This document shows positions 1 to 64,000 of a stretch of 64,000 nt of DNA, piece by piece. The stretch spans positions 96,001 through 160,000 of the forward strand of contig CBFHTA010000002.1 in the NCBI GenBank assembly GCA_965658655.1. The letters are read 5' to 3'. Origin of the DNA: Candidatus Babelota bacterium (lineage in GTDB: Bacteria; Babelota; Babeliae; Babelales; CAIQNR01). A model generated the notes under the pieces. That model saw only the letters and a program-made list of their open reading frames with translations. It did not search any database and had not been told where the DNA came from. Position numbers and translations under genes: made by a program. Numbering within the stretch: the stretch's first letter is position 1; the number at the start of each line of letters is the position of its first letter.

Positions 1-1
1 G

Positions 2-412
2 GGGCTTGATTTAGTTATGCTTTCTGACGGTGGTGGTAAGGGCGCGCCTATTGTTAAAATTATGGATTACGGCAAAGAGCTGTATAATCGTAAAAAGAAA
101 CAAGTAGAGGCGAAAAAAACGCAAAAAACCATCCAGATTAAAGAAGTGAAGATTCGTCCAAAAATTGGAGAGCACGACTATCAAACAAAAATGAAGCAAG
201 CCATTTCTTTCTTAAGAAGTGGAAAACGTGTTAAATTTACCCTCTTTTTTAGAGGACGCGAAATGGCAACACGTCAAGAACGGGGAAGGATTTTGTTTGA
301 TAGAATTAATGAAACACTTTCACAAGAGGGTCTATTAGATAATCTTGTGCAAGAGAAAGAGATGAAAGCAGGGCCAGCGTGGTCCAAAGTTTGTTATTTA
401 AAGAAAGTGTAA
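2..412 (+). CDS. infC: Translation initiation factor IF-3, 5' end outside the window
   Basis: Frame open from base 2 (GLDLV...KIMDYGK...KEVKIRPKIGEHDY...FRGRE); followed by rpmI-rplT. Confidence 0.97.
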   Translation, partial: GLDLVMLSDGGGKGAPIVKIMDYGKELYNRKKKQVEAKKTQKTIQIKEVKIRPKIGEHDYQTKMKQAISFLRSGKRVKFTLFFRGREMATRQERGRILFDRINETLSQEGLLDNLVQEKEMKAGPAWSKVCYLKKV

Positions 413-413
413 T

Positions 414-608
414 ATGCCTAAAGTAAAAACAAATTCAGCAGCAAAGAAACGCTTTAGAAAGACCGGTAAGGGTAAGATCAAGCGTGCTTGTTCCTTGCGT
501 CGTCATATCTTAACCAAGAAGACACGTAAAAGAAAAAGAGATTTGCGCCAAGGTAAATATATTTGTAAATCAGATGAGAAAGCAGCAAGAAACCTGCTTC
601 CTAACTAA
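414..608 (+). CDS. rpmI: 50S ribosomal protein L35
   Basis: MPKVKTNSAAKKRFRKTGKGKIKR...RHILTKK; canonical operon position. Confidence 0.98.
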   Translation: MPKVKTNSAAKKRFRKTGKGKIKRACSLRRHILTKKTRKRKRDLRQGKYICKSDEKAARNLLPN

Positions 609-627
609 ATAATGGTGGAATGAGAGC

Positions 628-984
628 ATGACAAGAATAAAACGTGGTACCGTAACCAAAAAACGTCACAAAAAGCTTTTGAAAGAAACCAAAGGGTTTT
701 GGGGACAAAGAAGTAACGTATTTAAAAGAGCAAAAGAAACCTTGCTGCGTGCAATGGCATTTGCTTTTGTAGGTAGAAAACTTAAGAAGCGAGATACTCG
801 TGCTTTGTTTATTACAAGAATTAAAGCTGGAGCTCGCCAACATGGTCTTTCTTATAGCCGTTTGATTCATGGCCTTAAGGTTGCAAAGGTTGATCTTAAC
901 AGAAAAATGTTGAGTCAATTAGCAATTTTTGAGCCAAAGGGATTTGAAAAGATTGCTGATGTAGCTAAGCAAGCTCAATCTTGA
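628..984 (+). CDS. rplT: 50S ribosomal protein L20
   Basis: MTRIKRG...KGFWGQRS...LNRKMLSQLAI. Confidence 0.98.
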   Translation: MTRIKRGTVTKKRHKKLLKETKGFWGQRSNVFKRAKETLLRAMAFAFVGRKLKKRDTRALFITRIKAGARQHGLSYSRLIHGLKVAKVDLNRKMLSQLAIFEPKGFEKIADVAKQAQS

Positions 985-1047
985 CAATAAAAGTTTATTC
1001 TCAGTAAACTTTTATGAATCATAATTGGCAAAAAAGGGGAGAGAAGT

Positions 1048-1299
1048 ATGGAAATGTTGAGCGCATTAGAAAAGAAAGTAGAGAACCTTATTACGCTGAT
1101 CAAGCATTTAAAAGATGAAAATTCTAGGATTGGTAACGAAAATCAAGAATTGAAAGATCAAGTTCGGCAGCTGGAAGGCTCTCTACTTAAAGAAGCGAAG
1201 CAAGTTGAGCAAGAACTCACCCAGGAACGTGAAACAACTAAGCAAGTGGTCGATGATCTAATCAAGAGCATTGACGATTTGATAGAGAGCGGAGGGTGA
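1048..1299 (+). CDS. zapB: ZapB-like coiled-coil cell division protein
   Basis: 83-aa heptad coiled coil (LEKKVENLITLIKHLKDEN) directly upstream of and overlapping zapA; purine-rich RBS. Confidence 0.65.
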   Translation: MEMLSALEKKVENLITLIKHLKDENSRIGNENQELKDQVRQLEGSLLKEAKQVEQELTQERETTKQVVDDLIKSIDDLIESGG

Positions 1300-1586
1300 G
1301 TATGACTAAGAAAAAAGTTCAAGTTACCATTAACGATGCAGTGTATTCTTTCGTAACTGATGAGTCGGAAGAACATCTTCATGGAGCAGCAGCTCGTGTA
1401 GACGAGTTGGTACGAGCTATTTTGCAAGCTGGGGCAGAAGTACCTAGTGCAGCTATTTTAGCAGCTCTACAACTGGCAAGTAGTTTGGTAAAACTGGAAG
1501 AAAGGCAACAGCAAGAAGAAGAAGAGAAACGTCGTCTTGTAGAAAGAATAGAACGCGAATCTCAACTTTTTGCTTCTTTGTCTTAA
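1296..1586 (+). CDS. zapA: Cell division protein ZapA
   Basis: VQVTIND..YSF...EEHL..AA..VD...AILAALQLA pattern; zapA-rny synteny. Confidence 0.85.
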   Translation: MSMTKKKVQVTINDAVYSFVTDESEEHLHGAAARVDELVRAILQAGAEVPSAAILAALQLASSLVKLEERQQQEEEEKRRLVERIERESQLFASLS

Positions 1587-1589
1587 CTC

Positions 1590-1704
1590 TGTTTTGTTTT
1601 CCTTTCAATTCTTTGTGCTCACGATAGTCTCTGCTCAAAAATGTTTGCGGGAGAGTGGGTAACAAAATTAACTTAAATGTGTTGGTTGTGAGAAAGAAAA
1701 ATAA
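1590..1704 (+). ncRNA. Candidate structured RNA (possible reduced 6S-like RNA or rny leader)
   Basis: The intergenic region folds by eye into one long imperfect hairpin; position after zapA is the usual ssrS position. Confidence 0.25.
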
Positions 1705-3261
1705 ATGATTACATTATTAATTGAATTTGCAGGGATTATCGGTGTTGTAGTCGCTTTGGCTATGCTCTTTTATGCACGCCGAAGAATGCAAGCAGCTCAA
1801 GATAGCATGTTTCAGGCTAAAGAACGTTGGAAAGTGCTTAAGCGAGAAATTGAAACAGAACGAAAAGAAGCTCTTCTTAAGGTAAAAGATGAAATTTATC
1901 GTAGGAGAAATGAGTTTGAACTAGAGATTAAACGCGATAGACTAGAGCTTGAACGTCACCAGAATAAAGTTAATACCAAATACGAAACGCTTGAAAAGAA
2001 AGAGCAGCAACTTGACGAACTCAAGCGAGAAGTGCAACAAAAAGAACGTAAACTTTCTCGCATGAGCGAAGTAATGTACACTAACGAAGAAAAGCTTAAA
2101 ACATTGTACAACGAGTTAATTAGTAAGTTAGAAAATGTTAGTGGATACAGTAAAGACCAGGCAAAGAGAGAACTTTCTAATACTTTGCAAGCCGAGGTTG
2201 AACTGTCTAATGAAAAATGGATTCAGAAGGTTGAAGAAGAAACACGCCAAATAGCAAAAGATAAGTCGACACAAATTGTTGTAGGTGCAATGCAGCGATA
2301 CACCGTTGATCAAGTTACACCGCATTCTTCAAGCGTGGTTCATTTGCCAAACGAAGAGATGAAGGGTCGTATCATTGGTAAAGAAGGCCGTAACATTAAA
2401 GCGTTAGAAATGGCAACTGGAATGGAATTTGTTATTGGAGACGCTCCCGAAATTATTACCATCTCTGGGTTCAATCCAATTAGAAGAGAAGTTGCTCGTA
2501 GAGCACTAGAAAAACTTATTACAGATGGTCGAATTAACCCAACACGTATTGAAGAAACTGTTGCTGCGTGCGAAAAAGATCTTGAAGATATTATTCAAGA
2601 GTACGGGAAAAATGCTGTACTTGAATGCAACCTACAAGGTGTTCATCCAGAGATTGTTACACTCTTGGGAAAACTACACTTTAGAACAAGTTTTTCTCAA
2701 AACGTTTTAGACCATTCTTTAGAGGTTGGCAATTTTGCACGAATGATAGCAGAGGAGCTTGGTTTAGACGGTCAAAAAGCTTTGCGAGCTGGTCTTTTGC
2801 ATGATATTGGAAAAGCGGTTACTGCAGAAGTTGAAGGTCCTCACGCTATTATTGGTGGTGACATTGCAAAACGTTGTGGTGAAGAGGCAGAAATTGTAAA
2901 TGCAATTGCTGCTCATCACGAAGAAGTTCCGTTTATGTCTATTTATGCACCGCTAGTGGTGATTGCGGATACTATCTCTGCATCACGACCAGGAGCAAGA
3001 AGAGAGACGTTAACTGCGTATGTTAAACGTCTTGAAAAACTTGAAGAAATCGCAGGTACATTTGACGGTGTTAAAAAAGCGTATGCATTACAAGCTGGTA
3101 GAGAAGTACGAATCATTGTTGAGGAAGACATCCTTGATGATGAAAAGGCATTCTCATTGGCACGAGATGTAGCTAAAAAAATAGAGGAAGAAATGAACTT
3201 CCCTGGTCAAATTAAGGTTAACGTTATTCGCGAGAAGCGTGCAATTGAGTACGCAAGGTAA
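1705..3261 (+). CDS. rny: Ribonuclease Y
   Basis: N-terminal TM, coiled coil, KH domain (KGRIIGKEGRNI), HD domain (LLHDIGK), C-terminal QAGREVR. Confidence 0.98.
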   Translation: MITLLIEFAGIIGVVVALAMLFYARRRMQAAQDSMFQAKERWKVLKREIETERKEALLKVKDEIYRRRNEFELEIKRDRLELERHQNKVNTKYETLEKKEQQLDELKREVQQKERKLSRMSEVMYTNEEKLKTLYNELISKLENVSGYSKDQAKRELSNTLQAEVELSNEKWIQKVEEETRQIAKDKSTQIVVGAMQRYTVDQVTPHSSSVVHLPNEEMKGRIIGKEGRNIKALEMATGMEFVIGDAPEIITISGFNPIRREVARRALEKLITDGRINPTRIEETVAACEKDLEDIIQEYGKNAVLECNLQGVHPEIVTLLGKLHFRTSFSQNVLDHSLEVGNFARMIAEELGLDGQKALRAGLLHDIGKAVTAEVEGPHAIIGGDIAKRCGEEAEIVNAIAAHHEEVPFMSIYAPLVVIADTISASRPGARRETLTAYVKRLEKLEEIAGTFDGVKKAYALQAGREVRIIVEEDILDDEKAFSLARDVAKKIEEEMNFPGQIKVNVIREKRAIEYAR

Positions 3262-3263
3262 TT

Positions 3264-4073
3264 ATGAATACAGTGCGAATTTTGTTAATTGGAGATTTGG
3301 TAGGAAAAACAGGTAGAGAGCTTTTTGCTCGTCACATTGACAAGATTCGCCAAGAACATCGTATAGATGCGACTATTGTGAATGGAGAAAACTCTTCTCA
3401 TGGTAAGGGAATTACTCCTAAGGTTATGGCTTTTTTCAAAAAGCATAACGTTGACTTGGTAACATCGGGTAACCATATTTGGGATCGTCGAGAGATCATT
3501 CCTTATTTTAATGAAAACAATGATTTATTACGCCCTGCAAACTATCCAAGTTCTTGCCCTGGAGAAGGAATTGGTTTTTTTGAATGCGCAGGAGTAACTA
3601 TTGCAGTTATTAATGTTATGGGTCGTGTTTTTATGCGACAACAGTTAAGTTGTCCTTTTAAAACAACAGAATCTTTGGTGGAGTACGCTGCATCTAAAAC
3701 ACCTATTATTTTAGTAGATGTCCATGCCGAAGCAACAGCTGAAAAGCTTGGTCTAGGATATTCTCTTGATGGTAAAGTGTCTGCATTGGTAGGAACTCAT
3801 ACGCATGTGCAAACGAATGATGCTCGTATCTTACCAGGTGGAACTGCTTATATTACAGATCTTGGAATGGGCGGATCACTCAATTCTATGATAGGCGTCA
3901 AAAAAGAAGCTCCTATTGCTAATTTTGTAACACAAATGCCGGTTCGGCACGAGGTAGATACTGAGCCTCCTTATGTGTTGAGCGCGGTAGTAATTGAGGT
4001 TAACACTGACACAGGAAAAGCGCTTACCATAAAAACTATTTATGAAATTGATACACAAGGATTAGGGATTTAA
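3264..4073 (+). CDS. ymdB: YmdB-family metallophosphoesterase
   Basis: GDLVG, NGEN, TSGNH, DVHAEATAEK, GTHTHVQT motifs; follows rny. Confidence 0.95.
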   Translation: MNTVRILLIGDLVGKTGRELFARHIDKIRQEHRIDATIVNGENSSHGKGITPKVMAFFKKHNVDLVTSGNHIWDRREIIPYFNENNDLLRPANYPSSCPGEGIGFFECAGVTIAVINVMGRVFMRQQLSCPFKTTESLVEYAASKTPIILVDVHAEATAEKLGLGYSLDGKVSALVGTHTHVQTNDARILPGGTAYITDLGMGGSLNSMIGVKKEAPIANFVTQMPVRHEVDTEPPYVLSAVVIEVNTDTGKALTIKTIYEIDTQGLGI

Positions 4074-4075
4074 GA

Positions 4076-4996
4076 ATGAATTTTAAACAATACGGTATTG
4101 CTCCGGTTCTTTTTTTACATGCAATTTTTCCACTTATTTTTAGCATTGGCAAAGTAGGAATGTTGTATGCACCATTTTGCTTTTTTATTGCTTTGCGTGC
4201 ATTAAGTTGTGGTCTTTTTTCTATGAGTGTGTATTTACTTACAGTTAAAGAGAGAAAACCGGTAGAGAAGAAAGACAGAGCGCTGCTTGTGCTTGCCGGT
4301 CTGTTTGGAATTTATCTTACTTTTATTCCTGAGTTTTGGGCGCTACAGTATTTGTCTGTAGGTAAAGTTGCCTTTATTTTTGTACTGGCACCTTTTTTTA
4401 CTGCTCTTTTTTCCCGACTGCATGGGTTAGAAACGTTCAGTTATAAAAAGATCTTAGGGCTTATGATTGGATTTCTTGGATTCCTTCCAATCCTTATGAA
4501 TAAAACGGGCGCAGAGCTAAGCTTTAAGTCTTTTTTTAGTTTTGACTTGCCCGAAGTAGCTTTAATCTTTGCGGTAGGCTGCTATGCATACAGTTGGGTC
4601 ATCATCAAGCGTCTAACAAAACAATCTAATTATTCCCCGTGGTTTGTTAGTGGTTTTTCTATGCTAGAAGGTGGATTTGCTGCGCTTTTAACATCATTCT
4701 TTTATGATGGTTGGTATACGGGTGTTTCTCCGGTAACCGAGTGGGCTCCACTATTATTCTATGTTTTCTTGCTAATGAGTGTAGCGATCACTGTATTTGT
4801 TCTTTATATCTACTTACTGAAAGAATACTCGGCAACCCTTATTTCATTCTTTGGATTCACTCGATCATTCTTTGGAGCTTTTTACGGATGGCTCTTCTTG
4901 GGTGAGGTGGTTCCTTGGATTTTTTATCCTTCGGTCTTAGTTGTTTCAGTTGGTTTATACTTATTCTACCAAGAAGAGTTGTCGCTAGAAGGGTAA
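4076..4996 (+). CDS. EamA/DMT-family transporter (copy 1)
   Basis: About 10 hydrophobic segments, ALQYLS...APFFTALF, GWLFLGE, LYLFYQEE. Confidence 0.9.
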   Translation: MNFKQYGIAPVLFLHAIFPLIFSIGKVGMLYAPFCFFIALRALSCGLFSMSVYLLTVKERKPVEKKDRALLVLAGLFGIYLTFIPEFWALQYLSVGKVAFIFVLAPFFTALFSRLHGLETFSYKKILGLMIGFLGFLPILMNKTGAELSFKSFFSFDLPEVALIFAVGCYAYSWVIIKRLTKQSNYSPWFVSGFSMLEGGFAALLTSFFYDGWYTGVSPVTEWAPLLFYVFLLMSVAITVFVLYIYLLKEYSATLISFFGFTRSFFGAFYGWLFLGEVVPWIFYPSVLVVSVGLYLFYQEELSLEG

Positions 4997-5086
4997 AAGA
5001 ACTCTTTTCTTTAAAATATCTTGACGGTAGCATGTTTTTCCTCACAGAATTAATAGATAAATTTAAATTATTAATCAGAGGGTGCA

Positions 5087-5254
5087 ATGGATATTTTTCA
5101 GCTAGGTGTTATTCCTGTTTTCGCTTTAATATATGGCTATGAGTGGTTAGGGGTACCAATTTCCTGGGCATTGATACCTTCTGTGGGTGTAGTTTTAATC
5201 GGTTTATATTTATTCTATCAAGATGAATTACATGCGGGGAAGGGGAAACAGTGA
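5087..5254 (+). CDS. 55-aa ORF matching the last two TM helices of the EamA paralogs (mini-protein or remnant)
   Basis: Not in the ORF track. Translates to MDIFQLGVIPVFALIYGYEWLGVPISWALIPSVGVVLIGLYLFYQDELHAGKGKQ; GAGGG upstream; its TGA overlaps the next GTG start. Confidence 0.65.
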   Translation: MDIFQLGVIPVFALIYGYEWLGVPISWALIPSVGVVLIGLYLFYQDELHAGKGKQ

Positions 5255-6168
5255 ATCTAAAAAGATTTGGTATAACTCCACTGATTCTTTTATATATGGT
5301 GTTTCCGTTAATGTTTAGTCTTAGCAAAATGGCTATGAACTATACTCCCCCAACAACTTTTATTGCCCTTAGAATGATATCTGCAGGCCTTGTTCTTCTT
5401 GTGTGTTTTCTATTGCAACATAAAGAGCGCTATACCATTATTTGGGAAGATGCGCGTCTGTTTTTTAAAGCGAGTCTCTTTGGTATTTATTTAACATATG
5501 TCCCTGAACTTTGGGCTTTGCAATATTTGTCTGTAGCTAAAAGCGCTTTTCTTTTTGTGTTGGCACCATTTTTTACTGCACTCTTTGCACATTTATATGA
5601 AAAAGAATCGTTTTCTTTTAAAAAGATAATAGGTTTGATTGTAGGTCTGATTGGTTTTATTCCTATGTTGATTGCAACCACGGGCCAAGAAGAAACTTTT
5701 AAAAGTTTTTTTAGTCTTAACTTGCCAGAAGTTATTACTATTTTATCTGTTGCTTTTTATGCCTATAGTTGGATCCCCATCAAACAATTAATGAACGAAA
5801 AAAAATATTCTCCTTGGTTGATCAATGGAATAACTATGTTAGGTGGCGGATTGGGTGCTGCAGCAACTTCTTTTTTTTGTGATGGATGGTATAAGGGAGT
5901 CTGTCCTATCACTGATTGGAAAGCTGTATCCTTCTATGTACTTTTAACACTTTTTGTTGGCGTTTTTTGTTATATTCTCTATACTTACCTTTTAAAAAGT
6001 TTTTCTACGACATTAGTTTCGTTTTTTTGCTTTACAGAACCGTTTTTTGCAGCTTTTTATGGCTGGTTTTTTTTAGGTGAAAAGGTTTCTTATTGGTTCT
6101 TTATTTCTATTTTTATTGTATCAATAGGGTTGTATATTTTTTATCAAGAAGAGTTACAAATAGGGTGA
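5251..6168 (+). CDS. EamA/DMT-family transporter (copy 2)
   Basis: Close paralog of 4076..4996 (FGIYLT..PE.WALQYLSV.K.AF.FVLAPFFTALF). Confidence 0.9.
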   Translation: MNLKRFGITPLILLYMVFPLMFSLSKMAMNYTPPTTFIALRMISAGLVLLVCFLLQHKERYTIIWEDARLFFKASLFGIYLTYVPELWALQYLSVAKSAFLFVLAPFFTALFAHLYEKESFSFKKIIGLIVGLIGFIPMLIATTGQEETFKSFFSLNLPEVITILSVAFYAYSWIPIKQLMNEKKYSPWLINGITMLGGGLGAAATSFFCDGWYKGVCPITDWKAVSFYVLLTLFVGVFCYILYTYLLKSFSTTLVSFFCFTEPFFAAFYGWFFLGEKVSYWFFISIFIVSIGLYIFYQEELQIG

Positions 6169-6171
6169 ATC

Positions 6172-7071
6172 ATGCTTTCTATTGTATTTTTTTACGCAGT
6201 CATGGCTGGTGTTTTTACGGTTGGTAAACAGGTAGTACTTTATGCCTATCCCTTTTTTTTAACCGCATTGCGTCTTCCTGCTGGAGGATGTGTATTTTTA
6301 GCCTTTGCATATTTTTGGCAAAAGCACCCATTTAAAATAACAAAACCAATTGCTCTTTTACTCCTAGGTTACGGGGTAGGGACTGTCTTTATGGATTCAG
6401 GCCGATTCTTTGCCTTACAAACATTACCTGCAGCAAATACAGCATTAATAACTTCTCTTGCACCATTTGTAGCCGCACTTTTCTCTTACCTATTTCTAGG
6501 TGAACATATAACATACAGAAAAATTATCATTTTGGGCGTTGGATTTATGGGTATGCTTCCATTGTTTATTGCTCGTGCAGATACATCTCTTGGGGGCATG
6601 AACACTAATGATTTGATGTTTGCTTATGGTTCTGCTTTTTGTTCAATGCTTGGTTTTGTATTGATAGGTTTATTTGTAAAACTTCTAACAACCCGTTATA
6701 AAATGCCACTTTTTATGGCTTTGGGATGGGGAATGTTGTTAGGTGGTTTAATAGGTTTAGTATGCTCTTTACTGTTTGACCCATGGAATCCAGTACCCTT
6801 TATCAACGCATCAAAAGCATGGCCTATTGTAGTGTACTTATTCTTTACTCATAATTTACTTGCTTATCCCTTGTATGGTTATTTGCTTGAACATTATCCG
6901 TTAACATTAATTGCGTTCGCTCAACTACTTACTCCACTTTTTACTGCAATTTTACGATTAATTTTGTTTCATGAACCGATTTCATTACCATTCATGATTT
7001 CATTTACTATTTTGGGTGGCGCGCTTTATCTTTTCTACAAAGAAGAAGAAAAAGAAGGGTTGATCACATAA
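6172..7071 (+). CDS. EamA/DMT-family transporter (copy 3)
   Basis: 10-TM pattern, APFVAALFSYLFLGE, LYLFYKEE. Confidence 0.88.
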   Translation: MLSIVFFYAVMAGVFTVGKQVVLYAYPFFLTALRLPAGGCVFLAFAYFWQKHPFKITKPIALLLLGYGVGTVFMDSGRFFALQTLPAANTALITSLAPFVAALFSYLFLGEHITYRKIIILGVGFMGMLPLFIARADTSLGGMNTNDLMFAYGSAFCSMLGFVLIGLFVKLLTTRYKMPLFMALGWGMLLGGLIGLVCSLLFDPWNPVPFINASKAWPIVVYLFFTHNLLAYPLYGYLLEHYPLTLIAFAQLLTPLFTAILRLILFHEPISLPFMISFTILGGALYLFYKEEEKEGLIT

Positions 7072-7089
7072 AAACAACAAGGGAATTGA

Positions 7090-7452
7090 ATGTATAAGTA
7101 CTTGTTTGTGTTGTTCTTAATTCCACTGAATATTCTTACGATGGATGATAGTACCCCTGAGTCGCAAAATGAGATCGAGCAGACTGTGCCTTTTCGTAAA
7201 AACAGCATTGCGATAAGGAAACGAAGAGAAGAAAAGGATGCAGAAGATAAAGAATTTCGAAAAAAATGTAATGCTTCAGGGCTAACATCTATGCTAACCT
7301 TAGAAGCTTTAAAAAAGCATGTGGGGCAAAGTCAGAATGATAATGACAACACATTTAACCCATCGATAAAAACTCCTCAAAAACGCGGTGTTTCTTGTGA
7401 AGAGGTTGAGCAAACCAAAAATAAATACCTTTTTTGCTGTGTATTGATTTAA
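7090..7452 (+). CDS. Secreted hypothetical protein with C-terminal CaaX box (candidate effector)
   Basis: Signal peptide MYKYLFVLFLIPLNILT followed by MDD; ends KNKYLFCCVLI-stop. Confidence 0.75.
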   Translation: MYKYLFVLFLIPLNILTMDDSTPESQNEIEQTVPFRKNSIAIRKRREEKDAEDKEFRKKCNASGLTSMLTLEALKKHVGQSQNDNDNTFNPSIKTPQKRGVSCEEVEQTKNKYLFCCVLI

Positions 7453-7550
7453 TTCTTAATTCTCATTAGTAAAAATCTGACAGGTATTGTTTTTTCTTGT
7501 AGTATTGCAATGATATTGATTTTGAAAACCTCTCTAAGAAAGGGCATACG

Positions 7551-8462
7551 TTGTTAGCAATACTTTTGTTGTACGCGTTGTTTGGTACTACGTTTATTTT
7601 GGGGAAAGAAGCTGTTTCGATTGTCCCCCCAATTTTCTTCATTGGTGTTAGGATGATGCTTGCAAGTATTATTCTTCTAGGGTTCATTAAACTCTGGCAA
7701 CGCGAATCTTTAGCTGTTAAACGTAAAGATGTTCCATGGTTTGTAGGAATTGTGCTCTTTCATATTTACATTGCCTATGTTTTTGAATTTGTAGGAATGC
7801 AGTACCTGACAGGAGGAAAAGCTTGTTTAATGTATAATCTGTCACCTTTTATTACTGCTTTATTTTCGTACATTTTCTTTAGTGAAGTTATGACACTCAG
7901 AAAATGGATAGGTTTAGCTATTGGATTTCTAGCTTTTATCCCAAGCTTAATTTTTCAGACTTCAGCGCAAGAAGCTAGTGCTGGTGGATTTGGATTTATC
8001 TCTTGGGGAGAACTGTTGTTGATCATCTCAGTAGTTTCTGCTTCTGCAGGTTGGATTTTTATGAGAAAGCTTACTCGTGAGCTTGGGTATTCATACTTCT
8101 TTGTGAATACAGTGGGAATGCTTGGAGGGGGTATTTTAGCGTTGGCAACCTCTTATCCGCTTGAAGTGTGGCCTTCTTGTAATAGTTTAATAACCAATTG
8201 GCCATTTTTGTATACACTTTTTGGTCTCATTTTGATTGGAAATATTATTTGCTTTAATTTATACGGTTATCTTTTGGCTAGTTATTCCGCAACCATATTA
8301 TCATTTTTTGGTTTTGTAACACCACTTTTTGCGGCCCTTTTTGGTTGGCTGTGGTTGGGAGAGACTGTTCATTGGACATTTTATGTGACGGTTGCATTGG
8401 TTACATTTGGTCTTTATGAATTTTATCAAGAAGAACTTAAGCAAGGGTATATTCTTAAATAA
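7551..8462 (+). CDS. EamA/DMT-family transporter (copy 4)
   Basis: SPFITALFSYIFFSE, PLFAALFGWLWLGE, FYQEEL; TTG start. Confidence 0.9.
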   Translation: MLAILLLYALFGTTFILGKEAVSIVPPIFFIGVRMMLASIILLGFIKLWQRESLAVKRKDVPWFVGIVLFHIYIAYVFEFVGMQYLTGGKACLMYNLSPFITALFSYIFFSEVMTLRKWIGLAIGFLAFIPSLIFQTSAQEASAGGFGFISWGELLLIISVVSASAGWIFMRKLTRELGYSYFFVNTVGMLGGGILALATSYPLEVWPSCNSLITNWPFLYTLFGLILIGNIICFNLYGYLLASYSATILSFFGFVTPLFAALFGWLWLGETVHWTFYVTVALVTFGLYEFYQEELKQGYILK

Positions 8463-8676
8463 GTTGTATACACTAAAAAATTACAAAGGGACCCTCTAAA
8501 GGCCCTTTTGTTTTGTGCAAATAAACTTGTTTCAATAAAAACGTTTTGCTTTAGGATTTACTTTTTCTAGATAAGGCTTACTGGGGTCTTGATGGAGTTT
8601 GCATTGAATGCGAACTTAAAATAAAGAAATTATTAGTAGCCTTACTGTTGGAACATAATGTTAGACAGATGAGTAA

Positions 8677-9042
8677 TTAACTATCTATGTAATCGGTATA
8701 TTTGTTAGATTTACCTTTGCATTTCTCAACAGGGTATTTTTGAGCAGCGCGTTTTAGTTTAGACAAGAATGCCTGCTCAAGATCTATTCCGGTTGCATTA
8801 CAAAAAGAGAGTATGCCTAGTAATACATCAGCAATTTCGTCTTTTACATCTTGTTCTTTGTCTTTAAAGACTTTTTGATCGTCTTTAGGATTACACCATA
8901 AAAATAGTTCCATTAGTTCTGCTGCTTCAATAGAAATGTTCATGGCTAAATTTTTAGGAGTGTGGAATTGTTCCCAGTCTCGTTCTTGAACAAATTTTTT
9001 AGCTTTTTCTTTAAGTTCTTTTAAAGAGAGGCCTTTACTCAT
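8677..9042 (-). CDS. MazG-like nucleotide pyrophosphohydrolase (dCTP pyrophosphatase type)
   Basis: ERDWEQFHTPKNLAM.ISIEAAELME...DEIADV...KYP. Confidence 0.92.
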   Translation of the reverse strand: MSKGLSLKELKEKAKKFVQERDWEQFHTPKNLAMNISIEAAELMELFLWCNPKDDQKVFKDKEQDVKDEIADVLLGILSFCNATGIDLEQAFLSKLKRAAQKYPVEKCKGKSNKYTDYIDS

Positions 9043-9127
9043 GTTTTTGTTTCTTTCTTTTTTACAAATAAGCCCAAACTACGTATAATGATAGCAAATT
9101 GTTTGGATTTACTCAAAGAGATGCATT

Positions 9128-10546
9128 ATGAGCGCAAAGCTACCAGATATTAAAACTAAATTTCCTGAATGGTATCAAGAAGTTGTACGTCAAGCTGAAC
9201 TAGCAGATCAATCGCCAGTTCGTGGTTGTATTGTTATTCGACCATATGGTACAGCAATTTGGGAACACCTTACTTCTATCGTTGATGGAAAAATGAAATC
9301 ATCTGGTTATCAAAACGCTTTGTTTCCAATGCTTCTTCCAGAATCTTTTCTAAAAAAAGAAGCCGATCACGTAGAAGGCTTTGCTCCAGAGCTTGCAGTG
9401 GTAACTCATGCAGGAGATAAAAAATTAGCTGAACCCTTAGTGGTTCGACCAACATCAGAAACCATGATTCACTCGATGTTTGCAAAGTGGATAAATTCAT
9501 GGAGAGATCTTCCTTTGAAAATTAACCAGTGGGGAAGTGTAATGCGTTGGGAAATGCGACCAAGGGCTTTCTTGAGAACTTCTGAGTTTTATTGGCATGA
9601 AGGACATTCAGCGCACAATTCTCAAGAAGATGCTCAAAAAGAAGTAGATTCTATGGTAAAGCATTTTGAAGATATTGCGCGTAACTACCTTGCAATTCCT
9701 GTTGTAACAGGTAAAAAATCTAAGGGAGAAACATTCCCGGGCGCTGATGCTACCTATACTTACGAAGGTTTTATGCAAGATGCAAAAGCTCTTCAGATGG
9801 GTACATCTCATATGCTTTCTCAAAGTTTTTCTAAAGCATTTGAAATTCAGTATCAAAACAAAGAAGGCGATCTTGAAATGCCTTGGCTCACAAGTACTTG
9901 TGCTGCAACCACACGTTTGATCGGCGCAGTTATCATGAGCCATGGAGATGAGAAAGGTTTAATTCTACCTCCAAAGATAGCACCGATTCAAGCAGTTATT
10001 ATTCCTATCTTCAGGAAAGACGAAGAGCGGGAAGCTGTTCTTGATGCTGCCTATAAAATTAAAAATGACCTTAAAGGTATTGTTCGCGTTCATATTGACT
10101 CTGATGAGCAGAAAAAACCTGGTAGCAAGTTCTTCCATTGGGAAATGAAAGGGGTGCCGCTACGTTTAGAAATTGGGCCTCGAGACTTAGAAAAAGAACA
10201 TGCCATGGTGGCAGATCGATTGGGGTTAGCCAAAGAACCAGTTCTTTTTGCAGATATAACACGCGTATTGCCAGAAAAACTCGAAGCGTTTCAGAAAGCA
10301 TTATATGATCGAGCAAAGGAGCGTTTAGACTCACAATGGGTTGTTAAAGAAAAACTTGAAGACATTGTGAAAGTTTCAGAATCTTCTGTTGTTCAAACAG
10401 GGTTCTGCGGATCTGACGAATGTGAAAAACTACTTAAACCCAAAAAGTTATCTATCCGATGTATTACGTCTGATAATACTTTAAGTAGTTGTTTTGGTTG
10501 TGACCAGAGCAATAGTGCTGATGTAGTAGTCGCGCGTTCGTATTAA
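9128..10546 (+). CDS. proS: Proline--tRNA ligase, archaeal/eukaryote-like type
   Basis: EWYQEVV, HVEGFAPE, RPTSET, FLRTSEFYWHEGH, KGVPLRLEIGPRD; C-terminal Cys cluster, ends ARSY; no INS editing domain. Confidence 0.97.
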   Translation: MSAKLPDIKTKFPEWYQEVVRQAELADQSPVRGCIVIRPYGTAIWEHLTSIVDGKMKSSGYQNALFPMLLPESFLKKEADHVEGFAPELAVVTHAGDKKLAEPLVVRPTSETMIHSMFAKWINSWRDLPLKINQWGSVMRWEMRPRAFLRTSEFYWHEGHSAHNSQEDAQKEVDSMVKHFEDIARNYLAIPVVTGKKSKGETFPGADATYTYEGFMQDAKALQMGTSHMLSQSFSKAFEIQYQNKEGDLEMPWLTSTCAATTRLIGAVIMSHGDEKGLILPPKIAPIQAVIIPIFRKDEEREAVLDAAYKIKNDLKGIVRVHIDSDEQKKPGSKFFHWEMKGVPLRLEIGPRDLEKEHAMVADRLGLAKEPVLFADITRVLPEKLEAFQKALYDRAKERLDSQWVVKEKLEDIVKVSESSVVQTGFCGSDECEKLLKPKKLSIRCITSDNTLSSCFGCDQSNSADVVVARSY

Positions 10547-10619
10547 TATAAATTATTCTTGAGAGTAGAAAGTTTCCATAATATACATGTATAGCACAAC
10601 AACGAGAGGAAGGTTTGCT

Positions 10620-11069
10620 ATGGTCAAAGTAGGTGAGCATATTACGTTAGATATTGTTGGGACAACAAAAGAATACGATATTGCTTTTTACGAAAGATTG
10701 GTTCATGAAATTGCTAAAGAAGCAAAGGTAGAAGTTCTAAAGATTTCTAGTCATAAGTTTGAACCTCAAGGATCAACAACTTTAGCTTTATTAGCTGAAA
10801 GCCATATTAGCTTTCATACGTTTCCAGAGCATGGAGTTATAAGTTTTGATTTTTTTACTTGTGGAAAAGTTCATCCACGCATTGCAGAAGATATTATTAA
10901 AAAAGAAATTGAACATACTCGGATTGTAAAAAAAGAATTTGATAGAGATACGCAAGGTGCCAGCTGGTATTACAATGTAAATCCTTCTGGGATAATGATA
11001 ATGATGGTAATGGCACTATTAACAAAAAAGCTTTTTGATACAGGATTACACAAAAGGATTTTTGGTTAA
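10620..11069 (+). CDS. speD: S-adenosylmethionine decarboxylase proenzyme with added hydrophobic C-tail
   Basis: FEPQG, LAESHISFHTFPE (E|S autocleavage site), DFFTCG; RBS GAGGAAGG before the ATG at 10620. Confidence 0.9.
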   Translation: MVKVGEHITLDIVGTTKEYDIAFYERLVHEIAKEAKVEVLKISSHKFEPQGSTTLALLAESHISFHTFPEHGVISFDFFTCGKVHPRIAEDIIKKEIEHTRIVKKEFDRDTQGASWYYNVNPSGIMIMMVMALLTKKLFDTGLHKRIFG

Positions 11070-11196
11070 ATTAGAATTTGGAATACCATTTTAGATGGGG
11101 TATATATCCCCAGTTGTGATTACCATTGAAATTTTGCTTCTGCTTAATATGAAACACTATAATTAATACTTTAAAATTAATCATAAGGACATCTAC

Positions 11197-11973
11197 ATGA
11201 AAAATAAATTATTACTCTCTTTATTGATGCCAATGTTACTTTGCAGCCAGAACTTGCATAAAACCTTCCTCTACCCCAGTTTGACTGGTTCTGAAGGTCT
11301 TGTTAAGCATTATGTTGTTGAAGAAGTTTTGAAAGATTTTACTTCAAAGATGGGCCAGCATGTTCAAATCTTTAAACTAAAGGAATTTGGAAAAGCTTTA
11401 TTCATAGATGGTGATATACAAGTTTCCACTAAAGATGAGTACCTTTATAGTTCTACTTTTGTACGTTCAAGTTTAAAACTAAGTGAAGTAAAAGATAAAG
11501 TTGCTATTATTGGTGGCGGAGATGGCGGAGTTGCGCGAGAATGTCTTGCACAAGGGTGTGGTTCTATAGATTGGTATGATTTAGATAAAGAAGTTGTTGA
11601 AGTATCGAGTAAGTATTTAAGCACGATTGGAAACAGCGTTCTTGAAAGCGACAAGGTAAAAGGTATTTGGGGAGATGCTTTTGAGAATATTAAAGCAGTT
11701 ACCGATAATACTTATGATAAAATATTTATAGATCTTACAGATGATCAGTTTTGTGTTGATTTAACAATAAAAAATATAGATGAATTAAAAAGAATTCTTA
11801 AACCAGATGGTGTGGTAACAGTTCAAGCAAGCAGTAAAGATACCAATCCTACACAAGTAGAAATGTGGACAAAGGCCTTTCATAAAGCATTTGGAAATAC
11901 AAGCTTAGATGAAGTGTATATCCCAAGTTTTGACTGTGCTTGGAATTTTTTATCTTCCACCTATACTCAATAA
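11197..11973 (+). CDS. speE: Spermidine synthase/aminopropyltransferase with N-terminal signal-like peptide
   Basis: FGKALFIDG.IQ, IIGGGDGGVARE, DKIFIDLTD, YIPSF; follows speD. Confidence 0.88.
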   Translation: MKNKLLLSLLMPMLLCSQNLHKTFLYPSLTGSEGLVKHYVVEEVLKDFTSKMGQHVQIFKLKEFGKALFIDGDIQVSTKDEYLYSSTFVRSSLKLSEVKDKVAIIGGGDGGVARECLAQGCGSIDWYDLDKEVVEVSSKYLSTIGNSVLESDKVKGIWGDAFENIKAVTDNTYDKIFIDLTDDQFCVDLTIKNIDELKRILKPDGVVTVQASSKDTNPTQVEMWTKAFHKAFGNTSLDEVYIPSFDCAWNFLSSTYTQ

Positions 11974-12160
11974 TAAAATCTTCATAAGGGACAGAAGAAT
12001 GCTATGTAGGGTGCTATTGATAGTAGGTTTTTTAATGGTTCCAAAAGAAATCTATAGAATTTACTGCTGAGGAAGAAGCGAAGTTGAGTAGCTCAAGTGA
12101 CGAAGAGTTAACTGGTGCAGAGTAAAATGGGATGGTAGCATAAGATAAAAAGGGTAAGTC

Positions 12161-13072
12161 GTGAAGAATCAGGATTATGCAACAAAATTTGAAAGCTATT
12201 TGTTAACAGAGAAGCGTGTAGCAAAAAATACATTTGATGCTTACAGAAGAGATCTAGAGCAATTCTTCACGTTTTTAACAGAAAAAAAACTTCTCATTAA
12301 AAAAGTAGCATTAAAAGACCTCAAGTCGTATTTAGGTTATTTGAATAAAGAAGGAATTGGTGCACGAAGTGCTGCAAGGAAGATATCAACACTTAAAGCA
12401 TTCTACCTTTATTTATCGGAACACTACGAGTTGAAAAACATTGCTATAGAGCTTACTACACCACGACTAGACAAAAAACTTCCAAAACACCTAAAAGAAA
12501 AAGAAGTAGAGAATCTTTTAGCAGCTGCGAAAGATGATGATTCTAATAACGGTGTCCGCAATTGTACCATGCTCTATTTACTCTATGTAACAGGTATGCG
12601 GATTAGCGAATTGGTTAATTTAACTGTTTCCAGTATCGATTTTTCTTCTGGGTTTGTAACTGTTCCAGGAAAAGGTGGAAAAGAACGTATGGTGCCACTT
12701 CCACATCATATGTCTGAATTAATTAAGAGTTATCTAAAAACAATCTACCCTAATCTCTTAACGAAAAAAAACACTACCTTAAAAACTGATTATCTATTTC
12801 CTACATTCTACGGAGGAAAACTTAAACCAATGTCTCGGCAAATGTTTTGGATTTATCTAAAGTCAGTCGCAGAACAGGCGGGTATTAGTACAGAGCTTTC
12901 TCCCCACAAATTACGTCATTCGCTGGCTACACATTTATTGAAAAAGGGTGCAAATCTACGGTCGCTTCAAATGCTGTTAGGGCACGAACAGTTAACTACG
13001 GTTCAAATTTATACCCATGTTGAAACGGAACATTTACGAAAAATATATGATAAGAAGCATCCTCGATCATGA
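12161..13072 (+). CDS. xerD: Tyrosine recombinase XerD (XerC/D family)
   Basis: NT..AYRRDL, TGMRISEL, GKGGKER, HKLRHSLATHLL, LLGH...QIYTHV, ends HPR. Confidence 0.88.
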   Translation: MKNQDYATKFESYLLTEKRVAKNTFDAYRRDLEQFFTFLTEKKLLIKKVALKDLKSYLGYLNKEGIGARSAARKISTLKAFYLYLSEHYELKNIAIELTTPRLDKKLPKHLKEKEVENLLAAAKDDDSNNGVRNCTMLYLLYVTGMRISELVNLTVSSIDFSSGFVTVPGKGGKERMVPLPHHMSELIKSYLKTIYPNLLTKKNTTLKTDYLFPTFYGGKLKPMSRQMFWIYLKSVAEQAGISTELSPHKLRHSLATHLLKKGANLRSLQMLLGHEQLTTVQIYTHVETEHLRKIYDKKHPRS

Positions 13073-13680
13073 AAAAACATTTTTTACTTTTTTTGTTCTG
13101 TGGTTCATTGTCGGCAGCTACGTTAAAAATACCTGATTTCTCTCCTAAGAATATTGAGGGGATACAAAATTATTTAAAAGTACATCCTGGAGATCTCACG
13201 ATTAAGATTGAGGGACCAAAAACTATTTTTCAAACGATAGTTGGATATAGCGAAGTAATACTGGGAAAAGCAGACTCAACTGCTGGAACAATGAACGATC
13301 TAGGGCTATTAAAGCCTATTTTAAAAACGATAGTTGGGGGAACCGCTGCATCATATGGAGCTGGTTTTTATTTAATTTATCGTGCTTATAAATTGTTGCG
13401 TGTAGTTGGATCATGGACGTTTGCAGCTAGCAAGCAAAATGAAGAAGAAATGGTACTCTATATTCGCAAAACACAAACAAAAAAACTACAAAAAAAGTCT
13501 TTGCAAGAAATCAAAGAAGAAAAAGATACTTTGGCACAGTATTTAAAATTACATACATACTTATGTCGATGGAAAATTCGCAGATTATTCTTGTATGATC
13601 GAGCCACACACAGATCTATTGTAGAAAGTTATCAACGATTATGTTCAGTAGAAAGTAAGTTGTGCAAAAAGGAGAAATGA
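13069..13680 (+). CDS. Hypothetical protein with signal peptide and one internal hydrophobic segment
   Basis: ATGA overlap with xerD; MKKHFLLFLFCGSLSA leader. Confidence 0.7.
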   Translation: MKKHFLLFLFCGSLSAATLKIPDFSPKNIEGIQNYLKVHPGDLTIKIEGPKTIFQTIVGYSEVILGKADSTAGTMNDLGLLKPILKTIVGGTAASYGAGFYLIYRAYKLLRVVGSWTFAASKQNEEEMVLYIRKTQTKKLQKKSLQEIKEEKDTLAQYLKLHTYLCRWKIRRLFLYDRATHRSIVESYQRLCSVESKLCKKEK

Positions 13681-13757
13681 TTTTTTGCAAAACAAGAGTA
13701 ACTGTATTATAGTTTTTAATTAAAATAACGTGTGTATCATACTATAAGGTCTATAAG

Positions 13758-14885
13758 ATGGCAGAAAAATTTGTAGTCGAACAGAAGCCGTTGCTTTCTA
13801 TTCTTTCTTCAATGCAGCCCATTTGTTCAAAGCGTACAACACTTGATGCTACAACCAGCATTTTCTTTAGTGTTGGGCCCAAAGAGCTTGTGTTAAAGAG
13901 TACTGATCTTGAAGTGAGCTTGCAATCAAGCTACGGACTTAAAGAGTGTACCCTGCGTGAAACAAAGTTGTTTCTAGTGAGCGGAAAGCGTCTGTTTGAT
14001 ATTGTAAAAGAATTAGAAAACGATATTACTTTTACTATTACTAAGAGCCAACTTGCCCTTACTTCTGGTACAGTACATCTGGCTCTTAATATTAAAGATG
14101 CGCAAGAGTTTCCTCCATTTCCAGAACGTATTGAAAATCTTATGCAGATGGAAGCGGCTTTTGTGTTAACGTTGCTAGACAAAGTAGCGTTCTTAATTCC
14201 ACAAAACAATGCGAATCCTGCATTGAACGGTCTCTATTTTGAGTTAACTAAAGAGTGTTTAACGCTAACAACCACCGATGGTCACTGCTTAGCGCAAATA
14301 AAAACACCTAAGTATAAACTAGAAAAACCACAAAGCTGGTTGTTGCCTCGTAGAGCTATCTTAGAATTGAAGAAAATTCTTGAAGGTTCTACAGAAGAAC
14401 ATGTTTTCTTGGGTACCTGTGGTAACCAATTAGTATTCTCTGGTGAGTCATTCAATTTCTTTACCAAATTGCTTTCAACAAAATTTCCTGAATACAAAAC
14501 TATTCTTAACAGAAACGGCTTTGTTCCTGCGCAAATCGACAGAAGCAGTTTGGTAAAAACATTACGTCGTTCTGCATGTTTACTTTCCGGTCAGTTTATT
14601 GCAACTGAATTTGGATTTAAACCAGATAATGTAGATGTGTCTATGACCAATAAAGAAGTAGGTAACCTCAATGAGAAGATTACATTGGGAGAATTTACTG
14701 GGGATGCACTTGACCTGCGTTTCTATGCTCCTTATTTGTTAAGTGGCTTACATGCATTTTCAGATGAAAAGCTTACCTTCTATTTAAGCAATGCAGCAAA
14801 ACCTATAATTTTTGAAACTGAAGAAAAAGAAAAATTCAATCTTACCTATTTGGTGATGCCGGTTTCTGCTAACGCAAATCGATGA
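13758..14885 (+). CDS. dnaN: DNA polymerase III beta clamp
   Basis: STDLE, EFPPFP, TTDGH.L, FPEYK, YLVMPV; 375 aa; upstream of recF. Confidence 0.96.
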   Translation: MAEKFVVEQKPLLSILSSMQPICSKRTTLDATTSIFFSVGPKELVLKSTDLEVSLQSSYGLKECTLRETKLFLVSGKRLFDIVKELENDITFTITKSQLALTSGTVHLALNIKDAQEFPPFPERIENLMQMEAAFVLTLLDKVAFLIPQNNANPALNGLYFELTKECLTLTTTDGHCLAQIKTPKYKLEKPQSWLLPRRAILELKKILEGSTEEHVFLGTCGNQLVFSGESFNFFTKLLSTKFPEYKTILNRNGFVPAQIDRSSLVKTLRRSACLLSGQFIATEFGFKPDNVDVSMTNKEVGNLNEKITLGEFTGDALDLRFYAPYLLSGLHAFSDEKLTFYLSNAAKPIIFETEEKEKFNLTYLVMPVSANANR

Positions 14886-15955
14886 CGGTTTGTATACAGC
14901 GCTTACAGGTTAAGAATTTTAGATGTTTCCCTTCTCAGACAATAAACCTTGATGCTCCAGTTGTTGTTATTCAAGGAGCTAACGGGTCGGGGAAAACATC
15001 TCTTTTAGAAGCGCTTCATTATGCCTGTTATCTTAAATCTTTTAGAACCCATATTCCTCGCGATCTTATTGCATTTGAAGAAAACAATTTTTTTATCAAT
15101 GCAATATGTCGTGATCATTCTATTACGGTAGGCGCAAGCAGAGGGAAAAAGCAGGTAAAGGTCGATCAAAAAACGATAACATCTTACAAGCAATTGCGAG
15201 AATATTATCGCGTGATAACTGTTACTGAAGATGATCTTGCCCTGGTAAAAGGGAGCCCTGATAAAAGGCGATCATTCCTAGACTATGCATTGTTATTGTT
15301 AGAGTCCTCTGTTTCTAACGTTTATAGACAATATAAGCAAGTACTTGAACAAAGAAATGCTTTACTACAACGCCCACATCATTCTCGAGAGGAATTTCTA
15401 ATTTGGACACGCAAAACCTGGGAGCTTTCGATCGAGATTCAGAGACATAGAGAAAATTATCTATCAGGGTTGGTACAAGAAGTACAAGTACTTTGTGATA
15501 AATATTGGCCAGATAAGGCATATGGTCTAGAGTACTCGAGAAGAGAAATAGTGGCAGGGGAAAAGTTTGAGGCCTTTATAGAACGAAATGATGCATTGTT
15601 TGAGAAAGAGAGACGCTACGGACGATCGCTTTTTGGGGCTCACCTAGATGATATAAGTATTCTCTTAAACAAGAAAAAAGCACGCCTTTTCTCTTCTCGA
15701 GGGCAGCAAAAACTTATTGTCTTGCTTCTTAAAATTGCTCAGGTTCGTCACCTTATAGACCTGCATGGCACAGATCACACTCTTTTCCTTATTGATGACT
15801 TTATGACCGATTTTGACAACCAAGTATTAAAGACTTTAATGTCGGCTAGCTTAGAATTGAAAGTACAGGTTATCTTTGCCTCTCCTATTCAAGAAGGCCC
15901 TGAGGTTATCTTTTTAGACAAACATGCCATTTCGAGCTTAAAAGTTTCTATATGA
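14882..15955 (+). CDS. recF: DNA replication/repair protein RecF
   Basis: NFR, Walker A GANGSGKTSLLEA, KSFRT, GSPDKRRSFLD, SRGQQK, LIDD. Confidence 0.95.
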   Translation: MTVCIQRLQVKNFRCFPSQTINLDAPVVVIQGANGSGKTSLLEALHYACYLKSFRTHIPRDLIAFEENNFFINAICRDHSITVGASRGKKQVKVDQKTITSYKQLREYYRVITVTEDDLALVKGSPDKRRSFLDYALLLLESSVSNVYRQYKQVLEQRNALLQRPHHSREEFLIWTRKTWELSIEIQRHRENYLSGLVQEVQVLCDKYWPDKAYGLEYSRREIVAGEKFEAFIERNDALFEKERRYGRSLFGAHLDDISILLNKKKARLFSSRGQQKLIVLLLKIAQVRHLIDLHGTDHTLFLIDDFMTDFDNQVLKTLMSASLELKVQVIFASPIQEGPEVIFLDKHAISSLKVSI

Positions 15956-16085
15956 AACAAATCCTTTAGTTTAGCGGGTTATTTTAGTAGCCACTCATTT
16001 GACAATAGTAAACTTATTGATTACAGTATGAAGGGAGTTATGCGAAAGAGTGGCTTAAATAGGCTTCTCTCTTAAATATTTAAAT

Positions 16086-16114
16086 TTGACATTTTTATGT
16101 TTTTTCAGCAAGCT
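16086..16114 (+). promoter_or_regulatory. Sigma70-like promoter for the candidate sRNA
   Basis: TTGACA-17 nt-CAAGCT. Confidence 0.5.
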
Positions 16115-16120
16115 TAACTC

Positions 16121-16226
16121 ATGTGTTTTTTGTCTCAAAGATAAAAGGCACTCTTTTAATAAGGCTTCATTACTACTCTCCTTTTTTCCATCGCATTGAT
16201 TTCGGTCAATGCGGTGGAATTTTTTT
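16121..16226 (+). ncRNA. Candidate ~105-nt small RNA
   Basis: Promoter, 13-bp hairpin (16123-16151), pyrimidine linker with CTCTCCTTTT, then a strong TTCG-loop terminator and T run. Confidence 0.5.
16186..16226 (+). terminator. Intrinsic terminator
   Basis: TTCCATCGCATTGAT-TTCG-GTCAATGCGGTGGAA followed by T7. Confidence 0.8.
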
Positions 16227-16316
16227 GCTTATAAATGAGTAATACTGTTGCGCGAAATATAGTGTTTTCTTTATGTTCATGATAGCTTAATGTCATTATA
16301 TTTAGAGGAAACATTA

Positions 16317-19067
16317 ATGAGAAGTGCACGCGCCTTTCTATTTATTTTTATAGTCTTTTCTTCATGTGATGCGTTTGTTACTCGTAGAGATACGCGTCAT
16401 GTAACGATAGAGTTTAATCAACAACCAAAAGATAACAAACAACGTTTAGATTGGGTAGAGGGAGTTAAGAATGCAATTAATAGTGTTAATGTAACACTTA
16501 GAAGAGATGGATTTCTAATTCCAGAAACTCACCCACTCTCAGTTCAATCATCAGATGGGTGGTGGTCAAAAATTTCAAAATACTGTGCTAACTTATACTA
16601 TGAAGTCTTTTTTCATCAAAAAGCGATTTCTTATCCCGGTGAACTCAATAGAGCCTTTATTGTAAGAAGAAACGATGAGCTAGGAAGTTTTTCTGTTTAT
16701 ATTCCTGACGGTATTCCGGAAAAACTCTTTCTTGAGGTGCTTAGAAAAATGATAGCACAGCATGGTATTGAAGCTTCTATTGAACCAGATCAGCATGTTA
16801 TACTTTCTCATATACAGTATGTAGACACTGATCAAGGTTATCCTAACTTTCAAGGAACATTCTTTGGTTTGGAAGAATTGCAAAAATTCAAAAAAGATTC
16901 TGATGTTAGATCTTTAAAAAAAGCTGATAGAAAACTCCTTGAAAAACGGGAACATAAATTGATGAACTCTGAAGTCGTTCAAAAATCACTTTTAGAAGGC
17001 GATTTTTTTGAAACAGGTAAAGAACGGTTAGAGATCGAAAGAAAAAAGCGTATAGCTCCTTATTTGTTTTGGTGGCAAAGTATTCCTACAACTGGATTAA
17101 GGCTCGAAGAGCCTTTCTGGCCACTTCCTTATCCTTTTTTACCGCATGCTTTTCCATTATGGCAAATGGCTCCAAATATGGGGAAGGGAATAAAAGTTTT
17201 TATTGTTGATACCGGTATGGCAGCCTTTGATGTCATTGGTAAGCCAGAATATAAATGTAATCAAGACTTGCAAATGCAGGCGAATTTTAAAAATGTAAAT
17301 TATAATTTAGTTTCTTCGCAGCATAGTTTGCTTGATAGAACAGAACAACTTGCTCAGCTGCTCGAGGTTTACACTGATAAAGATAAAAGAAATCTTACTT
17401 CTATAAAGAAAAAATTACCTTCTCTAATAACTCATTATGTTTCAAAATATAAAAATGATAAAGAGGAAGCTATAGAACCTATCAGGAACTATCTACTCAA
17501 GAATGGAAGACCGGAATACATTGATACTAAAACAAATAAGCTTTCTAGTGCAGGTAACGCTGCCTTAAATGATATTGTGCATGGAAATGTAGGAATACAT
17601 CCTCATACAAAAGAAGAACCCGATTACACGCTCGTTACGCTCGGTGCTCCTAACAGTCAAGAAAAAGCGATTCTTGAATTTATGCCTTTAGCTGTTATGC
17701 ATAAGAAGCCCTTTAATCTGTTTGCATCTTCTTCCAAGCATCTTGATAGTCGATGGATTACTAAGCACACAACAGGGCATGGAACTCACACGGCTGGTAT
17801 TATTGGAGGATCATTAAAACCAGCTATTGATGAACCTCTTACTTCTGATTCTGTTATAGATCTTCTAGATAAAGATTCTGGGATTTGTGGAATAGCACCA
17901 AAGTGTGATCTTGTAATGATTAAAGCATTTAAAAGCTCTGGTTTTGCAACAAATCGTTCCATTGTTACTCAAGCAGTTAAAAAAGCCCAAGAACAAGGTG
18001 CGCATATTCTTAACTTAAGCCTTAAAATAGATGATCATATTGATACAGCCGAATTTGAATCAAAGAGCTTACAGCAAACGTTAAGTGACATCCCATATGT
18101 TGCTGCAGCTTCAGGAAATGCGCAAAGAAATAATATGGGTGTATATCAATCAGATAGAGAAGGGTACCCTGCGCGATTTCCAAATATAGCATTTGATACT
18201 GGTGCATTTGTTCTTTATAAAAATGAGAATGGTGACTATCACTGTCACATCCCTGCATTTTCTCAACATCAAGTAGGAGTAGGGCCTAAGTTTGTAGCTC
18301 CAGGACAAAATATTTTGAGTTGTGGGCTTATACCGAACCAACAAGAATCTTCTACGTACATGTTCTTACAAGGAACATCTACTGCAGCTCCTTTATTAAG
18401 TGGTTTCTGCGCTTTGTTAATAAGTGAATTTTCGGGTCTTTTTGAATCAAAAGAACGAGAAAGATTCCTTGCAATTTGTTATTCATCAGCTTTAAAAATG
18501 GAGAATTCAGATGACTGGAAAAAGAAAACACTTCTTGGTGTGCTTGATTTTAGAACAGTTCTTTTCAAATTACATGTATTAAGAAAACTTAAAAAAATCC
18601 TTACAGATAAAGAAGTTTTCTACACACCACACTCTAAAACTAAAAAAGCTGTAAAATTAAGTATAGAGAAAGACTTTGATAGAGTATGTAAAGGTATTCA
18701 CATTATACTTTTTGGTATGGTGCATAGCTTTGCAAAAAAGCATAAATTTGACGAAAAAGATAACTTTGAAACAAACTTTATGGGATACTTTAATACTGCT
18801 CGCAAAATAGAACATAGTTTAAATCCCGATATCTTCACTTCTTTTGAAAAAGCTGTCTCTATAGTTGTGCATTCTGTGCTTTATGCTGCAAATAAAGACT
18901 CTCTTTCTCTAGATAATAGAAAACAGGTAGAGCAACATATTGATAATGACACCTTAAAAAATCTTAAAATTCTTTTTTCTCAAGAAAAAGTTGATATGCT
19001 AGATCATACTTCTGGTAGTGCAAGAAGAAGAATAAAAGGTGCATCTCGAGGCACAAAATTAAAGTAG
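16317..19067 (+). CDS. Secreted S8 (subtilisin-like) serine peptidase with large insertions
   Basis: Catalytic triad motifs VFIVDTG, GHGTHTAG, GTSTAAP; oxyanion AASGN; signal peptide; RBS GAGG favours the 16317 start over 16290. Confidence 0.9.
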   Translation: MRSARAFLFIFIVFSSCDAFVTRRDTRHVTIEFNQQPKDNKQRLDWVEGVKNAINSVNVTLRRDGFLIPETHPLSVQSSDGWWSKISKYCANLYYEVFFHQKAISYPGELNRAFIVRRNDELGSFSVYIPDGIPEKLFLEVLRKMIAQHGIEASIEPDQHVILSHIQYVDTDQGYPNFQGTFFGLEELQKFKKDSDVRSLKKADRKLLEKREHKLMNSEVVQKSLLEGDFFETGKERLEIERKKRIAPYLFWWQSIPTTGLRLEEPFWPLPYPFLPHAFPLWQMAPNMGKGIKVFIVDTGMAAFDVIGKPEYKCNQDLQMQANFKNVNYNLVSSQHSLLDRTEQLAQLLEVYTDKDKRNLTSIKKKLPSLITHYVSKYKNDKEEAIEPIRNYLLKNGRPEYIDTKTNKLSSAGNAALNDIVHGNVGIHPHTKEEPDYTLVTLGAPNSQEKAILEFMPLAVMHKKPFNLFASSSKHLDSRWITKHTTGHGTHTAGIIGGSLKPAIDEPLTSDSVIDLLDKDSGICGIAPKCDLVMIKAFKSSGFATNRSIVTQAVKKAQEQGAHILNLSLKIDDHIDTAEFESKSLQQTLSDIPYVAAASGNAQRNNMGVYQSDREGYPARFPNIAFDTGAFVLYKNENGDYHCHIPAFSQHQVGVGPKFVAPGQNILSCGLIPNQQESSTYMFLQGTSTAAPLLSGFCALLISEFSGLFESKERERFLAICYSSALKMENSDDWKKKTLLGVLDFRTVLFKLHVLRKLKKILTDKEVFYTPHSKTKKAVKLSIEKDFDRVCKGIHIILFGMVHSFAKKHKFDEKDNFETNFMGYFNTARKIEHSLNPDIFTSFEKAVSIVVHSVLYAANKDSLSLDNRKQVEQHIDNDTLKNLKILFSQEKVDMLDHTSGSARRRIKGASRGTKLK

Positions 19068-19077
19068 GGTTGTATGT

Positions 19078-20271
19078 ATGCTTAATTTAAAAAAAGGTGT
19101 CGTGTGGGGCATACTTCTTTGTACTGTACAGACAGTCGCTTTTCAGGAATTTCTTTATCCTGTTGGTATCATTAAACATGAAGGTAAACACAAGGTATGT
19201 GTTTTATACCAAAAAAACTCTCACCTAGAGTTATGGTTTTGGGACCCTGAATCTCTTGAGGCCATAAAAGGACTCCTTTCTTCCTATACTCCCGGTGGCA
19301 TTAGGGTTTTGCCTAGCAAAACAGCGATTAGTTTTATTGATAATGATTTTATACGTATTAAAGTTCTTGCTAAACGTTCTCCCGGAACTCTCGATTTGCC
19401 CTATGGCCCTTACGATTTAAGCACTATTGAATGGATCGACGATCAATCATTTTATTTTTGCGCACGAGCTGGAGAGCATCTTAATTTATTTCATGCTACC
19501 AGAGAAGGGGAGCTCTCTTACCTTACAAGATCAACTAATACTCATTATAGTTATCCTCAAAAAATAGAAGGAACGCTCTTTTATTTGGCTAAAACAGATA
19601 AGGGTGAAACAACCCTTGAGCAAGCAGAATATCCCATTAAAAACTTGCCTTCTCGAACGTGGGGTCAAGAACAGAATTTTAAAGAACAGCTTAAAAAACT
19701 TTTTGATGAAGAAAACGATACTTTTACCCAAACCTATTTAAATCCTGTCACCCAGAAAAAACTCTATACTTGGGCAGATCCAGAAAGAGAATTGGCGTTT
19801 CTTTTTATGAAGAATGCTAATAAAGGTTACTTTTTAACACATCCTGCTACCATAGGCCGTAGTGACAATCATATGACTTTTGAGTGTTATACCTTTGTAT
19901 GTGACTCTGAGGTTGTACCCAAAAGACTCTTTTCATTTGATATACCATTATATTTATTGATGCCCAAACACAATCAACCGGAGCGTCTTTATGAATCTAT
20001 TCTTCCATTGTTGCCTATGTACTACAAAGATGCCGTATATTATACCCATGATTCTGGAACAGGATTGAAACTTTATAAATACAATGAAGTTGAAGACAAA
20101 AGTGAGATGGTAACTTACTCAGAAAATGCTCATCATTTTGCACCACTTTGTTATGGGAACAAAATCTATTACGGAGGAACTGTTTCTTATGGTGACGGCT
20201 TGTCTCACACATCTCCAGAAATATGGATGAATGAAAATGGAGACCACAAATTTGCATTTCCGATTTTATAA
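19078..20271 (+). CDS. Secreted hypothetical protein, possibly beta-propeller-like
   Basis: Signal peptide ending TVA; aromatic beta-strand-rich sequence; starts 10 nt after the subtilase stop. Confidence 0.6.
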   Translation: MLNLKKGVVWGILLCTVQTVAFQEFLYPVGIIKHEGKHKVCVLYQKNSHLELWFWDPESLEAIKGLLSSYTPGGIRVLPSKTAISFIDNDFIRIKVLAKRSPGTLDLPYGPYDLSTIEWIDDQSFYFCARAGEHLNLFHATREGELSYLTRSTNTHYSYPQKIEGTLFYLAKTDKGETTLEQAEYPIKNLPSRTWGQEQNFKEQLKKLFDEENDTFTQTYLNPVTQKKLYTWADPERELAFLFMKNANKGYFLTHPATIGRSDNHMTFECYTFVCDSEVVPKRLFSFDIPLYLLMPKHNQPERLYESILPLLPMYYKDAVYYTHDSGTGLKLYKYNEVEDKSEMVTYSENAHHFAPLCYGNKIYYGGTVSYGDGLSHTSPEIWMNENGDHKFAFPIL

Positions 20272-20319
20272 AAAATCTTCAAAATTTATCTTTTAATTTA
20301 ATATTTGAAGGATTTTATT

Positions 20320-20347
20320 TTTTAACATAATCATCATTATCAGTTTT
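20320..20347 (-). other. dif: dif site (XerCD chromosome dimer resolution)
   Basis: Minus strand AAAACTGATAA-TGATGA-TTATGTTAAAA: 11-6-11 layout, XerD arm 10/11 identical to TTATGTTAAAT, inner ATAA/TTAT symmetry; intergenic between convergent genes. Confidence 0.85.
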
Positions 20348-20360
20348 CGTATAAGCTCCG

Positions 20361-20825
20361 CTATTGCTGATATGTCAGTATAACAATCGGTATCATTGTA
20401 TCAAGATGATAATTAAACAGTTGTTGTTCAAATGAGTAAATCCATGGCATTTTCACTAGTCCTGGTGTTGCTTCAATCCATAAGAAGTCATAATAAAAAT
20501 GCTCTATAAAGAACGTTTCTACCCCTTCTTGATTTATGGGTTGATCAAGTATCGGTAGAATGTTTTGAGCCGGTAAACAAAGAGCCGATTGGTCAGCTGT
20601 TAAGAACCCAATTTCTTGATGCCACTGGAGTGCTTCTAATTGTTCCAAAATCAATTGCCGACCGCTTTTAAGATTCGGTACAGTTAATGTATGTACGCCT
20701 GGGGTTATGAAGATGGTCTGTAGATAAAGAATGTCCGCTTCGGTGTATGGAGTTAAAATTCTTCTTGAATCCCCCTCAGCTCCAATGATGGTCTGTTCGT
20801 ACTCGTGTATTACTCGATTGTTCAT
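20361..20825 (-). CDS. Hypothetical protein
   Basis: Open frame with GGAGG RBS before MNNRV; no recognised family. Confidence 0.7.
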   Translation of the reverse strand: MNNRVIHEYEQTIIGAEGDSRRILTPYTEADILYLQTIFITPGVHTLTVPNLKSGRQLILEQLEALQWHQEIGFLTADQSALCLPAQNILPILDQPINQEGVETFFIEHFYYDFLWIEATPGLVKMPWIYSFEQQLFNYHLDTMIPIVILTYQQ

Positions 20826-20937
20826 TTTGAGCCTCCCTCCGCTCAAAATTGTTTGTCGATAGTTTCAATGAACGCTTCCTTTTTTCCATCGTTTTTTAGT
20901 GTAAATCCAATCGTTGGATTATTACAAGAGTTTCCAG

Positions 20938-21429
20938 TCACTTTAACATATGATATGGATTTTTTTGTTGCCAAACCCCACAAAGAGTAATAGCCAAAGC
21001 ATCTGTAACATCGTCTCTTTGAGGCGATTTAAGTCTTGGCAACAATTGGTATATAACACGTGCAACTTGTTCCTTGCTAGCTCCACCCGATCCTGTAACA
21101 GCAGATTTAACTTGGCGTGGTGCAAATTCATGGAGCTCAAGTTGATGTTTATGAGTAAGTAGGTAAAGAATACCTCTTAAATACCCTAACTTCATAAAAT
21201 TCTGTGCGTTTTTGCCCAAGAACGGTGTTTCTATAGCAAGATGGGTTACAGAGTGTTCTTGCACCTTTTTATCGAAAAATTCATGAAAAAGACCTGTTCG
21301 TTCAATAAGGCTTTTTTTTGGAGGTAACCGTAAAAAGCCATAATCGAGAATACCTACTTGGGTACCGTCTTTTTTAGCTACTCCAAACCCGGCAAACCTA
21401 AATCCGGGGTCTACTCCAAGCAAAACCAC
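20938..21429 (-). CDS. ruvC: Holliday junction resolvase RuvC
   Basis: LGVDPG, AIE, VKSAVTGSGGASKEQV, DDVTDALAI. Confidence 0.96.
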   Translation of the reverse strand: MVLLGVDPGFRFAGFGVAKKDGTQVGILDYGFLRLPPKKSLIERTGLFHEFFDKKVQEHSVTHLAIETPFLGKNAQNFMKLGYLRGILYLLTHKHQLELHEFAPRQVKSAVTGSGGASKEQVARVIYQLLPRLKSPQRDDVTDALAITLCGVWQQKNPYHMLK

Positions 21430-21453
21430 TTCTCTCCCCTCTCCTTATGGGTT

Positions 21454-22158
21454 CTAAAATCTTAAGTGATGAACATAATAAACAGGAATATTTCGTAAAA
21501 CAAGAACAGTTTTATCAAGGTGGCTCTCTTTAAACTTATTTACTAGCTCATATTGTTTTTTAAATTGTGAACGCTTTTCAGAATCCATAAATATTCTTGA
21601 AAGAGTGGAGCTTCCAGCACCTTCTACATAAGATATTCGACCACCTGGAACAATCCATTTTTCATAAGATTGTATAACCTTTCCAGTAATTTCTGGAGGT
21701 AATAAATTAAAAGGCAGTGTTGAAATAATTACGTCATATTGTTGAGTTGGCTGCCATTGAGTAATATCCGTTTGGTGAATAGTTACGTAACCATTATCTT
21801 TAAACTCATTTTTAAGTGCCTGAGCAAATACCGCGTTAATTTCTATTGCATCAAGACTGTACTGTTTCCCTTTTAAATAACTGGTAATTTCTCTAGTGCA
21901 TACACCTGTACCAGAGCCTACTTCTAGAATTCGTAAAGGTTCTTTACCAATATCTAAACAACTAACAATTTCTCTTGTTACATATTTTGAAGACGGTGCG
22001 CATGACCCAACAACTTTTGGATTAAAAACCCATTCTTTAACAAACGGCTTAAGCCCATCTCCACACATTTCATTTACGCCGTAACCTACAAGGGCTCCAC
22101 AAGTAATGATCGCTGCAAAAAGAACTAAATTTATCTTTTTCCGATATAAATTTTTCAT
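21454..22158 (-). CDS. Class I SAM-dependent methyltransferase, PmtA-like phospholipid N-methyltransferase, with N-terminal TM
   Basis: P..VGS.APSS, ILEVGSGTG, DVIISTLPF, VLRNIP. Confidence 0.8.
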   Translation of the reverse strand: MKNLYRKKINLVLFAAIITCGALVGYGVNEMCGDGLKPFVKEWVFNPKVVGSCAPSSKYVTREIVSCLDIGKEPLRILEVGSGTGVCTREITSYLKGKQYSLDAIEINAVFAQALKNEFKDNGYVTIHQTDITQWQPTQQYDVIISTLPFNLLPPEITGKVIQSYEKWIVPGGRISYVEGAGSSTLSRIFMDSEKRSQFKKQYELVNKFKESHLDKTVLVLRNIPVYYVHHLRF

Positions 22159-22178
22159 ACGTATCCTTTAGAATGCAT

Positions 22179-23555
22179 TTAGAATGATTCAGGGGCATCC
22201 TCAAACTTCATGATCTCTTTTAAGAAATGTAAGTTAACGATACCAGTGGGTCCGTTACGTTGTTTACCGACAATAAGCTCTGCGGCTGCTGGATTTTCGG
22301 TATCTGGATTGTAAACTATATCTCGATAGATAAACATAATTACGTCAGCATCTTGCTCAATCGCTCCAGATTCACGTAAGTCGGAAAGCATAGGACGTTT
22401 GTCCATACGACTATCAACACCACGGGAAAGCTGAGACAAAGCCAATATGGGAATCTCTAGTTCTTTAGCTAATGCTTTAAGTGCACGAGAGATTTCGGAC
22501 ACTTCTTGATGTCTATTTTCGTGTCGTCGACCACTATGTAATAGCTGCAAGTAATCGATAACAATAAGATCTACACCGTGCTGCGCTTTAAGTTTCCGAG
22601 CTTTTGCTCGAAGTGCCATAATATCTAGTCCCGCAGTATCATCGATAAACAATTTAGCTTCTGCTAAACGCGCAGCAACATTAGTTAATTCAACCCATTC
22701 ATCCGAAGTGATAGTTGCATTCCTAATAGACTGATGAGCAATAGTAGATTCAGATGTTAGTAAACGAAGTGTTAATTGTTCGGCAGACATCTCCAAAGAA
22801 AACACACCAACAGAGAGGCCATTGGCAGCAGCATGTGCTGCAACATTAAGACCAATAATGGTTTTCCCCATCGAAGGTCTTCCTGCCAAAACAACCATAT
22901 CACCTTTTTGTAATCCAGAAGTCATCTGGTCCAAAACGTTGTACCCCGTAGAAATTCCCGTAAGTCCAGCACTGTTGCTTTTGATGTCAGATAAATGCTG
23001 AAATGTTTTCTTTAACCAAATGTTTAACTGAACAAAGTTCTGTTCGGTTCTTCGATTAGAGATTTGAAAAATGGTTTTTTCGGCCGTATCTAAAATTCCA
23101 CTAATTTCTTGATCTTCTTGGTTGTAACACGTGGTAATAATGTTGGTCGCTGAATTTATAAGCTCCCGCAGAACAGCTTTTTCTTTAATGATTTTACCGT
23201 GCTGTGTAACTAAACCAAGCGCAGGGATATTCTCTTGAAGACCTAATAAGTAGGCTACACCGCCTACTTTCTCAAGCGCTCCCTTCTTTTCTAATTCATT
23301 CTGGAGTGTGACTATATCAAGACGTTCGTTACGTTGCGAGAGTGTAACAATACCTTCATAAATTGCTTTATGAGAATGAATATAAAAATCATCTGGAGTA
23401 AGAACTTCTACCGCTTGAGCAACATTCTCATCATTAAGCAAAAGGGCCCCCAGAAGAGCTTTTTCTGCCTCTATGGCTGCAGGCAACTTTTTACCTAAAG
23501 CTCGTTCTGTAGTACCAGTATTTTTGAAGGAATTTTTCTGGGGTACACCCATCAC
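22179..23555 (-). CDS. dnaB: Replicative DNA helicase
   Basis: AGRPSMGKT, FSLEMS, IDYLQL, SQLSR, SDLRESGAIEQDAD, KQRNGPTG. Confidence 0.98.
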   Translation of the reverse strand: MMGVPQKNSFKNTGTTERALGKKLPAAIEAEKALLGALLLNDENVAQAVEVLTPDDFYIHSHKAIYEGIVTLSQRNERLDIVTLQNELEKKGALEKVGGVAYLLGLQENIPALGLVTQHGKIIKEKAVLRELINSATNIITTCYNQEDQEISGILDTAEKTIFQISNRRTEQNFVQLNIWLKKTFQHLSDIKSNSAGLTGISTGYNVLDQMTSGLQKGDMVVLAGRPSMGKTIIGLNVAAHAAANGLSVGVFSLEMSAEQLTLRLLTSESTIAHQSIRNATITSDEWVELTNVAARLAEAKLFIDDTAGLDIMALRAKARKLKAQHGVDLIVIDYLQLLHSGRRHENRHQEVSEISRALKALAKELEIPILALSQLSRGVDSRMDKRPMLSDLRESGAIEQDADVIMFIYRDIVYNPDTENPAAAELIVGKQRNGPTGIVNLHFLKEIMKFEDAPESF

Positions 23556-23570
23556 ATAGTGCTTTCTTAG

Positions 23571-24026
23571 TTATGCAGATTTTTTTTCAGGAACAATCTT
23601 AAGCGTAAAGGTAGACTCTAATTTTGAAGTTAGTTTAACACCAACTGCAAATTCACCTTTTTCTTTAATGTTCTTTTTAAATTTTACCTGGCTTTTAGAG
23701 ATGGTCACTCCCTCTTTGGCTAATAGATCAACAACCTCTGATGGACTAATTGAACCATAAAGCTTACCGTCATCATGCATTTTACGCTCTAAAGAAAGCT
23801 TAAGACTCTTAATCTTTTCTCCCAACATTGATGTTTGAGAAGAAATAACTTCTTTTCTGTGCTCAACGGTTTTTGTTCGAGCGGCATAAAAGGCTTCGTT
23901 TTGAGGAGTAATCTTTACCGCCATCTTTTTAGGAATTAAAAAGTTTTGAGCGTAACCTTCTTTTACTTTAAGAACTTCTCCAGCCATACCTACATTTTCT
24001 ACATTTTTTAATAAATATACTTTCAT
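23571..24026 (-). CDS. rplI: 50S ribosomal protein L9
   Basis: MKVYLLKNV...VKEGYAQNFLIP, GKLYGSI. Confidence 0.97.
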   Translation of the reverse strand: MKVYLLKNVENVGMAGEVLKVKEGYAQNFLIPKKMAVKITPQNEAFYAARTKTVEHRKEVISSQTSMLGEKIKSLKLSLERKMHDDGKLYGSISPSEVVDLLAKEGVTISKSQVKFKKNIKEKGEFAVGVKLTSKLESTFTLKIVPEKKSA

Positions 24027-24180
24027 GCATATCCTTTGATAGTTATTGGTTTCCCTCCTAAATTTAATTCAGTATAAAGGAAAAGAACGAACTTGAAAAA
24101 TGTAAGATCTTATTTTTTATATTATGGAGCGAGCTTTTAACTGAGCGAATCATTTCTAACTATAATAATATTAATCCAAA

Positions 24181-24213
24181 AGAAAAACCCAACGGAAAGA
24201 ATTCCGTTGGGTT
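24181..24213 (-). terminator. Intrinsic terminator after the small ORF 24239..24379
   Basis: Perfect 12-bp stem AACCCAACGGAA/TTCCGTTGGGTT with T-rich tail on the minus strand. Confidence 0.8.
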
Positions 24214-24238
24214 AGGGTATCTTAATTTTTGTTAAGAC

Positions 24239-24379
24239 TTACTTCCAAAAGCGTCTAATTTTTTCCGCTTGTTGGTTTTCTCCATTTCCCCTTGTTTCTT
24301 CTTTGACTTTTACTGGAACTTTTTCAGCTCCGGTCATCCAGTTTCGTAACTTTTCTAATTGTCGTTCTATAAAATTCAT
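24239..24379 (-). CDS. 46-aa small protein
   Basis: AGGAGG RBS before MNFIERQLEKLRNWMTG...KIRRFWK; has its own terminator. Confidence 0.65.
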   Translation of the reverse strand: MNFIERQLEKLRNWMTGAEKVPVKVKEETRGNGENQQAEKIRRFWK

Positions 24380-24555
24380 GCTGCCTCCTGTCATTATGAA
24401 AAGTTTGCCTACCCTTGAGCTCAATTTAACTCCATTACTACTTAAACATAATTATACTATTTGAAATATTAAAAAGCAAGAGCTTGGAATTTTTATTTTT
24501 TTATATTGAGCTTATTTAACCTTAAACTACTTAAGCTTAATCCTCGGTTAAAAAA

Positions 24556-25782
24556 TTAAAAATTGCTCCGCCAGGAGCAATAAAAGAGCGCTGTATTCTT
24601 TTCAAGAGCATTCATTTGAGCTAAAAGGTTCATAAGTTCAGGAAAATACGATAAAGAGAAATAGCTGTCATTAACAAGAGCTATAGCTTGTTTACAACTA
24701 GGCATGAGCCAAAAAGTCTCAGAGCATACCATTGGAGTTATTGAAGGTAAAAATTCCGTTTTTAGTAACCGGGCACCTGTCGTGCCCGGCGTAAATGATT
24801 CCTTTGTTGATAAAAATAAAGAGTTTCCTTTTCTTAAAATCTGAGACGAATTTGTTTTTTCAAAAAAAGGAATCAAATGTGTTTTGTCATAATAAAAAAT
24901 TATACGACCTTGATATATATTATAAAAGGTGTTTCGGAGTTTTCCATTGTTTCTTCGGTATGACCCTAAAATCAAGTGCTTGTTGTCCTTTAACGCATTG
25001 TCTGTCCACATTCTTATTGCGTACCTATGTTCATGTAGTGGCCATGGGAATACTGATTCGGGTAAAATAAGCACCCTCTTTTTAGGATATTTTTGAATTG
25101 TTTTAATTAAGGTGTGGCAAATTTCTTGCGCGCGCTCGTATGGCTTCTGCTCGTTCCAGCGGTGAGATATTCCAATACATTTTTTTTTCCAATCGCTTTG
25201 CTGTTCACTTGCTGGGACTGTAAAAAAGAGCGCTATAGTTAAAAAAATAGGCAAGAAAACATGTTCATATGCAATTAAAACTTGAATTGTAACAAGTCCT
25301 ATTAGTAGCCCTATTTTTCCAATAAGTGGTAACAGGCCAAGATGGCCACCATAAGCAATGGGTACTATCGGCAACGCAAAAGGATATCCTTCGAGGTAAC
25401 CAAAGAATGGCGTTAACACGGCATAGTTAATAAATATAAAAAAAAGTGATGTAACAACACACTGGACCGACAGAGATTGAATTCTTATGCTACAAAACCA
25501 AAACCCTGTGAATAATGCAAACCAACAAATAACAATACCGGGAGCAAAGAAACGAAACAACCCTTCTCCTTGCTCAATAGAGAGAAACCACACAGCCAAA
25601 AGCTGTAAGGTGTAAGTAATGAAGCCCCACGTAAAGCCATGAAAAAAAGTAAATTTTTTAAATCGAGCTACATAAAAAAGAGGAACTAAAAAAAGAAAAG
25701 TACTCCACCAGAAAAAAGGCATCCATAAAAAGGAGGCGGCATAAAGTGCCGCCGAAATTATTACGTATAACCAAATGTTCAT
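24556..25782 (-). CDS. lnt: Divergent apolipoprotein N-acyltransferase
   Basis: Multi-TM N-half plus nitrilase-fold triad motifs LPES, YDKTHLIPF.E, VCSE; NDSYF. Confidence 0.8.
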   Translation of the reverse strand: MNIWLYVIISAALYAASFLWMPFFWWSTFLFLVPLFYVARFKKFTFFHGFTWGFITYTLQLLAVWFLSIEQGEGLFRFFAPGIVICWFALFTGFWFCSIRIQSLSVQCVVTSLFFIFINYAVLTPFFGYLEGYPFALPIVPIAYGGHLGLLPLIGKIGLLIGLVTIQVLIAYEHVFLPIFLTIALFFTVPASEQQSDWKKKCIGISHRWNEQKPYERAQEICHTLIKTIQKYPKKRVLILPESVFPWPLHEHRYAIRMWTDNALKDNKHLILGSYRRNNGKLRNTFYNIYQGRIIFYYDKTHLIPFFEKTNSSQILRKGNSLFLSTKESFTPGTTGARLLKTEFLPSITPMVCSETFWLMPSCKQAIALVNDSYFSLSYFPELMNLLAQMNALEKNTALFYCSWRSNF

Positions 25783-25791
25783 GAAAAGTGG

Positions 25792-25920
25792 TTATTCTCC
25801 ACCCTGCTGAGATTCATCGCCTTCATTGCTCTCTGGTTTGCCCTTAGAATCATCATTGTTGTCTCCACCACAACACCCGCCTTCTTCTCCATCAAAGTAA
25901 AATAAGAATTTTTTCAACAT
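25792..25920 (-). CDS. 42-aa acidic peptide with GGCCGG motif
   Basis: Not in the ORF track; AAGGAGAG RBS; MLKKFLFYFDGEEGGCCGGDNNDDSKGKPESNEGDESQQGGE; stops 9 nt before the lnt start. Confidence 0.6.
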   Translation of the reverse strand: MLKKFLFYFDGEEGGCCGGDNNDDSKGKPESNEGDESQQGGE

Positions 25921-26027
25921 GACTCTCCTTCCCGTTAATAAAAAATTATTTAACTCTAGATTTTGAACGTAGCTCGACTTTACAGAGAATTCAAGCCTTT
26001 ACTTAAGGTTAAATACCAAAAACTCCT

Positions 26028-26080
26028 TTGACTTTGAAAGACCCCCCCTTTAAACTGAACTCCTAAATTTAGAAAAAAAC
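26028..26080 (+). promoter_or_regulatory. Sigma70 promoter plus shared leader motif
   Basis: TTGACT-17-TAAACT, then ACTCCTAAATTTAGAAAAAAAC (similar to 46189-46210). Confidence 0.65.
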
Positions 26081-26096
26081 TGTAAAGGCCAATCAT

Positions 26097-27692
26097 ATGA
26101 AAAAAATAATACTACTACTTATTAGTCTTATCTCGATCGTTCCTAGTTCAGCATTAACGAATAATATACCTGGAGGAAACGCTCTGTTACCAATGCCATC
26201 CGAACAAGAGATGCAAGAAATCCAGAAATTTCTTGATACATTAAGTCCCGACGAACTTGATGAGTTGGCAAAAATTGGTGAAGAAATTATTCAAACTGCA
26301 GAAAAAGAAGGTCGTCCACTTTTTGGCCCAGCAGCAAACGCACAACCAATACAAAAAGCAAAACCTCAACCGGCAAAACCAATAACGACTGCTCATACAG
26401 TTAAACCTCAAGACCCTGTAAAGCCCAAAGAACGAACCCTTTCCTCTAAAGAAAAGGCACGCATTCAAGGGATACTTTCAGGATTAGTTGACGCAATTGC
26501 TTCTATTCGTCAAAAGGCAACAAGCGATGAGACTCTCATTCAGTTGCTTGCACCATTAAATACAACGCTCAACGATCTCACTTATTATTTGAACGTTGTA
26601 AACTACAGCAAACACTTAGTGCAGTTAACAAATAAAGAATTTGCTCCACTCAATAACAATCTAAGAAAACTTTATGAGCAAGTTGATGAGATAGACTCAC
26701 AGCTTGATGTTCCAGAACTTGAAATGAGTAAAAAACAGTCTTCTGATGATTTAAAAAAACAACACCAAAAAATAAAAAAGGCTGCTCGAATATTAGATAC
26801 ATTTAGATCAATCATGGACAGTGGAATTAAACAAAAGCATGTACTTATGGATCTTGAGCGTCTTGTTAAAAAATACGAACCAGAAGCACTCAAAATCAAA
26901 AAAGAACAAGAAGAAAAAGAAAAAAAGGCAAGCACACAAAGCACCAGCTTACCAGTAACCAATGTTGCTCGAACCTATAGAGCTACTGATGGTAGTGCAA
27001 CACGAGCAACACAAAACTATGCCAGACGCCCAGGAGCTTATGGAGGCTCATCAGGATACACTCCTCCTACAAGGTCGGGAACATCAAGAAATTTCGCTGG
27101 ATCAAATGCTAAGCCTTCCAATTTTGGTACTGGCGCTAATGAAAAAACAACTCCTTCTGGGGCAAAAAAAGACAGTAACAATGCTTCAAACAAAAAGAAA
27201 GAGGCAACTGAGCCTGCAAACCCTCAAAAACCTACTGAAGTAGATAAGATTAATGCTTTAGAAGAAAAAATTAAAATGAAAATGGAAGTCATCAACCATA
27301 CTACTGGTATCCACCAGGATAAACTTAACAGTTTCCTAGATGATTATTTACCAATGGCAGATCCGGTAATCGATCACATTAGTGAAGATTTCACCAATGT
27401 TGTGGAAACTATTTCATTTGAGCTTTATAGAATTAAGAAAGACGTTACCAATTGGGTTTCTAAAATCAACCAACAAGCAACCGGCCGAAATGAATACAAC
27501 AAACACAGAAAACGGTTAAAAACCTATATGGAGAACAGCATGCGAGAAGTTTACACATTCCATAAGAAGGTGAAAAGCAATGCAGGATTACTTGCTCAAA
27601 CATCACCTCGTGTAACAAGACACAAAGAAAGCATTAATCAACTGATTAAACATGTTGATGATATTAAGAAAGACTTAACTAAAGCACCCTAA
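26097..27692 (+). CDS. Secreted helical hypothetical protein with low-complexity linkers
   Basis: Signal peptide MKKIILLLISLISIVPSSA; 531-aa ORF with its own promoter and terminator. Confidence 0.8.
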   Translation: MKKIILLLISLISIVPSSALTNNIPGGNALLPMPSEQEMQEIQKFLDTLSPDELDELAKIGEEIIQTAEKEGRPLFGPAANAQPIQKAKPQPAKPITTAHTVKPQDPVKPKERTLSSKEKARIQGILSGLVDAIASIRQKATSDETLIQLLAPLNTTLNDLTYYLNVVNYSKHLVQLTNKEFAPLNNNLRKLYEQVDEIDSQLDVPELEMSKKQSSDDLKKQHQKIKKAARILDTFRSIMDSGIKQKHVLMDLERLVKKYEPEALKIKKEQEEKEKKASTQSTSLPVTNVARTYRATDGSATRATQNYARRPGAYGGSSGYTPPTRSGTSRNFAGSNAKPSNFGTGANEKTTPSGAKKDSNNASNKKKEATEPANPQKPTEVDKINALEEKIKMKMEVINHTTGIHQDKLNSFLDDYLPMADPVIDHISEDFTNVVETISFELYRIKKDVTNWVSKINQQATGRNEYNKHRKRLKTYMENSMREVYTFHKKVKSNAGLLAQTSPRVTRHKESINQLIKHVDDIKKDLTKAP

Positions 27693-27707
27693 GGTTAATA
27701 AGTAAGT

Positions 27708-27744
27708 AAAAAAAAAGACCGGTTTTAAAACTGGTCTTTTTTTT
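27708..27744. terminator. Bidirectional intrinsic terminator
   Basis: A9-GACCGGTT...AACTGGTC-T8 between convergent genes. Confidence 0.85.
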
Positions 27745-27781
27745 AGTCTTTATCGCAGTCTCTTCAAAAGAGACATTGTCG

Positions 27782-30733
27782 TTAGTTAATAGTACGCTCA
27801 ACAACTTTTTTACAACGAGCACAAAGACCGTCTTCATCGCCTGAAGCTTCCCATTTCCAGCAACGTGGACATTTTGACCCCGACGCATGTTCAGCTTTAA
27901 CTTTAAGACCTGATTCTGATTGTACGCAATCCGCAAACTCTTCAAAAGAATCTTCATCTAGATCTTCGTCTAAGTCTTCAATGTCTTCGTAGTCAACAAT
28001 CTGACAATCAGAGGTAATAAAAAATTCTTTTAAAAACTCGTGCTTTGACTGCCCGGTTTTCTCAACTTCATCCAATATCTCCTTTAGCAAGCTCATATCG
28101 TCTTTTTTTGTGTTCATGACAATTGTCACCTTCGCTTCTAAAGAATGCTTAACAATCCCTTGTCGCCGCAATTTCTCTATCGCCTTAAGTACTGACGAAC
28201 GTAAACTGCGCAACGCTTCCCACTGTTTTTCTTTTTTCTTGGCATACAGAATACCTTCTGCTTGACCACCCGTTTCAGTCATCTGAGGGATTCCTGCATC
28301 CGGTTTACCCTCTTTTGCTTGGTGCTCCCAAACAAATGGCACATCCCTGAAATCCTGCAGGTGAATCGACTCTTTTTTATCTGTTTGATAATGATCAGAA
28401 ATCTGCTCAGCCGTAATCGACATTATAGGTGCAATAAGCTTAGTTAATACATCCAAGATATGCCAGCAAACAGTCTGCGCAGAGCGCCTATCAACCCCAT
28501 CTGAAAGATCAGTATAAAGGCGATCTTTGATGATGTCCAGATAAAAAGAACTGAGTTCAACGGTGCAATAATCAGTTAAAGCGTGGAATACAGCCGTAAT
28601 ATTTTTCTCTTGATAGGCTTTGCGTATTTTTCGACTAAATAAGGCTAACTCATGAAGAGCATAACGATCGATCATCCGCATGCTTTTAAGCTCAACAGCA
28701 TCTTTTTTGATATCAAAATCATAGAGATTAGAAAGTAAAAATCGAGCGGTATTTCTCACCTTACGATTAACCTCAGCAACATTATCGGTCAACATCTCCG
28801 AAGTTGCAATATCACCTTCTACATCAATAGAAGAGGCCCAGAGACGTAATCCATCAATCCCTATTTTTTGAGTAAATTCATCAGGCGATATAACATTACC
28901 CAACGATTTAGACATTTTACGCCCTTTAGAATCCACAGTATACCCATGGGTCGCAATAGACTTCATAGCTGGCTCAGCGTCTAACATTAAGCTTGTAAGG
29001 AGGGAACTTTGGAACCATCCTCGATGCTGATCAACACCTTCAAGATAAAGGTCTGCCGGATACTGCTGCCCACGGTTCTTAAGAACTGTAGCATGCGTTA
29101 CCCCTGAATCGAACCATACATCAAGAATATCTTGCTCTTTTTTGAACTCTGTGCCCTGACATTCTGTACATTTTGTACCTACAGGAACTACCTTTTTAAC
29201 ATCAACATCAGCCCAATACTCAACACCCTCTTTTTCAATACCTTGAGCAACTGATTTTATTATTTCAGGTGAAGTATGCTCTTTGTCACACTCATTACAA
29301 ATCACTGCCACAATGGGAGTTCCCCATACTCGCTGCCGAGACAAACACCACTCATATCTGTTTTCAACAGTAGATTTTAAATGGTTACGTGTTGATTTAG
29401 GTAAAAACTGAATTGATTCAATCTCTTTGAGCGCACGCTTTTGCAAATCTTTATGGCTTAATTCACAGAACCACTGCTTGGTTGCTCTGAACATAAGTCC
29501 GTTTTTACAACGCCAGCAATGTGGATAGGGATGCTTAATAGATGTTTTAAATAAAAGTTTATCTTTTTCAATAAGCTTTTTAAGAACCCAACCAAGAGCA
29601 TCTTTAGTTGTCATACCTTCTAACTCTACCGGTTTAATGCCTTGGGTGTATTTACCGTCTGAACTAAGAGGAGAGAAAATTTCAAGACCGTACCGCACAC
29701 CCATCTCATAATCTTCTGGACCGCACCCAGGCGCACTATGCACTACAGCTGTACCATCTTCTAACCCTACAAAGTTGTCCGCTAGAATTGGAGTCTGTTG
29801 CCCTTCAATAAAGGGATGCTCTGCCGTTGTACCCACCAAATCTTCTGCTTTGCAGGTTGCTAGCACTTTTTTATCTACTTCCATCTTAGCACAAAGCTTA
29901 TCAGCCAATTTTGCACCAACAACGATTTGCTTGTCTTTAATCTCTAAAAGTTCGTAGTCTGCTTGAGGCTTTAGAAATAAAGCACGATTTAAAGGGATAG
30001 TCCATGGAGTAGTGGTCCACATTAACATGCTTACCGGCCTGTCTGTATTAAAAACTTTTTTAGCAGCTACTGGGTCTAATTTAAATTCTACAAACACCGA
30101 TGGATCTTTACGATCTTGATATTCAATTTCTGCAGATGCAAGTACTGTTTGGCACGATGAACACCACGGCACTGTTTTATTTTTACGAGAAATGTAACCA
30201 CCACCAACACAATCTGCAAAAGCACGAACAGTATTTGCTTCTTGTTTATAATCCATAGTTAAATACGGATTATCCCAATCCATAACCACGCCTAGATCTT
30301 TAAATTGTTCTTTTTGAATGTCAATCCAGTGGTGAGCGCTTTCTCTACATTTTTTACGTAATTCTTGAGAATTAGCTTCTGGGTTTTCTCTTGAAACTTT
30401 TAACTCAATAGGCAACCCATGGCAATCCCAACCTGGAGTAATGGGTACATGTTTACCGCTCATACGCTCTGATTTTGCAATAATATCTTTTAAAATTTTA
30501 TTGTAAGCATGCCCTAAATGAATGTTACCATTGGCATACGGAGGTCCGTCATGGAGCATGTAACCAGATTTGCCTTTATTTTTTTCAGCCGCCTTGGCAT
30601 AAATGTTTTCCTGCTTCCATCGATTAATAATTTTAGGATCTTCAACTTTTGCATTTCCACGAATAGGAAATTCGGTTGTTGGAAGATTAAGCGTGTCTTT
30701 AAAGCTTTTTTTGGCTTTTTCATCTTGAGCCAT
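27782..30733 (-). CDS. ileS: Isoleucine--tRNA ligase
   Basis: HDGPPYANG, HLGH, GWDCHGLPIE, WTTTPWT, KMSKS, C-terminal CPRCW zinc finger; start at MAQDEK after AAGGA. Confidence 0.98.
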   Translation of the reverse strand: MAQDEKAKKSFKDTLNLPTTEFPIRGNAKVEDPKIINRWKQENIYAKAAEKNKGKSGYMLHDGPPYANGNIHLGHAYNKILKDIIAKSERMSGKHVPITPGWDCHGLPIELKVSRENPEANSQELRKKCRESAHHWIDIQKEQFKDLGVVMDWDNPYLTMDYKQEANTVRAFADCVGGGYISRKNKTVPWCSSCQTVLASAEIEYQDRKDPSVFVEFKLDPVAAKKVFNTDRPVSMLMWTTTPWTIPLNRALFLKPQADYELLEIKDKQIVVGAKLADKLCAKMEVDKKVLATCKAEDLVGTTAEHPFIEGQQTPILADNFVGLEDGTAVVHSAPGCGPEDYEMGVRYGLEIFSPLSSDGKYTQGIKPVELEGMTTKDALGWVLKKLIEKDKLLFKTSIKHPYPHCWRCKNGLMFRATKQWFCELSHKDLQKRALKEIESIQFLPKSTRNHLKSTVENRYEWCLSRQRVWGTPIVAVICNECDKEHTSPEIIKSVAQGIEKEGVEYWADVDVKKVVPVGTKCTECQGTEFKKEQDILDVWFDSGVTHATVLKNRGQQYPADLYLEGVDQHRGWFQSSLLTSLMLDAEPAMKSIATHGYTVDSKGRKMSKSLGNVISPDEFTQKIGIDGLRLWASSIDVEGDIATSEMLTDNVAEVNRKVRNTARFLLSNLYDFDIKKDAVELKSMRMIDRYALHELALFSRKIRKAYQEKNITAVFHALTDYCTVELSSFYLDIIKDRLYTDLSDGVDRRSAQTVCWHILDVLTKLIAPIMSITAEQISDHYQTDKKESIHLQDFRDVPFVWEHQAKEGKPDAGIPQMTETGGQAEGILYAKKKEKQWEALRSLRSSVLKAIEKLRRQGIVKHSLEAKVTIVMNTKKDDMSLLKEILDEVEKTGQSKHEFLKEFFITSDCQIVDYEDIEDLDEDLDEDSFEEFADCVQSESGLKVKAEHASGSKCPRCWKWEASGDEDGLCARCKKVVERTIN

Positions 30734-30824
30734 AGCCGGATCCTTAAAATTAAATATTAATCGATATTCACTACTCAATAAGCTTACAGTATACTCTTTT
30801 TGCACATTTTCTCAATTTAAACCC

Positions 30825-32102
30825 ATGAAAGAAGCCATGAGACAAGCATTTAAAGGTAAAAAATTTGGCATTTGGGGATTTGGCAAAACTGGCCAAAGCA
30901 CCCTTAGCTTTCTGAGCTCTCAAGGTGCAGAGTGTTTAATTATGGACAATAAACCTTTGGACGCATTTCAAGAAGAACTTATTAAAAGTCATAATGCTCA
31001 AGCGATAGGAGCAGAGTATTTACCCCAATTCATAGAAATGAACGACTTTATAATGCCAAGCCAAGGAATAGACCTACACCCCTACCTAGAACATCCCGAT
31101 GCACAAAAATTTATTTCTGAAGTAGATCTATTTCAACAATTTGTAAAAATACCTGTTATTGCAATAACAGGATCTGCAGGAAAAACTACAACAGTTACAG
31201 TCCTTACTCAACTGTTGAATCTATTTGGAAAACGAGCAATTGCCGGGGGTAACATTGGCAAACCTATGCTCGATGTTCTAGCTGAACAAGATCAATACGA
31301 CTACATTGTGTTAGAAGTTTCGAGCACACAACTTGAACACTCCAAACAATTTGCACCTCACATTGCTGCTATTTTAAATATCTTCCCTAACCATTTGGAT
31401 CGCCATATTGACATGCCTGCGTATCTTGAAGCCAAAGGGAAATTATTAAAATATCAAACCGAAGATCAAATAGCTTTTCTGCCGATGGATTTCATGGATA
31501 TCTTTTGGCAACTAGTTGGGCAACAAAAAGTTACGTGGATTGGCAACGACAATTATGCTAACATAACAAAAAAATTATACGACGTTACTCCAGAAAAAAA
31601 TTGGCAGATTATTTTATCTATCTTGGAGCACCTTGGATTTGAACCCGAAAAAGCTCTCTCTTTTAAAGAAAAATTTAAAGTACCACCCCATCGAATTGAA
31701 TTTGTTGGCACACACAACGGTGCTGACTTTTACAATGACTCTAAGTCAACTCTACCAGAAGCAACTTTACAAGCTTTAAAACAATTCACAGATAAAGAGA
31801 TTATTTTGTTTTTAGGTGGACTGAGCAAAGGTGTTGATCGCTCTGAATTAATCAATCTGCTTCCACTCAACATTAAGCATGTGATCTGCTTTGGCAAAGA
31901 AGCAGAGCAACTTCATGCATGGTGCCAAGAGAAAACAATACCAAGCTCTGTACATGCCACACTAGAAGATGGTTTTAAACAAGCACTAAACAATACAAAA
32001 CCAAACGATGTTGTATTGTTTTCGCCATCTGGATCTAGCTTTGATTTATTTAAAAACTACGAAGAGCGTGGTAAAAAATTTAAGATTTTAGTAGGACTAT
32101 AG
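30825..32102 (+). CDS. murD: UDP-N-acetylmuramoyl-L-alanine--D-glutamate ligase
   Basis: GFGKTG, AITGSAGKTTT, GGNIG, NHLDRH, NDSKST, SFDLFKNYEERG. Confidence 0.93.
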   Translation: MKEAMRQAFKGKKFGIWGFGKTGQSTLSFLSSQGAECLIMDNKPLDAFQEELIKSHNAQAIGAEYLPQFIEMNDFIMPSQGIDLHPYLEHPDAQKFISEVDLFQQFVKIPVIAITGSAGKTTTVTVLTQLLNLFGKRAIAGGNIGKPMLDVLAEQDQYDYIVLEVSSTQLEHSKQFAPHIAAILNIFPNHLDRHIDMPAYLEAKGKLLKYQTEDQIAFLPMDFMDIFWQLVGQQKVTWIGNDNYANITKKLYDVTPEKNWQIILSILEHLGFEPEKALSFKEKFKVPPHRIEFVGTHNGADFYNDSKSTLPEATLQALKQFTDKEIILFLGGLSKGVDRSELINLLPLNIKHVICFGKEAEQLHAWCQEKTIPSSVHATLEDGFKQALNNTKPNDVVLFSPSGSSFDLFKNYEERGKKFKILVGL

Positions 32103-32125
32103 GTACACACTATTAAGGAGAGAGT

Positions 32126-33232
32126 ATGTTTACCACCCGTTCGCAAGTTAAAAGTGACCTCAACACACTTATTGGAATTGTCACTACACTTATTGTTATT
32201 GGCCTTTTATTCATCTACTCATCAAGCTCTGTCTTTGCCCTGGAACAAACCGGATTGTCTCATTACTACCTTAAGAAACAAACAATTGGGTTAGGCGTTG
32301 GTCTTTTTGGATTTATAGTCGCACGATTTATCTCACTTCGCTTTGTAGAAGCAATGACTCCTCTTTTCTTCTGGGGATCATGGATATTGACGGCATGCAC
32401 TATGTTTCCACAATTTACGCATACCATTCATGGGTCGAGTCGTTGGTTAGCATTTGGGGGTTTTTCTTTCCAGCCAAGCGAGATCTTAAAAGTTGCCTTT
32501 ATTTTGTATGTTGCAAAATTTTTAGCAAAGAAAGAAAAAAAGAAATTCACCTTTACCGGCTCCTACCTACCTTTCTTGGTATTACTCAGCTTAGTAAGTG
32601 TTGTACTATTGCGCCAACCCGACTTTGGATTAACAGTTACCCTTGCTATGACTTCTTTAACTATGCTTTTTATAGCACACCTTCCATTAACTCACTTGTT
32701 AGCAACATTGCTTACATGTGTTCCAATGATAGCACTTTTAATCTACACGCAACCGTATCGACTCAAACGAATCATGACCTTTTTAAATCCTTGGAAAGAC
32801 CCTCAGGGTGCAGGGTTCCAAATAATACAATCGTTAATTGCAATTGGCTCTGGTAATTGGTGGGGAAGCGGCATCTCTCACTCAAAACAAAAATTCTTTT
32901 ATCTCCCTATGCAGCATACTGATTTTATTTTTTCTATTATTGCCGAAGAAACTGGATTCATAGGTTCATGCATTATTTTAATGTTGTATGTACTATTCTT
33001 ATATTTTGGCATGAAGCTTGCTTGGCAATTAAAAAAAAGTTTTTCTATTTATGCATCATTAGGCCTTGTTATTTTATTAAGTTTACAAGCGCTGATAAAC
33101 ATTTTTGTAGCAACCGGACTATTACCTACAAAAGGAATAGGACTACCCTTTGTAAGTTATGGAAATTCATCACTTGTATGTTCACTTGGAATGATCGGCT
33201 TGATTGCAAATATGGTTGACGATTCAATTTAG
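32126..33232 (+). CDS. ftsW: SEDS peptidoglycan glycosyltransferase FtsW
   Basis: GSSRW, FQPSE, QPDFG, HTDFIFS, LPTKGIGLPFVSYG. Confidence 0.95.
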   Translation: MFTTRSQVKSDLNTLIGIVTTLIVIGLLFIYSSSSVFALEQTGLSHYYLKKQTIGLGVGLFGFIVARFISLRFVEAMTPLFFWGSWILTACTMFPQFTHTIHGSSRWLAFGGFSFQPSEILKVAFILYVAKFLAKKEKKKFTFTGSYLPFLVLLSLVSVVLLRQPDFGLTVTLAMTSLTMLFIAHLPLTHLLATLLTCVPMIALLIYTQPYRLKRIMTFLNPWKDPQGAGFQIIQSLIAIGSGNWWGSGISHSKQKFFYLPMQHTDFIFSIIAEETGFIGSCIILMLYVLFLYFGMKLAWQLKKSFSIYASLGLVILLSLQALINIFVATGLLPTKGIGLPFVSYGNSSLVCSLGMIGLIANMVDDSI

Positions 33233-33470
33233 TAGGCTTGAGAAAGCAGATGAAAAGAAAAAATTTACCTGAACTTTAAAAATAAAAAAGAGCTGAAAGA
33301 ACCTAATTTTAGAAACAAACAAGGCCAATATAACCTCACCGAATAACTAAGGCTCAATTTCTCTAACATGATTCATCGGTATAGAGAAAAAAATAGAAAA
33401 TGACTGCAAAAGTTTTTTATTTTTTGTAGACTGCATCCCTGTGATTAATACAACCCAAAAGGAAATTGAA

Positions 33471-33803
33471 ATGAAGAAATGTATACTTTTCCTGTTGCTC
33501 TTAGGAGTCACTAACACCAGACCTTTTTCTATATCTATCACCGATACTGCCTATTGGTTTGGTACAATTGCCGCCATACATTGGGTATGTAAAAGAATTG
33601 AAAGAATAGAAACACTGCAAGAAGCACAAATAAAAGCTCACAACAAAAAGCTTCCTATAAAAAATAATGATGATCAGATTCCGATTCCGCAACGCCCTAC
33701 ATTGATGGGATCTGCACAAGAACTTGCTACTTTGGGTAGATGCGCGGTAAGCAGAACAGTACATACTGCAAACGGACTCCATACACTTTCTAACACTCTA
33801 TAA
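33471..33803 (+). CDS. Small exported/membrane hypothetical protein (paralog A)
   Basis: AAGGA RBS, MKKCILFLLLLG leader; motif shared with the next gene. Confidence 0.65.
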   Translation: MKKCILFLLLLGVTNTRPFSISITDTAYWFGTIAAIHWVCKRIERIETLQEAQIKAHNKKLPIKNNDDQIPIPQRPTLMGSAQELATLGRCAVSRTVHTANGLHTLSNTL

Positions 33804-33842
33804 AGCTAAAATTTTATTTACTCATTTTGATAAGGTTTTACC

Positions 33843-34247
33843 ATGATCAAACCATCATTCATTCTCACACTTCTTTTACTAGTAGCTTTTGTACCAATCA
33901 GAACAGGAATAATTTGGAGAACCGGAAGTACAATAGCTTTAGTTCTAGGAGCAAACTGGATGCATTTACGTGTTCAAAGGACTGAAAAAATACAAGAAGC
34001 TGTATACGCTCACATTACAGGAAAATCTATAAAGGCTACTCAAGAAGACTTCCCTCCTGTCAGCCTCGTAGAATCTTCTAGAGAATTCACAAATAACATA
34101 AGACAATACGTGCCTGTAGAAGCTATAACAACAGGTTTAAAAAAGATCGCTGAAGATACAGACAGAAAAGAAATCGATCTTAAAAACTCTTTAAGTAAAA
34201 TTATTGATCCATCAGGATCATCTAAAAACAATAAAAAAGAATCCTAA
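33843..34247 (+). CDS. Small exported/membrane hypothetical protein (paralog B)
   Basis: Hydrophobic leader; WMHLRVQRTEKIQEA vs WVCKRIERIETLQEA in paralog A. Confidence 0.65.
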   Translation: MIKPSFILTLLLLVAFVPIRTGIIWRTGSTIALVLGANWMHLRVQRTEKIQEAVYAHITGKSIKATQEDFPPVSLVESSREFTNNIRQYVPVEAITTGLKKIAEDTDRKEIDLKNSLSKIIDPSGSSKNNKKES

Positions 34248-34999
34248 TTTGAATACTGCAGCCTCATATTCTGCAAGAATGCTTGTTTCTCAAGGGCTTT
34301 TTTAAATTCTTCTGTTAAAACACCTTTTTCTTTCAACTCATTTAAACATGTTTCTTTTGAATATTCCGGTTGACCATCTTCTTTTAAGGTAACCGTAGCA
34401 GGATTGTTTAAAAGCGCTCCCATCTGAACTAAATATTGTATTGAAATGGGAAGAGTATGATATGCACTACCATAATCAGGCTCTTCTCCTTTCCCCTCTA
34501 TACAACATAAAATGTGCTTGTATAGTTTTTGTCTTGAATCTAAGCAAGAAATCTCTATATACCTATTAGGAGAGATTTTTTCATCATCTATAAGATTAAC
34601 AAGCATTCCATGATTAACTACCCACGCTTTTTTTGTCGGATTCTTAGAAATATAATCGTTTTCTTCCAAAAATGTTGGTCTATATACTACTGCTGTACGT
34701 TTAAAGAGGTCTTCTATTAAAGGTTTTTCCCCTCGCTCAGTGCTTACTTTAGGATCTTCTTCTAGCTGCGGATCTATATCTATTGAACCGTAGCTCCGCC
34801 CTCCTTTTATTAAGTCCTCTTCATCATTTCTCTGATATTTTTCATTGCAAGAGGTACGCTGTACTAAAGGTATCTCGTTACACTTTTGTTTCAAACGAAA
34901 ACAAGATAAAAAAACATACAAACAATCAGCTGAAGAAACAGAAAGAGGAAAAAAACTCAAAGTGAATAAATTTAAAAAAAGAAAAATACGCTTACCCAT
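34244..34999 (-). CDS. Secreted hypothetical protein
   Basis: Signal-like leader, 251-aa ORF, GGTGGGG RBS. Confidence 0.7.
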   Translation of the reverse strand: MGKRIFLFLNLFTLSFFPLSVSSADCLYVFLSCFRLKQKCNEIPLVQRTSCNEKYQRNDEEDLIKGGRSYGSIDIDPQLEEDPKVSTERGEKPLIEDLFKRTAVVYRPTFLEENDYISKNPTKKAWVVNHGMLVNLIDDEKISPNRYIEISCLDSRQKLYKHILCCIEGKGEEPDYGSAYHTLPISIQYLVQMGALLNNPATVTLKEDGQPEYSKETCLNELKEKGVLTEEFKKALEKQAFLQNMRLQYSN

Positions 35000-35009
35000 A
35001 TCCCCACCT

Positions 35010-35037
35010 AAAAGAGAAAGGCGGATTTCTCCGCCTT
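35010..35037 (-). terminator. Intrinsic terminator after pepA
   Basis: Perfect 8-bp stem AAGGCGGA/TCCGCCTT followed by TCTCTTTT on the minus strand. Confidence 0.65.
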
Positions 35038-35042
35038 AGTAA

Positions 35043-36557
35043 TTATTTCCAGTTTAAAACAAAATCAATTAACAAGCGCGTACCAACACCAGTTGCCATA
35101 CCCGCTTTATAATAAGGAAGACCCGGAACATCAAAAGCCGATGGAGCAATGTCAAGATGTGCCCAAGGAGTTTTTTCACTTACAAAATGGCTCAAAAACA
35201 TTGCGCCGTTTGTGGCACTTGCATAGTACTTCCTATTGCCGTTATTGTTAATATCCGCAACATCACCTTTCACCATTACTCTATAATCGTCTACAAATGG
35301 TAATCTCCATAAAGAATCACCTGTTTTTTTGCCAGATGCATTAAGCTTATCTGCTAGCTTTTCATCATCTGTTAGCAAACCACTAAAAAATGGTCCAACT
35401 GCATACGCACACCCACCAGTTAAGGTTGCAATGTCTACAATTACTGCTGGTTTAAAATGCTTATCTGCATACGCAAGCGCATCTGCAAGCACCAATCGCC
35501 CTTCTGCATCTGTGTTTCCAACTACCGCAGTCTTGCCATTGTAAAACGTAATAATATCACCTGGGTGATTCGCTCGACCACTCACCATGTTTTCTGCAAG
35601 AGGTGCAAGTGCAACAACATTTACGTTTGGTTTAAACTGAGCAATCGCAGCAAGCGCATTCAAAACTGCCGCTGCTCCGGACATATCTTCTTTCATAGTT
35701 TCAACATGACCAGTTGGCTTTAAGTTAATACCACCAGAATCAAATGTGATACCTTTACCAACTAATGCAATTGTAGGTGCAGATTTTTTCTTACAAGTAT
35801 ATTGCATAATCACCATCTGAGCGTCGTGATCAGAACCCATACCTACTGCTTTTAAACCACCCATACCAAGTTTCTCTGCTTTTTTTTCATCAAAAACAGT
35901 AATTTCTAAATCGTGTTTTTTAGCAAGTTCTTTTGCTCTTTTAACTACATCTAAAGGAGAAAGTTTATTTGCGGGAAGGTCTACCCAATGGCGTGCATTA
36001 TTAACTGCTTTACCAATAATCTCACCATCTTTAACACCAGCTTGCACTTTTTTAAGATCTTTTTTAGGTACTACAAATACAAATTTTTGCACACGTGCAA
36101 TACGCCCTTCTTTACCCACAAATTCATCGAACGTATAGTCTGCCATTAACCCTATAGAAGCTGTCTGTTGTGCGATAAATTCTGCATCAAATCCAAAATC
36201 ACTTTTTGAAGTAGGAATTTCTACCGCAAGTGATGTTATTTTTTGTCCTTCTGCAATACGCACTGCCTGAGCAACAACTCGGCGATAATCTTCTAACGCA
36301 TATACTTTGTCTTTCTTACCCAAACCAATAAAAATAAGATGTTTAATCTTTTTCTTTTGAGTAATAGGAAGCACGAATGACTGTCCTTTCTTGCCAGTAA
36401 AATCACGGTTTTTCATAAACGCTTTAAGTTCAGGAAAATACGCTTTTGCTACTTTGCCGCACATTTTGTCGAAAGAAAACCCTTCAGAAACAAAGTATAC
36501 AAAACCTTCTACACTGTGCTCTAAAAGAGACTTATCACTAACGCTATAGGTAATCAT
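35043..36557 (-). CDS. pepA: Leucyl aminopeptidase (M17)
   Basis: VGKGITFDSGG, MKEDMSG, NTDAEGRLVLAD, DIATLTG, WAHLDIA. Confidence 0.97.
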   Translation of the reverse strand: MITYSVSDKSLLEHSVEGFVYFVSEGFSFDKMCGKVAKAYFPELKAFMKNRDFTGKKGQSFVLPITQKKKIKHLIFIGLGKKDKVYALEDYRRVVAQAVRIAEGQKITSLAVEIPTSKSDFGFDAEFIAQQTASIGLMADYTFDEFVGKEGRIARVQKFVFVVPKKDLKKVQAGVKDGEIIGKAVNNARHWVDLPANKLSPLDVVKRAKELAKKHDLEITVFDEKKAEKLGMGGLKAVGMGSDHDAQMVIMQYTCKKKSAPTIALVGKGITFDSGGINLKPTGHVETMKEDMSGAAAVLNALAAIAQFKPNVNVVALAPLAENMVSGRANHPGDIITFYNGKTAVVGNTDAEGRLVLADALAYADKHFKPAVIVDIATLTGGCAYAVGPFFSGLLTDDEKLADKLNASGKKTGDSLWRLPFVDDYRVMVKGDVADINNNGNRKYYASATNGAMFLSHFVSEKTPWAHLDIAPSAFDVPGLPYYKAGMATGVGTRLLIDFVLNWK

Positions 36558-36627
36558 ACAATCCACCTTTGCAAAAAATATTAAAAACTATTTAATGCTT
36601 TAAGGTAGCATGTTTACTATTTCAAGT

Positions 36628-36655
36628 AAAAGTGGGTGCTCGAATGAACACCCAC
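36628..36655 (-). terminator. Intrinsic terminator after the giant ORF
   Basis: GTGGGTG...CACCCAC stem followed by TTTT on the minus strand. Confidence 0.7.
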
Positions 36656-36678
36656 AAAAGTCTTTATTTACGGTTTTT

Positions 36679-39600
36679 TTATACAACCCTTGATTGAGTA
36701 AAGAATGTATTAATAAAAGTCAAAACTCTGTTTTTTAAATCCGATACCGCAAGATGCAAGGGTTGCTCGGGCATTTGAAACCAAGTAAATCGTGTGGAAC
36801 GTGAAGGTGGTTCTGGTGCTGGACGAGAAGCTCTTGGTGCAGGTTGCTGCTGTTGAAAATCTGTTTGCTCTTGACCTGTAGTCCTAACCGCTGTTGAACG
36901 AGAAGGTGGTGCTGGTGGTCCCTGGTAAGAAGTTCCTCTTGAACCTGAATCTTGTTGCGGAAGTTTTTGACCTCTTGAGACCATAGGTCGATTTTCTGAA
37001 CCCGAAGATTGCTGCGCTTCTCTATATTGTTGCCCTTCTGAAACTGGAGCTCTAGGCGGTGCTTTTGGAGGAGATTTTTTGCCAGCTATCGCACTTTGTA
37101 CTTCACTGTCTAAATTACCTTGAGAAATCAATTTAAGACTTCCCGGCTGGACCTGAGCATTTGAAAATTGTTGTCTAATTAAACTCAAACCTTGTCCTCC
37201 TACAGAGTATCCATTAGGATAAAGATAATCTGAATTACCTTTTTTCACCTCGTAGATAGCACCGTTAGAATAATCTACATAGGTACCAACCCCAAACGTA
37301 AGCACAGCATTATTGAACATTTCAATTGCACTCATAGTATTCCCTTTACCGGCGTTGTAACGTGTTTTATCATTTTGATAGTACTCTTCTATTGTTGCCA
37401 ATGGCGGAATACGATACATAACGGTTGGCGTTGGTTTACTAAATCCAACAAGATAACTGCCAATAGAGTTCTTTGGAACTTGTATAGTCATTTTGCTATT
37501 TCTATCAACTTCTTGCACAAGCTGTATGTTTCCTTCTGCATTTGAAATTACATTTACACCATCTTTATACTTTGCAAGATCCTTCTTAGATGCATACGAA
37601 TAACCAAATCCGTAAATTGCTTGGACTTGTTGATTCCCGAGAGCAACGTAAGAACTTTGAACCGCTACTCCAGAACGTGATTTTTGACCCGTTACAGAAT
37701 AGTCAGTAACTAAACCTGGAATACTTATTCCACCAGGCGCTTGATACTGTGCCATTTGCCCAGGACGTGGTAAACCGCCTTGATTTATAAAATAAAGTTT
37801 TGTGTTAGAAGAAGGAGAAACAGGATTTATAGTTGGAACAAACGCAAGCATCGACTCTTCTTTATTTTCAAGAATGCCACAAAGAGTAGATCCAAAAACT
37901 GGAGTACCTTGTGGGATACCTTTTATTCCTTCTCTATTACCCATACCCATACCAACAAATGGTCTTCCATATACTGTTGCTCGAGCAACCATATTATTTT
38001 GAGCCAGAGGGTATTTAAATCCTTGTATGCCACCTTCTATATAACGCTGACTACCAAATTGATACTGACGAGGCTTATCTCCAGCTGCAGATGTCAATGT
38101 AATTGCATCGTATGCCATACCACTTGCAGAAAGCTTATATTCAATCTCATAAAGTGCCCAACCACGTTGAGAAGCAGCCTCTACAGCAGAAACAAATGCA
38201 ACCTCTGCTTTTTGTTGCTCTGTCATACCTTGAGTATCAAACCCTTTTGGCAAATTGAGTTCTTGCATTTTGCCCTCTTGTGAACCTGGTGCAATTATTT
38301 TTTGCACAGGAATAATTTCTTGACTAGCACCCTCTCCTTTTGTTTCATACCCAATATACATTGTTTGTTTTTGAGCATTTTGAAATCGATATATACTGGT
38401 AAATGGTACATACATGTACTGCGTATAACCTTGCCCAGTATTAGCCAAAGCATTAAGATTTTGCCCTTGCCCAGAACTGTTATTTGCCTCACCCCATACA
38501 AAGATAGGCATTTCAACATCAACAACTTCTTGCTTATTTTCCCCTTGAACAATAGGGTACGCAACAACGGTAGGAATCATACGTGGCTGGCCGTTTACAT
38601 AATATTCATCACCACTCATAAGATCTACAAAGTAACCAATATTTGCAATATCTTTGCCATCTTCAGAACCACCACCATATAAGGTTCCTGTCATATCTTG
38701 TACTAATACATAGTATGCTTGAGTAAGACGATGATAATAGTAATAATACTTTTCACCTTTTTCGCGGTTAATAGCCGGAGCAACATTTTTGGCAAGCTTC
38801 ATATAATAACCATCTTGGCCAAAACCTGGAATCAAAGTTTTTTCTCCGGGAGCAAGTGGCAAAGGAACATTTGTTACCGGAATGGTAAGAGATTGTTCTC
38901 CGTTAGGCTCAACCACAACACCATGGGCCGCACGCATAGCTTCAAGCTCAAATCCTTTCATAGCAGATGTTGGCACAAGATTCTCTGCTTTAGGATTAGT
39001 TGGAACAGCGTAATAAACACCCACATTACTGTCGCCGGCTTCTGAGGTAGCGTTGAAATCAAAGAATGTATAAAGTGTTGGCATTCTTCCATTTTCATCT
39101 TTATCAGAGAGAACCGTTTTTGCTTTTAAGAAATACTTACCACCAACTTGTATAAGATTAGAACTTGGAACAGCCGGGTTATTAAGAGTTGGCTCTGTTA
39201 CTGTTCGTGCTTTTTCCATTACTGCTATTGGAATAATAGGAGCTGTATCTATAAGTGATCGTGGATCTTCAAGCGAAGATACCTCATTAATATATTGAGT
39301 ATTAAGCTCGATAATCCTTTGTGCAAGATCTACATTAATTTGTACTTTATTCTGCGTTTGCACAAGTTCCATTGCTCTTCTTGGTACACTTTGCTCTCTA
39401 CCTACACCAGTTTTTTCATACATTTTGCCTAAATAATTTTGCTTACTTTGACCATTTTCTAAATACAACGTACCGGTAACCAAACTCAACATAGCCTTTG
39501 TATATGGAGTTACGGCCTTACCACCAGTAGAAGCACTATTTGGCATATCGGTAACCACTAGATAGTCATGTGCCGAATCATACGATTGACCTTCTGGAGT

Positions 39601-42600
39601 AAGTGCATAAATATAGGTTCCTTTGTTGACAGACTCTAAACTTAAGCGAAGTTTGAGTCCGCCAAAGTAAACGGGGTATAATGTTTTTTGAATTTGTCGC
39701 TGGGCTGATTGCAATGCAGTATTCAACTCTCCTTGTAACCCAGAAGAAAGATTTGCGAATGCCGCATTTAGATTTTGAGTCGTAACTGTTTGGCCAATAT
39801 CTCCTTGATTAGTTAACGCTGCAGCAAGAATTTCTTGAGGACTCAATCTCAGTTGCGTTCCTGTTCGAACTGGAGGAGAAACTTTTCCTTTTGCAGGGTC
39901 AGAACCACCTGGCAATACACTTTGCCCAACAGGTTGTAAACTACACTCGTTTCCAGATAGCGATGCATTAGGAGAGAAACAAGCATAAGGAGCAACATCT
40001 TGCATATCCCCCATTCCTTTAGCACCTGGATAAATATACGGTGTATACACCTGACCAGTACCCACATTAATTAAATACTTACCTGCAACCACTTCAGTGT
40101 AAGGTCTTCCAATACTATGTAACTGATCTATAGATTTTACATTACCATCTTCTGGACCAAGTGCACATACAAAGATATCTGTTTGAGGAAAGCCCGAAGC
40201 ATGATAAAAGAAGTTACCATTTGCAACATCTTGCCTACTTGTTGCAGTAATATACACATTTCCATATTGACGTTGAGTGTAATTAAATGGCCCCATAAAT
40301 CCACTCTGAACCCAATAATTATTTCTATCTTCTGATAGCGACCATTCTGTATAAGCAGCAAGAATACTTGGGTAAAAAGTGCCTAGTTTTTTACCATATG
40401 TTGGACTACTGATACCTTTAAAGAAACGAGCCTGTTTAAGAGGTCCTGTGTCTGCAGTATTGCTCAAGTCTCGTGCAAGGTTAAATCCAGAGAATGCTTC
40501 TGGCAGCACACTCATTAACGAACCATTAACTTTGTCTTTACCATGCGAAATAACCAGTGTAGTTGCATTCTTACACGGTTGCGTCATTGGCCATTGAACG
40601 GTTTGACTCTGCACTGCTTTTGCACTTTGTTCAGCAGCACCACCCGATTGCTCTTCTTGCCCTGTTGGAGAGAAAGTAGAAGATTGCCCACCTCTAGAAC
40701 AGAAAGAGAATCCAGTAAAGAATAAGAAATAAAGTGGAGGAACATTAATCATTAATTGTTCGCTTTTCCACTCTGCTGCTCGTGGCGTTTTATTAATAAT
40801 ACTATTAATAGTATTATACCTCTCTTGAGCACTTGAGAGCATTTTTTCAAGTGGCTCTAGATTTTTTGCTCCCATAAGCGCAGATACTTGTTCTTCATTA
40901 AATCCAGCTTTCATCAAATAGCTACCAGCGCTTTCTGCTCCATATTTATCAATCACTCCAATCGCGTATTCTTTTGTACCAGCAGAGAGCCCTCCTAAAG
41001 AAGCAGAAAGTTTTGAAAATTTAACACCATAATTAAGAACGGCATCTTTTGCACTATTATACTCTTGCAACATTTGAGGATCGGTAATCATTCTATTTAC
41101 AGGATTGTAATAACCTGGCATAAAGGCAGTTCCCATATATACATTTGGAACTACCCTAATTGTTTCTAATGAGCGAGTGGGGCCATTCGGTCCCTTCTTT
41201 TCTACATAAATTTGATCTTGTTGTTCTCCCACCCATGAACCTGTTTGAAAACCATATTTACCTTGACCATTAAGAGAGAAGAAAGAACCTCGATTAAGTG
41301 GATGCATATTAACGGTATACCATAATGGTAAAGGTTCATAATCAGTGTCATAACCACGTCCTGTAATCAAACTAAACAAACCTTGCACACCATGGGTACC
41401 CAAGCTTCCTGTCATCTGATCAAGGCCAAGGGGAAGAATCTCGAACTTACCCGTAGATGCGCCACCAACAGGTACTACGTAATCGGGAACGCCATTCTTT
41501 CCTAATACACCGTCACCACTTTTTGTCACCTTATACACATAGAATCGAGATAGATACTCTTTCTTCTGTGCCTTATTCCAAGAAGTATATAAAGCATTTT
41601 GTTGAGCTGCGCTAGATGCTTGGCTAAGCACGTCTCCCATATCTTTAATACTGTTTTCTTGTTGCTCAAATGCGTCTCCATCTAACAGCTCTGTTAGAGG
41701 AACCCTGGTCAAAGTATAATTAGTATAGGTAGTAAATGGACCATCAACAGCTGCATCTGTACTATATTTTGCCATTGCTACAATCTGACTCATTGCTCTT
41801 TCTCCAATAGAACCTGCTCTCATAAGGAGCCTTTCTATTTGTTGCAACGCATAGGTGGCCATAGAATTATCTGGCACTCCATTACCGTCAAGATACGGAG
41901 TAAGTAATTTTGTATCACTTGCTACTTTCCCTTGTGCAGTAGTTGCCGGTCGAGTTCCTTGGTCATCTCCCTTTTGATAGGTAAGACCAGTTGTTAAACT
42001 AGAAATATAAACAATATCAGGATTTGGAACCATTTTGAGCGTATAACCTTTTACCGTTTCACTACCAGCAACAGCTTTACCTTTGCCTGTCTTTTGTTGC
42101 TTCTCTAAGTCACCCTTTACCACCCGTGGTACAAGAAGCGGAACAATACTTTTATTTGCCGACAAACAAACAACATACTCTTTAAGTGGCACATATGAAT
42201 TTGAATTGTTTCGTAATAAACCATGAAGTGAAGGTGTCACTGTAGTAGCAGTTTTTGCTTGTGTGTTATCTGAAACAATTTCATAAACATACAGGTTATA
42301 TGCATTAAGGTTTGCGTCAGGAGAAAAACCATATTCTGGTGTATCTACTTGCTGTTCTCCAAGTGCGTTGGCAACTGCACTTTGTGCTTGTCTAAGAGCG
42401 CTCTTTTCTTTTTCGCCATACGTAACCTTATTACCGTCAAACGAAATACTCGATTTATAACTTTGATCAATTTCAGCAAGACTTTTTAAAGCTTTTTTTA
42501 AATCTGAACTAAGCGGACGAAGAGAATTATTAAGAATAATATTTAAGAACCCCGTACCTTCCATTTGACGTAATTGCAAAGTACCAAAACCTTTTACGTC

Positions 42601-44472
42601 TGTAGGAGATCTAAATGCAGCAATGGTTTTATAAAACAATGGCGGTGGTAGATTTCCTCCCACAGTTCCTGGAAGCGTTGATTGTGTAGAAGCAGAACCA
42701 GTAGCTGCGTATTGACGCACCATAGGAGATAACAACATTGCTTTAATTATAGGATCGTTAAATGAATTTTTTGCTCCATGTGACATTAACGAAGAAGAAT
42801 CCATACGCAAATAATCAAGCGCATCAGAAGTATGCGTAAAAGTATTAGCGCTTGTTTTAGTTACAAACCCACTCGCAAATGGTTCAATAACACCAATCAT
42901 AGATTGGGTAGGCTGAAGATAGTTTGCAGCTTCGCCCGTACCTACAAATACATACCCATTATTTAAACAAACCATCTGACCGTTAAACTGAGATCCTCCA
43001 ATATAAGAAGTTCCCCAGAAACTTTGTTGTGGTGCACCGGTTACATAGAAGTTGGCAGTTCGTAAAAACTGAGAGTTAAAGTAACCAGAAGACTGCTTAG
43101 TACCATTTGGAACTTCACAATAAAGGTAAGCTGAATTTGCAGGATTCTGTTGATCAATTAATTGTGGGGGAATCTGCAACCACAAATTACCAAATGGCTG
43201 AGCGTCTCCAATAGTTTCGAGCAACGCCATTCTGTTCTCTTTTGCCACCGTCATTTGATACAAGGCACTCGGCACAGTAAATGCAAGAGCCTGACCAAGC
43301 AACATAACAAAACCAGAAACCAACATTCGCACAACGCTCAGGGCTCCTTTTCCTGCCCACTCAAGGTTTCTACCAATTCTTTTATCTATAGAATCAAGTT
43401 TTCGAATAGCTTTTTCGTTTTTCGCTTGTTCTTTCAACTTATCATTAAGTTCATCTTCTAATCCTGTAGTATCTTCACCATCGTTTCCTGCTCTGGCGAT
43501 GCGATCTCTTACATCTTGAACTTCATCTGCCAATCGTGGTCGCTCCACTTTTATCAACCGTTCTTGTTCTTCTATCGTTCTTTGAGACCTCAAAGATTTG
43601 TCAGACCAATCATGATAGTCATCCACCTTACCTCGAACATACCTTGTTGTACCACTCCAAGCATCATCAACTTTACCTTTAGCTCCTCTCCACGCCCTTT
43701 TTAAAAAGCCCGCATCATCGGCATCATTTTTTTCACCCCGAGTCATTGTGTCTCGTAAATCTTTCATATCTTTTCGGTTTTCATTCAAGCGATCTTCTGC
43801 ATCATCAAGATTTGCCTGAGCTTCCTTCACTTCTCTAGAGGTACTATTAGGGTTTTCTTTTACCTTTTCTAAATTTTGTTGAGCCTCATTAGCTTTTTGA
43901 TTCAAATCTGTGTTTTCTTTCTTTAATCTCTTATACTGGTCTGCCTTACTTGTGCTTCCCTCAGACCCTTTGATAGCACCATCAGTATCGTTATGCATAT
44001 CTAATCGAGCTGAATTATCGCCTGAAAGGGGATCTCCACTCTCGGGATCAACTCCGTCAGGACCCTGTTGAACATTTATGTTATCCATCGCTTGGTTGAT
44101 TTTACCAACATCATAGTTATCGTTATCAGCCTTCATAACAGCTCTGGCATTAGCAACGTCTTGATCTGTAATACTTGCTTTTGCTTCGTTAATAGCCTTT
44201 ACTTGGCTAGAGTCAAGGTCTTCTAGCTTTAAGGTTTTCCCCGTTATTCTCTCGTATTTTGCTACAGCTTCTATTTGGTCTTCAGAAAGATTTCCAAGGT
44301 CGTCACCTTGAAGGTCTCCATCTTTAACCGACAAACCGTCTCCAAGGTCTGCATCATCATCCGCCATAGCATCTGCCGCAGCGTCCATAGAAAAAACAGG
44401 AGAAAAAGAGATAAATGGGAGTGCCGTAATTAACAATGTTAAGAGTGTGAGATTTTTAAATTTAATTTTCAT
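36679..44472 (-). CDS. 2597-aa secreted protein: acidic N-terminus, coiled coil, hydrophobic segment, cryptic repeats, Pro-rich tail
   Basis: Uninterrupted 7.8-kb ORF; signal peptide ending VFS-MD; upstream TTGATT-18-TAAGCT promoter-like element; own terminator. Confidence 0.9.
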   Translation of the reverse strand: MKIKFKNLTLLTLLITALPFISFSPVFSMDAAADAMADDDADLGDGLSVKDGDLQGDDLGNLSEDQIEAVAKYERITGKTLKLEDLDSSQVKAINEAKASITDQDVANARAVMKADNDNYDVGKINQAMDNINVQQGPDGVDPESGDPLSGDNSARLDMHNDTDGAIKGSEGSTSKADQYKRLKKENTDLNQKANEAQQNLEKVKENPNSTSREVKEAQANLDDAEDRLNENRKDMKDLRDTMTRGEKNDADDAGFLKRAWRGAKGKVDDAWSGTTRYVRGKVDDYHDWSDKSLRSQRTIEEQERLIKVERPRLADEVQDVRDRIARAGNDGEDTTGLEDELNDKLKEQAKNEKAIRKLDSIDKRIGRNLEWAGKGALSVVRMLVSGFVMLLGQALAFTVPSALYQMTVAKENRMALLETIGDAQPFGNLWLQIPPQLIDQQNPANSAYLYCEVPNGTKQSSGYFNSQFLRTANFYVTGAPQQSFWGTSYIGGSQFNGQMVCLNNGYVFVGTGEAANYLQPTQSMIGVIEPFASGFVTKTSANTFTHTSDALDYLRMDSSSLMSHGAKNSFNDPIIKAMLLSPMVRQYAATGSASTQSTLPGTVGGNLPPPLFYKTIAAFRSPTDVKGFGTLQLRQMEGTGFLNIILNNSLRPLSSDLKKALKSLAEIDQSYKSSISFDGNKVTYGEKEKSALRQAQSAVANALGEQQVDTPEYGFSPDANLNAYNLYVYEIVSDNTQAKTATTVTPSLHGLLRNNSNSYVPLKEYVVCLSANKSIVPLLVPRVVKGDLEKQQKTGKGKAVAGSETVKGYTLKMVPNPDIVYISSLTTGLTYQKGDDQGTRPATTAQGKVASDTKLLTPYLDGNGVPDNSMATYALQQIERLLMRAGSIGERAMSQIVAMAKYSTDAAVDGPFTTYTNYTLTRVPLTELLDGDAFEQQENSIKDMGDVLSQASSAAQQNALYTSWNKAQKKEYLSRFYVYKVTKSGDGVLGKNGVPDYVVPVGGASTGKFEILPLGLDQMTGSLGTHGVQGLFSLITGRGYDTDYEPLPLWYTVNMHPLNRGSFFSLNGQGKYGFQTGSWVGEQQDQIYVEKKGPNGPTRSLETIRVVPNVYMGTAFMPGYYNPVNRMITDPQMLQEYNSAKDAVLNYGVKFSKLSASLGGLSAGTKEYAIGVIDKYGAESAGSYLMKAGFNEEQVSALMGAKNLEPLEKMLSSAQERYNTINSIINKTPRAAEWKSEQLMINVPPLYFLFFTGFSFCSRGGQSSTFSPTGQEEQSGGAAEQSAKAVQSQTVQWPMTQPCKNATTLVISHGKDKVNGSLMSVLPEAFSGFNLARDLSNTADTGPLKQARFFKGISSPTYGKKLGTFYPSILAAYTEWSLSEDRNNYWVQSGFMGPFNYTQRQYGNVYITATSRQDVANGNFFYHASGFPQTDIFVCALGPEDGNVKSIDQLHSIGRPYTEVVAGKYLINVGTGQVYTPYIYPGAKGMGDMQDVAPYACFSPNASLSGNECSLQPVGQSVLPGGSDPAKGKVSPPVRTGTQLRLSPQEILAAALTNQGDIGQTVTTQNLNAAFANLSSGLQGELNTALQSAQRQIQKTLYPVYFGGLKLRLSLESVNKGTYIYALTPEGQSYDSAHDYLVVTDMPNSASTGGKAVTPYTKAMLSLVTGTLYLENGQSKQNYLGKMYEKTGVGREQSVPRRAMELVQTQNKVQINVDLAQRIIELNTQYINEVSSLEDPRSLIDTAPIIPIAVMEKARTVTEPTLNNPAVPSSNLIQVGGKYFLKAKTVLSDKDENGRMPTLYTFFDFNATSEAGDSNVGVYYAVPTNPKAENLVPTSAMKGFELEAMRAAHGVVVEPNGEQSLTIPVTNVPLPLAPGEKTLIPGFGQDGYYMKLAKNVAPAINREKGEKYYYYYHRLTQAYYVLVQDMTGTLYGGGSEDGKDIANIGYFVDLMSGDEYYVNGQPRMIPTVVAYPIVQGENKQEVVDVEMPIFVWGEANNSSGQGQNLNALANTGQGYTQYMYVPFTSIYRFQNAQKQTMYIGYETKGEGASQEIIPVQKIIAPGSQEGKMQELNLPKGFDTQGMTEQQKAEVAFVSAVEAASQRGWALYEIEYKLSASGMAYDAITLTSAAGDKPRQYQFGSQRYIEGGIQGFKYPLAQNNMVARATVYGRPFVGMGMGNREGIKGIPQGTPVFGSTLCGILENKEESMLAFVPTINPVSPSSNTKLYFINQGGLPRPGQMAQYQAPGGISIPGLVTDYSVTGQKSRSGVAVQSSYVALGNQQVQAIYGFGYSYASKKDLAKYKDGVNVISNAEGNIQLVQEVDRNSKMTIQVPKNSIGSYLVGFSKPTPTVMYRIPPLATIEEYYQNDKTRYNAGKGNTMSAIEMFNNAVLTFGVGTYVDYSNGAIYEVKKGNSDYLYPNGYSVGGQGLSLIRQQFSNAQVQPGSLKLISQGNLDSEVQSAIAGKKSPPKAPPRAPVSEGQQYREAQQSSGSENRPMVSRGQKLPQQDSGSRGTSYQGPPAPPSRSTAVRTTGQEQTDFQQQQPAPRASRPAPEPPSRSTRFTWFQMPEQPLHLAVSDLKNRVLTFINTFFTQSRVV

Positions 44473-44551
44473 GATCGCCCCTAATTTTTAATCATATAGA
44501 CTTAAGCTTAAAAAAAAGAGGCGTTGAAAATCAATACTTAGAGTGAGTATT

Positions 44552-46039
44552 CTATGCTTCTTCGGTGTAAGAGTCGGAAGCAAGGAACTTTTTCAAACGA
44601 CTGTACAATTGTGGTCGATCCATAATGTCGTGATATCTACCAATAACTTTGTCTCCTCGAAGTACAATAAAATGGGGTACATCAGGTACTTTGTACTTTT
44701 TGGTCAAATCAAAAGCATCAGAAGCATCAACCTTAAAGAATCTAACTTTCCCCGCAAACTTTGCAGCTCCCCAATCAATTACCGGCATCATATGCATACA
44801 AGTAGGGCACGCGGTAGTATAGAAATCTAAGAAAACAAGCTCCTCAGAAGCCCCTTCCATTTTACGTTTAAGGTCTGTTTCGCTATTTATGTGATCAACT
44901 TTAATTTTCTTGGCTGCTTTTTCGAAGAAATATGGCTCCAAACTCTCTTGCATTCGTTGATTATAACCCAATGAACTAAGCCACCATACCACATCTAAAC
45001 CAGCCTTAATGCCATCTCCTGCGGCAACACCAGCTTGTCGATAACGAGGATCGCACACATCACCAGCAGCAACCACACCTTGATAGTTTGTTTGTTGAGT
45101 TCTACCATCAATCAATAAATAACCTTGCTTGTTCACATTAAGCGTATCTTTAAAGAGCTTTGTATTAGGATCGTGCCCAATTCCTAAAAAGACCCCTGTA
45201 ATCTTAAGATTGTCTTCTTCGCCGGTTTTAGGATTTTTAACATCAATATTGGTCACATGATATTCATCACCATTGATTTTGGTAATAACTGTATTATGAC
45301 GAATTTTAACATTATGGCAGCCAAGTGCCTTTTCTATCATACTTGGCGAAGCCTTGAGCTGCTCACCCCGAACCAAAATAGTTACGTTTTTAGCGTAAGG
45401 AGAAAGTTCGATTGCTTCTTCCATGGCAGAATCACCACCACCAACAACCACCACATCGTGATCCCTATGGTAAGGCGCATCACAAATTGCACAGGTTGTT
45501 ACTCCACGTCCCCAATAGGTATGCTCACCCTCAACATTTAAGCCGCGCGCGGTTGCACCGGTCCCAATCATAATAGCCATAGCGCGCAGCGTATTGCCCT
45601 CTTCGGTCTTCACCACATAAGGCCATTGAGAAAAATCAACAGAGCTCACAGTGTCATCAATCATGATAGCACCAAATTCTTCTGCTTGCTCTTGTTGTTG
45701 AGCAACTACTTCACTTCCCTTAATACGAGGAATTCCAGGCCAATTTTCTATGTAAGAAGTTCCTGTAAGCTGCCCCCCAGGCTTATTTCCGCGCAAACAA
45801 ATGGTTCGAATGCGTGTTCGAGATCCATACAACGCAGCGCTCAACGAGGCTGGGCCAGAACCAATCACTAAAAATGGAACTAAATTTTCAGTCTCTTTTA
45901 ATTTTTTAAGATCATATTGAAGGGGAGATTTTGATACATCAGAGGTATTACTACTTTTATAGTACCACCCGGCTACCCCACCAAAACATACAAGTGTGAT
46001 GAAACCCCAGAAAACATGTTTTGATGTTTTTTTTAGCAT
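44552..46039 (-). CDS. trxB: Thioredoxin reductase-thioredoxin fusion with N-terminal membrane anchor
   Basis: IGSGPA, GGQL, CAICD, GGGDSAMEEA, AAGDV; C-terminal Trx domain DFYTTACPTC; N-terminal TM VFWGFITLVCFGGVAGWYY. Confidence 0.9.
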   Translation of the reverse strand: MLKKTSKHVFWGFITLVCFGGVAGWYYKSSNTSDVSKSPLQYDLKKLKETENLVPFLVIGSGPASLSAALYGSRTRIRTICLRGNKPGGQLTGTSYIENWPGIPRIKGSEVVAQQQEQAEEFGAIMIDDTVSSVDFSQWPYVVKTEEGNTLRAMAIMIGTGATARGLNVEGEHTYWGRGVTTCAICDAPYHRDHDVVVVGGGDSAMEEAIELSPYAKNVTILVRGEQLKASPSMIEKALGCHNVKIRHNTVITKINGDEYHVTNIDVKNPKTGEEDNLKITGVFLGIGHDPNTKLFKDTLNVNKQGYLLIDGRTQQTNYQGVVAAGDVCDPRYRQAGVAAGDGIKAGLDVVWWLSSLGYNQRMQESLEPYFFEKAAKKIKVDHINSETDLKRKMEGASEELVFLDFYTTACPTCMHMMPVIDWGAAKFAGKVRFFKVDASDAFDLTKKYKVPDVPHFIVLRGDKVIGRYHDIMDRPQLYSRLKKFLASDSYTEEA

Positions 46040-46153
46040 GAAGACCCTTTGTTTTTAGACCACCTGAAGAAAAGCCTGGATTCTAGATTGTTTTGGAGAG
46101 TATACCAAAAAGATTTAAGAAAAAGCAGCATACTTTTGTTTTTTTTTCATTCT

Positions 46154-46210
46154 TTGACAAAAAAGGCCCTCTCCGGTACTCTACGACCACTCCTAAATCC
46201 TAGAAAAAAC
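46154..46210 (+). promoter_or_regulatory. Sigma70 promoter plus shared leader motif
   Basis: TTGACA-17-TACTCT, then ACTCCTAAATCCTAGAAAAAAC. Confidence 0.65.
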
Positions 46211-46240
46211 CTTATAAAAAACGACTGAAAGGGTATATTA

Positions 46241-48790
46241 ATGAGCCAGTCCTCATACTCAAGCTCTTCAATGAGCATTCTCCTAACTCTTTTACTCTCT
46301 GCTCAGGCACCCGCTTTTGCAGAAGTAAAAACTACTCCTAAAAAGGTAGTTACTATTTCACGCGAACAACTACAAGACCTGTCAGTCCGCGCACTCAAAC
46401 AGATTGATATTTGTGAATCCATCATAGATACATTTGGTCAATTCCTAGCAAACATTAAAGGAAAGTTGTCTGACGAAAAGAAAACAGAAATTTCTTATAA
46501 CTTACAAAATCTTCGTAAGCAGATGGGAATCATTAAAGATGCCTATGCTATTCACATTGATGCAAATCAACTTATTGGCCTTGTTAACTTAACAGGGGAA
46601 GTTGCGCGCGTATTGACTGCTGGTGTTAACTCTGGATTAGAAGTGATTCCAGAATTTAACGAAAAAGTTCTTGCAACTAAAGCAGCAGACAACACTTCTC
46701 TACAAGAAATTGAGAAACTATTGCTCGCCAACGATAAACGTTTACAAAAACTGGGTGACCTTTCTGAAAAAGTTGGTTTAACAAACCTAAACAGAATGTA
46801 TCGAACTGCACGTAAGGTTTACAAAAAGTACTACGTATGGCCGATCATCGAAAGAACAATTGTGTACACAGCATTTGTTCACTGGGCAGTCTTTGTTACT
46901 TCAGAATGGAAACTTGAACAACTAGAAAAAACTGGTGGAATACTTAGCCCAGTTGGCACCATTGTAAAAAACATTAAGAAATGGATTGGTTCACCAATAC
47001 ACCCAATCAAAAAAAATGTTCAATTAGACGGACATCTTGTAGTCAGAGATCATGAGACAGGCAAGATGCGCTTTGCCAGACAAAATGATCTTCCTCTTTA
47101 TGAATTAAACTTCACTAAAGAAGGCGAAGTCAAAACACCAAAACAATATATTGGCACTGAAAACATCGAAGGTACTCCTGAGATCAAAGTGCCTGTTGAA
47201 AACGAAGTTCCAGGAACCTCTTCACCTAAAGGGAAACTAAATAATGCAACAGACTGGACTTCTGGTTTCGGGAATCTTGACTTCAAAAAACAAATGTTCA
47301 CATGGGCTCCAGGTCTCTTTTTTGCAAATTACCTATCAGAAGATTACAAAGTAATTTCTACAAAATGCAGCAAACTTACAAGCAGAGTTGACGACTTCCT
47401 TTATGGCACTACAAAGAAACGTAGTTACGAAACTTTGACTATGCCAGATGAGCGTTTCGATAACATTGTAGGTAGAGACGAAGTAAAAGCTGAATTAAAG
47501 AAAGTAGTTGAATACATCTGTTCACCAGATAAATTCGACCGTGCTGGTATTAAAGTTGAAAAAGGTTACTTGCTTGCTGGTGATCCACAAACAGGTAAAA
47601 CCTACATGGCAAAAGCACTAACCGGTGAAATTAACGATGCACTCAAAAAAATGGGTAGAAACGATAAAATGCGCTTGTTCGAAATCAGCACAGACGCACT
47701 TATCTCTAAAGGTATTGCACACTACATGAACCTTGCTCGTTACCACGCGCCTTGCATCTTGTTCTTAGACGAACTCGACCTTTTAAGATTGCAACGTGAT
47801 GGTGACTCTAAACTGTTGAGTGAATTCTTAACAAGCATGAGTGGCACCTTAAGCAAAGACGAAAAGTCTCACGTTATTATTCTTGCTGCAACCAACAAAC
47901 CAGAGAACTTAGATTTTGCACTTCGCCAACATGGACGCTTTGGTAAAATGTTCTGGTTCGACAAACCAACATTTAACCATCGTATTGAATTCTTCCAAAA
48001 AGAATGTGTTAAACGTTGCATGAACATTGAGCGTTTTAACTTCAATGAGCTAGCAAAACAAACTGAAGGTTGTTCTTTTGGTTCGCTCGACATTGTTATG
48101 AAGAAAGCGTTAATGCTTGCAAAACTCAGCGGTAGTTCAGTAACTCAAGAACACTTCGACAAAGCACTCGATAGTGAAATCAAACAAATGATTCCACACG
48201 GGTACAATGTTCCTAAAGAAAAAGAAGAAGTTATTGCAGTACACCATGCTGGTAAAGCAATTATGAGCGCGGTTCTTGAGCCTCAAAAGAAACTCAGCAA
48301 AGTAACCGTGTTACCAATCACGCAAGATTTACAAGAAGAACACGTTACTCAGCAATACAACATTGCAGGGCTTCAAAGTAAAGACCAACGCGCAATTCGC
48401 CACGGCGGGATATTCTCTTACAATTGGTCAGACTCGCTCAATTTGGTTTCTCAAGATGAGTTAAAGAAACAATGTAAGATTTTGCTTGCAGGTAACATTG
48501 CACAAACAGTTTACGGCTTATCAAGCCCTTCATACGACAAACAAGACAAACAAGAAGCGTTTAAACTTGCAAAACAAATTGTGCTTGAAGGTTTAGATCA
48601 AAAAGAAATTGCAAAAGCAATTCGTGAAGAAAAACTAACCGAAGCATATCGCTTGGTTGAACAATACGAATATGAAATTGCACAACAACTTGAAGAGCAC
48701 AAAGGATGGCTTGTTGCAACAACTCAAGCACTCCAAGAACGCAAAACGCTTTCTGTTGGAGAACTTGAAGAGCTACACAGTAAGATTTAA
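46241..48790 (+). CDS. FtsH-like AAA+ ATPase with degenerate M41 protease domain
   Basis: Walker A GDPQTGKT, Walker B ILFLDELD, SRH AATNKPENLDFAL..HGRF; HEXXH position reads HHAGK. Confidence 0.88.
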   Translation: MSQSSYSSSSMSILLTLLLSAQAPAFAEVKTTPKKVVTISREQLQDLSVRALKQIDICESIIDTFGQFLANIKGKLSDEKKTEISYNLQNLRKQMGIIKDAYAIHIDANQLIGLVNLTGEVARVLTAGVNSGLEVIPEFNEKVLATKAADNTSLQEIEKLLLANDKRLQKLGDLSEKVGLTNLNRMYRTARKVYKKYYVWPIIERTIVYTAFVHWAVFVTSEWKLEQLEKTGGILSPVGTIVKNIKKWIGSPIHPIKKNVQLDGHLVVRDHETGKMRFARQNDLPLYELNFTKEGEVKTPKQYIGTENIEGTPEIKVPVENEVPGTSSPKGKLNNATDWTSGFGNLDFKKQMFTWAPGLFFANYLSEDYKVISTKCSKLTSRVDDFLYGTTKKRSYETLTMPDERFDNIVGRDEVKAELKKVVEYICSPDKFDRAGIKVEKGYLLAGDPQTGKTYMAKALTGEINDALKKMGRNDKMRLFEISTDALISKGIAHYMNLARYHAPCILFLDELDLLRLQRDGDSKLLSEFLTSMSGTLSKDEKSHVIILAATNKPENLDFALRQHGRFGKMFWFDKPTFNHRIEFFQKECVKRCMNIERFNFNELAKQTEGCSFGSLDIVMKKALMLAKLSGSSVTQEHFDKALDSEIKQMIPHGYNVPKEKEEVIAVHHAGKAIMSAVLEPQKKLSKVTVLPITQDLQEEHVTQQYNIAGLQSKDQRAIRHGGIFSYNWSDSLNLVSQDELKKQCKILLAGNIAQTVYGLSSPSYDKQDKQEAFKLAKQIVLEGLDQKEIAKAIREEKLTEAYRLVEQYEYEIAQQLEEHKGWLVATTQALQERKTLSVGELEELHSKI

Positions 48791-48820
48791 GTAAGCGCCA
48801 TTAGGCGTTTGTATTAAGTT

Positions 48821-48855
48821 AAAAAAAAGACCGGCGTAAAAACCGGTCTTTTTTT
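48821..48855. terminator. Bidirectional intrinsic terminator
   Basis: A8-GACCGG...CCGGTC-T7; nearly identical to 27708-27744. Confidence 0.85.
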
Positions 48856-48952
48856 TAACTCTTTGTCTGTGCAGAAATCGTGTTAATGACAGTGATACGT
48901 TCGGTTTGCCTGTTTTTATCAGGCCCCCTTGCCTCAAAAAATTCTAATGTAT

Positions 48953-49381
48953 TTATAAATCAATCAAAGACAACCGCTCTTCGTGCCTACCACCTAAAAA
49001 AGAAGCTCCTCTCCATGCATCAACACAAGCAACCGCTTCTTGTTCAGAAACAAAGTCGGCCGGTAGAATTAAAATATTGGCATTGTCATGCTCCTTACTT
49101 AAAGAAGCAACCTCAACATTCCACACCAGCGCAGCGTAGACGTTCTTTAATCGATTGGCTGCAATCGACATCCCAATACCCGACCCACAAATCAAAATGC
49201 CAGCATCAACAGTACTGGATTGCACTTGCTGAGCAACTGTTTGAGCAAAAAGTGGATAGTCACAACGCTCGTCACTGTGACACCCTTTATCAACCCATAG
49301 TACTGAACCATCGTTCAACGATTGCATGAGTGCATTCTTGAGCGCAAACCCTCTATGATCTGAGCCAATGGCAATCTTCAT
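48953..49381 (-). CDS. rpiB: Ribose-5-phosphate isomerase B
   Basis: IGSDHRG, DYP, GILICGSGIGMSIAANR, EHDNANIL, GGRH. Confidence 0.96.
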   Translation of the reverse strand: MKIAIGSDHRGFALKNALMQSLNDGSVLWVDKGCHSDERCDYPLFAQTVAQQVQSSTVDAGILICGSGIGMSIAANRLKNVYAALVWNVEVASLSKEHDNANILILPADFVSEQEAVACVDAWRGASFLGGRHEERLSLIDL

Positions 49382-50088
49382 GATTTTTTCTTTTTACCTG
49401 GAGATTCTTTTTTTGACTTACTTCTTTTTGGAGGTTTAGGAGCAGCTTTCTTTTTAACAGCATTACCCATACCATCGATGTGCCATTCCGCAAAAGAGTA
49501 ATGAGCAGGAGTACTAAAGTATAACTTCATATGGTGAGGATTGCCCTCTTTAAGAATATCTTTACCATCTGCATCAGTACGCTCGAATCGAACTTCATAA
49601 GGTATTTTATGTTTATTAAACATAATACCAAATATTGCTTTATATTCTGAATTAAGCTCAACAGCCTTTACCTCGAATGGCATATACTTTTTACCATCAA
49701 CAACAAGATGCAATGCCCATGGCACTGGTTTAATAGATAATGGATTTTGATGAGTACTCAAGACATAGAAAGAAATATAGTGATTATTTTCTTTCAACTG
49801 TCTTCGTAAGAACGCATGTTTACCTTTGGTGCCTTTACCTTGCATATCTGCATTTATATCTGCATAAATAGTACGTATATCATCAGAAAGCCATAAAGCA
49901 TCAAACAAACCAACCGTATTAAATTGATCATAGATATTAATAATCTTTAGATAACATTTTGCTTTTTTGCGATAGGTTTTAGATTGCTTCCCTTGTGGAA
50001 AATTTTCTTTCATTAAATCGCTCATGGTTCCACATCCGGGAAGTAAAGCAAGGATCATCACCATGCATAGATTGATTCTTTGGTTCAT
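49378..50088 (-). CDS. Putative lipoprotein
   Basis: Leader ending LLPGC (lipobox-like); Lys-rich tail. Confidence 0.7.
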   Translation of the reverse strand: MNQRINLCMVMILALLPGCGTMSDLMKENFPQGKQSKTYRKKAKCYLKIINIYDQFNTVGLFDALWLSDDIRTIYADINADMQGKGTKGKHAFLRRQLKENNHYISFYVLSTHQNPLSIKPVPWALHLVVDGKKYMPFEVKAVELNSEYKAIFGIMFNKHKIPYEVRFERTDADGKDILKEGNPHHMKLYFSTPAHYSFAEWHIDGMGNAVKKKAAPKPPKRSKSKKESPGKKKKS

Positions 50089-50174
50089 TCCTAAGCCTCT
50101 TTATTGTACACTCAAGGTTTAATTATATTCAGTTAGCCTAAAAAAAAGAGAGCGACTTTACAAGGTGCCAATAC

Positions 50175-51392
50175 ATGAATTTATCAATAGCAGCATTTTT
50201 AGCATGGCGTTACGCCAAGCAAGCAACGCGTCAATCAACCCTGCAGACTATGCTTTGGATATGCTTTGGAAGCATTTTTGTAGGAACTTTTTCACTTGCT
50301 CTGATTATTTCTATTATGACTGGATTCGAATCTGCTACCCAAGAAAAAATTCAAGGCATCTACCCCGACATTACCATCGAAGCACCCGCCGGTGCTTTTT
50401 TAGATGCACCACCTCTCATAAACTATCTTAAGGAAAACTACCCAAACATTTCTAAACATTGTACCTACAGCACACAACAAGTACTTGTCCAAACACCTCA
50501 TGCAGAAGAACCAACTATGGTTTGTGTCCTCAAAGGTATTACCTCAAAAGAAGCAGATGTTACCAACTTACATACCAAGTACAAACTTGCTCAAAATGCC
50601 CTACTCAAAGGCCCAAATGTATTAATTGGAAAAACAATAGCAGAAACTTTAGAGCGAGAAGTTGGCGACAAACTTACACTCATGTACAGTGCCGACCCCC
50701 ACACACGTTTAGACAAAATTCGTTTCTCTTCTTTGCCCGTTACCATTATAGGCCTCATAGACACTGGAATTGCCGAATACGACAATACATTGCTACTGGC
50801 GAATCAAAACTTTATTACTGAACTCTTTGATGAAGAGTGTATTCAACAAATTGGTATTAAAGTAACCGATTCCACCAAGGCACAAGCACTTACTCAACAA
50901 CTTAAAAAACTTCCTGATATTAATGCCTATCGCTGGCAAGAGCTGTATCCATCATTAGTATCTGCATTAAAATTAGAAAAGTTTGCCATGTTCTTTATTT
51001 TGGGATTAATCGTGCTCGTTGCAAGCATGAATAACATTTCACTACTTTTTATGTTTATTACCGCCAAACGCAAAGAGATTGCCCTTTTAAAAATGCTCGG
51101 CGCAAACACACAAACCGTTATGTTTATATTCTTATTCTTTAATCTATTAATAACTACATTAGCTGCAACGTGTGGCCTTATAGCGGCTTACGGCACCGGA
51201 AGATTGCTACAACTATACCCGTTCATAGAACTGCCCGATGTGTATTATGTTTCCCATCTGCCGGTAAAACTTGATCCTATTATGTTTTTAATCATTTTCG
51301 GATTAGTCCTTGTATTGGGGATTTTATCTGCTTTACTACCACTCTTCTCAATCAAGAAAATTAATATTACTCAGACTCTTCGCTTTGAATAG
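50175..51392 (+). CDS. LolC/LolE (FtsX-like) ABC permease for lipoprotein release
   Basis: AWRY, SIMTGFE, ALKLEK, KRKEIALLKMLGA, LPDVYYVSHLPV, ends LRFE. Confidence 0.92.
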   Translation: MNLSIAAFLAWRYAKQATRQSTLQTMLWICFGSIFVGTFSLALIISIMTGFESATQEKIQGIYPDITIEAPAGAFLDAPPLINYLKENYPNISKHCTYSTQQVLVQTPHAEEPTMVCVLKGITSKEADVTNLHTKYKLAQNALLKGPNVLIGKTIAETLEREVGDKLTLMYSADPHTRLDKIRFSSLPVTIIGLIDTGIAEYDNTLLLANQNFITELFDEECIQQIGIKVTDSTKAQALTQQLKKLPDINAYRWQELYPSLVSALKLEKFAMFFILGLIVLVASMNNISLLFMFITAKRKEIALLKMLGANTQTVMFIFLFFNLLITTLAATCGLIAAYGTGRLLQLYPFIELPDVYYVSHLPVKLDPIMFLIIFGLVLVLGILSALLPLFSIKKINITQTLRFE

Positions 51393-51462
51393 CACCTCTC
51401 GTCATGCTAAACTCTAAAAAGGTACTGTAATAAAAAAGGGGAAAGTAAAAGGGGAGCATGCT

Positions 51463-52629
51463 ATGAAATCAAATCTTAAAGATGCAAATTTAAAACATAA
51501 GCGAGTATTACTAAGAGCAGATCTAAATGTGCCAAGAAGAACAGACGGAACTATTGAAAACGACCTAAGAATAGAAGCATTAGTGCCTACCATAGATCTT
51601 ATAAAAGAAAAAGGAGGCAAAATAGTCTTGCTCACTCACTGCGGTAGACCCAAAAAACAGGAAAAACGTCTTTCTACAAAAGTGTTAGGTACCTGGCTCA
51701 GAGAACGTGGCTACAAAACCGCCTTTGCTGATTCAACCAGAAAAGCCGAAGAACTGAGCAAAAAGAACAATGATGATATTGTTATTTTAGAGAATTTAAG
51801 GTTTTTCAAAGAAGAAGAACTAAATAACGAAGATTTTGCAAAAAGACTTTCTCGACTAGGAGATTACTACGTTAACGATGCTTTTGCAGTTCTTCACCGA
51901 AACCACACCTCTGTTACCAAACTCGCAGAGCTCTTTAAGCCAAAAGACAGAACTATTGGTTTACTAGTAGAAAAAGAATTAGAAGAACTCACAAAAGTCC
52001 TTGAACACACCAAGTCTCCCTTTGTAGTGCTACAAGGCGGAACAAAAGGAGACACAAAACTAAAACTACTAGAAGCACAATTAGAAAAAGTAGACACAAT
52101 CTTAATCTCTACTCCACTCTGTTTTTCTTTTTTAAAGGCTCAAAATAAGAACGTAGGCTCTTCTTTTGTTGAAGACGAGTTGATACCCGAAATTAAAAAC
52201 TTCATGCGAGCAGCGAAGAAAAACAATGTTGAGGTTGTGTTACCTATTGATTACCAAGTAAGTTCTAAAAGTTTTAAAGATCCATTGCAACTACGTGAAA
52301 CAAAAACGCTTTCAAAGGGAGACATAGGGATTTCTATTGGTCCTAAAACAGCTGAGCTTTTTTCTGAATATTTAATAAGAGCAAAGACAGTTCTTGCTAA
52401 TGGCTTACCTGGCAACAGCCTTTATCCAGAAACACTTGAGGGAACACGTATTATTTTACATACACTCAGAAAAACCAATGGATTGCATGTAATTGCAGGC
52501 GGAGATTCTATTGCCCTAGTAGAGCATTTAGGATTTAACGACGTTGGATATCTTTCTACTGGTGGTGGCGCGACTCTTGCTTACCTGAGCGGCCAATCGC
52601 TTACCGGACTTACGATTTTTAGTGACTAG
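51463..52629 (+). CDS. pgk: Phosphoglycerate kinase (divergent)
   Basis: RADLNVP, HCGRPK, LENLRF, VNDAF..HR, GGDS, STGGGA. Confidence 0.93.
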   Translation: MKSNLKDANLKHKRVLLRADLNVPRRTDGTIENDLRIEALVPTIDLIKEKGGKIVLLTHCGRPKKQEKRLSTKVLGTWLRERGYKTAFADSTRKAEELSKKNNDDIVILENLRFFKEEELNNEDFAKRLSRLGDYYVNDAFAVLHRNHTSVTKLAELFKPKDRTIGLLVEKELEELTKVLEHTKSPFVVLQGGTKGDTKLKLLEAQLEKVDTILISTPLCFSFLKAQNKNVGSSFVEDELIPEIKNFMRAAKKNNVEVVLPIDYQVSSKSFKDPLQLRETKTLSKGDIGISIGPKTAELFSEYLIRAKTVLANGLPGNSLYPETLEGTRIILHTLRKTNGLHVIAGGDSIALVEHLGFNDVGYLSTGGGATLAYLSGQSLTGLTIFSD

Positions 52630-52752
52630 TGGAACTTGCTTTTGCTCTACACTTACAAATTTCTTATGCGTGTACCCTTGCCTAATTTTGTAGTACATAA
52701 CTCGATCAAATATAAAAAAAATACTCATCAAAAGCGCTAACTTTTTTATCAT
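52528..52752 (-). CDS. Possible small membrane protein overlapping the pgk 3' end
   Basis: GGGAGG RBS and hydrophobic N-terminus MIKKLALLMSIFFIF; the ~100-nt antisense overlap with pgk argues against it. Confidence 0.3.
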   Translation of the reverse strand: MIKKLALLMSIFFIFDRVMYYKIRQGYTHKKFVSVEQKQVPLVTKNRKSGKRLAAQVSKSRATTSRKISNVVKS

Positions 52753-52889
52753 TGTTCCGACCTCCCTTTTTCGGAAAAACCCATCAGAACAATAATACAC
52801 AAGTTAAAATTCAAATTGCAATAGTAGGCGAAAAGTTTTTTTGTTGTATCGTAAGGTAACCGAGTGCTCTTCTTTTAATACATGAAATA

Positions 52890-53408
52890 TTAATATACGG
52901 GGCAGAATCCAAGTAAATGCAAGCCAGACTGCATCTCTTCTTTAACCGTGTCATGCTCGCCTTCTGATTCAAAAAGCAAAAGACCGTGGTTATTATATTT
53001 AACCGGCCAAGAAAGATAGTGGGAATTATTGAATGCAAGCTCTTGAGAAAGTGCTTCTACTACCTCTTTTTCTGTGTGATTATTTTTTTTAATGCTCTCA
53101 CGCATAACCTCTCTGACCTGATTATTAAAAGGCGCACGCTTCATGTGCTCACTAAATGTTTCTGGATCGTGCCAATGATTCTGCTCATAAGATTCCGGAT
53201 GATGAAAACCAGCAATACCTTTTAAATGGTTAAAGTCTGGATTATCTATAAAGTAAGCTGCTTTTGAAAAATTAAAACAACTTTTCTGACTCATAGAATG
53301 GAGTAAGAACTCGAGCATGTTTTCTTGTCCGTGAAACTTAATAAGTTGCTCAGGGAGGCTTGTAACACAGAGCAGAACCTCTTGCACTCTTTTTTGGTCT
53401 TTCTTCAT
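52890..53408 (-). CDS. Hypothetical protein, possibly stand-alone GAF-like
   Basis: GAGGAGGGGGG RBS before MKKDQ; FSKAAYFIDN...LKGIAG and HGLLLFE resemble GAF strands. Confidence 0.6.
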   Translation of the reverse strand: MKKDQKRVQEVLLCVTSLPEQLIKFHGQENMLEFLLHSMSQKSCFNFSKAAYFIDNPDFNHLKGIAGFHHPESYEQNHWHDPETFSEHMKRAPFNNQVREVMRESIKKNNHTEKEVVEALSQELAFNNSHYLSWPVKYNNHGLLLFESEGEHDTVKEEMQSGLHLLGFCPVY

Positions 53409-53582
53409 CCCCCCTCCTCTTTTCTTAAAATTTGTTTTTATCCAATAGATAAGAGAATAGGATATCTTTCTTAAAAAAATCAATACTTAAGTAAAGTAAA
53501 GTATTTACTTTATGTTTTTGGATTTATAGGATTATAAATTGTTCTACTACATAAGTTTTAAGCCAGGCGTAAGGAGAATTTC

Positions 53583-54644
53583 TTGAAAAAGCTAAAGCGT
53601 TACTTCTACTTTTTTTTGTTGACCTTAGTTGTATTCTCACTCAAGAGCAGAAGCCCGCTGCGCCGACGCGATCGTTATGTTCCAACTATTTCAACCGAAT
53701 GGGAAAAGCGTCTTTCTGGCGAAAAAATCTACACTTTAACCGACCCCTTCTTGGAATTGTACCCCCTTTTTAAAACATTTGACTTAGAACACTTTAAAAA
53801 AAATAGCTTGCCCGACGGTCCCATTACCTATAAAAACGAACAAAACAAGACCGTAGACGGAAAAGAATTAAAAAAAGAAATGGCACATCTATTTGAAGAA
53901 GTTCGTGCTCAAAAAAAGAAATTTACTCATTTTGAAATATTAAAAAAAAGAGATTTTACCTGGCGCAAGCAGGCAGGTCTCTTAGTTCTTAAATCAAAAA
54001 AGTATCCGTTTGTAGTAAAACTGTTTATGGAAACCCCAAGAAGTTTTGTTCGCCCTTACAATAAAGGATTCGAACCTCATTGTATTTTTGTAATTAGTGG
54101 AGGCTCAACTCGACACTTGCTTGGATTTACCCGCATAAAAAATGCACACGCTATCAAACAGCGAATCAGTGAAAATCCTTATTGGTCTAAGCGTGTTATC
54201 GTTCCAAGAAAATGGTTTTGGTATCCTGAAAAATATCGTTGGATTCATTTAGATGGTTACCGTATTGGCAACCATGATCATATTTCGATTAAAATGCCTG
54301 CGGTATACGCTATTGTTGCTGACTATATAGACGGAGAAAGAGAATTTTCGCTTCTTTCAGGAGAAGATAGAAAAACCGCTGTAGACATTAGTAACTACTT
54401 ATTATGTAGCCTCGATCCACATATTAATAATTTTTTAGTAGAGAAGAACACGGGGAAAATTGCAATTATTGATACTGAACATTTCCCTACAATGGCAGGC
54501 TTCAAAGAGCACCCTCGCATGACCAGCTACACTTCTTGGTATTTACACCTCTTCACAAAGTATATTCGTAATCGCTTTGGAAGAACAAAAAAGGAGAGGC
54601 GAGACATGCAGAGATATCCACAAACTCCGTTCTCATTACCTTAA
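53583..54644 (+). CDS. Exported protein with protein-kinase-like fold motifs
   Basis: AAGGAG RBS with TTG start, hydrophobic leader; FVVKLF, DPHINNFLV, IAIIDTE in kinase order. Confidence 0.65.
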   Translation: MKKLKRYFYFFLLTLVVFSLKSRSPLRRRDRYVPTISTEWEKRLSGEKIYTLTDPFLELYPLFKTFDLEHFKKNSLPDGPITYKNEQNKTVDGKELKKEMAHLFEEVRAQKKKFTHFEILKKRDFTWRKQAGLLVLKSKKYPFVVKLFMETPRSFVRPYNKGFEPHCIFVISGGSTRHLLGFTRIKNAHAIKQRISENPYWSKRVIVPRKWFWYPEKYRWIHLDGYRIGNHDHISIKMPAVYAIVADYIDGEREFSLLSGEDRKTAVDISNYLLCSLDPHINNFLVEKNTGKIAIIDTEHFPTMAGFKEHPRMTSYTSWYLHLFTKYIRNRFGRTKKERRDMQRYPQTPFSLP

Positions 54645-54689
54645 TTAAAATTAAGGTAAGTCAGTAAAATTACTCAATAGATCGTGCTC

Positions 54690-55874
54690 CTAATAATACC
54701 TTGGAGCCGTTTGTTCGAAGTTCCGCTGACGAATTATTTCTCTTTGCCCTTCTTTTTTGGTTTCAATTTCCTTTAATGTTTCATTTATACTATCAATACG
54801 TTCACTAAGAAACCTTTTCATACTCTTTCCATCTCTTCGATCTCTGATTGATTCTCTTCCACTAATTGATTCAGTTTGCAATTGCCCCCATTGTCTTTCT
54901 AACCGAGATCTTAAAGCCTGAAGTTCTTCAGGACTCTTGCTGCTTTCTGCCTTTGTCATTTCTCCATTTGTTTGTCTCATAAATTCATCTATTGCATTAT
55001 CACGGCTTGCTTTAAGTTCATTTTTATAGGTTTGATCATCATCAATTTGACCATCCTGCCAGCTTTTGTTTCTTTCTACCATACGATCAAACAAACGATC
55101 TTGGTCTGTTTTTAAGCTTGGTCTTTGAAGTTTTTCTAATTTTGTACCTATCTCATCAATACGTTGCTTAACGAAGTCCTCCATACTTTCTTCACCGTTT
55201 TCATCTGTTCCACCTGTGATTGGTTCTTTTTCCAAACTCTCCAGCTGTCTTTCTAACCGAGACCTTAAAGCCTGAAGTTCTTCAGGACTCTTTCTGATTT
55301 CTGCCATTGTCATTTCTCCATTTGTTTGTGTCATAAATTCATCTATGGCATTATCACGGCTTGCTTTAAGCTCATTTTTATAGGTTTGATCATCATCATT
55401 TTGACCATCCTGCCAGCTTTTGTTTCTTTCTACCATACGATCAAACAAACGATCTTGGTCTGTTTTTAACCTTTGGGTTGAAGTGCGCTTGTCAGAATTT
55501 GTAAAATCTAACCCACGAGAATCTGAAACTTCAGCAACCTTTTTAACTATTGAAGCACTATCTGTTCCGTCGGCATTTACGCTTGAAGCATCAACGCTTC
55601 CTTCCATGGAAACAGGACTTTCTGCACCGCTCCCTCTACCAAACCACGATTTAATTCTATCGAAAAAACCGCGTTTTCGGGGTCTTTCTAATGTAGTGGT
55701 ATCCCTATCGTCACCTCTTTCGGTATCATGGTCACCATCTTGACCATCTGAATGATCTTGCTGATTCCCATTGTCACCAGTATTGTGTTCTTCAATCACT
55801 TCGCCATCCATAGCGGACAAAGAAAGGGGGATTGCAACTGCTAAAAGCAATAATGCCAATATATTTTTCTTCAT
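54690..55874 (-). CDS. Secreted family member 3 with internal 118-aa duplication
   Basis: Signal peptide ending LSA-MDG; N-terminus nearly identical to 55885..57381. Confidence 0.85.
   Translation of the reverse strand: MKKNILALLLLAVAIPLSLSAMDGEVIEEHNTGDNGNQQDHSDGQDGDHDTERGDDRDTTTLERPRKRGFFDRIKSWFGRGSGAESPVSMEGSVDASSVNADGTDSASIVKKVAEVSDSRGLDFTNSDKRTSTQRLKTDQDRLFDRMVERNKSWQDGQNDDDQTYKNELKASRDNAIDEFMTQTNGEMTMAEIRKSPEELQALRSRLERQLESLEKEPITGGTDENGEESMEDFVKQRIDEIGTKLEKLQRPSLKTDQDRLFDRMVERNKSWQDGQIDDDQTYKNELKASRDNAIDEFMRQTNGEMTKAESSKSPEELQALRSRLERQWGQLQTESISGRESIRDRRDGKSMKRFLSERIDSINETLKEIETKKEGQREIIRQRNFEQTAPRYY
54892..55469. repeat. Intragenic direct repeat: two near-identical 224-bp copies, 354-bp period
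   Basis: 54892-55115 and 55246-55469 both encode LKTDQDRLFDRMVERNKSWQDGQ...ELQALRSRLERQ. Confidence 0.95.
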
Positions 55875-55884
55875 AACCTCTCCT

Positions 55885-57381
55885 CTATTTAAACCAACCT
55901 CTAGCTCTTCCTCTTTCTGCTACTTTACTCACGGCTTCAGGATTATCACGTCTCCATTGTTCAAGCTGTTCCGAATCCCTACGCGCTTCTCGTTGTTCAT
56001 CCGTAAGCGACCGACTCCTTCTTGATGGATCTGTTGTATTATCTGTTCCCAAATTATATCTTTCCCTCAACGCATTATTTCTCAATTTTTGGTAAGTTTG
56101 CATATGTTGTTGCTCTCGTTGCATTTTTTGTTCTCGAGTTAACCTTTCAGCTTTTCTTCTATAACCCACTTCTCTATCTAATGATTTCACTTTAGTATCA
56201 AGGTAATTATCACCAGTATGCTGAGTATAATCCTTAGTAGCAAAGTCCTCGGCGCCAAATCCATCGTTCCTTATCATCGCTAGGTTAGCGCTCTTTTTTA
56301 GATCTGCTTCTCTATTTCTTTGATATTCAAGATGCTCTAAAAGAGCAGTTTTTTGTTCAGGAGTTTCAGCATCACGTATAAGTGTGTCTACCTGTTTTTT
56401 ATATTCTATTTTTGCATTACCAAGTTGTTTTCGTATATCCACTCTATTGTCGCCTTCAAACTTGTTATACAAGTTTGAAATTTTATTGAATATTTTTCTT
56501 TCCTCTTTAAATTTATCGTCATAGGAATGAACGTCTTTCTCTTGCTGTTCAACATAACGAGCTCGATCAGCATTATCTTCGAACGTTGCTGACTTCTTCA
56601 ACATTCGCTCTGCTTGCCTTCTTGTAAGATGATCCCCACCCTGTTCACCCTTTGCAATACTCTTGAGCTGAGCTTCTCTTGCACCTTGAGACTTTAATCT
56701 ATCAAGTTTAAATTCTTCTGCAGTATGTGGTGTTACCCCATCTGCATTATTTTCTATGTTTTCTGTTCCACCAGTACCTTCACCTCGCATTCCCTTTAAT
56801 ATTTCTCTGGCACGTGCATGTTCTCCAGATCTTGAACCATCTGCTAATATTTCCCTTGCTTCATCACGCAAGTTATCATTTGATTCTTTAAAATCTTCTT
56901 CAAATGTGTTCCTCACATTGTCCATATCTTTTTCATATCCATCGTACTCAATACTAGAATCGTTTTTTGCATTGTGCCATGCGTTTCGAGCTTTTTCTCT
57001 TTTTTCAAGATGAAAATCTAACCCACGCAAAGTTGAAACTTCAGCAACGTTTTCAGCTATTGAAGCACTTTCTCCTGTGTTGGCAACAGCACTTGAAGCA
57101 TCAACCGAACCTTGCATCTCAACAGGTGTTTTTGAACTGCTCCCTCCGCTAAACAATGAACGGATTCTATCAATAAAACCTCTTCTTTGAGGCTTTATTG
57201 AGGTATTGTTATCAACTACATCTCGCTCGTTGTCACCATTTTGACCATCTCGACCATCTAAATTATCTTGCCGATTCCCATTGTCACCAGTATTGTGTTC
57301 TTCAATCACGCCATCCATAGAAGACAGAGAAAGAGGAATTGCAACTGCTAAAAGCAGTAATGCCAATATACTTTTCTTCAT
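55885..57381 (-). CDS. Secreted family member 2, charged helical C-terminal region
   Basis: Signal peptide ending LSS-MDG; shared N-domain up to RGLDF; ends RGRARGWFK. Confidence 0.85.
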   Translation of the reverse strand: MKKSILALLLLAVAIPLSLSSMDGVIEEHNTGDNGNRQDNLDGRDGQNGDNERDVVDNNTSIKPQRRGFIDRIRSLFSGGSSSKTPVEMQGSVDASSAVANTGESASIAENVAEVSTLRGLDFHLEKREKARNAWHNAKNDSSIEYDGYEKDMDNVRNTFEEDFKESNDNLRDEAREILADGSRSGEHARAREILKGMRGEGTGGTENIENNADGVTPHTAEEFKLDRLKSQGAREAQLKSIAKGEQGGDHLTRRQAERMLKKSATFEDNADRARYVEQQEKDVHSYDDKFKEERKIFNKISNLYNKFEGDNRVDIRKQLGNAKIEYKKQVDTLIRDAETPEQKTALLEHLEYQRNREADLKKSANLAMIRNDGFGAEDFATKDYTQHTGDNYLDTKVKSLDREVGYRRKAERLTREQKMQREQQHMQTYQKLRNNALRERYNLGTDNTTDPSRRSRSLTDEQREARRDSEQLEQWRRDNPEAVSKVAERGRARGWFK

Positions 57382-57422
57382 CCTATGCCCTCCATCTTAT
57401 TCGCTTCTTTTGTTCATTACAT

Positions 57423-58562
57423 TTAAAATTTCCACCATTTTCTTTTCTTGTACGTTTCCGCTAAATCGTTCATATTATCATCAAATTCCTGTGCACTGTT
57501 TTGCATTCTCTCTGAAGTTTCTGCCCCCTGTTGTACTCGCTCTGTTCTTTTAGCCATACCTGCATCAAGAGCTGTACCTTGCCCTTGTTGCATCCGGGCA
57601 GCACGTCTTGCTTTTGCTGTATCAAGCGCTGCTCTCATTTCAGGAGTATAACGACCTCTTATTGGCTGACTTTCCAAATTATAACGGTTAATTCTGCCTT
57701 CATTATTCCCTATGTTTTGACCCCTTTGGTTAAGGTCTGAACCTGAAAATCCTTCACTGTTTCTGGATATTCTCGGGTTAAATTGATCTGCTTCATCTTG
57801 GATATCTTTAGCACTTTTCGCTTTTTCGGTTGGTTCCTCTGTTCTTCCAAATAAGAACCAACTTCTTTTTTTTCTCTCTCTAATTTGACTAGTACGCTTT
57901 CTTAACTCATTATTAACTCTATCTATATTTTTTAAATAAAGATCCATTTCAGATGATCTAGATGTACCACCTTCATATCCTTTATTAAAGTCATCTTCCA
58001 GAGCTTTTCTTTTATCGTTCAAAGCGTTCATTTCATCAAACGCTGAATCACTTCTTCCACCCCACCAAGATCTCTTATACTTACCTTTAAAACTAACTGC
58101 ACCATTTTCGTCGATATTTGCAGTAAGATTTAATCCACGATTTGCAGTTCTAGCTATATTTGCTTCTGACTGTTCTGCTGAGGGTGCATTGGATTGATTA
58201 ACGGTTGAATCCATATCTTGGCCAACAATCTCTGCAGGAACATTTTGTGAACCTCTTTCAGGCACATTACTACTTCGGCTAAACCATCCACTTTTTTTTT
58301 CTGTTCGCCTTGTGCTTGTTTCAGTAAAACGACTCATACCATCTGCTAGATTATTTGCCTTTTCCATCAAGCCGTCTGAACTTGGCTGGCTCTCTTGAAA
58401 TCGTTCGATTCGATTTCTAAAGTCGTCTACAGGCGGTGCTTCATTATCACCACTCATACCTAAACCCATACTATCCGGCTCAGTAGGCGGTTCAAAACCA
58501 TCCATTGCGCATAGTGAATTTGCTGAAATAAACAATAGTAAAAATAAGCTTATTTTTTTCAT
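57423..58562 (-). CDS. Secreted family member 1 with C-terminal tomosyn-like R-SNARE motif
   Basis: Signal peptide ending LCA-MDG; C-terminus KRTERV...SERMQNSAQEFDDNMNDLAETYKKRKWWKF. Confidence 0.8.
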   Translation of the reverse strand: MKKISLFLLLFISANSLCAMDGFEPPTEPDSMGLGMSGDNEAPPVDDFRNRIERFQESQPSSDGLMEKANNLADGMSRFTETSTRRTEKKSGWFSRSSNVPERGSQNVPAEIVGQDMDSTVNQSNAPSAEQSEANIARTANRGLNLTANIDENGAVSFKGKYKRSWWGGRSDSAFDEMNALNDKRKALEDDFNKGYEGGTSRSSEMDLYLKNIDRVNNELRKRTSQIRERKKRSWFLFGRTEEPTEKAKSAKDIQDEADQFNPRISRNSEGFSGSDLNQRGQNIGNNEGRINRYNLESQPIRGRYTPEMRAALDTAKARRAARMQQGQGTALDAGMAKRTERVQQGAETSERMQNSAQEFDDNMNDLAETYKKRKWWKF

Positions 58563-58696
58563 TTTCTTTCTCCATTTTTTCCAGTCCCTATTGCTTAAGC
58601 TTGAGACTTAAATCTATATGTTAAAAGAATAACAATTTGGGAAGACCAAAGTAAAGAGAAAGCCCTGAAAAGGGCATCCTAAGCTTATTATGAGAA

Positions 58697-59185
58697 TTAA
58701 ACAGTCACCGTATTTTTAACAGTAGAAAAAATTGAGCTTATTTTATTAGACACGTCACTGAGTACCATTTTAGCCTTATTCAAGAAGTAAACGCGTCGTG
58801 TGTGCTTATGTTGCTTGTAGTCTTCAAAAAGACGATAGCGCACTAAAAAAAGACGAGTATCCCTTGACTGAGAGTCAATATCAACCTGTTTATTTTCTGA
58901 AAGAATATTGTAATGTTTTTTGTTTTTAATCTCCAAACTACTCATTCCATCCATCCGTAAACGACGCAATCGTTTTTGTCTACGAGACAAAGAAAGGCGG
59001 CTTTGACGATCTAAAAAATTACTGTAATAAGCCCTAAAACCTTCTTGCTCATTAGAATCTGGGGTCATACGTGTAATAAAATCATCGAGCGATTCTTTAA
59101 AAACATGCGCGCTGGGCACAAAGGCTGTGAGTTGAGAGAGACTGGTAAGTGCCAATACAAGCACAAAAGAGTTATGCTTCTTCAT
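58697..59185 (-). CDS. Secreted basic hypothetical protein
   Basis: AAGGAAAG RBS; signal peptide ending LTA; directly downstream of dnaA. Confidence 0.7.
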   Translation of the reverse strand: MKKHNSFVLVLALTSLSQLTAFVPSAHVFKESLDDFITRMTPDSNEQEGFRAYYSNFLDRQSRLSLSRRQKRLRRLRMDGMSSLEIKNKKHYNILSENKQVDIDSQSRDTRLFLVRYRLFEDYKQHKHTRRVYFLNKAKMVLSDVSNKISSIFSTVKNTVTV

Positions 59186-59211
59186 ACTTCTTTCCTTTCT
59201 TATAAAAGAAG

Positions 59212-60597
59212 TTATCGTAAAATTTCTTCCTCAAGTCTACGAATAGTCGACCGTAAATTGCTATCTTTTTCAGCGTTCTCTTGCACTCTATCAAAAGCAT
59301 GGATCACAGTTGAATGGTCTTTACGACCTAAGAATCCACCAATTTCTCGTAACGATCTTTGGGTCATCTTCTTCATTAAATACATAGTCAATTGGCGTGC
59401 AAATGAAAGATCTTTCGCCCTGCTGTTAGAACGTAAATCAGATAAACGATAGGAGTAATGTTTGCAAACGCATGAAGCAATTCGATCAAAATTTATTTTT
59501 TCTTTTTTCTTTGGATCTGGTTCTCTATGCAATACTTTGCGTGCTAATTCAACAGAAAGTGGCTGCTTAGTTAATGAAGAGAAAGCTAACACACGCACCA
59601 ACGAACCTTCTAATTCACGAACATTAGAAACCGCTTTTTGTGCAATAAAATCTGCCACGTCATCTGCCAATTCTTCGTTATGCGTTTGTGCTTTGCGTTT
59701 TAAAATTGCAATTTTTGTTTCTAAGTGTGGCTTGTGAATATCAGCAACCAATCCCCATTCTAAACGAGTACACAAACGTTCCTCGAGACCTTTAATCTCT
59801 CGTGGAAACAGATCACTAGAAAACACAATTTGTTTACGAGACTCATACAACGAATTAAAAATATGGAAAAACGCTTCCTGCGTTTGTTCTTTATTAGAAA
59901 TAAACTGAATATCATCTAACAATAGAATATCGATCATGCGATACCGCTGTTGAAACAAATGAATTTTATTAAATCGAATTGCAGAAATAAATTCATTTAT
60001 GAATCGATCAGTTGTTTGGTAAAACACCACCGCTTTACTATCTCGCTTTTGAATAGCGTTACCAATAGCATGCAATAAATGTGTTTTGCCCAGCCCTGAA
60101 CCACCATAAAGAAAAAAGGGATTGTATTGATCACCAGGATTCTCCGCAATTGAACGAGCTGCGGCGTAGGCAAGCGAATTACTAGGACCAACTACAAAAG
60201 TTTCGAACGTGTATTGCGGATTAAGATAACCATAATTTTTACGTGTTTTGTGAACAAGCGCATTCTTTACCTTACCAGGAATAGAACCTTTCTTTGGTAG
60301 CGCATAGGCAAGCAAAGAGCTTTTCTTCTGCTCTTGATTCTGTTGTTCTGTAGGGCTCAAAAATGTCACCTTTAACGAATCTACATGTAACAGACGCGCT
60401 AAATGTGTTTGAAACAACGGTTGATACTTACTCGCTATCCATTCTTTTACAAAAGTATTGGGTGCTTGAATAATAATACTTTTTTCTTCAGGACTCCAGT
60501 GTGCAATTTTAACAGCCTTTAACCATGTTTCAACAATACGACTGCCCGCTTCTTGGCGAACAATAGAAAGAAAATTTTGCCAAACATCGGTTAACAC
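59212..60597 (-). CDS. dnaA: Chromosomal replication initiator DnaA
   Basis: YTFETFVVGPSN, YNPFFLYGGSGLGKTHLLHAIGN, LLDDIQF, NVRELEG, GRKDHSTVIHA. Confidence 0.98.
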   Translation of the reverse strand: MLTDVWQNFLSIVRQEAGSRIVETWLKAVKIAHWSPEEKSIIIQAPNTFVKEWIASKYQPLFQTHLARLLHVDSLKVTFLSPTEQQNQEQKKSSLLAYALPKKGSIPGKVKNALVHKTRKNYGYLNPQYTFETFVVGPSNSLAYAAARSIAENPGDQYNPFFLYGGSGLGKTHLLHAIGNAIQKRDSKAVVFYQTTDRFINEFISAIRFNKIHLFQQRYRMIDILLLDDIQFISNKEQTQEAFFHIFNSLYESRKQIVFSSDLFPREIKGLEERLCTRLEWGLVADIHKPHLETKIAILKRKAQTHNEELADDVADFIAQKAVSNVRELEGSLVRVLAFSSLTKQPLSVELARKVLHREPDPKKKEKINFDRIASCVCKHYSYRLSDLRSNSRAKDLSFARQLTMYLMKKMTQRSLREIGGFLGRKDHSTVIHAFDRVQENAEKDSNLRSTIRRLEEEILR

Positions 60598-60689
60598 AGT
60601 GCCCTCATGTACAAATTGAGTAGTAACTTATAAGAAAAGTGTAGCATTATTAAAATAAAATAACACTCAGATTACCGTTATGCAAAGGT

Positions 60690-61310
60690 TTATTGCAAAA
60701 AAGTTCGTATTCCCTTATAAATTCCGTGGGCTAACGCTTTTTGATAGTTATCAGATTGTAACAACTGCCGTTCTTGAGGATGAGACAAAAAGCCAAGTTC
60801 AACCAATATTGCAGGAACTTCTAACCCCATCAACACTTGAGCCGGCTTATATTTTACTTTTCTATCTACCACCTGTTTATTGTACAGGCGTGCTTGGCCC
60901 AACAATTGTCCCTGAACAGACTCTGCAAGTTTTCTACTTTTATAATGTAACGATCTTGTTTTCTCTGTAAGCATCTTATAATCCTTGGCATGCATATTTT
61001 TGAATTCCGACTTAAACAATGAGGGCTGCATACAGAATGTCTCTATGCCGGCCGTCTTTGTACTTTTGTCTGCATTCGCATGAACAGATACAAAAAGATC
61101 TATATGTGGTTGTTTATTTGTATGTGTCGTTCGTGTATCAAGCGCCAAGTATTCATCTTTGTCTCGTGTAAGAAAAACATTATAACCCTGCTGCTCCAGA
61201 ATCTTTGCTGTCTTTAAACCAATTTGTAGATTAATGTCTTTTTCTTTAACGTTACCAATTACATAACCTGGGTCACTGTGCCCATGTCCGCAATCAACTG
61301 CAACATTGAT
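60690..61310 (-). CDS. N-acetylmuramoyl-L-alanine amidase (Amidase_3) catalytic domain; no own start before its first metal ligands, reached by a -1 shift from the upstream ORF
   Basis: Frame extends upstream of 61148 as INVAVDCGHGHSDPG...EKDINL...LTRDKD, then FVSVHAN and PAILVELGFLS. Confidence 0.88.
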   Translation of the reverse strand: MNVAVDCGHGHSDPGYVIGNVKEKDINLQIGLKTAKILEQQGYNVFLTRDKDEYLALDTRTTHTNKQPHIDLFVSVHANADKSTKTAGIETFCMQPSLFKSEFKNMHAKDYKMLTEKTRSLHYKSRKLAESVQGQLLGQARLYNKQVVDRKVKYKPAQVLMGLEVPAILVELGFLSHPQERQLLQSDNYQKALAHGIYKGIRTFLQ

Positions 61311-61879
61311 TTTTTTTTTACCTGGGCCGTTTGCAATACTGGTCGCAATTTATTATTCAAATCCTTCATAGCTCTACGCTTTAAGAATGAGAATGTTAAA
61401 CCATAATCACCGGTAATAGCCTCAAACGATTCTTGTTGGAATCCAATTTCATTAGGACGGAAAACAACACGGCAAGTTAATCCACCTCTCGCATAGTTCG
61501 GCTCAAACTGTACACGATATAAATCATTTTCTGCTGGTGTTGCACCAAGCTGATTTAAAAAGCTTTGCGCCTTTCTTTCTGCAGAGGTAAGTGGCATAAA
61601 AAATTCAAGTTCAACTTGTCCATTTTCATTTACAGGAACCTCTTCACCCTTAAGTCCTGCAGCCGAGGCGGAAGGGACGTATGTACAAATTGGTCGATGT
61701 GAAAAATAGAACACCAACTTATCAGACATCGCCCCTTTGTGGTGATACGCCTTGGTAATTTTTATTTTATTCGTAGCCGATTTTTTAACTGCTATTGCTG
61801 CCGCTTTTCTTTTTAACGATTTCGTTTGCAGTCCAGAAAAACTTAACAACACTAGCATCATCAAAATTCTTATTTTCAT
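61259..61879 (-). CDS. Exported N-terminal (AMIN-like) part of the frameshifted amidase
   Basis: GGAGG RBS, signal peptide MKIRILMMLVLLSFSGLQT; runs through the A10 tract at 61310-61319. Confidence 0.75.
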   Translation of the reverse strand: MKIRILMMLVLLSFSGLQTKSLKRKAAAIAVKKSATNKIKITKAYHHKGAMSDKLVFYFSHRPICTYVPSASAAGLKGEEVPVNENGQVELEFFMPLTSAERKAQSFLNQLGATPAENDLYRVQFEPNYARGGLTCRVVFRPNEIGFQQESFEAITGDYGLTFSFLKRRAMKDLNNKLRPVLQTAQVKKKSMLQLIADMGTVTQVM

Positions 61880-62007
61880 ACTAACCTCCATTTCCAAAAG
61901 TCCATCTTTAATTATAAATATATTTAAATTTGTTTCACATTGTCAATATTGTTTATCTCAAAGTCCCACAAATGCTCCTCCACTAACATTTTTATTTTTT
62001 ATACAAT

Positions 62008-63027
62008 TTAACTGAACAGTTCAGGTTTATACGTTAAGCGGCGAGATCGCTCCCACGCAACAATGAAGTGGTGAAGATCGTAACGTTGATTAACTTCAGA
62101 ATGCGTATCAAAAGCTGGATCGTAACACAGTACTTTCTTATCTTTTGCATCAAAACCAACAACTACAAGAAGGTGCCCTTGTTTATACTCTTTTTTTCCG
62201 CCAGGAATACTTCCACGAATACTTACAGCAACAGGAACATTCTGTTTAAGTAATGCATGCAGATCATGAAAAGAGTTTAAACGTGTAGTATAAAACAAAG
62301 CATGACCATGTCCTTTTTCAAACGCATGCGCCATATTAAGCCCCCAGTTGCCAAAAATATCGAGCCCTTCATCGTATACGTAGTTAGAGAAGAGCAATGG
62401 TTCCATTTTTTTACCGGTTAATGTTTCTACCATCATGCTCACCGATGTTGGAGAGCACAATGCATTTGCACGAGGATGGTCTATCATAATTTGCGATTTC
62501 TTTGGGACATTAGAAACACGACACGAATCAAGGTTTTTACCGCGTCCATTGTAAGGTTCAATTTTAAAACGAGTAAAATCTGCTGCAGCTACCATAACAC
62601 CTTTTAGAGATCCTAATGACACTTTCTTTCCATCACGAGCAACCTTTACTTGAAACGCAGATCCTTTTTTATTGTTCTCCATTTCTAATCGTGCATATTT
62701 AAAGACTGAATGTTTACCGCGACTAAAATGTGATTTCTGTATATTAGAACCCCACTCAACCATTTTGTGCCATTTATCCCACGTACCAGTTTTTTGATCC
62801 TTCACGCGAACAGAGAAGGTAAACGCTCCCCGTTTGGGACGATGTGCATTCCACGAGAAAACAAGCTGAGTAAATGGCATGGCATCATAATGCGATATTT
62901 GTAATTCTTCTTTTCGTTTATTGGCATGCATTTGTTGATCTGAATAAACATGCTTATACGTGCGTGACCACGGTTCTTTTGCCTGTAAACTTACAATACT
63001 CAATAATATTAGAATTGCCTTCTTCAT
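62008..63027 (-). CDS. Secreted C39-like cysteine peptidase
   Basis: SQ...CSPTSVSM, GHLLVVVGFD, YDPA; signal peptide ending LQA. Confidence 0.85.
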   Translation of the reverse strand: MKKAILILLSIVSLQAKEPWSRTYKHVYSDQQMHANKRKEELQISHYDAMPFTQLVFSWNAHRPKRGAFTFSVRVKDQKTGTWDKWHKMVEWGSNIQKSHFSRGKHSVFKYARLEMENNKKGSAFQVKVARDGKKVSLGSLKGVMVAAADFTRFKIEPYNGRGKNLDSCRVSNVPKKSQIMIDHPRANALCSPTSVSMMVETLTGKKMEPLLFSNYVYDEGLDIFGNWGLNMAHAFEKGHGHALFYTTRLNSFHDLHALLKQNVPVAVSIRGSIPGGKKEYKQGHLLVVVGFDAKDKKVLCYDPAFDTHSEVNQRYDLHHFIVAWERSRRLTYKPELFS

Positions 63028-63155
63028 ACTAACCCCCTTTTATAACCCATTTTTAGAACATAATCTTCATTGTACCTTTCTGGAGGAATCATATGCAAGA
63101 CTTTCTTTTCTTCTCCTTATCTGCAAGACTAATTATCTTTACAGAAAGGATAGTA

Positions 63156-64000
63156 ATGAAAAAACTTATACACACGTTATTCTTTGTTGCCCTGTCAGCG
63201 TTTTGCGCTCCTAGCTACAATGGTTTTTGCTGTGTGCCCCTGGCAGATCTTTTAGGCGGACCAATTAATGACTTTTTCTCTACTCTATCAATTGAAAAAG
63301 CATATACGCAGTTACCTTATGGCGAATCACGCGGCACATTAACTTCACCCCGTACTGCCCAATTATTATTTAATCAACCAGTTATCATCAAAGAACAAAG
63401 AGGCAAAGAAGTAAAAATAGAAGTTCCATATCTCACGTATTCACTCGGCAAACATACTCATTTTACCTACTGGACATTAGCAAGTAACATCACAAAACTA
63501 ACAAAAAAAAATAAACCCTATGTTCCATTAAATGGAAACAACACGTTTACACTGAGACATCCAATGACGTTAAAGGGAAAAACATATGCAGCTGGCACCC
63601 AATTTGTAATAGAAAAAAGTAAACAACATAGAACACAAGTCTATGCATATAACCCTACTATTAAAGAGATAATAAAACTTTCTATTAAAAACAACTCACG
63701 CATAACACCACCACAAGATTTTAAAGGCAAGCAAAAATTATTAGTACAACTGTGTAAAGAATGGGCACATCAAAAAGATGGAATCATTCCATATGTATTT
63801 GGAGGAGCAAGCATCGGCACTCCACTAAGACAAGATTCATTCATTAAAACAAAAGTTAACTTCACTAAAGGTAAACAAAGCACTTTCTTTACTCGTAAAG
63901 ATTCAAAAACGCCTCTTTTTGGTATTGATTGTTCACGTATTTTTACACGTGCCGCACACATGGTTAACCTTCCATTACATGCCACCAACACCAAAGAGCT
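63156..64000 (+). CDS. NlpC/P60 (C40) peptidoglycan endopeptidase, YkfC-like, truncated by the window end
   Basis: Not in the ORF track (no stop in window); AAGGA RBS; MKKLIHTLFFVALSAFC...VPLADL...QLLFN...IPYVFGG...GIDCS. Confidence 0.85.
   Translation, partial: MKKLIHTLFFVALSAFCAPSYNGFCCVPLADLLGGPINDFFSTLSIEKAYTQLPYGESRGTLTSPRTAQLLFNQPVIIKEQRGKEVKIEVPYLTYSLGKHTHFTYWTLASNITKLTKKNKPYVPLNGNNTFTLRHPMTLKGKTYAAGTQFVIEKSKQHRTQVYAYNPTIKEIIKLSIKNNSRITPPQDFKGKQKLLVQLCKEWAHQKDGIIPYVFGGASIGTPLRQDSFIKTKVNFTKGKQSTFFTRKDSKTPLFGIDCSRIFTRAAHMVNLPLHATNTKE

Follow-up and report, generated by a model that had tools for sequence, protein, structure and literature searches.

Five open reading frames (ORFs) in a 64,000-nucleotide stretch of DNA, here called the window, from a 0.93-Mb Babeliales (Dependentiae) MAG of a protist parasite encode putative secreted proteins in which a Sec-type signal peptide ends just before a Met-Asp dipeptide. 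The question that this locus raises is whether the dipeptide is used by the mature proteins, or is a trace of the way in which they acquired their signal peptides.

Signal peptides that end before Met-Asp

The gene set of the source genome (G000) contains 857 genes found with a crude gene caller, and 315 of the 857 proteins are signal-peptide-like according to a heuristic. Cut sites were predicted using the -3/-1 rule and our own heuristic, not a trained predictor; an iterative weight-matrix predictor, which drifted into the hydrophobic core, was discarded. A Met was scored if located directly before the first charged residue downstream of the hydrophobic core. For comparison, mainly a sister species (G001), a member of another genus of the same family (G004) and a distant Babeliales genome (G253) were used.

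The first of the five ORFs encodes a 120-aa orphan (7090-7452, plus strand) and is located between EamA transporter paralogs. Its signal peptide (residues 1-17) leads to the junction MYKYLFVLFLIPLNILT/MDD, the slash marking the predicted cut, with the codons ATG GAT at 7141-7146, and its C-terminus CCVLI (7438-7449) is CaaX-like. The other ORFs lie on the minus strand. A giant secreted protein of 2597 aa (36679-44472; signal peptide 1-28; Met-Asp at 44383-44388; ISFSPVFS/MDA) consists of an acidic variable region up to approximately residue 370, a hydrophobic segment starting at residue 376 and a conserved body, and contains PxxPxR motifs at 37051-37068, 36898-36915, 36799-36816 and 41173-41190. 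The 394-aa protein (54690-55874; signal peptide 1-21; Met-Asp at 55806-55811; IPLSLSA/MDG) shows an internal duplication and a match to UPF0158. Its 498-aa paralog (55885-57381; signal peptide 1-21; Met-Asp at 57313-57318; IPLSLSS/MDG) is 64% identical to it across the first 124 residues, and has no other relative among 5.8 billion proteins. The fifth ORF encodes a SNARE-like protein of 379 aa (57423-58562; signal peptide 1-19; Met-Asp at 58500-58505; SANSLCA/MDG), with an acidic stretch, an RGL motif and a C-terminal helix ending in KKRKWWKF (57426-57572).

Direct reading of the translations reveals the same organization in all five ORFs: a Lys-containing n-region leads into a hydrophobic core free of charges, the -3 and -1 positions are small or aliphatic, and Met follows directly. 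A codon check gives ATG-GAY at each junction. The Sec-type signal peptides ending just before Met-Asp, as proposed in the preliminary description, are thus confirmed in all five. Its observation that other exported proteins of the window lack Met at +1 holds as well: the subtilase (CDA/F), the proteins at 19078 (TVA/F), 26097 (SSA/L) and 59185 (LTA/F), and the C39 peptidase (LQA/K). Most likely, the exported forms of the five proteins begin with Met-Asp, with signal peptidase I cutting at the predicted site before Met. Profile searches identify one Peptidase_S26 gene in G000 (C1:435995-436711, E 2.3e-32), and G001, G004, G053, G225 and G253 likewise contain a single signal peptidase I. A dedicated second peptidase is therefore absent from these six genomes.

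Relationships among the five ORFs and their eukaryotic-type motifs

The preliminary description regarded the five ORFs as one class. They do share the junction, but they are not five independent cases. The three tandem genes (394, 498 and 379 aa) have a common N-terminal module, including the signal peptide, Met-Asp, the acidic stretch and the RGL motif. In an hhalign comparison the family of the 379-aa protein matches the 394/498-aa pair with 91.5% probability (E 8.5e-7), and the HMM of the module also recovers proteins of 656, 899 and 1088 aa. The giant protein appears to be tied to this module only indirectly, its leader resembling that of the 1088-aa member (62 residues aligned at 39% identity, pairwise E 4e-6). 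This leaves no more than three independent cases, and the pattern inside the window is, as judged from these alignments, mostly identity by descent.

Three of the ORFs had also been described as carrying motifs that fit a eukaryotic cytosol, a claim of which only the R-SNARE part stands, weakly and at the level of the family. CaaX-type C-termini such as CVLI in the 120-aa ORF occur in three of the 857 proteins of G000 where 0.9 are expected, and so are not significant on their own. PxxPxR is found in 16 proteins of G000, which is not significant either. The 379-aa protein itself scores 12.8 bits against the synaptobrevin profile PF00957 (E 0.11), below the cut-off of 26.4, and 6/8 members of its family match at E up to 1, the best at E 8.5e-5. 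Of nine PDB sequences matched by the family profile, six are VAMP4, VAMP8/endobrevin or VAMP2 (best E 0.03). Arg339, the sole invariant column in the alignment of the eight family sequences, is located in a predicted helix (residues 331-377, pLDDT ~65-74) whose heptad register was judged by eye. Bacterial SNARE mimics exist in Legionella and Chlamydia. The invariant Arg of the 379-aa family may be the counterpart of the central (zero-layer) Arg of R-SNAREs (synaptobrevin). The family differs from R-SNAREs by its Sec signal peptide and by the absence of a C-terminal membrane anchor: no hydrophobic segment follows KKRKWWKF in the 379-aa protein, and neither a C-terminal transmembrane segment nor a lipid anchor is seen. 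A homolog in genome G082 has a lipoprotein-type signal. An R-SNARE likeness thus receives weak support from the family, below the Pfam cut-off.

Distribution over genomes and protein classes

Tabulation of the 315 signal-peptide-like proteins of G000 gives 13 cases of Met-Asp at the scored position versus 1.6 expected, and five of Met-Glu. Junction Met is followed by Asp/Glu 18 times and by Lys/Arg once, whereas the first charged residue over all signal-peptide-like proteins is almost evenly divided (Asp/Glu 156, Lys/Arg 159). When paralogs are collapsed by single linkage, 11 of 261 clusters (weighted 10.55) remain versus 2.9 expected (p=8e-4), and merging the module-sharing lineages as well leaves approximately 8 (p ~0.01). 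The proteome-wide enrichment that had been anticipated is thus present, though modest in G000.

It is conceivable that in G000 nothing but paralogy and chance is involved, the window cluster being one gene family plus coincidence. The module shared by the tandem genes, the indirect link to the giant protein and the small excess left after merging all fit this explanation, as does G004 (0 versus 2.1 expected). Proteins with Met-Asp or Met-Glu are also not more lineage-specific than others: 7/18 have a homolog in G004, compared with 92/297 of the other signal-peptide proteins. However, the junction recurs in unrelated families of G000 (zinc-finger, ankyrin, a 196-aa family and the 120-aa orphan), the sister species has 8 clusters versus 2.2 expected, and more distant genomes contain the junction too, which makes this explanation unlikely. 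A Met that conforms to the rule as a possible +1 residue is found in 30/315 proteins of G000 (10%), 18/245 of G001 (7%), 4/208 of G004 (2%, 1.0x background) and 37/95 of G253 (39%). With 2-39% by genome, Met at +1 is not a feature of most signal peptidase I substrates. In G253 it reaches 20 times the Met background, compared with 0.6-3 times for other residues; it is followed by Glu in 15, Asp in 5 and Gln in 3 of the 37 proteins, and preceded by Gly at -1 in 16/37 and Leu at -3 in 12/37. The five ORFs appear to be the local, weakly penetrant version of a pattern found repeatedly in the order Babeliales.

The junction is not spread evenly over protein classes. In a 400-kb sample of G253, Met comes first in 10/12 eukaryote-like proteins versus 0/9 housekeeping proteins of the envelope or membrane (Fisher p=2e-4), and in 2/5 cytoplasmic-type enzymes; ankyrin proteins of this genome keep the Met in 6/7 cases while their signal peptides have otherwise diverged. 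All six C2H2 zinc-finger proteins of G000 with a signal peptide have the junction, and so do 18/26 signal-peptide zinc-finger ORFs from other Babeliales, spread over several families of the order and 8/12 genomes. Against these stand the ankyrin-like proteins of G000, G001 and G004, 29/31 of which lack it. The proposed co-occurrence with eukaryotic-type proteins therefore holds for zinc-finger proteins and G253, but not for the ankyrin-like proteins of the source family. Among the carriers are zinc-finger proteins in which a KKRKR stretch occurs, ankyrin and WD40 proteins, and the SNARE-like protein. The junction occurs mainly on proteins whose relatives normally lack a signal peptide, namely eukaryote-like proteins of the repeat and zinc-finger types, enzymes of cytoplasmic type and rapidly evolving orphans, and not on classical envelope proteins.

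Origin and possible use of the junction methionine

The explanation that we favour, tentatively and with a chance of being right that falls a little short of even, is that the junction Met represents an original start codon, retained when the proteins gained a signal peptide secondarily. The signal peptide would have been added upstream of an ORF, leaving the old initiator Met at the junction, and a following residue unfit for a c-region would pin the cut before Met. Such pinning would account for Asp, Glu and Gln at the next position; Sec export tolerates Lys and Arg poorly at positions close to the cut. This origin is suggested by the class split in G253, by the position of the Met in an FAD oxidoreductase of that genome and by homologs of the 379-aa protein that appear to lack a signal peptide. 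In the oxidoreductase the junction Met precedes by 8 residues a Pfam match (Pyr_redox_2/NAD_binding_9) that starts at profile position 1-2, and hence falls where the native N-terminus would be. A search of 1.84 billion representatives revealed seven homologs of the 379-aa protein: three are annotated with Met-Asp as their very N-terminus and no signal peptide, one has a signal peptide followed by Met-Asp, and two have a signal peptide, a 9-residue linker and Val-Asp. The three shorter ones could be gene-finder errors, and a scan of ortholog pairs for the gain of a signal peptide that leaves a Met yielded gene-caller artefacts only.

The retained start codon is further argued for by the linker forms, the translation signals, the single signal peptidase I, the module homology and the lability of the Met. 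In two families 8-9 residues separate the signal peptide from a Met- or Val-acid dipeptide; a 640-aa protein (C3:4311) has Met-Glu-Asp-Gly behind an 8-residue linker, whereas in the G001 ortholog these residues adjoin the signal peptide. Orthologs of the giant protein show Met-Asp, Met-Gly or Ala-Ala at the junction, and zinc-finger orthologs Met or Ala. In zinc-finger relatives from genome G007, the +1 position aligns with Leu or Phe (codons CTT and TTT). An HD-domain family, present in 34/261 genomes and with an export-type leader in every homolog read, has Met in G000, Leu in G001 and no aligned Met in the other 28 loci read. Its signal peptide is old and the Met is confined to G000, so that Met can also arise by plain substitution, which counts against a retained start codon. 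In places the Met looks too well kept for a neutral relic, for instance in the 196-aa family (14/15 members; G004 has Asn), in the zinc-finger ORFs of other genomes and in the G253 ankyrin proteins, and the c-region habit of G253 could mean recognition.

A strictly kept ATG usually signals a start codon, and the junction might alternatively serve as a second functional start, yielding exported and cytoplasmic isoforms; the three 379-aa homologs annotated from the junction Met would agree with this. The translation signals point the other way. A Shine-Dalgarno-like motif, which accompanies 56% of the called G000 starts, precedes the signal-peptide start in 15/19 (G000) and 24/37 (G253) proteins, but the junction ATG in 1/19 and 0/37, with internal ATGs at 8% and 7%. 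It follows that translation yields the long form. Where Val or Leu occupies the junction, start-type codons are not in excess (GTG 2/13 versus 14% genome-wide, TTG 1/9 versus 16%), and CTT and TTT in the G007 relatives are non-start codons. Dual initiation is thus very unlikely.

Another possibility is a functional rule, in which Met is the preferred P1' residue of a particular subset of signal peptidase I substrates in Babeliales and the mature Met-acid end is put to use. Possible uses are protection or modification of the new N-terminus, or the sorting of host-directed cargo from envelope residents. The high penetrance and strict class split in G253, the stereotyped c-region preceding Met, the conservation of Met in families and paralogs despite diverged signal peptides and the bias towards acidic residues after Met in G000 are all consistent with such a rule, as is a precedent for lineage-specific +1 rules (PMC5837995, PMC10653852). 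The low or nil penetrance in the source family, the occurrence of Leu, Gly, Ala or Asn in place of Met in orthologs, linker forms that place the dipeptide inside the mature protein, the many ankyrin-like proteins without a junction and the lack of a second signal peptidase argue against it, and we regard the rule as possible but doubtful. The same modest chance applies to a functional code in which the Babeliales Sec secretome would have two grammars served by one signal peptidase, with Ala-type sites for envelope proteins and Met-acid ends for host-directed cargo, the latter serving onward sorting, protection or recognition. If this were true, the +1 residue alone would reveal, from sequence, which effectors this uncultured phylum possesses.

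Met-Asp, Met-Glu and Met-Gln are NatB substrate types, and NatB works on nascent chains at the ribosome. If cut as predicted, the five mature ends fit the NatB type (Met-Asp/Glu/Asn/Gln) by sequence. A Met-Asp/Glu end might mimic a host N-terminus, or exploit the N-end rule, and stabilise the protein in the host cytosol; Asp, Glu and Gln dominate the second position, and the zinc-finger, ankyrin, WD40 and SNARE-like carriers would act in a eukaryotic cell. An imported protein, however, would not meet ribosome-bound NatB. Ala, Ser, Thr and Gly at +1 would be equally stabilising, yet are not enriched, and the Leu or Phe of the G007 zinc-finger and G001 HD-domain relatives would make destabilising ends. 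Among the papers listed by a literature search on NatB and bacterial effectors, none was relevant. Such a disguise is highly improbable. The preliminary description had proposed that Met-Asp either disguises the protein in this way or sorts it to an outer translocon; the swapping of Met between orthologs, the linker forms and the ankyrin-like proteins speak against both roles, and we find no evidence for either.

Its two-step export route is plausible. G000 encodes proteins with Sec-type signals, a single signal peptidase I, two secretins and one ATPase of the GspE/PilB type, and a profile search of the genome gave no match for VirB4 or FHIPEP. From the periplasm, the proteins could leave via the secretin pathway or in vesicles. 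Legionella type II substrates, which reach the host cytosol (PMC5478897), similarly pass from a Sec signal peptide through a secretin pathway into the host cell, whereas the route here is predicted from the genes for two secretins and one ATPase.

The junction can be compared with other targeting systems. In organelles, transit peptides have been added upstream of complete ORFs, such that the mature protein starts at the old initiator Met. Here too a targeting peptide would have been added to a whole ORF, but transit peptides belong to a eukaryotic import system, and the papers listed by literature searches describe no bacterial Sec counterpart of a retained-Met junction on such a scale. A close bacterial parallel is the Q-rule of Bacteroidetes, in which the +1 Gln of signal peptidase I substrates is cyclised to pyroglutamate (PMC5837995, PMC10653852). 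Both patterns are lineage-specific biases for one residue at +1, and both involve the usual export by Sec and cleavage by signal peptidase I. The Q-rule extends to the majority of substrates in its phylum, envelope proteins among them, and the enzyme that modifies the Gln is known, whereas the Met-first junction is confined to a fraction of substrates, excludes the envelope housekeeping proteins of the G253 sample and has no known enzyme. The sections available of an account of Chromulinavorax destructans (PMC6561590), from the same phylum, make no mention of Met at the cleavage junction; they report signal peptides in 44% of CDS, enriched in ORFans, and in 78% of ankyrin proteins, the same picture of a large secretome as in G000.

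Junctions in the window and their shared N-terminal module

Fifty ORFs of the window, annotated by Pfam, show orphans scattered among ordinary housekeeping genes. The Babeliales (Dependentiae) MAG to which they belong, G000, has a genome of 928,713 bp in 4 contigs with 37% G+C. Its gene set was derived with a crude caller of our own (codon-usage score, longest ORF), giving 857 genes that cover 91% of the genome, and a simple n-region/h-region heuristic classed 315 of these as signal-peptide-like. This share is in line with the figure of 44% that appears in the report on Chromulinavorax destructans (PMC6561590).

A codon check of the DNA bore out the preliminary description of five ORFs in which a signal peptide and a -3/-1 site are followed at once by ATG-GAY. 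The junctions lie at 7141-7146 (+) in a 120-aa ORF (7090-7452), 44383-44388 (-) in a giant 2597-aa protein (36679-44472), 55806-55811 (-) in a 394-aa protein (54690-55874), 57313-57318 (-) in a 498-aa protein (55885-57381) and 58500-58505 (-) in a 379-aa SNARE-like protein (57423-58562). None of the exported proteins cited there for contrast has Met at +1. Prepilin-type cleavage was rejected because the hydrophobic segment precedes the cut instead of following it, and lipoprotein signals because no lipobox precedes the Met, the sole exception being the lipoprotein-type signal of a homolog of the 379-aa protein in G082, a further Babeliales genome. An iterative weight-matrix predictor of cleavage sites was dropped, as its sites shifted inside the hydrophobic core (-3 Leu, -1 Ser).

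The five Met-Asp ORFs are not independent of one another. Across their first 124 residues the 394-aa protein and the 498-aa protein share 64% identity, and in a profile comparison the first ~125 columns connect this pair with the 379-aa family (probability 91.5%, E 8.5e-7). The common module occupies the first ~130 residues and consists of the signal peptide, Met-Asp, an acidic low-complexity stretch, a basic-aromatic patch (GWF/RGFF) and an RGL motif; it alone defines the superfamily, the C-terminal bodies being unrelated. Within G000 a module HMM matches a 656-aa protein (C2:174163-176133, E 1.8e-8), an 899-aa protein (C2:70830-73529, E 3.2e-5) that reads MQA↓PDA (arrow, predicted cut) and has no Met, and a 1088-aa protein (C2:163906-167172, E 1.8e-4). 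A second round added a 476-aa protein (C2:78198-79628) and one protein of G001, a genome of the same genus. The giant protein resembles the 1088-aa protein over 62 N-terminal residues (39% identity, pairwise E 4e-6) and is not recovered by the module HMM; its link to the module is therefore indirect. No relatives of the giant were found in the genome contig search, and no homolog of the 498-aa protein except its neighbour paralog among 5.8 billion proteins. In the 394-aa protein ~115 residues are duplicated internally, and its match to Pfam UPF0158 exceeds the cut-off (33.7 bits, E 4.5e-8).

Several neighbouring loci deserve mention. Four tandem EamA-type transporter paralogs occupy 4076-8462 (+) (4076-4996, 5251-6168, 6172-7071 and 7551-8462), with the 120-aa orphan between the third and fourth. 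At 10587-11973 (+) a spermidine synthase comes after an AdoMet decarboxylase; the synthase is normally a cytoplasmic enzyme and here bears an export-type, signal-peptide-like N-terminus (MKNKLLLSLLMPMLLCS). A thioredoxin reductase-thioredoxin domain fusion with an N-terminal hydrophobic anchor (44552-46039, -) adjoins an FtsH-like AAA/M41 protein whose signal peptide looks cleavable (46241-48790, +; APAFA↓EV).

Enrichment and protein classes across Babeliales

The Met-first pattern is real and part of an order-wide phenomenon; in G000 it is largely that of one gene family. Met stands directly before the first charged residue past the hydrophobic core as Met-Asp in 13 of the 315 signal-peptide-like proteins of this genome (1.6 expected) and as Met-Glu in 5. 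The residue after Met is Asp/Glu in 18 cases and Lys/Arg in 1, whereas the first charged residue of all signal-peptide-like proteins is Asp/Glu in 156 and Lys/Arg in 159. The enrichment over background, which the preliminary description set as a check, persists when paralogs are collapsed (11 clusters, weighted 10.55, of 261 versus 2.9 expected, p=8e-4) and, with module-linked lineages also merged, amounts to ~8 versus 2.9 (p~0.01). The first 50 residues are strongly acidic in 14 of the 18 Met-Asp/Glu proteins and in 18 of 296 others (one short protein dropped). Contig C2 holds 13 of the 18 but only 82 of the 315. The marked proteins are not more lineage-specific, since 7 of 18 have a homolog in G004, a genome of another genus of the family, compared with 92 of 297 other signal-peptide proteins. 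The mark is weak in G000, covering ~6-10% of signal-peptide proteins, and is not usable alone here.

G001 and G004 were each surveyed as whole genomes, and G253, from another family of the order, as a 400-kb sample with 95 signal-peptide-like proteins. In G001, 5 Met-Asp and 4 Met-Glu junctions occur among 245 such proteins (1.3 and 1.45 expected), forming 8 clusters versus 2.2 expected (p=0.02), mostly of orphans different from those of G000; G004 has none among 208 (~2.1 expected). The G253 sample contains 7 Met-Asp, 18 Met-Glu, 3 Met-Lys and 2 Met-Arg junctions, versus ~0.5 expected of each. Under one uniform rule for all genomes (Met with a small -1 residue, a suitable -3 residue and an uncharged hydrophobic stretch upstream), conforming Met residues occur in 37/95 proteins of G253 (39%, 20 times the Met background), 30/315 of G000 (10%, 4.9 times), 18/245 of G001 (7%, 3.7 times) and 4/208 of G004 (2%, 1.0 times). 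The public record containing the 34,499-bp contig of G001 is titled as an Alteromonas MAG and is probably mislabelled; its isoleucyl-tRNA synthetase shares 84% identity with that of G000.

The proposed co-occurrence with eukaryotic-like domains holds for Met-first proteins in the G253 sample and is weaker for the ankyrin-like proteins of G000, G001 and G004. The Pfam scan of G253 covered the 30 Met-Asp/Glu/Lys/Arg proteins and 58 of the 65 others, seven ORFs below 130 residues being left out. Eukaryote-like proteins (ankyrin, WD40, PLA2_B, CwfJ, PAF-AH) are Met-first in 10 of 12 cases and envelope or membrane housekeeping proteins (DegP, M48, MreC, FKBP, S49, FtsW, TrkH, YdjM, FtsH-like) in 0 of 9 (Fisher p 2e-4). 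Cytoplasmic-type enzymes account for 2/5, two of the three without Met looking like false signal peptides, and other proteins for 1/7. Only 2 of 31 ankyrin-like proteins of the other three genomes are Met-first, so the link to class is weaker in the family of G000. The data support the view, best in G253, that Met-first marks secondarily exported, probably host-directed proteins. The G253 sample also holds four large signal-peptide proteins (503-893 aa) with a C-terminal Peptidase_S74 (endosialidase chaperone) domain, an intramolecular chaperone of phage tail fibres; none is Met-first.

Dependentiae are widespread protist parasites with signal peptides on a third to half of their proteins, and a simple sequence mark would offer a first handle on the host-directed repertoire of genomes that are available from metagenomes only. 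Word searches of the open-access literature, which are no proof of absence, found no description of a Met-first junction; the nearest known counterpart is the Q-rule of Bacteroidetes.

Zinc-finger, SNARE-like and other eukaryotic motifs

Outside the window, where C2 begins and C1 ends (C2:157-3897 and C1:520256-520966), six tandem paralogs of G000 carry eukaryote-type C2H2 arrays (Pfam zf-C2H2, E 1e-20 to 1e-39), preceded by a signal peptide with the junction LNG↓M[D/E]. Besides the Sec signal peptide and their 3-7 fingers they have an acidic stretch and a KKRKR patch, and they are candidates for proteins directed to the host nucleus. The first 98 residues of the zinc-finger protein used as query have matches in its paralogs alone. 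Among the 261 Babeliales genomes 81 have C2H2 fingers, as do 13 of the 15 genomes of G000's family. A sample of 20 loci from 19 other genomes yielded 32 ORFs with at least two fingers, 26 of them signal-peptide-like; Met directly follows the -3/-1 site in 18 of the 26, in 8 of the 12 genomes having such ORFs.

The distribution of the 379-aa family is patchy, with members in 2 of 261 Babeliales genomes including G000 (family-profile search) and 7 metagenomic representatives; the protein itself, used as query against 40 relatives, found nothing outside G000. The R-SNARE of the preliminary description has weak support, as a likeness at the family level. Two SNARE-like helices are present, of which the N-terminal aligns with VAMP8 and the C-terminal with VAMP4. 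The family profile matches nine PDB sequences, six of them from VAMP4, VAMP8/endobrevin or VAMP2 (best E 0.03); some of the six align in the N-terminal segment and one in the C-terminal. Pfam Synaptobrevin is touched by 6 of 8 members (best 8.5e-5), all with scores under the curated threshold. Arg339 is the sole invariant column, and the C-terminal end is basic with Trp-Trp but lacks a membrane anchor. Single-sequence phmmer with the C-terminal 99 residues matched nothing in the PDB but RNase Z and designed coiled coils, and the same piece has no Pfam match at E up to 0.01. An AlphaFold2 model from 8 sequences (mean pLDDT 59.3) was judged too weak for a fold search. Judged from its sequence, the 379-aa protein may work like a SNARE mimic, with scores below the membership threshold. 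A word search of the open-access literature found nothing on SNARE-like proteins in Dependentiae.

The other two motifs claimed as eukaryotic are present but not distinctive. The 120-aa ORF ends in a CaaX box, as do 3 of 857 proteins versus 0.9 expected, which is not significant; PxxPxR occurs three times in the proline-rich tail of the giant and once elsewhere in it, and at least once in 16 proteins of the genome. CaaX-like ends also occur on two further small signal-peptide proteins (CVIL, CVIS; C1:154431-154934 in G000 and L058:17203-17610 in G001), too few to call an enrichment.

Origin of the junction methionine

The placement of Shine-Dalgarno (SD) motifs, which precede 56% of called starts and 8% of internal ATGs in G000, indicates which form is made. 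Among Met-first genes the motif lies before the signal-peptide start in 15/19 (G000) and 24/37 (G253), and before the junction ATG in 1/19 and 0/37; therefore the long, signal-peptide-bearing form is the translated one. A second SD-driven start at the junction ATG is not supported by this motif placement. Where Val or Leu occupies the junction position, no excess of GTG/TTG was found.

Comparison of orthologs shows that the Met is labile. The giant reads VFS↓MDA in G000, LYA↓MGL in G001 and LYS↓AAV in G004. The zinc-finger signal peptides of G000 and G001 are homologous, with Met and Ala at +1, respectively. A 640-aa protein (C3:4311) has an 8-residue linker before Met-Glu-Asp-Gly, and its G001 ortholog reads MYA↓MEEG. 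A 196-aa protein retains Met-Asp-Gln in its G001 counterpart and in 14 of the 15 homologs aligned, whereas G004 reads TS↓NES. An ortholog scan for gain or loss of signal peptides returned false 5' extensions from the longest-ORF caller and one unrelated case.

The reading placed first, tentatively, is that the junction Met is the retained initiator of an ORF to which the signal peptide was added later. Among 1.84 billion representatives the 379-aa protein has 7 homologs. In three the called start falls exactly at Met-Asp (contigs of 2.1-14.1 kb), one of them with MDGFE like the mature 379-aa end; another has a signal peptide followed by Met-Asp-Ser, and two have a signal peptide, nine residues and Val-Asp. 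In a FAD oxidoreductase of G253 the junction Met lies 8 residues ahead of the start of the nucleotide-binding domain. The case for an old start codon rests on the Met-Asp-starting homologs, this Met position and the linker-bearing forms, which occur in two families. A search of metagenome and viral contigs for the DNA of the Met-Asp-starting homologs, which only appear to lack a signal peptide, found nothing, and this is counted against the reading. With an in-frame ATG just past the signal peptide, gene finders can be led to place the start there and omit the signal peptide. Also counted against a retained initiator are an HD-domain family, exported order-wide (34/261 genomes, export-type leaders in all homologs read), with Met in G000 only and Leu in G001, and the preservation of Met in diverged G253 paralogs and, across several families, in zinc-finger proteins. 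With the evidence on both sides weighed, the retained initiator therefore comes first, a functional rule for the +1 residue is considered unlikely, and the remaining rivals are graded lower still. The mechanisms proposed earlier, a sorting tag or a disguise by NatB acetylation, are not supported. Should the Met indeed be a retained initiator, it would record how a parasite turns cytoplasmic genes, or genes derived from the host, into genes for exported proteins.

A second signal peptidase was rejected, as signal peptidase I is encoded by a single gene in each of G000, G001, G004, G253 and the further Babeliales genomes G053 and G225. VirB4 and FHIPEP have no match in G000 (estimated 95% complete), and among the components searched for (secretins, GspE/PilB-type ATPases, VirB4 and FHIPEP) the only outer-membrane export candidates found in this genome are two secretin genes ~2 kb apart (C1:179310-181946 and C1:183975-186716) and one GspE/PilB-type ATPase (C1:276661-277809).

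Follow-up and report, generated by a model that had tools for sequence, protein, structure and literature searches.

A lineage-specific family of putatively Sec-exported proteins with a shared acidic leader in a Dependentiae genome

The SVM effectors of phytoplasmas (PF12113) carry a conserved signal on diverse, small, fast-evolving secreted proteins, often encoded in clusters by a reduced intracellular bacterium. In eukaryotic parasites, host-targeting leader motifs are known from oomycetes (RxLR) and from Plasmodium (PEXEL, RxLxE/Q/D). Among the Dependentiae, a phylum of protist parasites, excerpts of the published account of Chromulinavorax destructans give signal peptides on 44% of the CDS, with enrichment in ORFans (PMC6561590). 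Dependentiae are widespread and almost uncultured, and their host-manipulation toolkit consists mostly of ORFans. Here we describe a protein family of this phylum whose common leader provides a handle for cataloguing candidate secreted factors of one marine lineage, and allows one to ask whether signals past the signal peptide steer protein fate.

The closest DnaA relatives of the genome studied here belong to Dependentiae / Babeliales / TM6. As far as those excerpts describe them, the signal-peptide ORFans of C. destructans resemble the present proteins in belonging to the same phylum, bearing a Sec-type signal, matching no known family and being presumed secreted host-interaction factors (PMC6561590). 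Our proteins likewise come from a Dependentiae genome, have a Sec-type signal by a crude rule and match no characterised family; unlike the C. destructans ORFans, they form a nine-member family with a predicted disordered leader of ~100 residues and an RGLx[LF] boundary motif. All Sec-type signal calls were made by eye and by this crude rule, which counts 344 of the 895 proteins of the genome as signal-bearing.

Three members, m1, m2 and m3, are encoded together (Table 1) in the window, the whole 64,000-nucleotide stretch analysed. As originally predicted, the three co-oriented genes share an N-terminal module, starting in each case with MKK, a hydrophobic core and [AS]MDG, and continuing with an acidic stretch, a basic-aromatic motif, P-x-x-[MI]-x-G and RGL[DN][FL]. 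The intergenic gaps measure 41 nt (m1/m2) and 10 nt (m2/m3), so that no gene, even a small one, can sit between the members, in agreement with the predicted absence of immunity-like genes. No terminator-like site was found on the strand of the trio between m1, m2 and m3, so the trio is probably a single transcription unit. Downstream of m3, 45 nt separate it from a convergent conserved gene. At the corresponding locus of relatives, dnaA is accompanied by a small gene with a signal and by one of 350 aa, with no insert; the closest relative has a single unrelated gene as insert, and its gene at the same place (L045, 290 aa, without an obvious signal) is dissimilar to m1 (tblastn E 5.3).

Table 1. 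Positions of the trio genes and their features within the window
Feature	Position	Strand	Description
m1	57423-58562	-	379 aa; long ORF; family member with divergent leader
m1 leader	58125-58562	-	Residues 1-146; RGLNL at end (58125-58139)
m2	55885-57381	-	498 aa; long ORF; leader is residues 1-123
m2 leader	57013-57381	-	Signal peptide, acidic disordered linker (predicted), RGFIDRIRSLF (57151-57183), RGLDF as final five codons (57013-57027)
m3	54690-55874	-	394 aa; long ORF; leader is residues 1-124
m3 leader	55503-55874	-	Signal peptide, acidic linker, RKRGFFDRIKSWFGR (55635-55679), RGLDF (55503-55517)
m3 internal tandem duplication	54865-55473	-	Copies at 54865-55119 and 55219-55473
Terminator-like hairpin	58662-58675	-	After upstream 162-aa gene, ahead of m1

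Across the family a signal peptide, ending just ahead of Met-Asp/Glu, is followed by an acidic leader of ~100 residues that contains a basic-aromatic element, a short helix and RGLx[LF], the last of these within residues 116-146 in precursor numbering. In m1, the signal peptide ends ...SLCA/MDG, KKSGWF occupies residues 89-94 and RGLNL residues 142-146. The m1 body, as we call the part after the leader, carries more KRSWW/KRSWF motifs and ends in KKRKWWKF; m2 ends in ...GRARGWFK. The basic-aromatic motif is ~34-fold enriched in the family (10 in 5,796 residues vs 14 in 279,500), using a pattern set post hoc with the family already seen. Its helical hydrophobic moment in m2 and m3 ranks among the highest 1% of windows across the proteome, and strong amphipathicity extends to some other members, not to every one.

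The leader is predicted to be disordered. A model of the m2 leader from a 15-row alignment has a mean pLDDT of 53 and a pTM of 0.14, with helices only in the signal peptide and at residues 105-118 and none in the basic-aromatic motif. A single-sequence AlphaFold model of m3, the one member whose body structure was modelled, gives pLDDT < 50 for residues 1-133, with residues 70-77 (the basic-aromatic motif) helical at that low pLDDT, and an all-helical body at pLDDT ~70-80. Membrane targeting by the N-module, which had been proposed, agrees with the high hydrophobic moment in m2 and m3, but the fit is loose and the helix depends on the model.

Nine paralogs with a leader of ~130 residues occur in the 0.93 Mb genome, eight of them on one 240-kb contig. 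A genome HMM search with a motif survey found nine proteins with a signal and acidic linker, eight of them with RGLx[LF] at residues 116-142, and a whole-genome profile search returned exactly the same nine, all at E 1e-31 or better. On its own m1 matches its trio mates marginally (E 0.039 to m3, E 0.66 to m2). The independent metagenome protein P0009 matches the leaders of m3 (E 3e-10) and m2 (1e-9) as well as m1 (E 8e-6, spanning the RGL motif), and by these comparisons m1 is a true but distant relative of m2 and m3. With the leader removed, m1 and P0009 no longer match significantly in their bodies (BLASTP).

Beyond the genome, 1.84 billion representative proteins were searched exhaustively with the profile; 14 matched at E <= 1e-3, seven of them the genome's own. 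The same architecture is seen in six of the seven outside matches, with RGL at the same place in five of the six. The HMM check suggested with the original prediction thus places the module beyond the trio, in nine genome members and six convincing metagenome relatives. Word-indexed searches of 5.8 billion proteins, whether queried with the m2 leader, the m2 body or (among longer proteins) the 15-row leader alignment, returned the genome's own proteins only. In 200 other Babeliales genomes, matches were weak, reached 25 bits at best and covered just the signal and linker. A same-genus genome has seven weak profile matches, many in tandem arrays; one tandem pair in that genome is mosaic. The RGL arginine appears not to be retained in the same-genus relatives, which by eye have QELGF at about that place; P0008, a metagenome relative, has NRLDS there. 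Signals and acidic linkers of this type also occur in relatives, ahead of stretches that look, by eye, ankyrin-, F-box-, WD40- or zinc-finger-like. Scanning metagenome contigs with P0008 produced a single weak match of 27 residues, too short to be informative, and a partly poorly targeted literature search found no paper on the family or such a leader.

The three proteins had been said to diverge completely after the shared module. This holds for m3 against m1 and m2, but needs qualifying for m1 against m2, whose bodies give a weak profile-profile match (80 columns, E 8.5e-4, probability 24%) and may be distantly homologous in their first part. Nothing else emerged from 36 body pairs compared by hhalign, no pair of paralog bodies reached E < 0.045 by BLASTP, and each body matched only itself by phmmer against the genome's ORFs, with no body lacking a leader elsewhere in the genome. 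The catalogue of C-terminal regions that had been suggested contains bodies dissimilar in sequence on a shared N-module, apart from that one weak m1/m2 match.

The description of these bodies as payloads has fared less well: they have no recognisable effector or toxin domain, are specific to their subfamily, charged and Cys-poor and, in m3, predicted helical. Searches of Pfam and NCBIfam for toxin and enzyme domains in all nine paralogs gave sub-threshold matches only, apart from UPF0158 (PF03682) in the m3 body (33.7 bits, cut-off 21.1), a match confined to positions 14-93 of the 157 in the profile. This body consists of two ~118-aa repeats, predicted to be helical, whose copies of 255 nt are 92% identical, with a period of 354 nt (118 aa) and a dS of ~0.15; repeat A alone scores 26 bits against UPF0158 and repeat B has no match. 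No relative of the m3 body was found, nor any match to it in the 200 other Babeliales genomes; m3 has no match at E <= 1 among PDB sequences, its model has none in the PDB at E <= 1e-3 by Foldseek (generic helical repeats or bundles only), and m2 has no usable match in the ESM Atlas.

m2 and m3 are 64% identical over residues 1-124 (124 residues; BLASTP E 6e-40), with nothing significant beyond residue 124. In the DNA, the likeness extends from ~12 nt upstream of the ATG to the last RGLDF codon, where it stops abruptly (m3 side 55503). The near-identity noted earlier at ~55763-55874 and ~57273-57381 was recovered as 90% identity in two 73-nt blocks with a 3-nt indel between them. The leader dS is uneven, at 0.18, 1.0 and 0.32 in three segments. 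This pattern points to a recent homogenisation or duplication of the two leaders that broke off sharply at RGLDF. Alone among the members, m3 has the look of a recent chimera or of 5' gene conversion with m2. The pair would illustrate how the family grows, through duplication in tandem, homogenisation of 5' ends and gain of internal repeats.

It had been proposed that the family is a polymorphic effector cassette, its delivery module being joined by recombination to payloads that can replace one another. The sharp stop of the m2/m3 likeness at a conserved motif, the tandem gene arrangement and the mosaic identity along the leader, seen also in the same-genus tandem pair, favour such a cassette. 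However, in other organisms the bodies remain paired with the leader type that is theirs here. A bodies-only BLASTP of the nine paralogs against six relatives found matches in five of 54 pairs, all within their own type: m2-P0008 (6e-9), p70-P0014 (1.6e-43), p70-P0010 (3e-38), p163-P0011 (1.7e-10) and, weakly, p73-P0012 (0.003). None was cross-type in this small sample of six relatives, so the same N-terminal part was not met on different C-terminal parts across organisms. P0008, from another organism, is the counterpart of m2, alike in both leader and body. Because the relatives match the paralogs in the body, each within its own type, leader-body pairs are stable between organisms; the paralogs are old, the bodies of m2, p70, p163 and, weakly, p73 being conserved in counterparts elsewhere. 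As a general mechanism, swapping of payloads by recombination is not supported by these four bodies, which keep their own leader, and the one sharp junction, in m3, suggests a single recombination or partial-duplication event. The trio does resemble polymorphic toxins such as CdiA, Rhs and MafB in its conserved N-terminal part, the sharp switch at a short motif and the tandem arrangement; it differs in that toxin domains and immunity genes are missing and that leader-body pairs are stable across organisms, and Pfam gave no match at the N-terminus to any established delivery domain (FHA repeats, RHS, PAAR, LXG etc.). With no toxin or enzyme domains and no leaderless bodies in the genome either, we consider a cassette of this kind distinctly improbable. 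Far less probable still is that the ORFs are non-functional, or that the m2/m3 arrangement is an assembly artefact caused by repeats. All three genes are orphans and public-run contigs break at repeats, in keeping with these two readings, but the ORFs are 379-498 codons long in DNA of 37% G+C, each has a GGAG-type ribosome-binding site ahead of it, and relatives exist in other organisms. The contigs of two public DNA runs agree with the assembled order and break only at repeats; one of them covers 55770-57302, linking the end of m2 with the start of m3, and piece depths are consistent with a single copy each of m2 and m3. These contigs, from two runs of one study (one run possibly the source sample), contain no variants, and their single 'joint' has sides of 21-24 nt and probably belongs to another organism.

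With a probability of roughly 0.6, we take the trio to belong to a protein family that is restricted to this lineage, exported by Sec and active where parasite and host meet. On present evidence from sequence, it would be a fast-evolving exported family, of a class known to be common in Dependentiae, and not a swappable toxin cassette. The proteins would cross the inner membrane by Sec and leave the cell probably through a secretin/T2SS-type apparatus, or else in vesicles. At the parasite-host interface, their basic-aromatic elements could bind membranes peripherally and their helical bodies would serve as scaffolds or binders, not enzymes. The genome encodes two secretins and one GspE/PilB T2SS/T4P ATPase; a search for T3SS, T4SS and TolC markers, among them VirB4, FHIPEP and OEP, found none in this genome, which is 95% complete, and secretion beyond the periplasm is deduced solely from the machineries present. 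T2SS substrates are usually folded, whereas the leaders here are predicted to be disordered, which counts against this explanation. The host-facing, rather than anti-bacterial, role in the original prediction remains plausible from context, namely the parasite phylum, the Sec-type signals and the secretins.

The same export signals fit a different destination, since Sec signals reach only the periplasm. The trio could instead be parts of the bacterium's own envelope or surface (periplasmic, outer-membrane-associated or coat), never delivered to the host, with the basic-aromatic elements anchoring its own membranes. Structural and tethering proteins are typically long, charged and helical, several members have aromatic C-termini (WWKF, GWFK, RYY, SFY, VNF), and no dedicated host-injection system was found in the genome. 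Against this, the family is very fast-evolving and narrow, detectable only by profile even within the genus, whereas conservation is usually higher in core components of the envelope; searches revealed neither a beta-barrel nor a known envelope domain, a lipobox Cys is absent from all the proteins, and in relatives the signal and acidic linker stand ahead of eukaryote-type domain-like stretches (by eye). We regard an envelope role as unlikely, though with an appreciable chance of being right. In composition, the hydrophobic share is 26-32% in the family vs 40% in the proteome, with 0-2 Cys per protein; m2 and m3 have none, and the single Cys of m1 precedes the A/MDG junction, outside any lipobox. 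Antigenic-variation lipoproteins of the Vlp/Vsp type were rejected for want of a lipobox Cys at the signal cleavage site, and a C-terminal aromatic beta-signal was rejected as inconsistent among relatives.

An interface-acting exported family has parallels in the SVM effectors, likewise variable, clustered exported proteins of a reduced bacterium with a conserved N-terminal export region. In contrast to SVM proteins, the conserved part here continues ~100 residues past the signal peptide, and the host bacterium is presumably diderm, since secretins are present; PF12113 itself had no match in the nine proteins (Pfam; E <= 0.1 for m1-m3, E <= 0.01 for the other six). With RxLR/PEXEL leaders the family shares a signal peptide, a disordered stretch with an R-x-L core and a variable body, and in both cases the organism parasitises eukaryotic cells. 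Here, unlike there, the motif lies ~95-125 residues past the signal (vs within ~60), its fifth residue is L/F and not E/Q/D, and the organism is a bacterium. By analogy, the leader could serve specifically as a signal for a second step of sorting or processing, a bacterial counterpart of these leaders, marking Sec-exported proteins for outer-membrane passage or host entry, perhaps with cleavage at RGL freeing the helical body; we think this improbable. The R-x-L-x-[FL] core also agrees in outline with the RxL motifs that mediate cyclin docking in eukaryotes, and a bold reading would make RGLx[LF] a mimic of a host short linear motif.

MinD and FtsA have amphipathic helices that target them to the bacterium's own membrane, on its cytoplasmic side. 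RGFFDRIKSWFGRG and RGFIDRIRSLFSGG resemble these helices in being short and basic-aromatic, with a hydrophobic moment in the 99th percentile; the proteins here are predicted to be exported, unlike MinD and FtsA, and the likeness is one of motif type alone. Motifs similar to RGFFDRIKSWFGRG and RGFIDRIRSLFSGG are also present at the C-termini of m1 and m2.

The genes m1, m2 and m3 belong to an undescribed, new family of secreted-type proteins with a shared N-terminal leader of about 130 residues and dissimilar remainders (bodies), and this family falls within a class that is already known, the Dependentiae signal-peptide ORFans, whose features it fits. Searches of the literature, partly poorly targeted, found nothing on the family. 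In line with the original prediction, all three proteins share one series of elements: MKK, a hydrophobic core and [AS]MDG at the start, next an acidic stretch, then a basic-aromatic motif, then P-x-x-[MI]-x-G and finally RGL[DN][FL]. The observation on the trio as a whole is confirmed. Over 124 residues the leaders of m2 and m3 share 64% identity (BLASTP, E 6e-40), and beyond that stretch BLASTP finds no significant similarity. Their DNA similarity runs from about 12 nt upstream of the ATG to the final RGLDF codon, where it ends abruptly; direct repeats, found independently, begin at 55503 and 57013, the exact end of the shared segment. On its own m1 is marginal (E 0.039 against m3, 0.66 against m2), and a metagenome protein, P0009, bridges the trio, matching the leaders of m3 (3e-10) and m2 (1e-9) as well as m1 (8e-6, across the RGL motif).

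The trio lies head to tail on the minus strand of a 928,713-bp genome (four contigs, 95% complete), downstream of dnaA and a small signal-bearing gene. The intergenic distances are 134 nt ahead of m1, 41 nt from m1 to m2 and 10 nt from m2 to m3, and the predicted lack of immunity-like genes within the trio holds. A terminator-like hairpin precedes m1, none is found on this strand between the three genes, and each start has a GGAG-type site ahead of it. A convergent conserved gene follows 45 nt after the end of m3. The assembled order is matched by contigs from two public DNA runs, which come from one study and possibly include the source sample; one such contig links the end of m2 with the start of m3, contig breaks coincide with the repeats, and depths are consistent with a single copy of each. 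In relatives dnaA, the small signal-bearing gene and a convergent 350-aa gene follow each other with nothing intervening, and the closest relative (88% DnaA identity; locus L045) has one unrelated 290-aa gene at this position; the trio therefore occupies a lineage-specific gap. Three genes without a family match keep synteny with dnaA and pgk in many Babeliales genomes. The L045 record is titled as an Alteromonas MAG, yet has the gene order and content of Babeliales; most likely the bin was mislabelled or contaminated.

Coordinates of family members and other features (positions without a contig refer to the window; C1 and C2, contigs of this genome, G000; G001, a same-genus genome)
Feature	Location	Strand	Description
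m1	57423-58562	-	long ORF, 379 aa
m2	55885-57381	-	long ORF, 498 aa
m3	54690-55874	-	long ORF, 394 aa
p70	C2:70920-73529		family member
p73	C2:73723-75159		family member
	C2:78234-79628		family member
p163	C2:163906-167172		family member
	C2:174163-176133		family member
	C1:6966-9878		family member
dnaA	59212-60597		upstream of m1-m2-m3
small conserved signal-bearing gene	58697-59185	-	162 aa; between dnaA and m1; no family match
353-aa protein	53583-54644	+	no family match; syntenic with dnaA and pgk, many Babeliales
197-aa protein	52890-53483	-	no family match; syntenic with dnaA and pgk, many Babeliales
L042	G001:C10 888-4876		three-gene tandem array
L044	G001:C6 2209-5538		three-gene tandem array
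2597-aa ORF	36679-44472	-	similar signal
second tandem family	C2:157-3897; C1:520256-520966		five adjoining genes; one gene
repeat protein	C2:70157-70792		211 aa, signal-bearing

Searches with an HMM of the m2 and m3 leaders and with a nine-row profile, combined with a motif survey, gave nine proteins of this genome that share one layout. RGLx[LF] stands at residues 116-142 in eight of them and is VGLDL in the ninth; RGLx[LFIVM] occurs 26 times in the 895-protein set. Searched against Pfam and NCBIfam, the nine proteins yielded no domain above threshold except a partial UPF0158 match in the first m3 repeat. Pairwise BLASTP of the nine bodies gave nothing below E 0.045, and against the genome's ORFs each body matched only itself. 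The claim of complete divergence holds for m3 within the trio and is qualified for m1 and m2 by profile-profile comparison, where one of 36 pairs, m2-m1, matches weakly (80 columns, E 8.5e-4, probability 24%; m1-p70 8%, all others <4%).

Outside this genome, a word-indexed search of 5.8 billion proteins returned own-genome proteins only, while 1.84 billion representatives, searched exhaustively with a profile (E <= 1e-3), gave 14 matches, seven of them from other sources (Logan or ENA assemblies, contigs of 2.8-31.6 kb). Six of these (P0008-P0012, P0014) have the full layout; P0013 looks like a false match. With leaders removed, five of 54 body pairs match, all within type (p70-P0014, E 1.6e-43; p70-P0010, 3e-38; p163-P0011, 1.7e-10; m2-P0008, 6e-9; p73-P0012, 0.003), and m1-P0009 does not pass on its own. 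Judged from these comparisons with six relatives, leader-body pairs are stable, and the originally proposed swapping of payloads by recombination finds no support as a general mechanism. Between such counterparts leader identity (20-35%) is no higher than body identity (24-35%), against a global-alignment baseline of about 25% for unrelated charged bodies. Because of this, the 58-64% identity of the m2 and m3 leaders is an outlier, which speaks for duplication or gene conversion in the recent past; their dS is 0.18, 1.0 and 0.32 in three segments, with dN/dS about 0.8 overall (small site counts). The one evolutionary detail worth noting is m3, which also carries a 354-nt internal tandem duplication (255 nt at 92% identity, dS about 0.15).

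Among 200 other Babeliales genomes the nine-row profile found weak signal-plus-linker matches only (best 25 bits). In the same-genus genome a 15-row profile gave seven matches with E-values from 3e-7 to 6e-3. Many of these sit in tandem arrays, and one tandem pair is a mosaic (49% identity overall, with a near-identical block of about 100 residues), which suggests that tandem secreted genes of this genus undergo gene conversion. Two arrays there each hold three tandem signal-plus-acidic-linker genes.

The family is not a polymorphic toxin system: a toxin domain, an immunity gene and any known delivery domain are all missing, and each leader type keeps to its own body. Phytoplasma SVM effectors are alike in concept only (the PF12113 profile is not matched), as are the RxLR/PEXEL leaders of eukaryotic parasites, which differ in motif position and consensus, and mycoplasma variable lipoproteins, whose lipobox the family lacks.

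The proteins are rich in charged residues (hydrophobic fraction 26-32%, against 40% for the proteome), with 0-2 Cys each. In the m3 AlphaFold model residues 1-133 have pLDDT <50 and the remainder is helical (about 70-80); Foldseek found no specific fold match in the PDB. A leader model from a 15-row alignment (mean pLDDT 53, pTM 0.14) has helices only at the signal peptide and residues 105-118, immediately ahead of RGL. RGFFDRIKSWF and RGFIDRIRSLF reach the 98th-99th percentile of proteome windows for helical hydrophobic moment, and a looser basic-Trp-aromatic pattern, set post hoc and indicative only, was counted 10 times in the family (5,796 residues) and 14 times in the other 279,500 residues. 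These basic-aromatic elements may mediate peripheral membrane binding.

The genome encodes two secretins and one GspE/PilB-type ATPase; VirB4, FHIPEP and a TolC-type OEP were not found in this 95%-complete sequence. A crude rule marks 344 of 895 proteins as likely signal-bearing, 38 of them with a small residue-Met-polar junction. In Chromulinavorax destructans 44% of CDS are reported to carry signal peptides, with ORFans and ankyrin proteins overrepresented among them; a Sec system is also described, and outer-membrane vesicles are considered possible (PMC6561590). From these points, together with the domain-like sequences of relatives, we infer a route in which the proteins would be exported via Sec, released by a secretin-type apparatus or vesicles, and act at the host interface. 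The original interpretation is supported in part.

Many Babeliales signal peptides, in this genome and at loci L014-L040, have a small residue as their last, with Met and then Asp/Glu/Gln coming next; in relatives this junction and an acidic linker precede, by eye, ankyrin-, F-box-, WD40- and zinc-finger-like sequences. The 2597-aa ORF has a similar signal (…SPVFS/MDAAAD…) and an acidic start, with no Pfam family at E <= 1e-3 and no RGLx[LFIVM]. The six genes of a second tandem family begin with MNKVWMLGL(L/F)FISIGQLNGM(D/E) and diverge afterwards, and directly ahead of p70 lies a protein made mostly of GGM(N/T)S(Y)G(N)S repeats.

Follow-up and report, generated by a model that had tools for sequence, protein, structure and literature searches.

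Brevin-Type R-SNARE-Like Motifs in a Predicted Sec-Exported Protein of a Babeliales Bacterium

We analyzed one gene in a window of 64,000 nucleotides, which is the whole stretch of DNA under study. The source genome has a size of 0.93 Mb, is 95% complete and belongs to the Babeliales (Dependentiae); a genome scan for DnaB was used for the taxonomy of its lineage. Relatives of this bacterium are obligate intracellular parasites of protists. The gene encodes a protein, P0001, and its frame of 379 codons is uninterrupted. The features of the locus are as follows.

57423..58562, (-) strand: whole P0001 gene, stop codon included (ORF list and translation; 379 aa)
58570..58573, (-) strand: GGAG ribosome-binding site, 7 nt 5' of the ATG (read from the sequence)
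58662..58675, (-) strand: terminator-like hairpin 3' of the upstream gene (consensus scan only)
58506..58562, (-) strand: Sec-type signal peptide, residues 1-19, with KK, a short hydrophobic core and S-L-C-A (read from the sequence)
58284..58430, (-) strand: N-terminal brevin-like SNARE motif (N-motif), residues 45-93, ending KKSGW(F) (profile A6, hhalign, Pfam in relatives)
57750..58181, (-) strand: central module, residues 128-271, a beta-hairpin plus helices (AF2, motif positions, hhalign)
57426..57572, (-) strand: C-terminal R-SNARE-like half motif (C-motif), residues 331-379, covering layers -2 to +8 and ending in the basic Trp tail KKRKWWKF (translation, profiles, register, AF2 helix)
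57546..57548, (-) strand: codon of Arg339, the zero-layer Arg (sole invariant column in alignments A1, A3 and A4)

The upstream hairpin suggests that the P0001 gene starts a transcription unit of its own, which is possibly shared with the downstream ORF at 55885-57381. No paralogue of P0001 was found among the 8111 ORFs of its genome, and neither P0001 nor its neighbours had a match in NCBIfam. The neighbouring protein P0015 was considered as a paralogue and ruled out, since BLASTP gave no significant similarity between the two. A leader near-identical to that of P0001 is also present in P0003, P0005 and P0008; the position of the cleavage site in P0001 is a prediction. The sequence-only reading made earlier of this DNA had neither the signal peptide nor the additional brevin-like motif near the N-terminus, and it lacked the family context and the assignment of the genome to Babeliales.

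That reading had taken the end of the protein for an anchorless, tomosyn-like R-SNARE mimic. Translation of window positions 57423-58562 (-) returned its final 41 residues exactly, with the Arg at 57546-57548 and the proposed layer assignment: L332 (-2), M336 (-1), R339 (0), V343, G346, S350, M353, A357, F360 (+6), M364 and L367 (+8). The absence of a transmembrane (TM) anchor was also borne out. P0001 ends with KKRKWWKF and a stop codon, no hydrophobic segment follows, and inspection of the C-terminal end showed no Cys and no CAAX box. This anchorless end is kept in six of the eight family members, which stop no more than one or two residues from the W-W/W-x-F tail. The two reservations of the sequence-only reading were well placed. 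A Gly does occupy layer +2 in P0001 (G346), and the N-terminal half is weak; a conserved L-G-x-G turn, rich in Gly, precedes the helix, whose start lies near layer -2. With 11 of 16 layers (-2 to +8), the C-motif is thus short of a full SNARE motif, which has 16 heptad layers (-7 to +8).

A single column is invariant in the family alignments, whether of eight or of nine sequences. It holds R339, which aligns to position 29 of the Pfam Synaptobrevin profile and, in VAMP4, to the Arg within E-R-G. In the family alignment, the mean Kyte-Doolittle hydropathy was 2.35 at layer positions versus -2.17 elsewhere, and the six other registers reached at most 0.35. The layers of R-SNAREs follow a pattern of small residues at +3 and +5 (S/G, A/G) and a bulky F/L at +6. 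The layer residues of the family fit this pattern at all three positions.

The resemblance to synaptobrevin was then considered for P0001 as a single sequence. Pfam Synaptobrevin (PF00957) scored 12.8 bits against the whole protein (E 0.11) and 16.5 bits against its C-terminal 75 amino acids (E 0.0077), both under the gathering score of 26.4. P0001 was the best six-frame match to PF00957 in its own genome at just E 0.016, a value within the range (E ≤ 0.05) where 6 of 14 control genomes also match. No SNARE was matched when P0001, or the tail alone, was compared with the PDB by phmmer. In the ESM Atlas, the top clusters for the tail (residues 305-379) carry PF00957 with a score of 0.84, which we treat as a lead only. 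Judged from the single sequence, the R-SNARE resemblance would be only marginally beyond chance.

Family profiles gave a clearer result. Without the bridging homologue P0009 (profile A2), the C-motif matched VAMP4 at E 0.008, and R-SNAREs made up 6 of the 15 PDB matches. With P0009, VAMP4 was matched at E 1.8e-5, and 12 of the 17 matches were R-SNAREs in one register; Q-SNAREs were absent from these 17. The R-SNARE-type tail with a zero-layer Arg, as proposed in the sequence-only reading, was upheld. Designed coiled coils were also among the PDB matches of the tail and C-motif. BLASTP found no match between the tail and a bona fide Babeliales R-SNARE, and when hhalign compared the C-motif with three Babeliales R-SNARE motifs that are clearer, the probability was only 21.9%. 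The Trp-rich basic tail aligns with the juxtamembrane linker of synaptobrevin, and P0001 ends where the TM helix would start. Taking these results together, we consider it highly probable that the C-terminal motif is genuinely R-SNARE-derived.

We found seven homologues of P0001 among 1.84 billion representatives. Although relatives share only 25-41% identity, they keep the zero-layer Arg, the half motif that contains it and a Trp tail with no anchor, which argues for selection on precisely those features. Synaptobrevin was the sole Pfam family recurring in the eight members (six of eight at E ≤ 1), and 16 other families appeared in one member each; the best Synaptobrevin score of any member was 22.7 bits, under the gathering score. 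P0009 was found at E 3.8e-6 among 10,662 ORFs, and alone it matches Synaptobrevin at E 3.9e-4. The family was found in 2 of the 261 genomes of the order and was not found in the genome of the same genus. P0001 is a low-complexity protein, for which a word-indexed search with the single protein found no homologue and the whole-family profile recovered P0004 only; the family alignment has no conserved stretch of 7-10 columns. A basic-Trp tail at the C-terminus could also be a sorting tag in general use. However, 4 of 800 gene-like ORFs carried one, where about 2 would be expected; the tail is thus not widespread, and this idea was rejected.

The N-motif is fuller in relatives and degenerate in P0001, where layer 0 is Ser58 (Q or R in relatives) and residue 60 is a Pro (Pro60). 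Its profile A6 matched VAMP8/endobrevin in the PDB at E 3.9e-5 to 7.3e-5, and R-SNAREs made up 15 of the first 16 matches and 15 of the 24 overall. The only Q-SNARE listed was syntaxin 1 at E 2.9, with none at E ≤ 1, and Q-SNARE chains are present in the same PDB entries as the matched R-SNAREs. Pfam Synaptobrevin itself matched the N-motif in P0006 (E 8.5e-5) and P0003 (E 7.3e-4). The N-motif and the C-motif also align with each other (hhalign probability 75.8%, E 2.3e-5), but shifted by one heptad from the register that each shows against R-SNAREs; such a shift is typical of heptad ambiguity.

The central module carries the basic-aromatic motifs KRSWW (163-167) and RKKRSWF (230-236), and P0001 has four such motifs in total. 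Its helix 200-237 may be a third partial repeat (hhalign of A7 against the C-motif, probability 59%, E 9.1e-5). The whole-protein profile reaches R-SNAREs through the two ends only, and the middle matches FadA alone, weakly. The AF2 model of P0001 is mostly helical with a mean pLDDT of 61.7, a block of pLDDT 74-93 at residues 141-230 and a helix predicted over residues 331-377. Foldseek of this model against the PDB gave no fold match at E ≤ 0.001; three-helix matches resembling the syntaxin Habc domain had E values of 0.6-1.6 and were unusable.

We explored the distribution of SNARE-like ORFs in 261 Babeliales genomes. PF00957 matched at E < 1e-3 in eight genomes and above its cut-off in two, and weak matches (E ≤ 0.05) were found in 48 of the 261 as well as in the 6 control genomes noted above. 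The Q-SNARE family PF05739 matched at E ≤ 1e-3 in one genome, with stops inside the match, and above its cut-off in none. In the source genome, PF05739 matched just the signal peptide of P0001 (E 0.43), and PF12352 had no match. A hydrophobic leader stands at the start of all eight Babeliales R-SNARE-like ORFs inspected, one of which is VAMP8-like (E 4.8e-6). Other Babeliales lineages have fuller motifs, with ends that are Cys-rich, CAAX-like or transmembrane. R-SNARE-like ORFs without Q-SNARE-like ORFs across the order point to a lineage-wide strategy against host endolysosomal fusion. As to export, the source genome encodes two secretins, and neither VirB4 nor FHIPEP was detected in its 95%-complete sequence. 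In a cultured relative, 44% of CDS have signal peptides; budding of vesicles takes place in the food vacuole, and at a later stage the cell is in the host cytoplasm (PMC6561590).

The P0001 family shares much with the brevin-type R-SNAREs (synaptobrevin/VAMP2, VAMP4, VAMP8/endobrevin), which are the best PDB profile matches of both motifs: the zero-layer Arg, the heptad layers from 0 to +8, in which +3/+5 are small residues and +6 is Phe, and a basic Trp-containing stretch beyond +8. Unlike them, P0001 has no TM helix, starts with a Sec signal peptide and scores under the Pfam gathering score. Its C-motif lacks layers -7 to -3, and its single chain contains the motif twice, possibly three times. 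The profile spans 40 positions versus 36 in VAMP2, the stretch from the motif to the Trp pair being about four residues longer.

The sequence-only reading had proposed a specific relationship to tomosyn, and this part was not sustained. P0001 is like tomosyn (STXBP5) in having an anchorless R-SNARE-type helix at its extreme C-terminus. However, no WD40 or Lgl domain was matched by Pfam in P0001 at E ≤ 1, and the tomosyn chain 1urq_A was the tenth PDB match of the C-motif (E 0.19, 14.9 bits), ranking behind VAMP4, Nyv1 and VAMP2; affinity to tomosyn is thus below that to VAMP4/VAMP8/VAMP2. The chain was absent from the match lists of A2 and A6. The solved tomosyn chain ends one residue past the matched stretch and hence is without the tail.

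IncA of Chlamydia and IcmG/DotF and YlfA/YlfB of Legionella, from intracellular bacteria, have been proposed to disturb host SNARE fusion through heptad SNARE-like motifs. These proteins are membrane-inserted, and their coiled coils merely mimic SNAREs. The P0001 family, unlike them, has detectable R-SNARE profile homology and no membrane-spanning segment. Further counterparts come from the Legionellales. Neveu et al. and Khalifeh et al. describe R-, Qa-, Qc- and Qbc-type SNAREs there, LseA included, with full motifs (SNARE HMM E < 1e-4) and with CAAX boxes or hairpin transmembrane domains, and take them as Dot/Icm type IV substrates (10.1101/810531; PMC9546365). Their R-SNAREs form complexes with neuronal Q-SNAREs (10.1101/810531), and some of the proteins have two R-SNARE motifs in tandem (PMC9546365). 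The two groups have in common that they are bacterial, carry eukaryote-derived motifs and belong to intracellular parasites of protists, and the Legionellales proteins too are mostly without a transmembrane domain. P0001 differs in coming from another phylum and in having a Sec leader, a half motif and a Trp-rich tail, with no VirB4 detected in its genome and neither CAAX box nor transmembrane domain in the protein.

The best explanation as a whole, which we are as ready to accept as to doubt, is that P0001 is an exported effector-type protein made from brevin-type R-SNARE pieces and working as a non-fusogenic competitor. P0001 would cross the inner membrane by Sec, and either a secretin-type channel of the outer membrane or outer-membrane vesicles would then bring it to the side that faces the host. 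Its four basic-aromatic motifs would stick it to membranes, and its SNARE-like helices would zipper onto host Q-SNARE acceptor complexes. Since P0001 has no C-terminal anchor, it could not pull two membranes together and would act as a non-fusogenic competitor or cap, like the tomosyn tail in action though it is no tomosyn. Tomosyn is described as having no anchor, so that it cannot drive fusion, and as thought to be a non-fusogenic competitor for syntaxin/SNAP-25 (PMC10495110). By such binding P0001 would stop or redirect fusion events near the parasite, such as that of the food vacuole with the lysosome, and would thus be an inhibitor of host vesicle or lysosome fusion, as the sequence-only reading had proposed. 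That it engages host Q-SNAREs as a non-fusogenic competitor is a tentative claim, to which we give a little less than an even chance. Because a signal peptide shows periplasmic export only, outer-membrane passage and access to host cytosolic SNARE motifs are assumptions of this scheme.

The same pieces could instead belong to a tether, which on the bacterial surface or on outer-membrane vesicles would bind Q-SNAREs of host vesicles and capture membranes, recruiting host membrane or lipid to the parasite or docking vesicles onto the vacuole. The homologue P0016/P0017, a lipoprotein according to UniRef, has a lipobox-like leader (L-A-V-G-C) that would fix the N-terminus to the bacterial membrane, and the four basic-aromatic motifs of P0001 suit binding at a membrane interface. 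Vesicles are released by the cultured relative inside the food vacuole, and the authors of that study infer that it uses host lipids (PMC6561590). However, P0001 itself has no canonical lipobox, and if the anchor were N-terminal, the membrane would not lie at the end where zippering from N to C could bring bilayers together. We regard a tether as unlikely. Chance or convergence is a less probable origin still: P0001 would be an ordinary charged coiled-coil protein of the Babeliales envelope or periplasm, with an Arg conserved for another purpose. The sub-threshold single-sequence scores, the common noise of weak PF00957 matches, the designed coiled coils in the PDB lists, the 21.9% of hhalign and a signal peptide that proves periplasmic export only would all agree with this. 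Yet two separate regions match R-SNAREs independently near E 1e-5 in the correct register, with no Q-SNARE at E ≤ 1 even though Q-SNARE chains sit in the same PDB entries, while the middle of the protein gives no comparable R-SNARE matches and the one residue that never varies sits precisely at layer 0.

We think it very unlikely that the gene is what is left, in decay, of an R-SNARE effector that used to be complete and has lost its N-terminal layers, its anchor and its SNARE-related activity. In favour of such decay are the degenerate N-motif (Ser at layer 0, Pro60), the Gly at +2, the patchy family and the fuller motifs with Cys-rich, CAAX-like or transmembrane ends in other Babeliales. However, the intact frame and the features kept among relatives at 25-41% identity speak against decay. 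A bolder version of the host-directed reading, in which P0001 is a multi-helix SNARE surrogate, is improbable as well, though slightly less so. One Sec-exported chain would then hold two or three R-SNARE-derived helices, each with a basic Trp/Phe membrane-interface motif that replaces the transmembrane anchor. The N-motif (Q, S or R at layer 0) and the C-motif (invariant R) could give two helices to a single host bundle in the fashion of SNAP-25 and lock the host Qa-SNARE in a dead-end complex at the surface of the membrane. If true, this would be a route of fusion poisoning undescribed for any pathogen, and Dependentiae would be the second bacterial lineage to have built up, independently, a diverse set of SNAREs. 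Export in Dependentiae would here proceed by general secretion and not by injection systems.

Our preferred reading remains the exported competitor. Bacterial SNAREs are already known in Legionellales. What is new in P0001, as read from its sequence, would be the other phylum, the Sec-type export, the two motifs and a Trp-rich basic tail replacing the CAAX box or transmembrane domain. In the papers examined, no eukaryote-derived bacterial SNAREs are described outside Legionellales. A full-text literature search gave no paper for Babeliales together with synaptobrevin, and none of the full-text matches listed for SNAREs of Dependentiae/TM6 was, by its title, on that subject. One supplement of PMC9546365 makes no mention of Dependentiae, TM6, Babela, Chromulinavorax or Vermiphilus. 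The finding carries the idea of bacterial SNAREs to a little-studied phylum of parasites of protists, Candidatus Dependentiae. One homologue is recorded under the cultured Candidatus Chromulinivorax destructor, and the idea is therefore testable in a real host-parasite system.

We translated the minus-strand ORF at 57423-58562 and obtained a protein of 379 residues, P0001. The sequence-only reading had proposed a tomosyn-like, anchorless R-SNARE mimic at its C-terminal end (57423..57572), and its account of the tail was exact: the last 41 residues are identical, the codon of the zero-layer Arg (R339) lies at 57546-57548, the residues listed for layers −2 to +8 (L, M, R, V, G, S, M, A, F, M, L) are right, and P0001 stops directly after KKRKWWKF, with no hydrophobic segment in frame or just downstream. 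It left out the other end, where residues 1-19 form a typical Sec leader, with two Lys ahead of a hydrophobic core of nine residues and S-L-C-A behind it. Two further features belong to the gene:

7 nt before the P0001 ATG: GGAG
Between the P0001 gene and the upstream gene: terminator-like hairpin

Four basic-aromatic motifs occur in P0001 (89-94, 163-167, 230-236 and 372-377). Its AF2 model (mean pLDDT 61.7) predicts helices at 46-57, 62-84 and 331-377; the central module is better defined. Foldseek gave no significant match to this model. Basic-Trp ends were found in 4 of 800 ORFs of the same genome, with ~2 expected.

The match of whole P0001 to Pfam Synaptobrevin was E 0.11 (12.8 bits), and that of its last 75 residues E 0.0077 (16.5 bits). 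In the profile check that the earlier reading had called for, Synaptobrevin was the top family for the tail, but it stayed under the 26.4-bit cut-off. No SNARE was among the phmmer matches of P0001 in PDB. The locus is the best six-frame match to PF00957 (Synaptobrevin) in its own genome, yet at just E 0.016, and matches at E ≤ 0.05 also appear in 6 of 14 control genomes. Judged from P0001 alone, the resemblance would barely exceed chance.

The relatives alter this picture, shifting the case beyond the marginal single-sequence resemblance. Seven proteins, all metagenome sequences, reached E ≤ 0.001 in an exhaustive search against 1.84 billion representatives. R339 is the sole invariant column, both in the 8-sequence alignment and with a ninth sequence added.

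Residues at the SNARE layers of the C-motif (P0001 residues 331-379) in the P0001 family
Layer −2: L
Layer −1: M/I/L/F
Layer 0: R
Layer +1: V/L/F/I
Layer +2: G/M/L/V/I
Layer +3: S/G
Layer +4: M/L/I
Layer +5: A/G
Layer +6: F/L
Layer +7: M/I/A/V/S
Layer +8: L/Y

The combination of small +3 and +5 residues with a Phe at +6 gives the asymmetric pattern typical of R-SNAREs. Mean hydrophobicity of the family C-motif was 2.35 at layer positions versus −2.17 elsewhere, and six shifted registers gave ≤0.35. Synaptobrevin was the sole recurring Pfam family (six of the eight members at E ≤ 1, best E 8.5e-5); 16 further families had one matching member each.

A profile of seven C-terminal motifs (A2) found VAMP4 first in PDB (E 0.008), and R-SNAREs made up 6 of 15 matches at E ≤ 10. 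A family-profile search of 261 genomes of the order gave one further member, P0009, which matched A2 at E 3.8e-6 over 50 positions among 10,662 ORFs. By itself P0009 matched Synaptobrevin (E 3.9e-4); its Arg fell on profile position 29, as does R339, and VAMP4 was its sole PDB match. With P0009 added (profile A3), VAMP4 was reached at E 1.8e-5, and 12 of 17 PDB matches were R-SNAREs (VAMP4, a designed rv-SNARE, Nyv1, seven VAMP2/3, tomosyn and synaptobrevin). All of these share one register, in which the invariant Arg aligns to that of the R-SNAREs. Q-SNAREs were absent from the A3 matches, though the PDB entries concerned also contain syntaxin and SNAP-25 chains. The VAMP2 alignment, in which profile positions 8-47 face 36 residues, extends as far as the Trp pair, so the family tail is the counterpart of the synaptobrevin juxtamembrane linker with some four residues more.

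In four relatives (P0003, P0006, P0002 and P0008) the Pfam match sits just after the signal peptide and not at the C-terminus. Profile A6, built from this N-terminal stretch of five sequences (two near-identical, P0009 left out), matched endobrevin/VAMP8 in PDB at E 3.9e-5 to 7.3e-5; for VAMP2 the values were E 0.003-0.01. R-SNAREs made up 15 of the first 16 A6 matches, and the G-W-F behind the motif aligns to VAMP8 F-W-W. In the VAMP8 register, P0002 has Arg at layer 0, whereas P0003, P0006 and P0008 have Gln there and P0001 has Ser58. The copy in P0001 (residues 45-93) is degenerate, since it holds Pro60 besides Ser58. By hhalign, the N-motif and C-motif resemble each other (75.8% probability, E 2.3e-5), one heptad off their shared R-SNARE register. 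Helix 200-237, ending RKKRSWF, resembles the C-motif from +3 to the tail (59% probability, E 9.1e-5); no resemblance of this helix to the N-motif was found. With the whole-protein profile, R-SNAREs were matched via the two ends alone, and the middle, an internal control, gave a weak FadA match.

PF00957 was matched at E < 1e-3 in 8 of the 261 genomes, and its cut-off was passed in 2. PF05739 (Q-SNARE) was matched at E ≤ 1e-3 in one, where stops interrupt the match, and its cut-off was never passed, so the SNARE-like genes of the order are R-type, not Q-type. In other Babeliales genomes, small proteins with a signal peptide and a Synaptobrevin-type motif (20-45 bits), and the bridging homologue P0009, lie at these loci:

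L086, 1465-1866 (−): small protein, 45.1 bits versus PF00957, VAMP8-like at E 4.8e-6
L088, 1204-1662 (+): small protein
L087, 1369-1788 (−): small protein
L090, 1402-1962 (−): small protein
L091, L093, L095: small proteins
L005, 1489-2403 (−): P0009, lipobox-like leader L-A-V-G-C

Every ORF behind the clearer matches starts with a hydrophobic leader, and their ends vary (Cys clusters, CAAX-like C-G-L-L, a transmembrane helix). In direct comparison their link to the P0001 family is weak (hhalign 21.9%; nothing by BLASTP). The NCBI record identical to P0009 is a hypothetical protein of 289 aa from Candidatus Chromulinivorax destructor (P0016, P0017), labelled lipoprotein in UniRef; this Chromulinivorax-type homologue combines the lipobox-like leader (L-A-V-G-C) with a W-containing tail. 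The P0001 family therefore extends to a cultured protist parasite.

Obligate parasitism of protists is the lifestyle of cultured members of the phylum Dependentiae. The P0001 genome (0.93 Mb, four contigs, 95% complete) has a GC content of ~37%, and the gene shows no local anomaly. The DnaB encoded in the window shares 60-88% identity with DnaB of 80 public genomes; where these are labelled with a lineage, it is mostly Candidatus Dependentiae, Babeliales, candidate division TM6 or Vermiphilus, and many of the rest bear generic or evidently wrong labels. Two adjacent secretins (882 and 917 aa; C1:179820-184721) are present, and no VirB4 or FHIPEP match was detected in this 95% complete genome; thus Sec followed by a secretin channel, or vesicles, is the plausible export route. 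Chromulinavorax destructans is described as having signal peptides on 44% of its CDS, as budding vesicles in the food vacuole and as lying later in the host cytoplasm (PMC6561590).

We consider the R-SNARE-like motif a real feature of P0001. The family is of exported type and has probably R-SNARE-derived helices at its two ends; its zero-layer Arg is conserved, and so is the Trp tail that takes the place of an anchor. Formally, P0001 falls below the Pfam threshold and short of the full 16 layers; it has the zero-layer Arg, in-register profile homology and R-type rather than Q-type specificity. R-SNARE descent of the motif is probable, with a host endosomal brevin-type R-SNARE as its putative source. 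A chance coiled coil, an unlikely reading, would suit the scores of the single protein; the in-register profile matches of two separate regions and the invariant Arg on layer 0 speak against it. A decaying remnant, also unlikely, would suit the degenerate N-motif; the Arg is kept in every relative.

That P0001 competes for host Q-SNAREs is a tentative proposal, at slightly under even chances. It would leave via Sec and then a secretin or vesicles, be held peripherally on membranes by its basic-aromatic motifs, and zipper onto Q-SNARE acceptor complexes, which could not drive fusion because there is no C-terminal anchor. As a less likely alternative, the basic-aromatic motifs would also suit a tether, on the bacterial surface or on vesicles, that captures host membranes. 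The same anchorless, non-fusogenic logic has been proposed for tomosyn (PMC10495110). P0001 is no tomosyn, however: a WD40 domain is missing, and the match to 1urq_A is just E 0.19. Bacterial R-SNAREs of Legionellales are reported to bind neuronal Q-SNAREs in vitro (10.1101/810531), and tandem R-SNARE motifs are described there too (PMC9546365); P0001 is set apart from them by its phylum, its export signal, its anchor and the length of its motif. We found no literature on Babeliales and synaptobrevin; weaker matches outside Legionellales may be given in the supplement of the Neveu preprint. By title, no report on SNAREs was found for Dependentiae or, among the matches listed, for TM6; the one Dependentiae match concerns, by its title, ribosomal protein trees.

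Several other genes were recorded in the window and genome:

C1:446728-447540 (−) (L117, 1229-2041): P0018, second signal-peptide protein, two hydrophobic segments and a coiled coil
55885-57381 (−): P0015, 498 aa, immediately downstream of P0001
36679-44472 (−): 2597-aa ORF
4076-8462 (+): four consecutive EamA-family transporter genes
16290-19067 (+): 925-aa S8 subtilase
44552-46039 (−): fused thioredoxin reductase-thioredoxin
62008-63027 (−): C39-like peptidase

P0018 ends in an A-x-E-L-E-A-A-S-N-R-F stretch and KKKRWLKF, resembling P0001 from +3 to the tail; a same-genus homologue (L120, 1426-2277 (−)) keeps both, and Pfam gave just a weak Syntaxin_2 match (E 0.05). P0015 is a charged, helical protein with M-D-G behind its signal peptide and R-G-W-F-K at its end; its similarity to P0001 is not significant, and five same-family genomes gave no counterpart. 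At E ≤ 1e-5 the 2597-aa ORF matched no Pfam family, and its NCBIfam match is at noise level. The transporter row fits a metabolite-scavenging lifestyle, and the subtilase and C39-like peptidase are candidate secreted hydrolases. dnaN and a recF-like gene lie ~45 kb from dnaA (13758-15955 and 59212-60597), and the cumulative GC skew turns at ~18-20 kb, nearer dnaN than dnaA.
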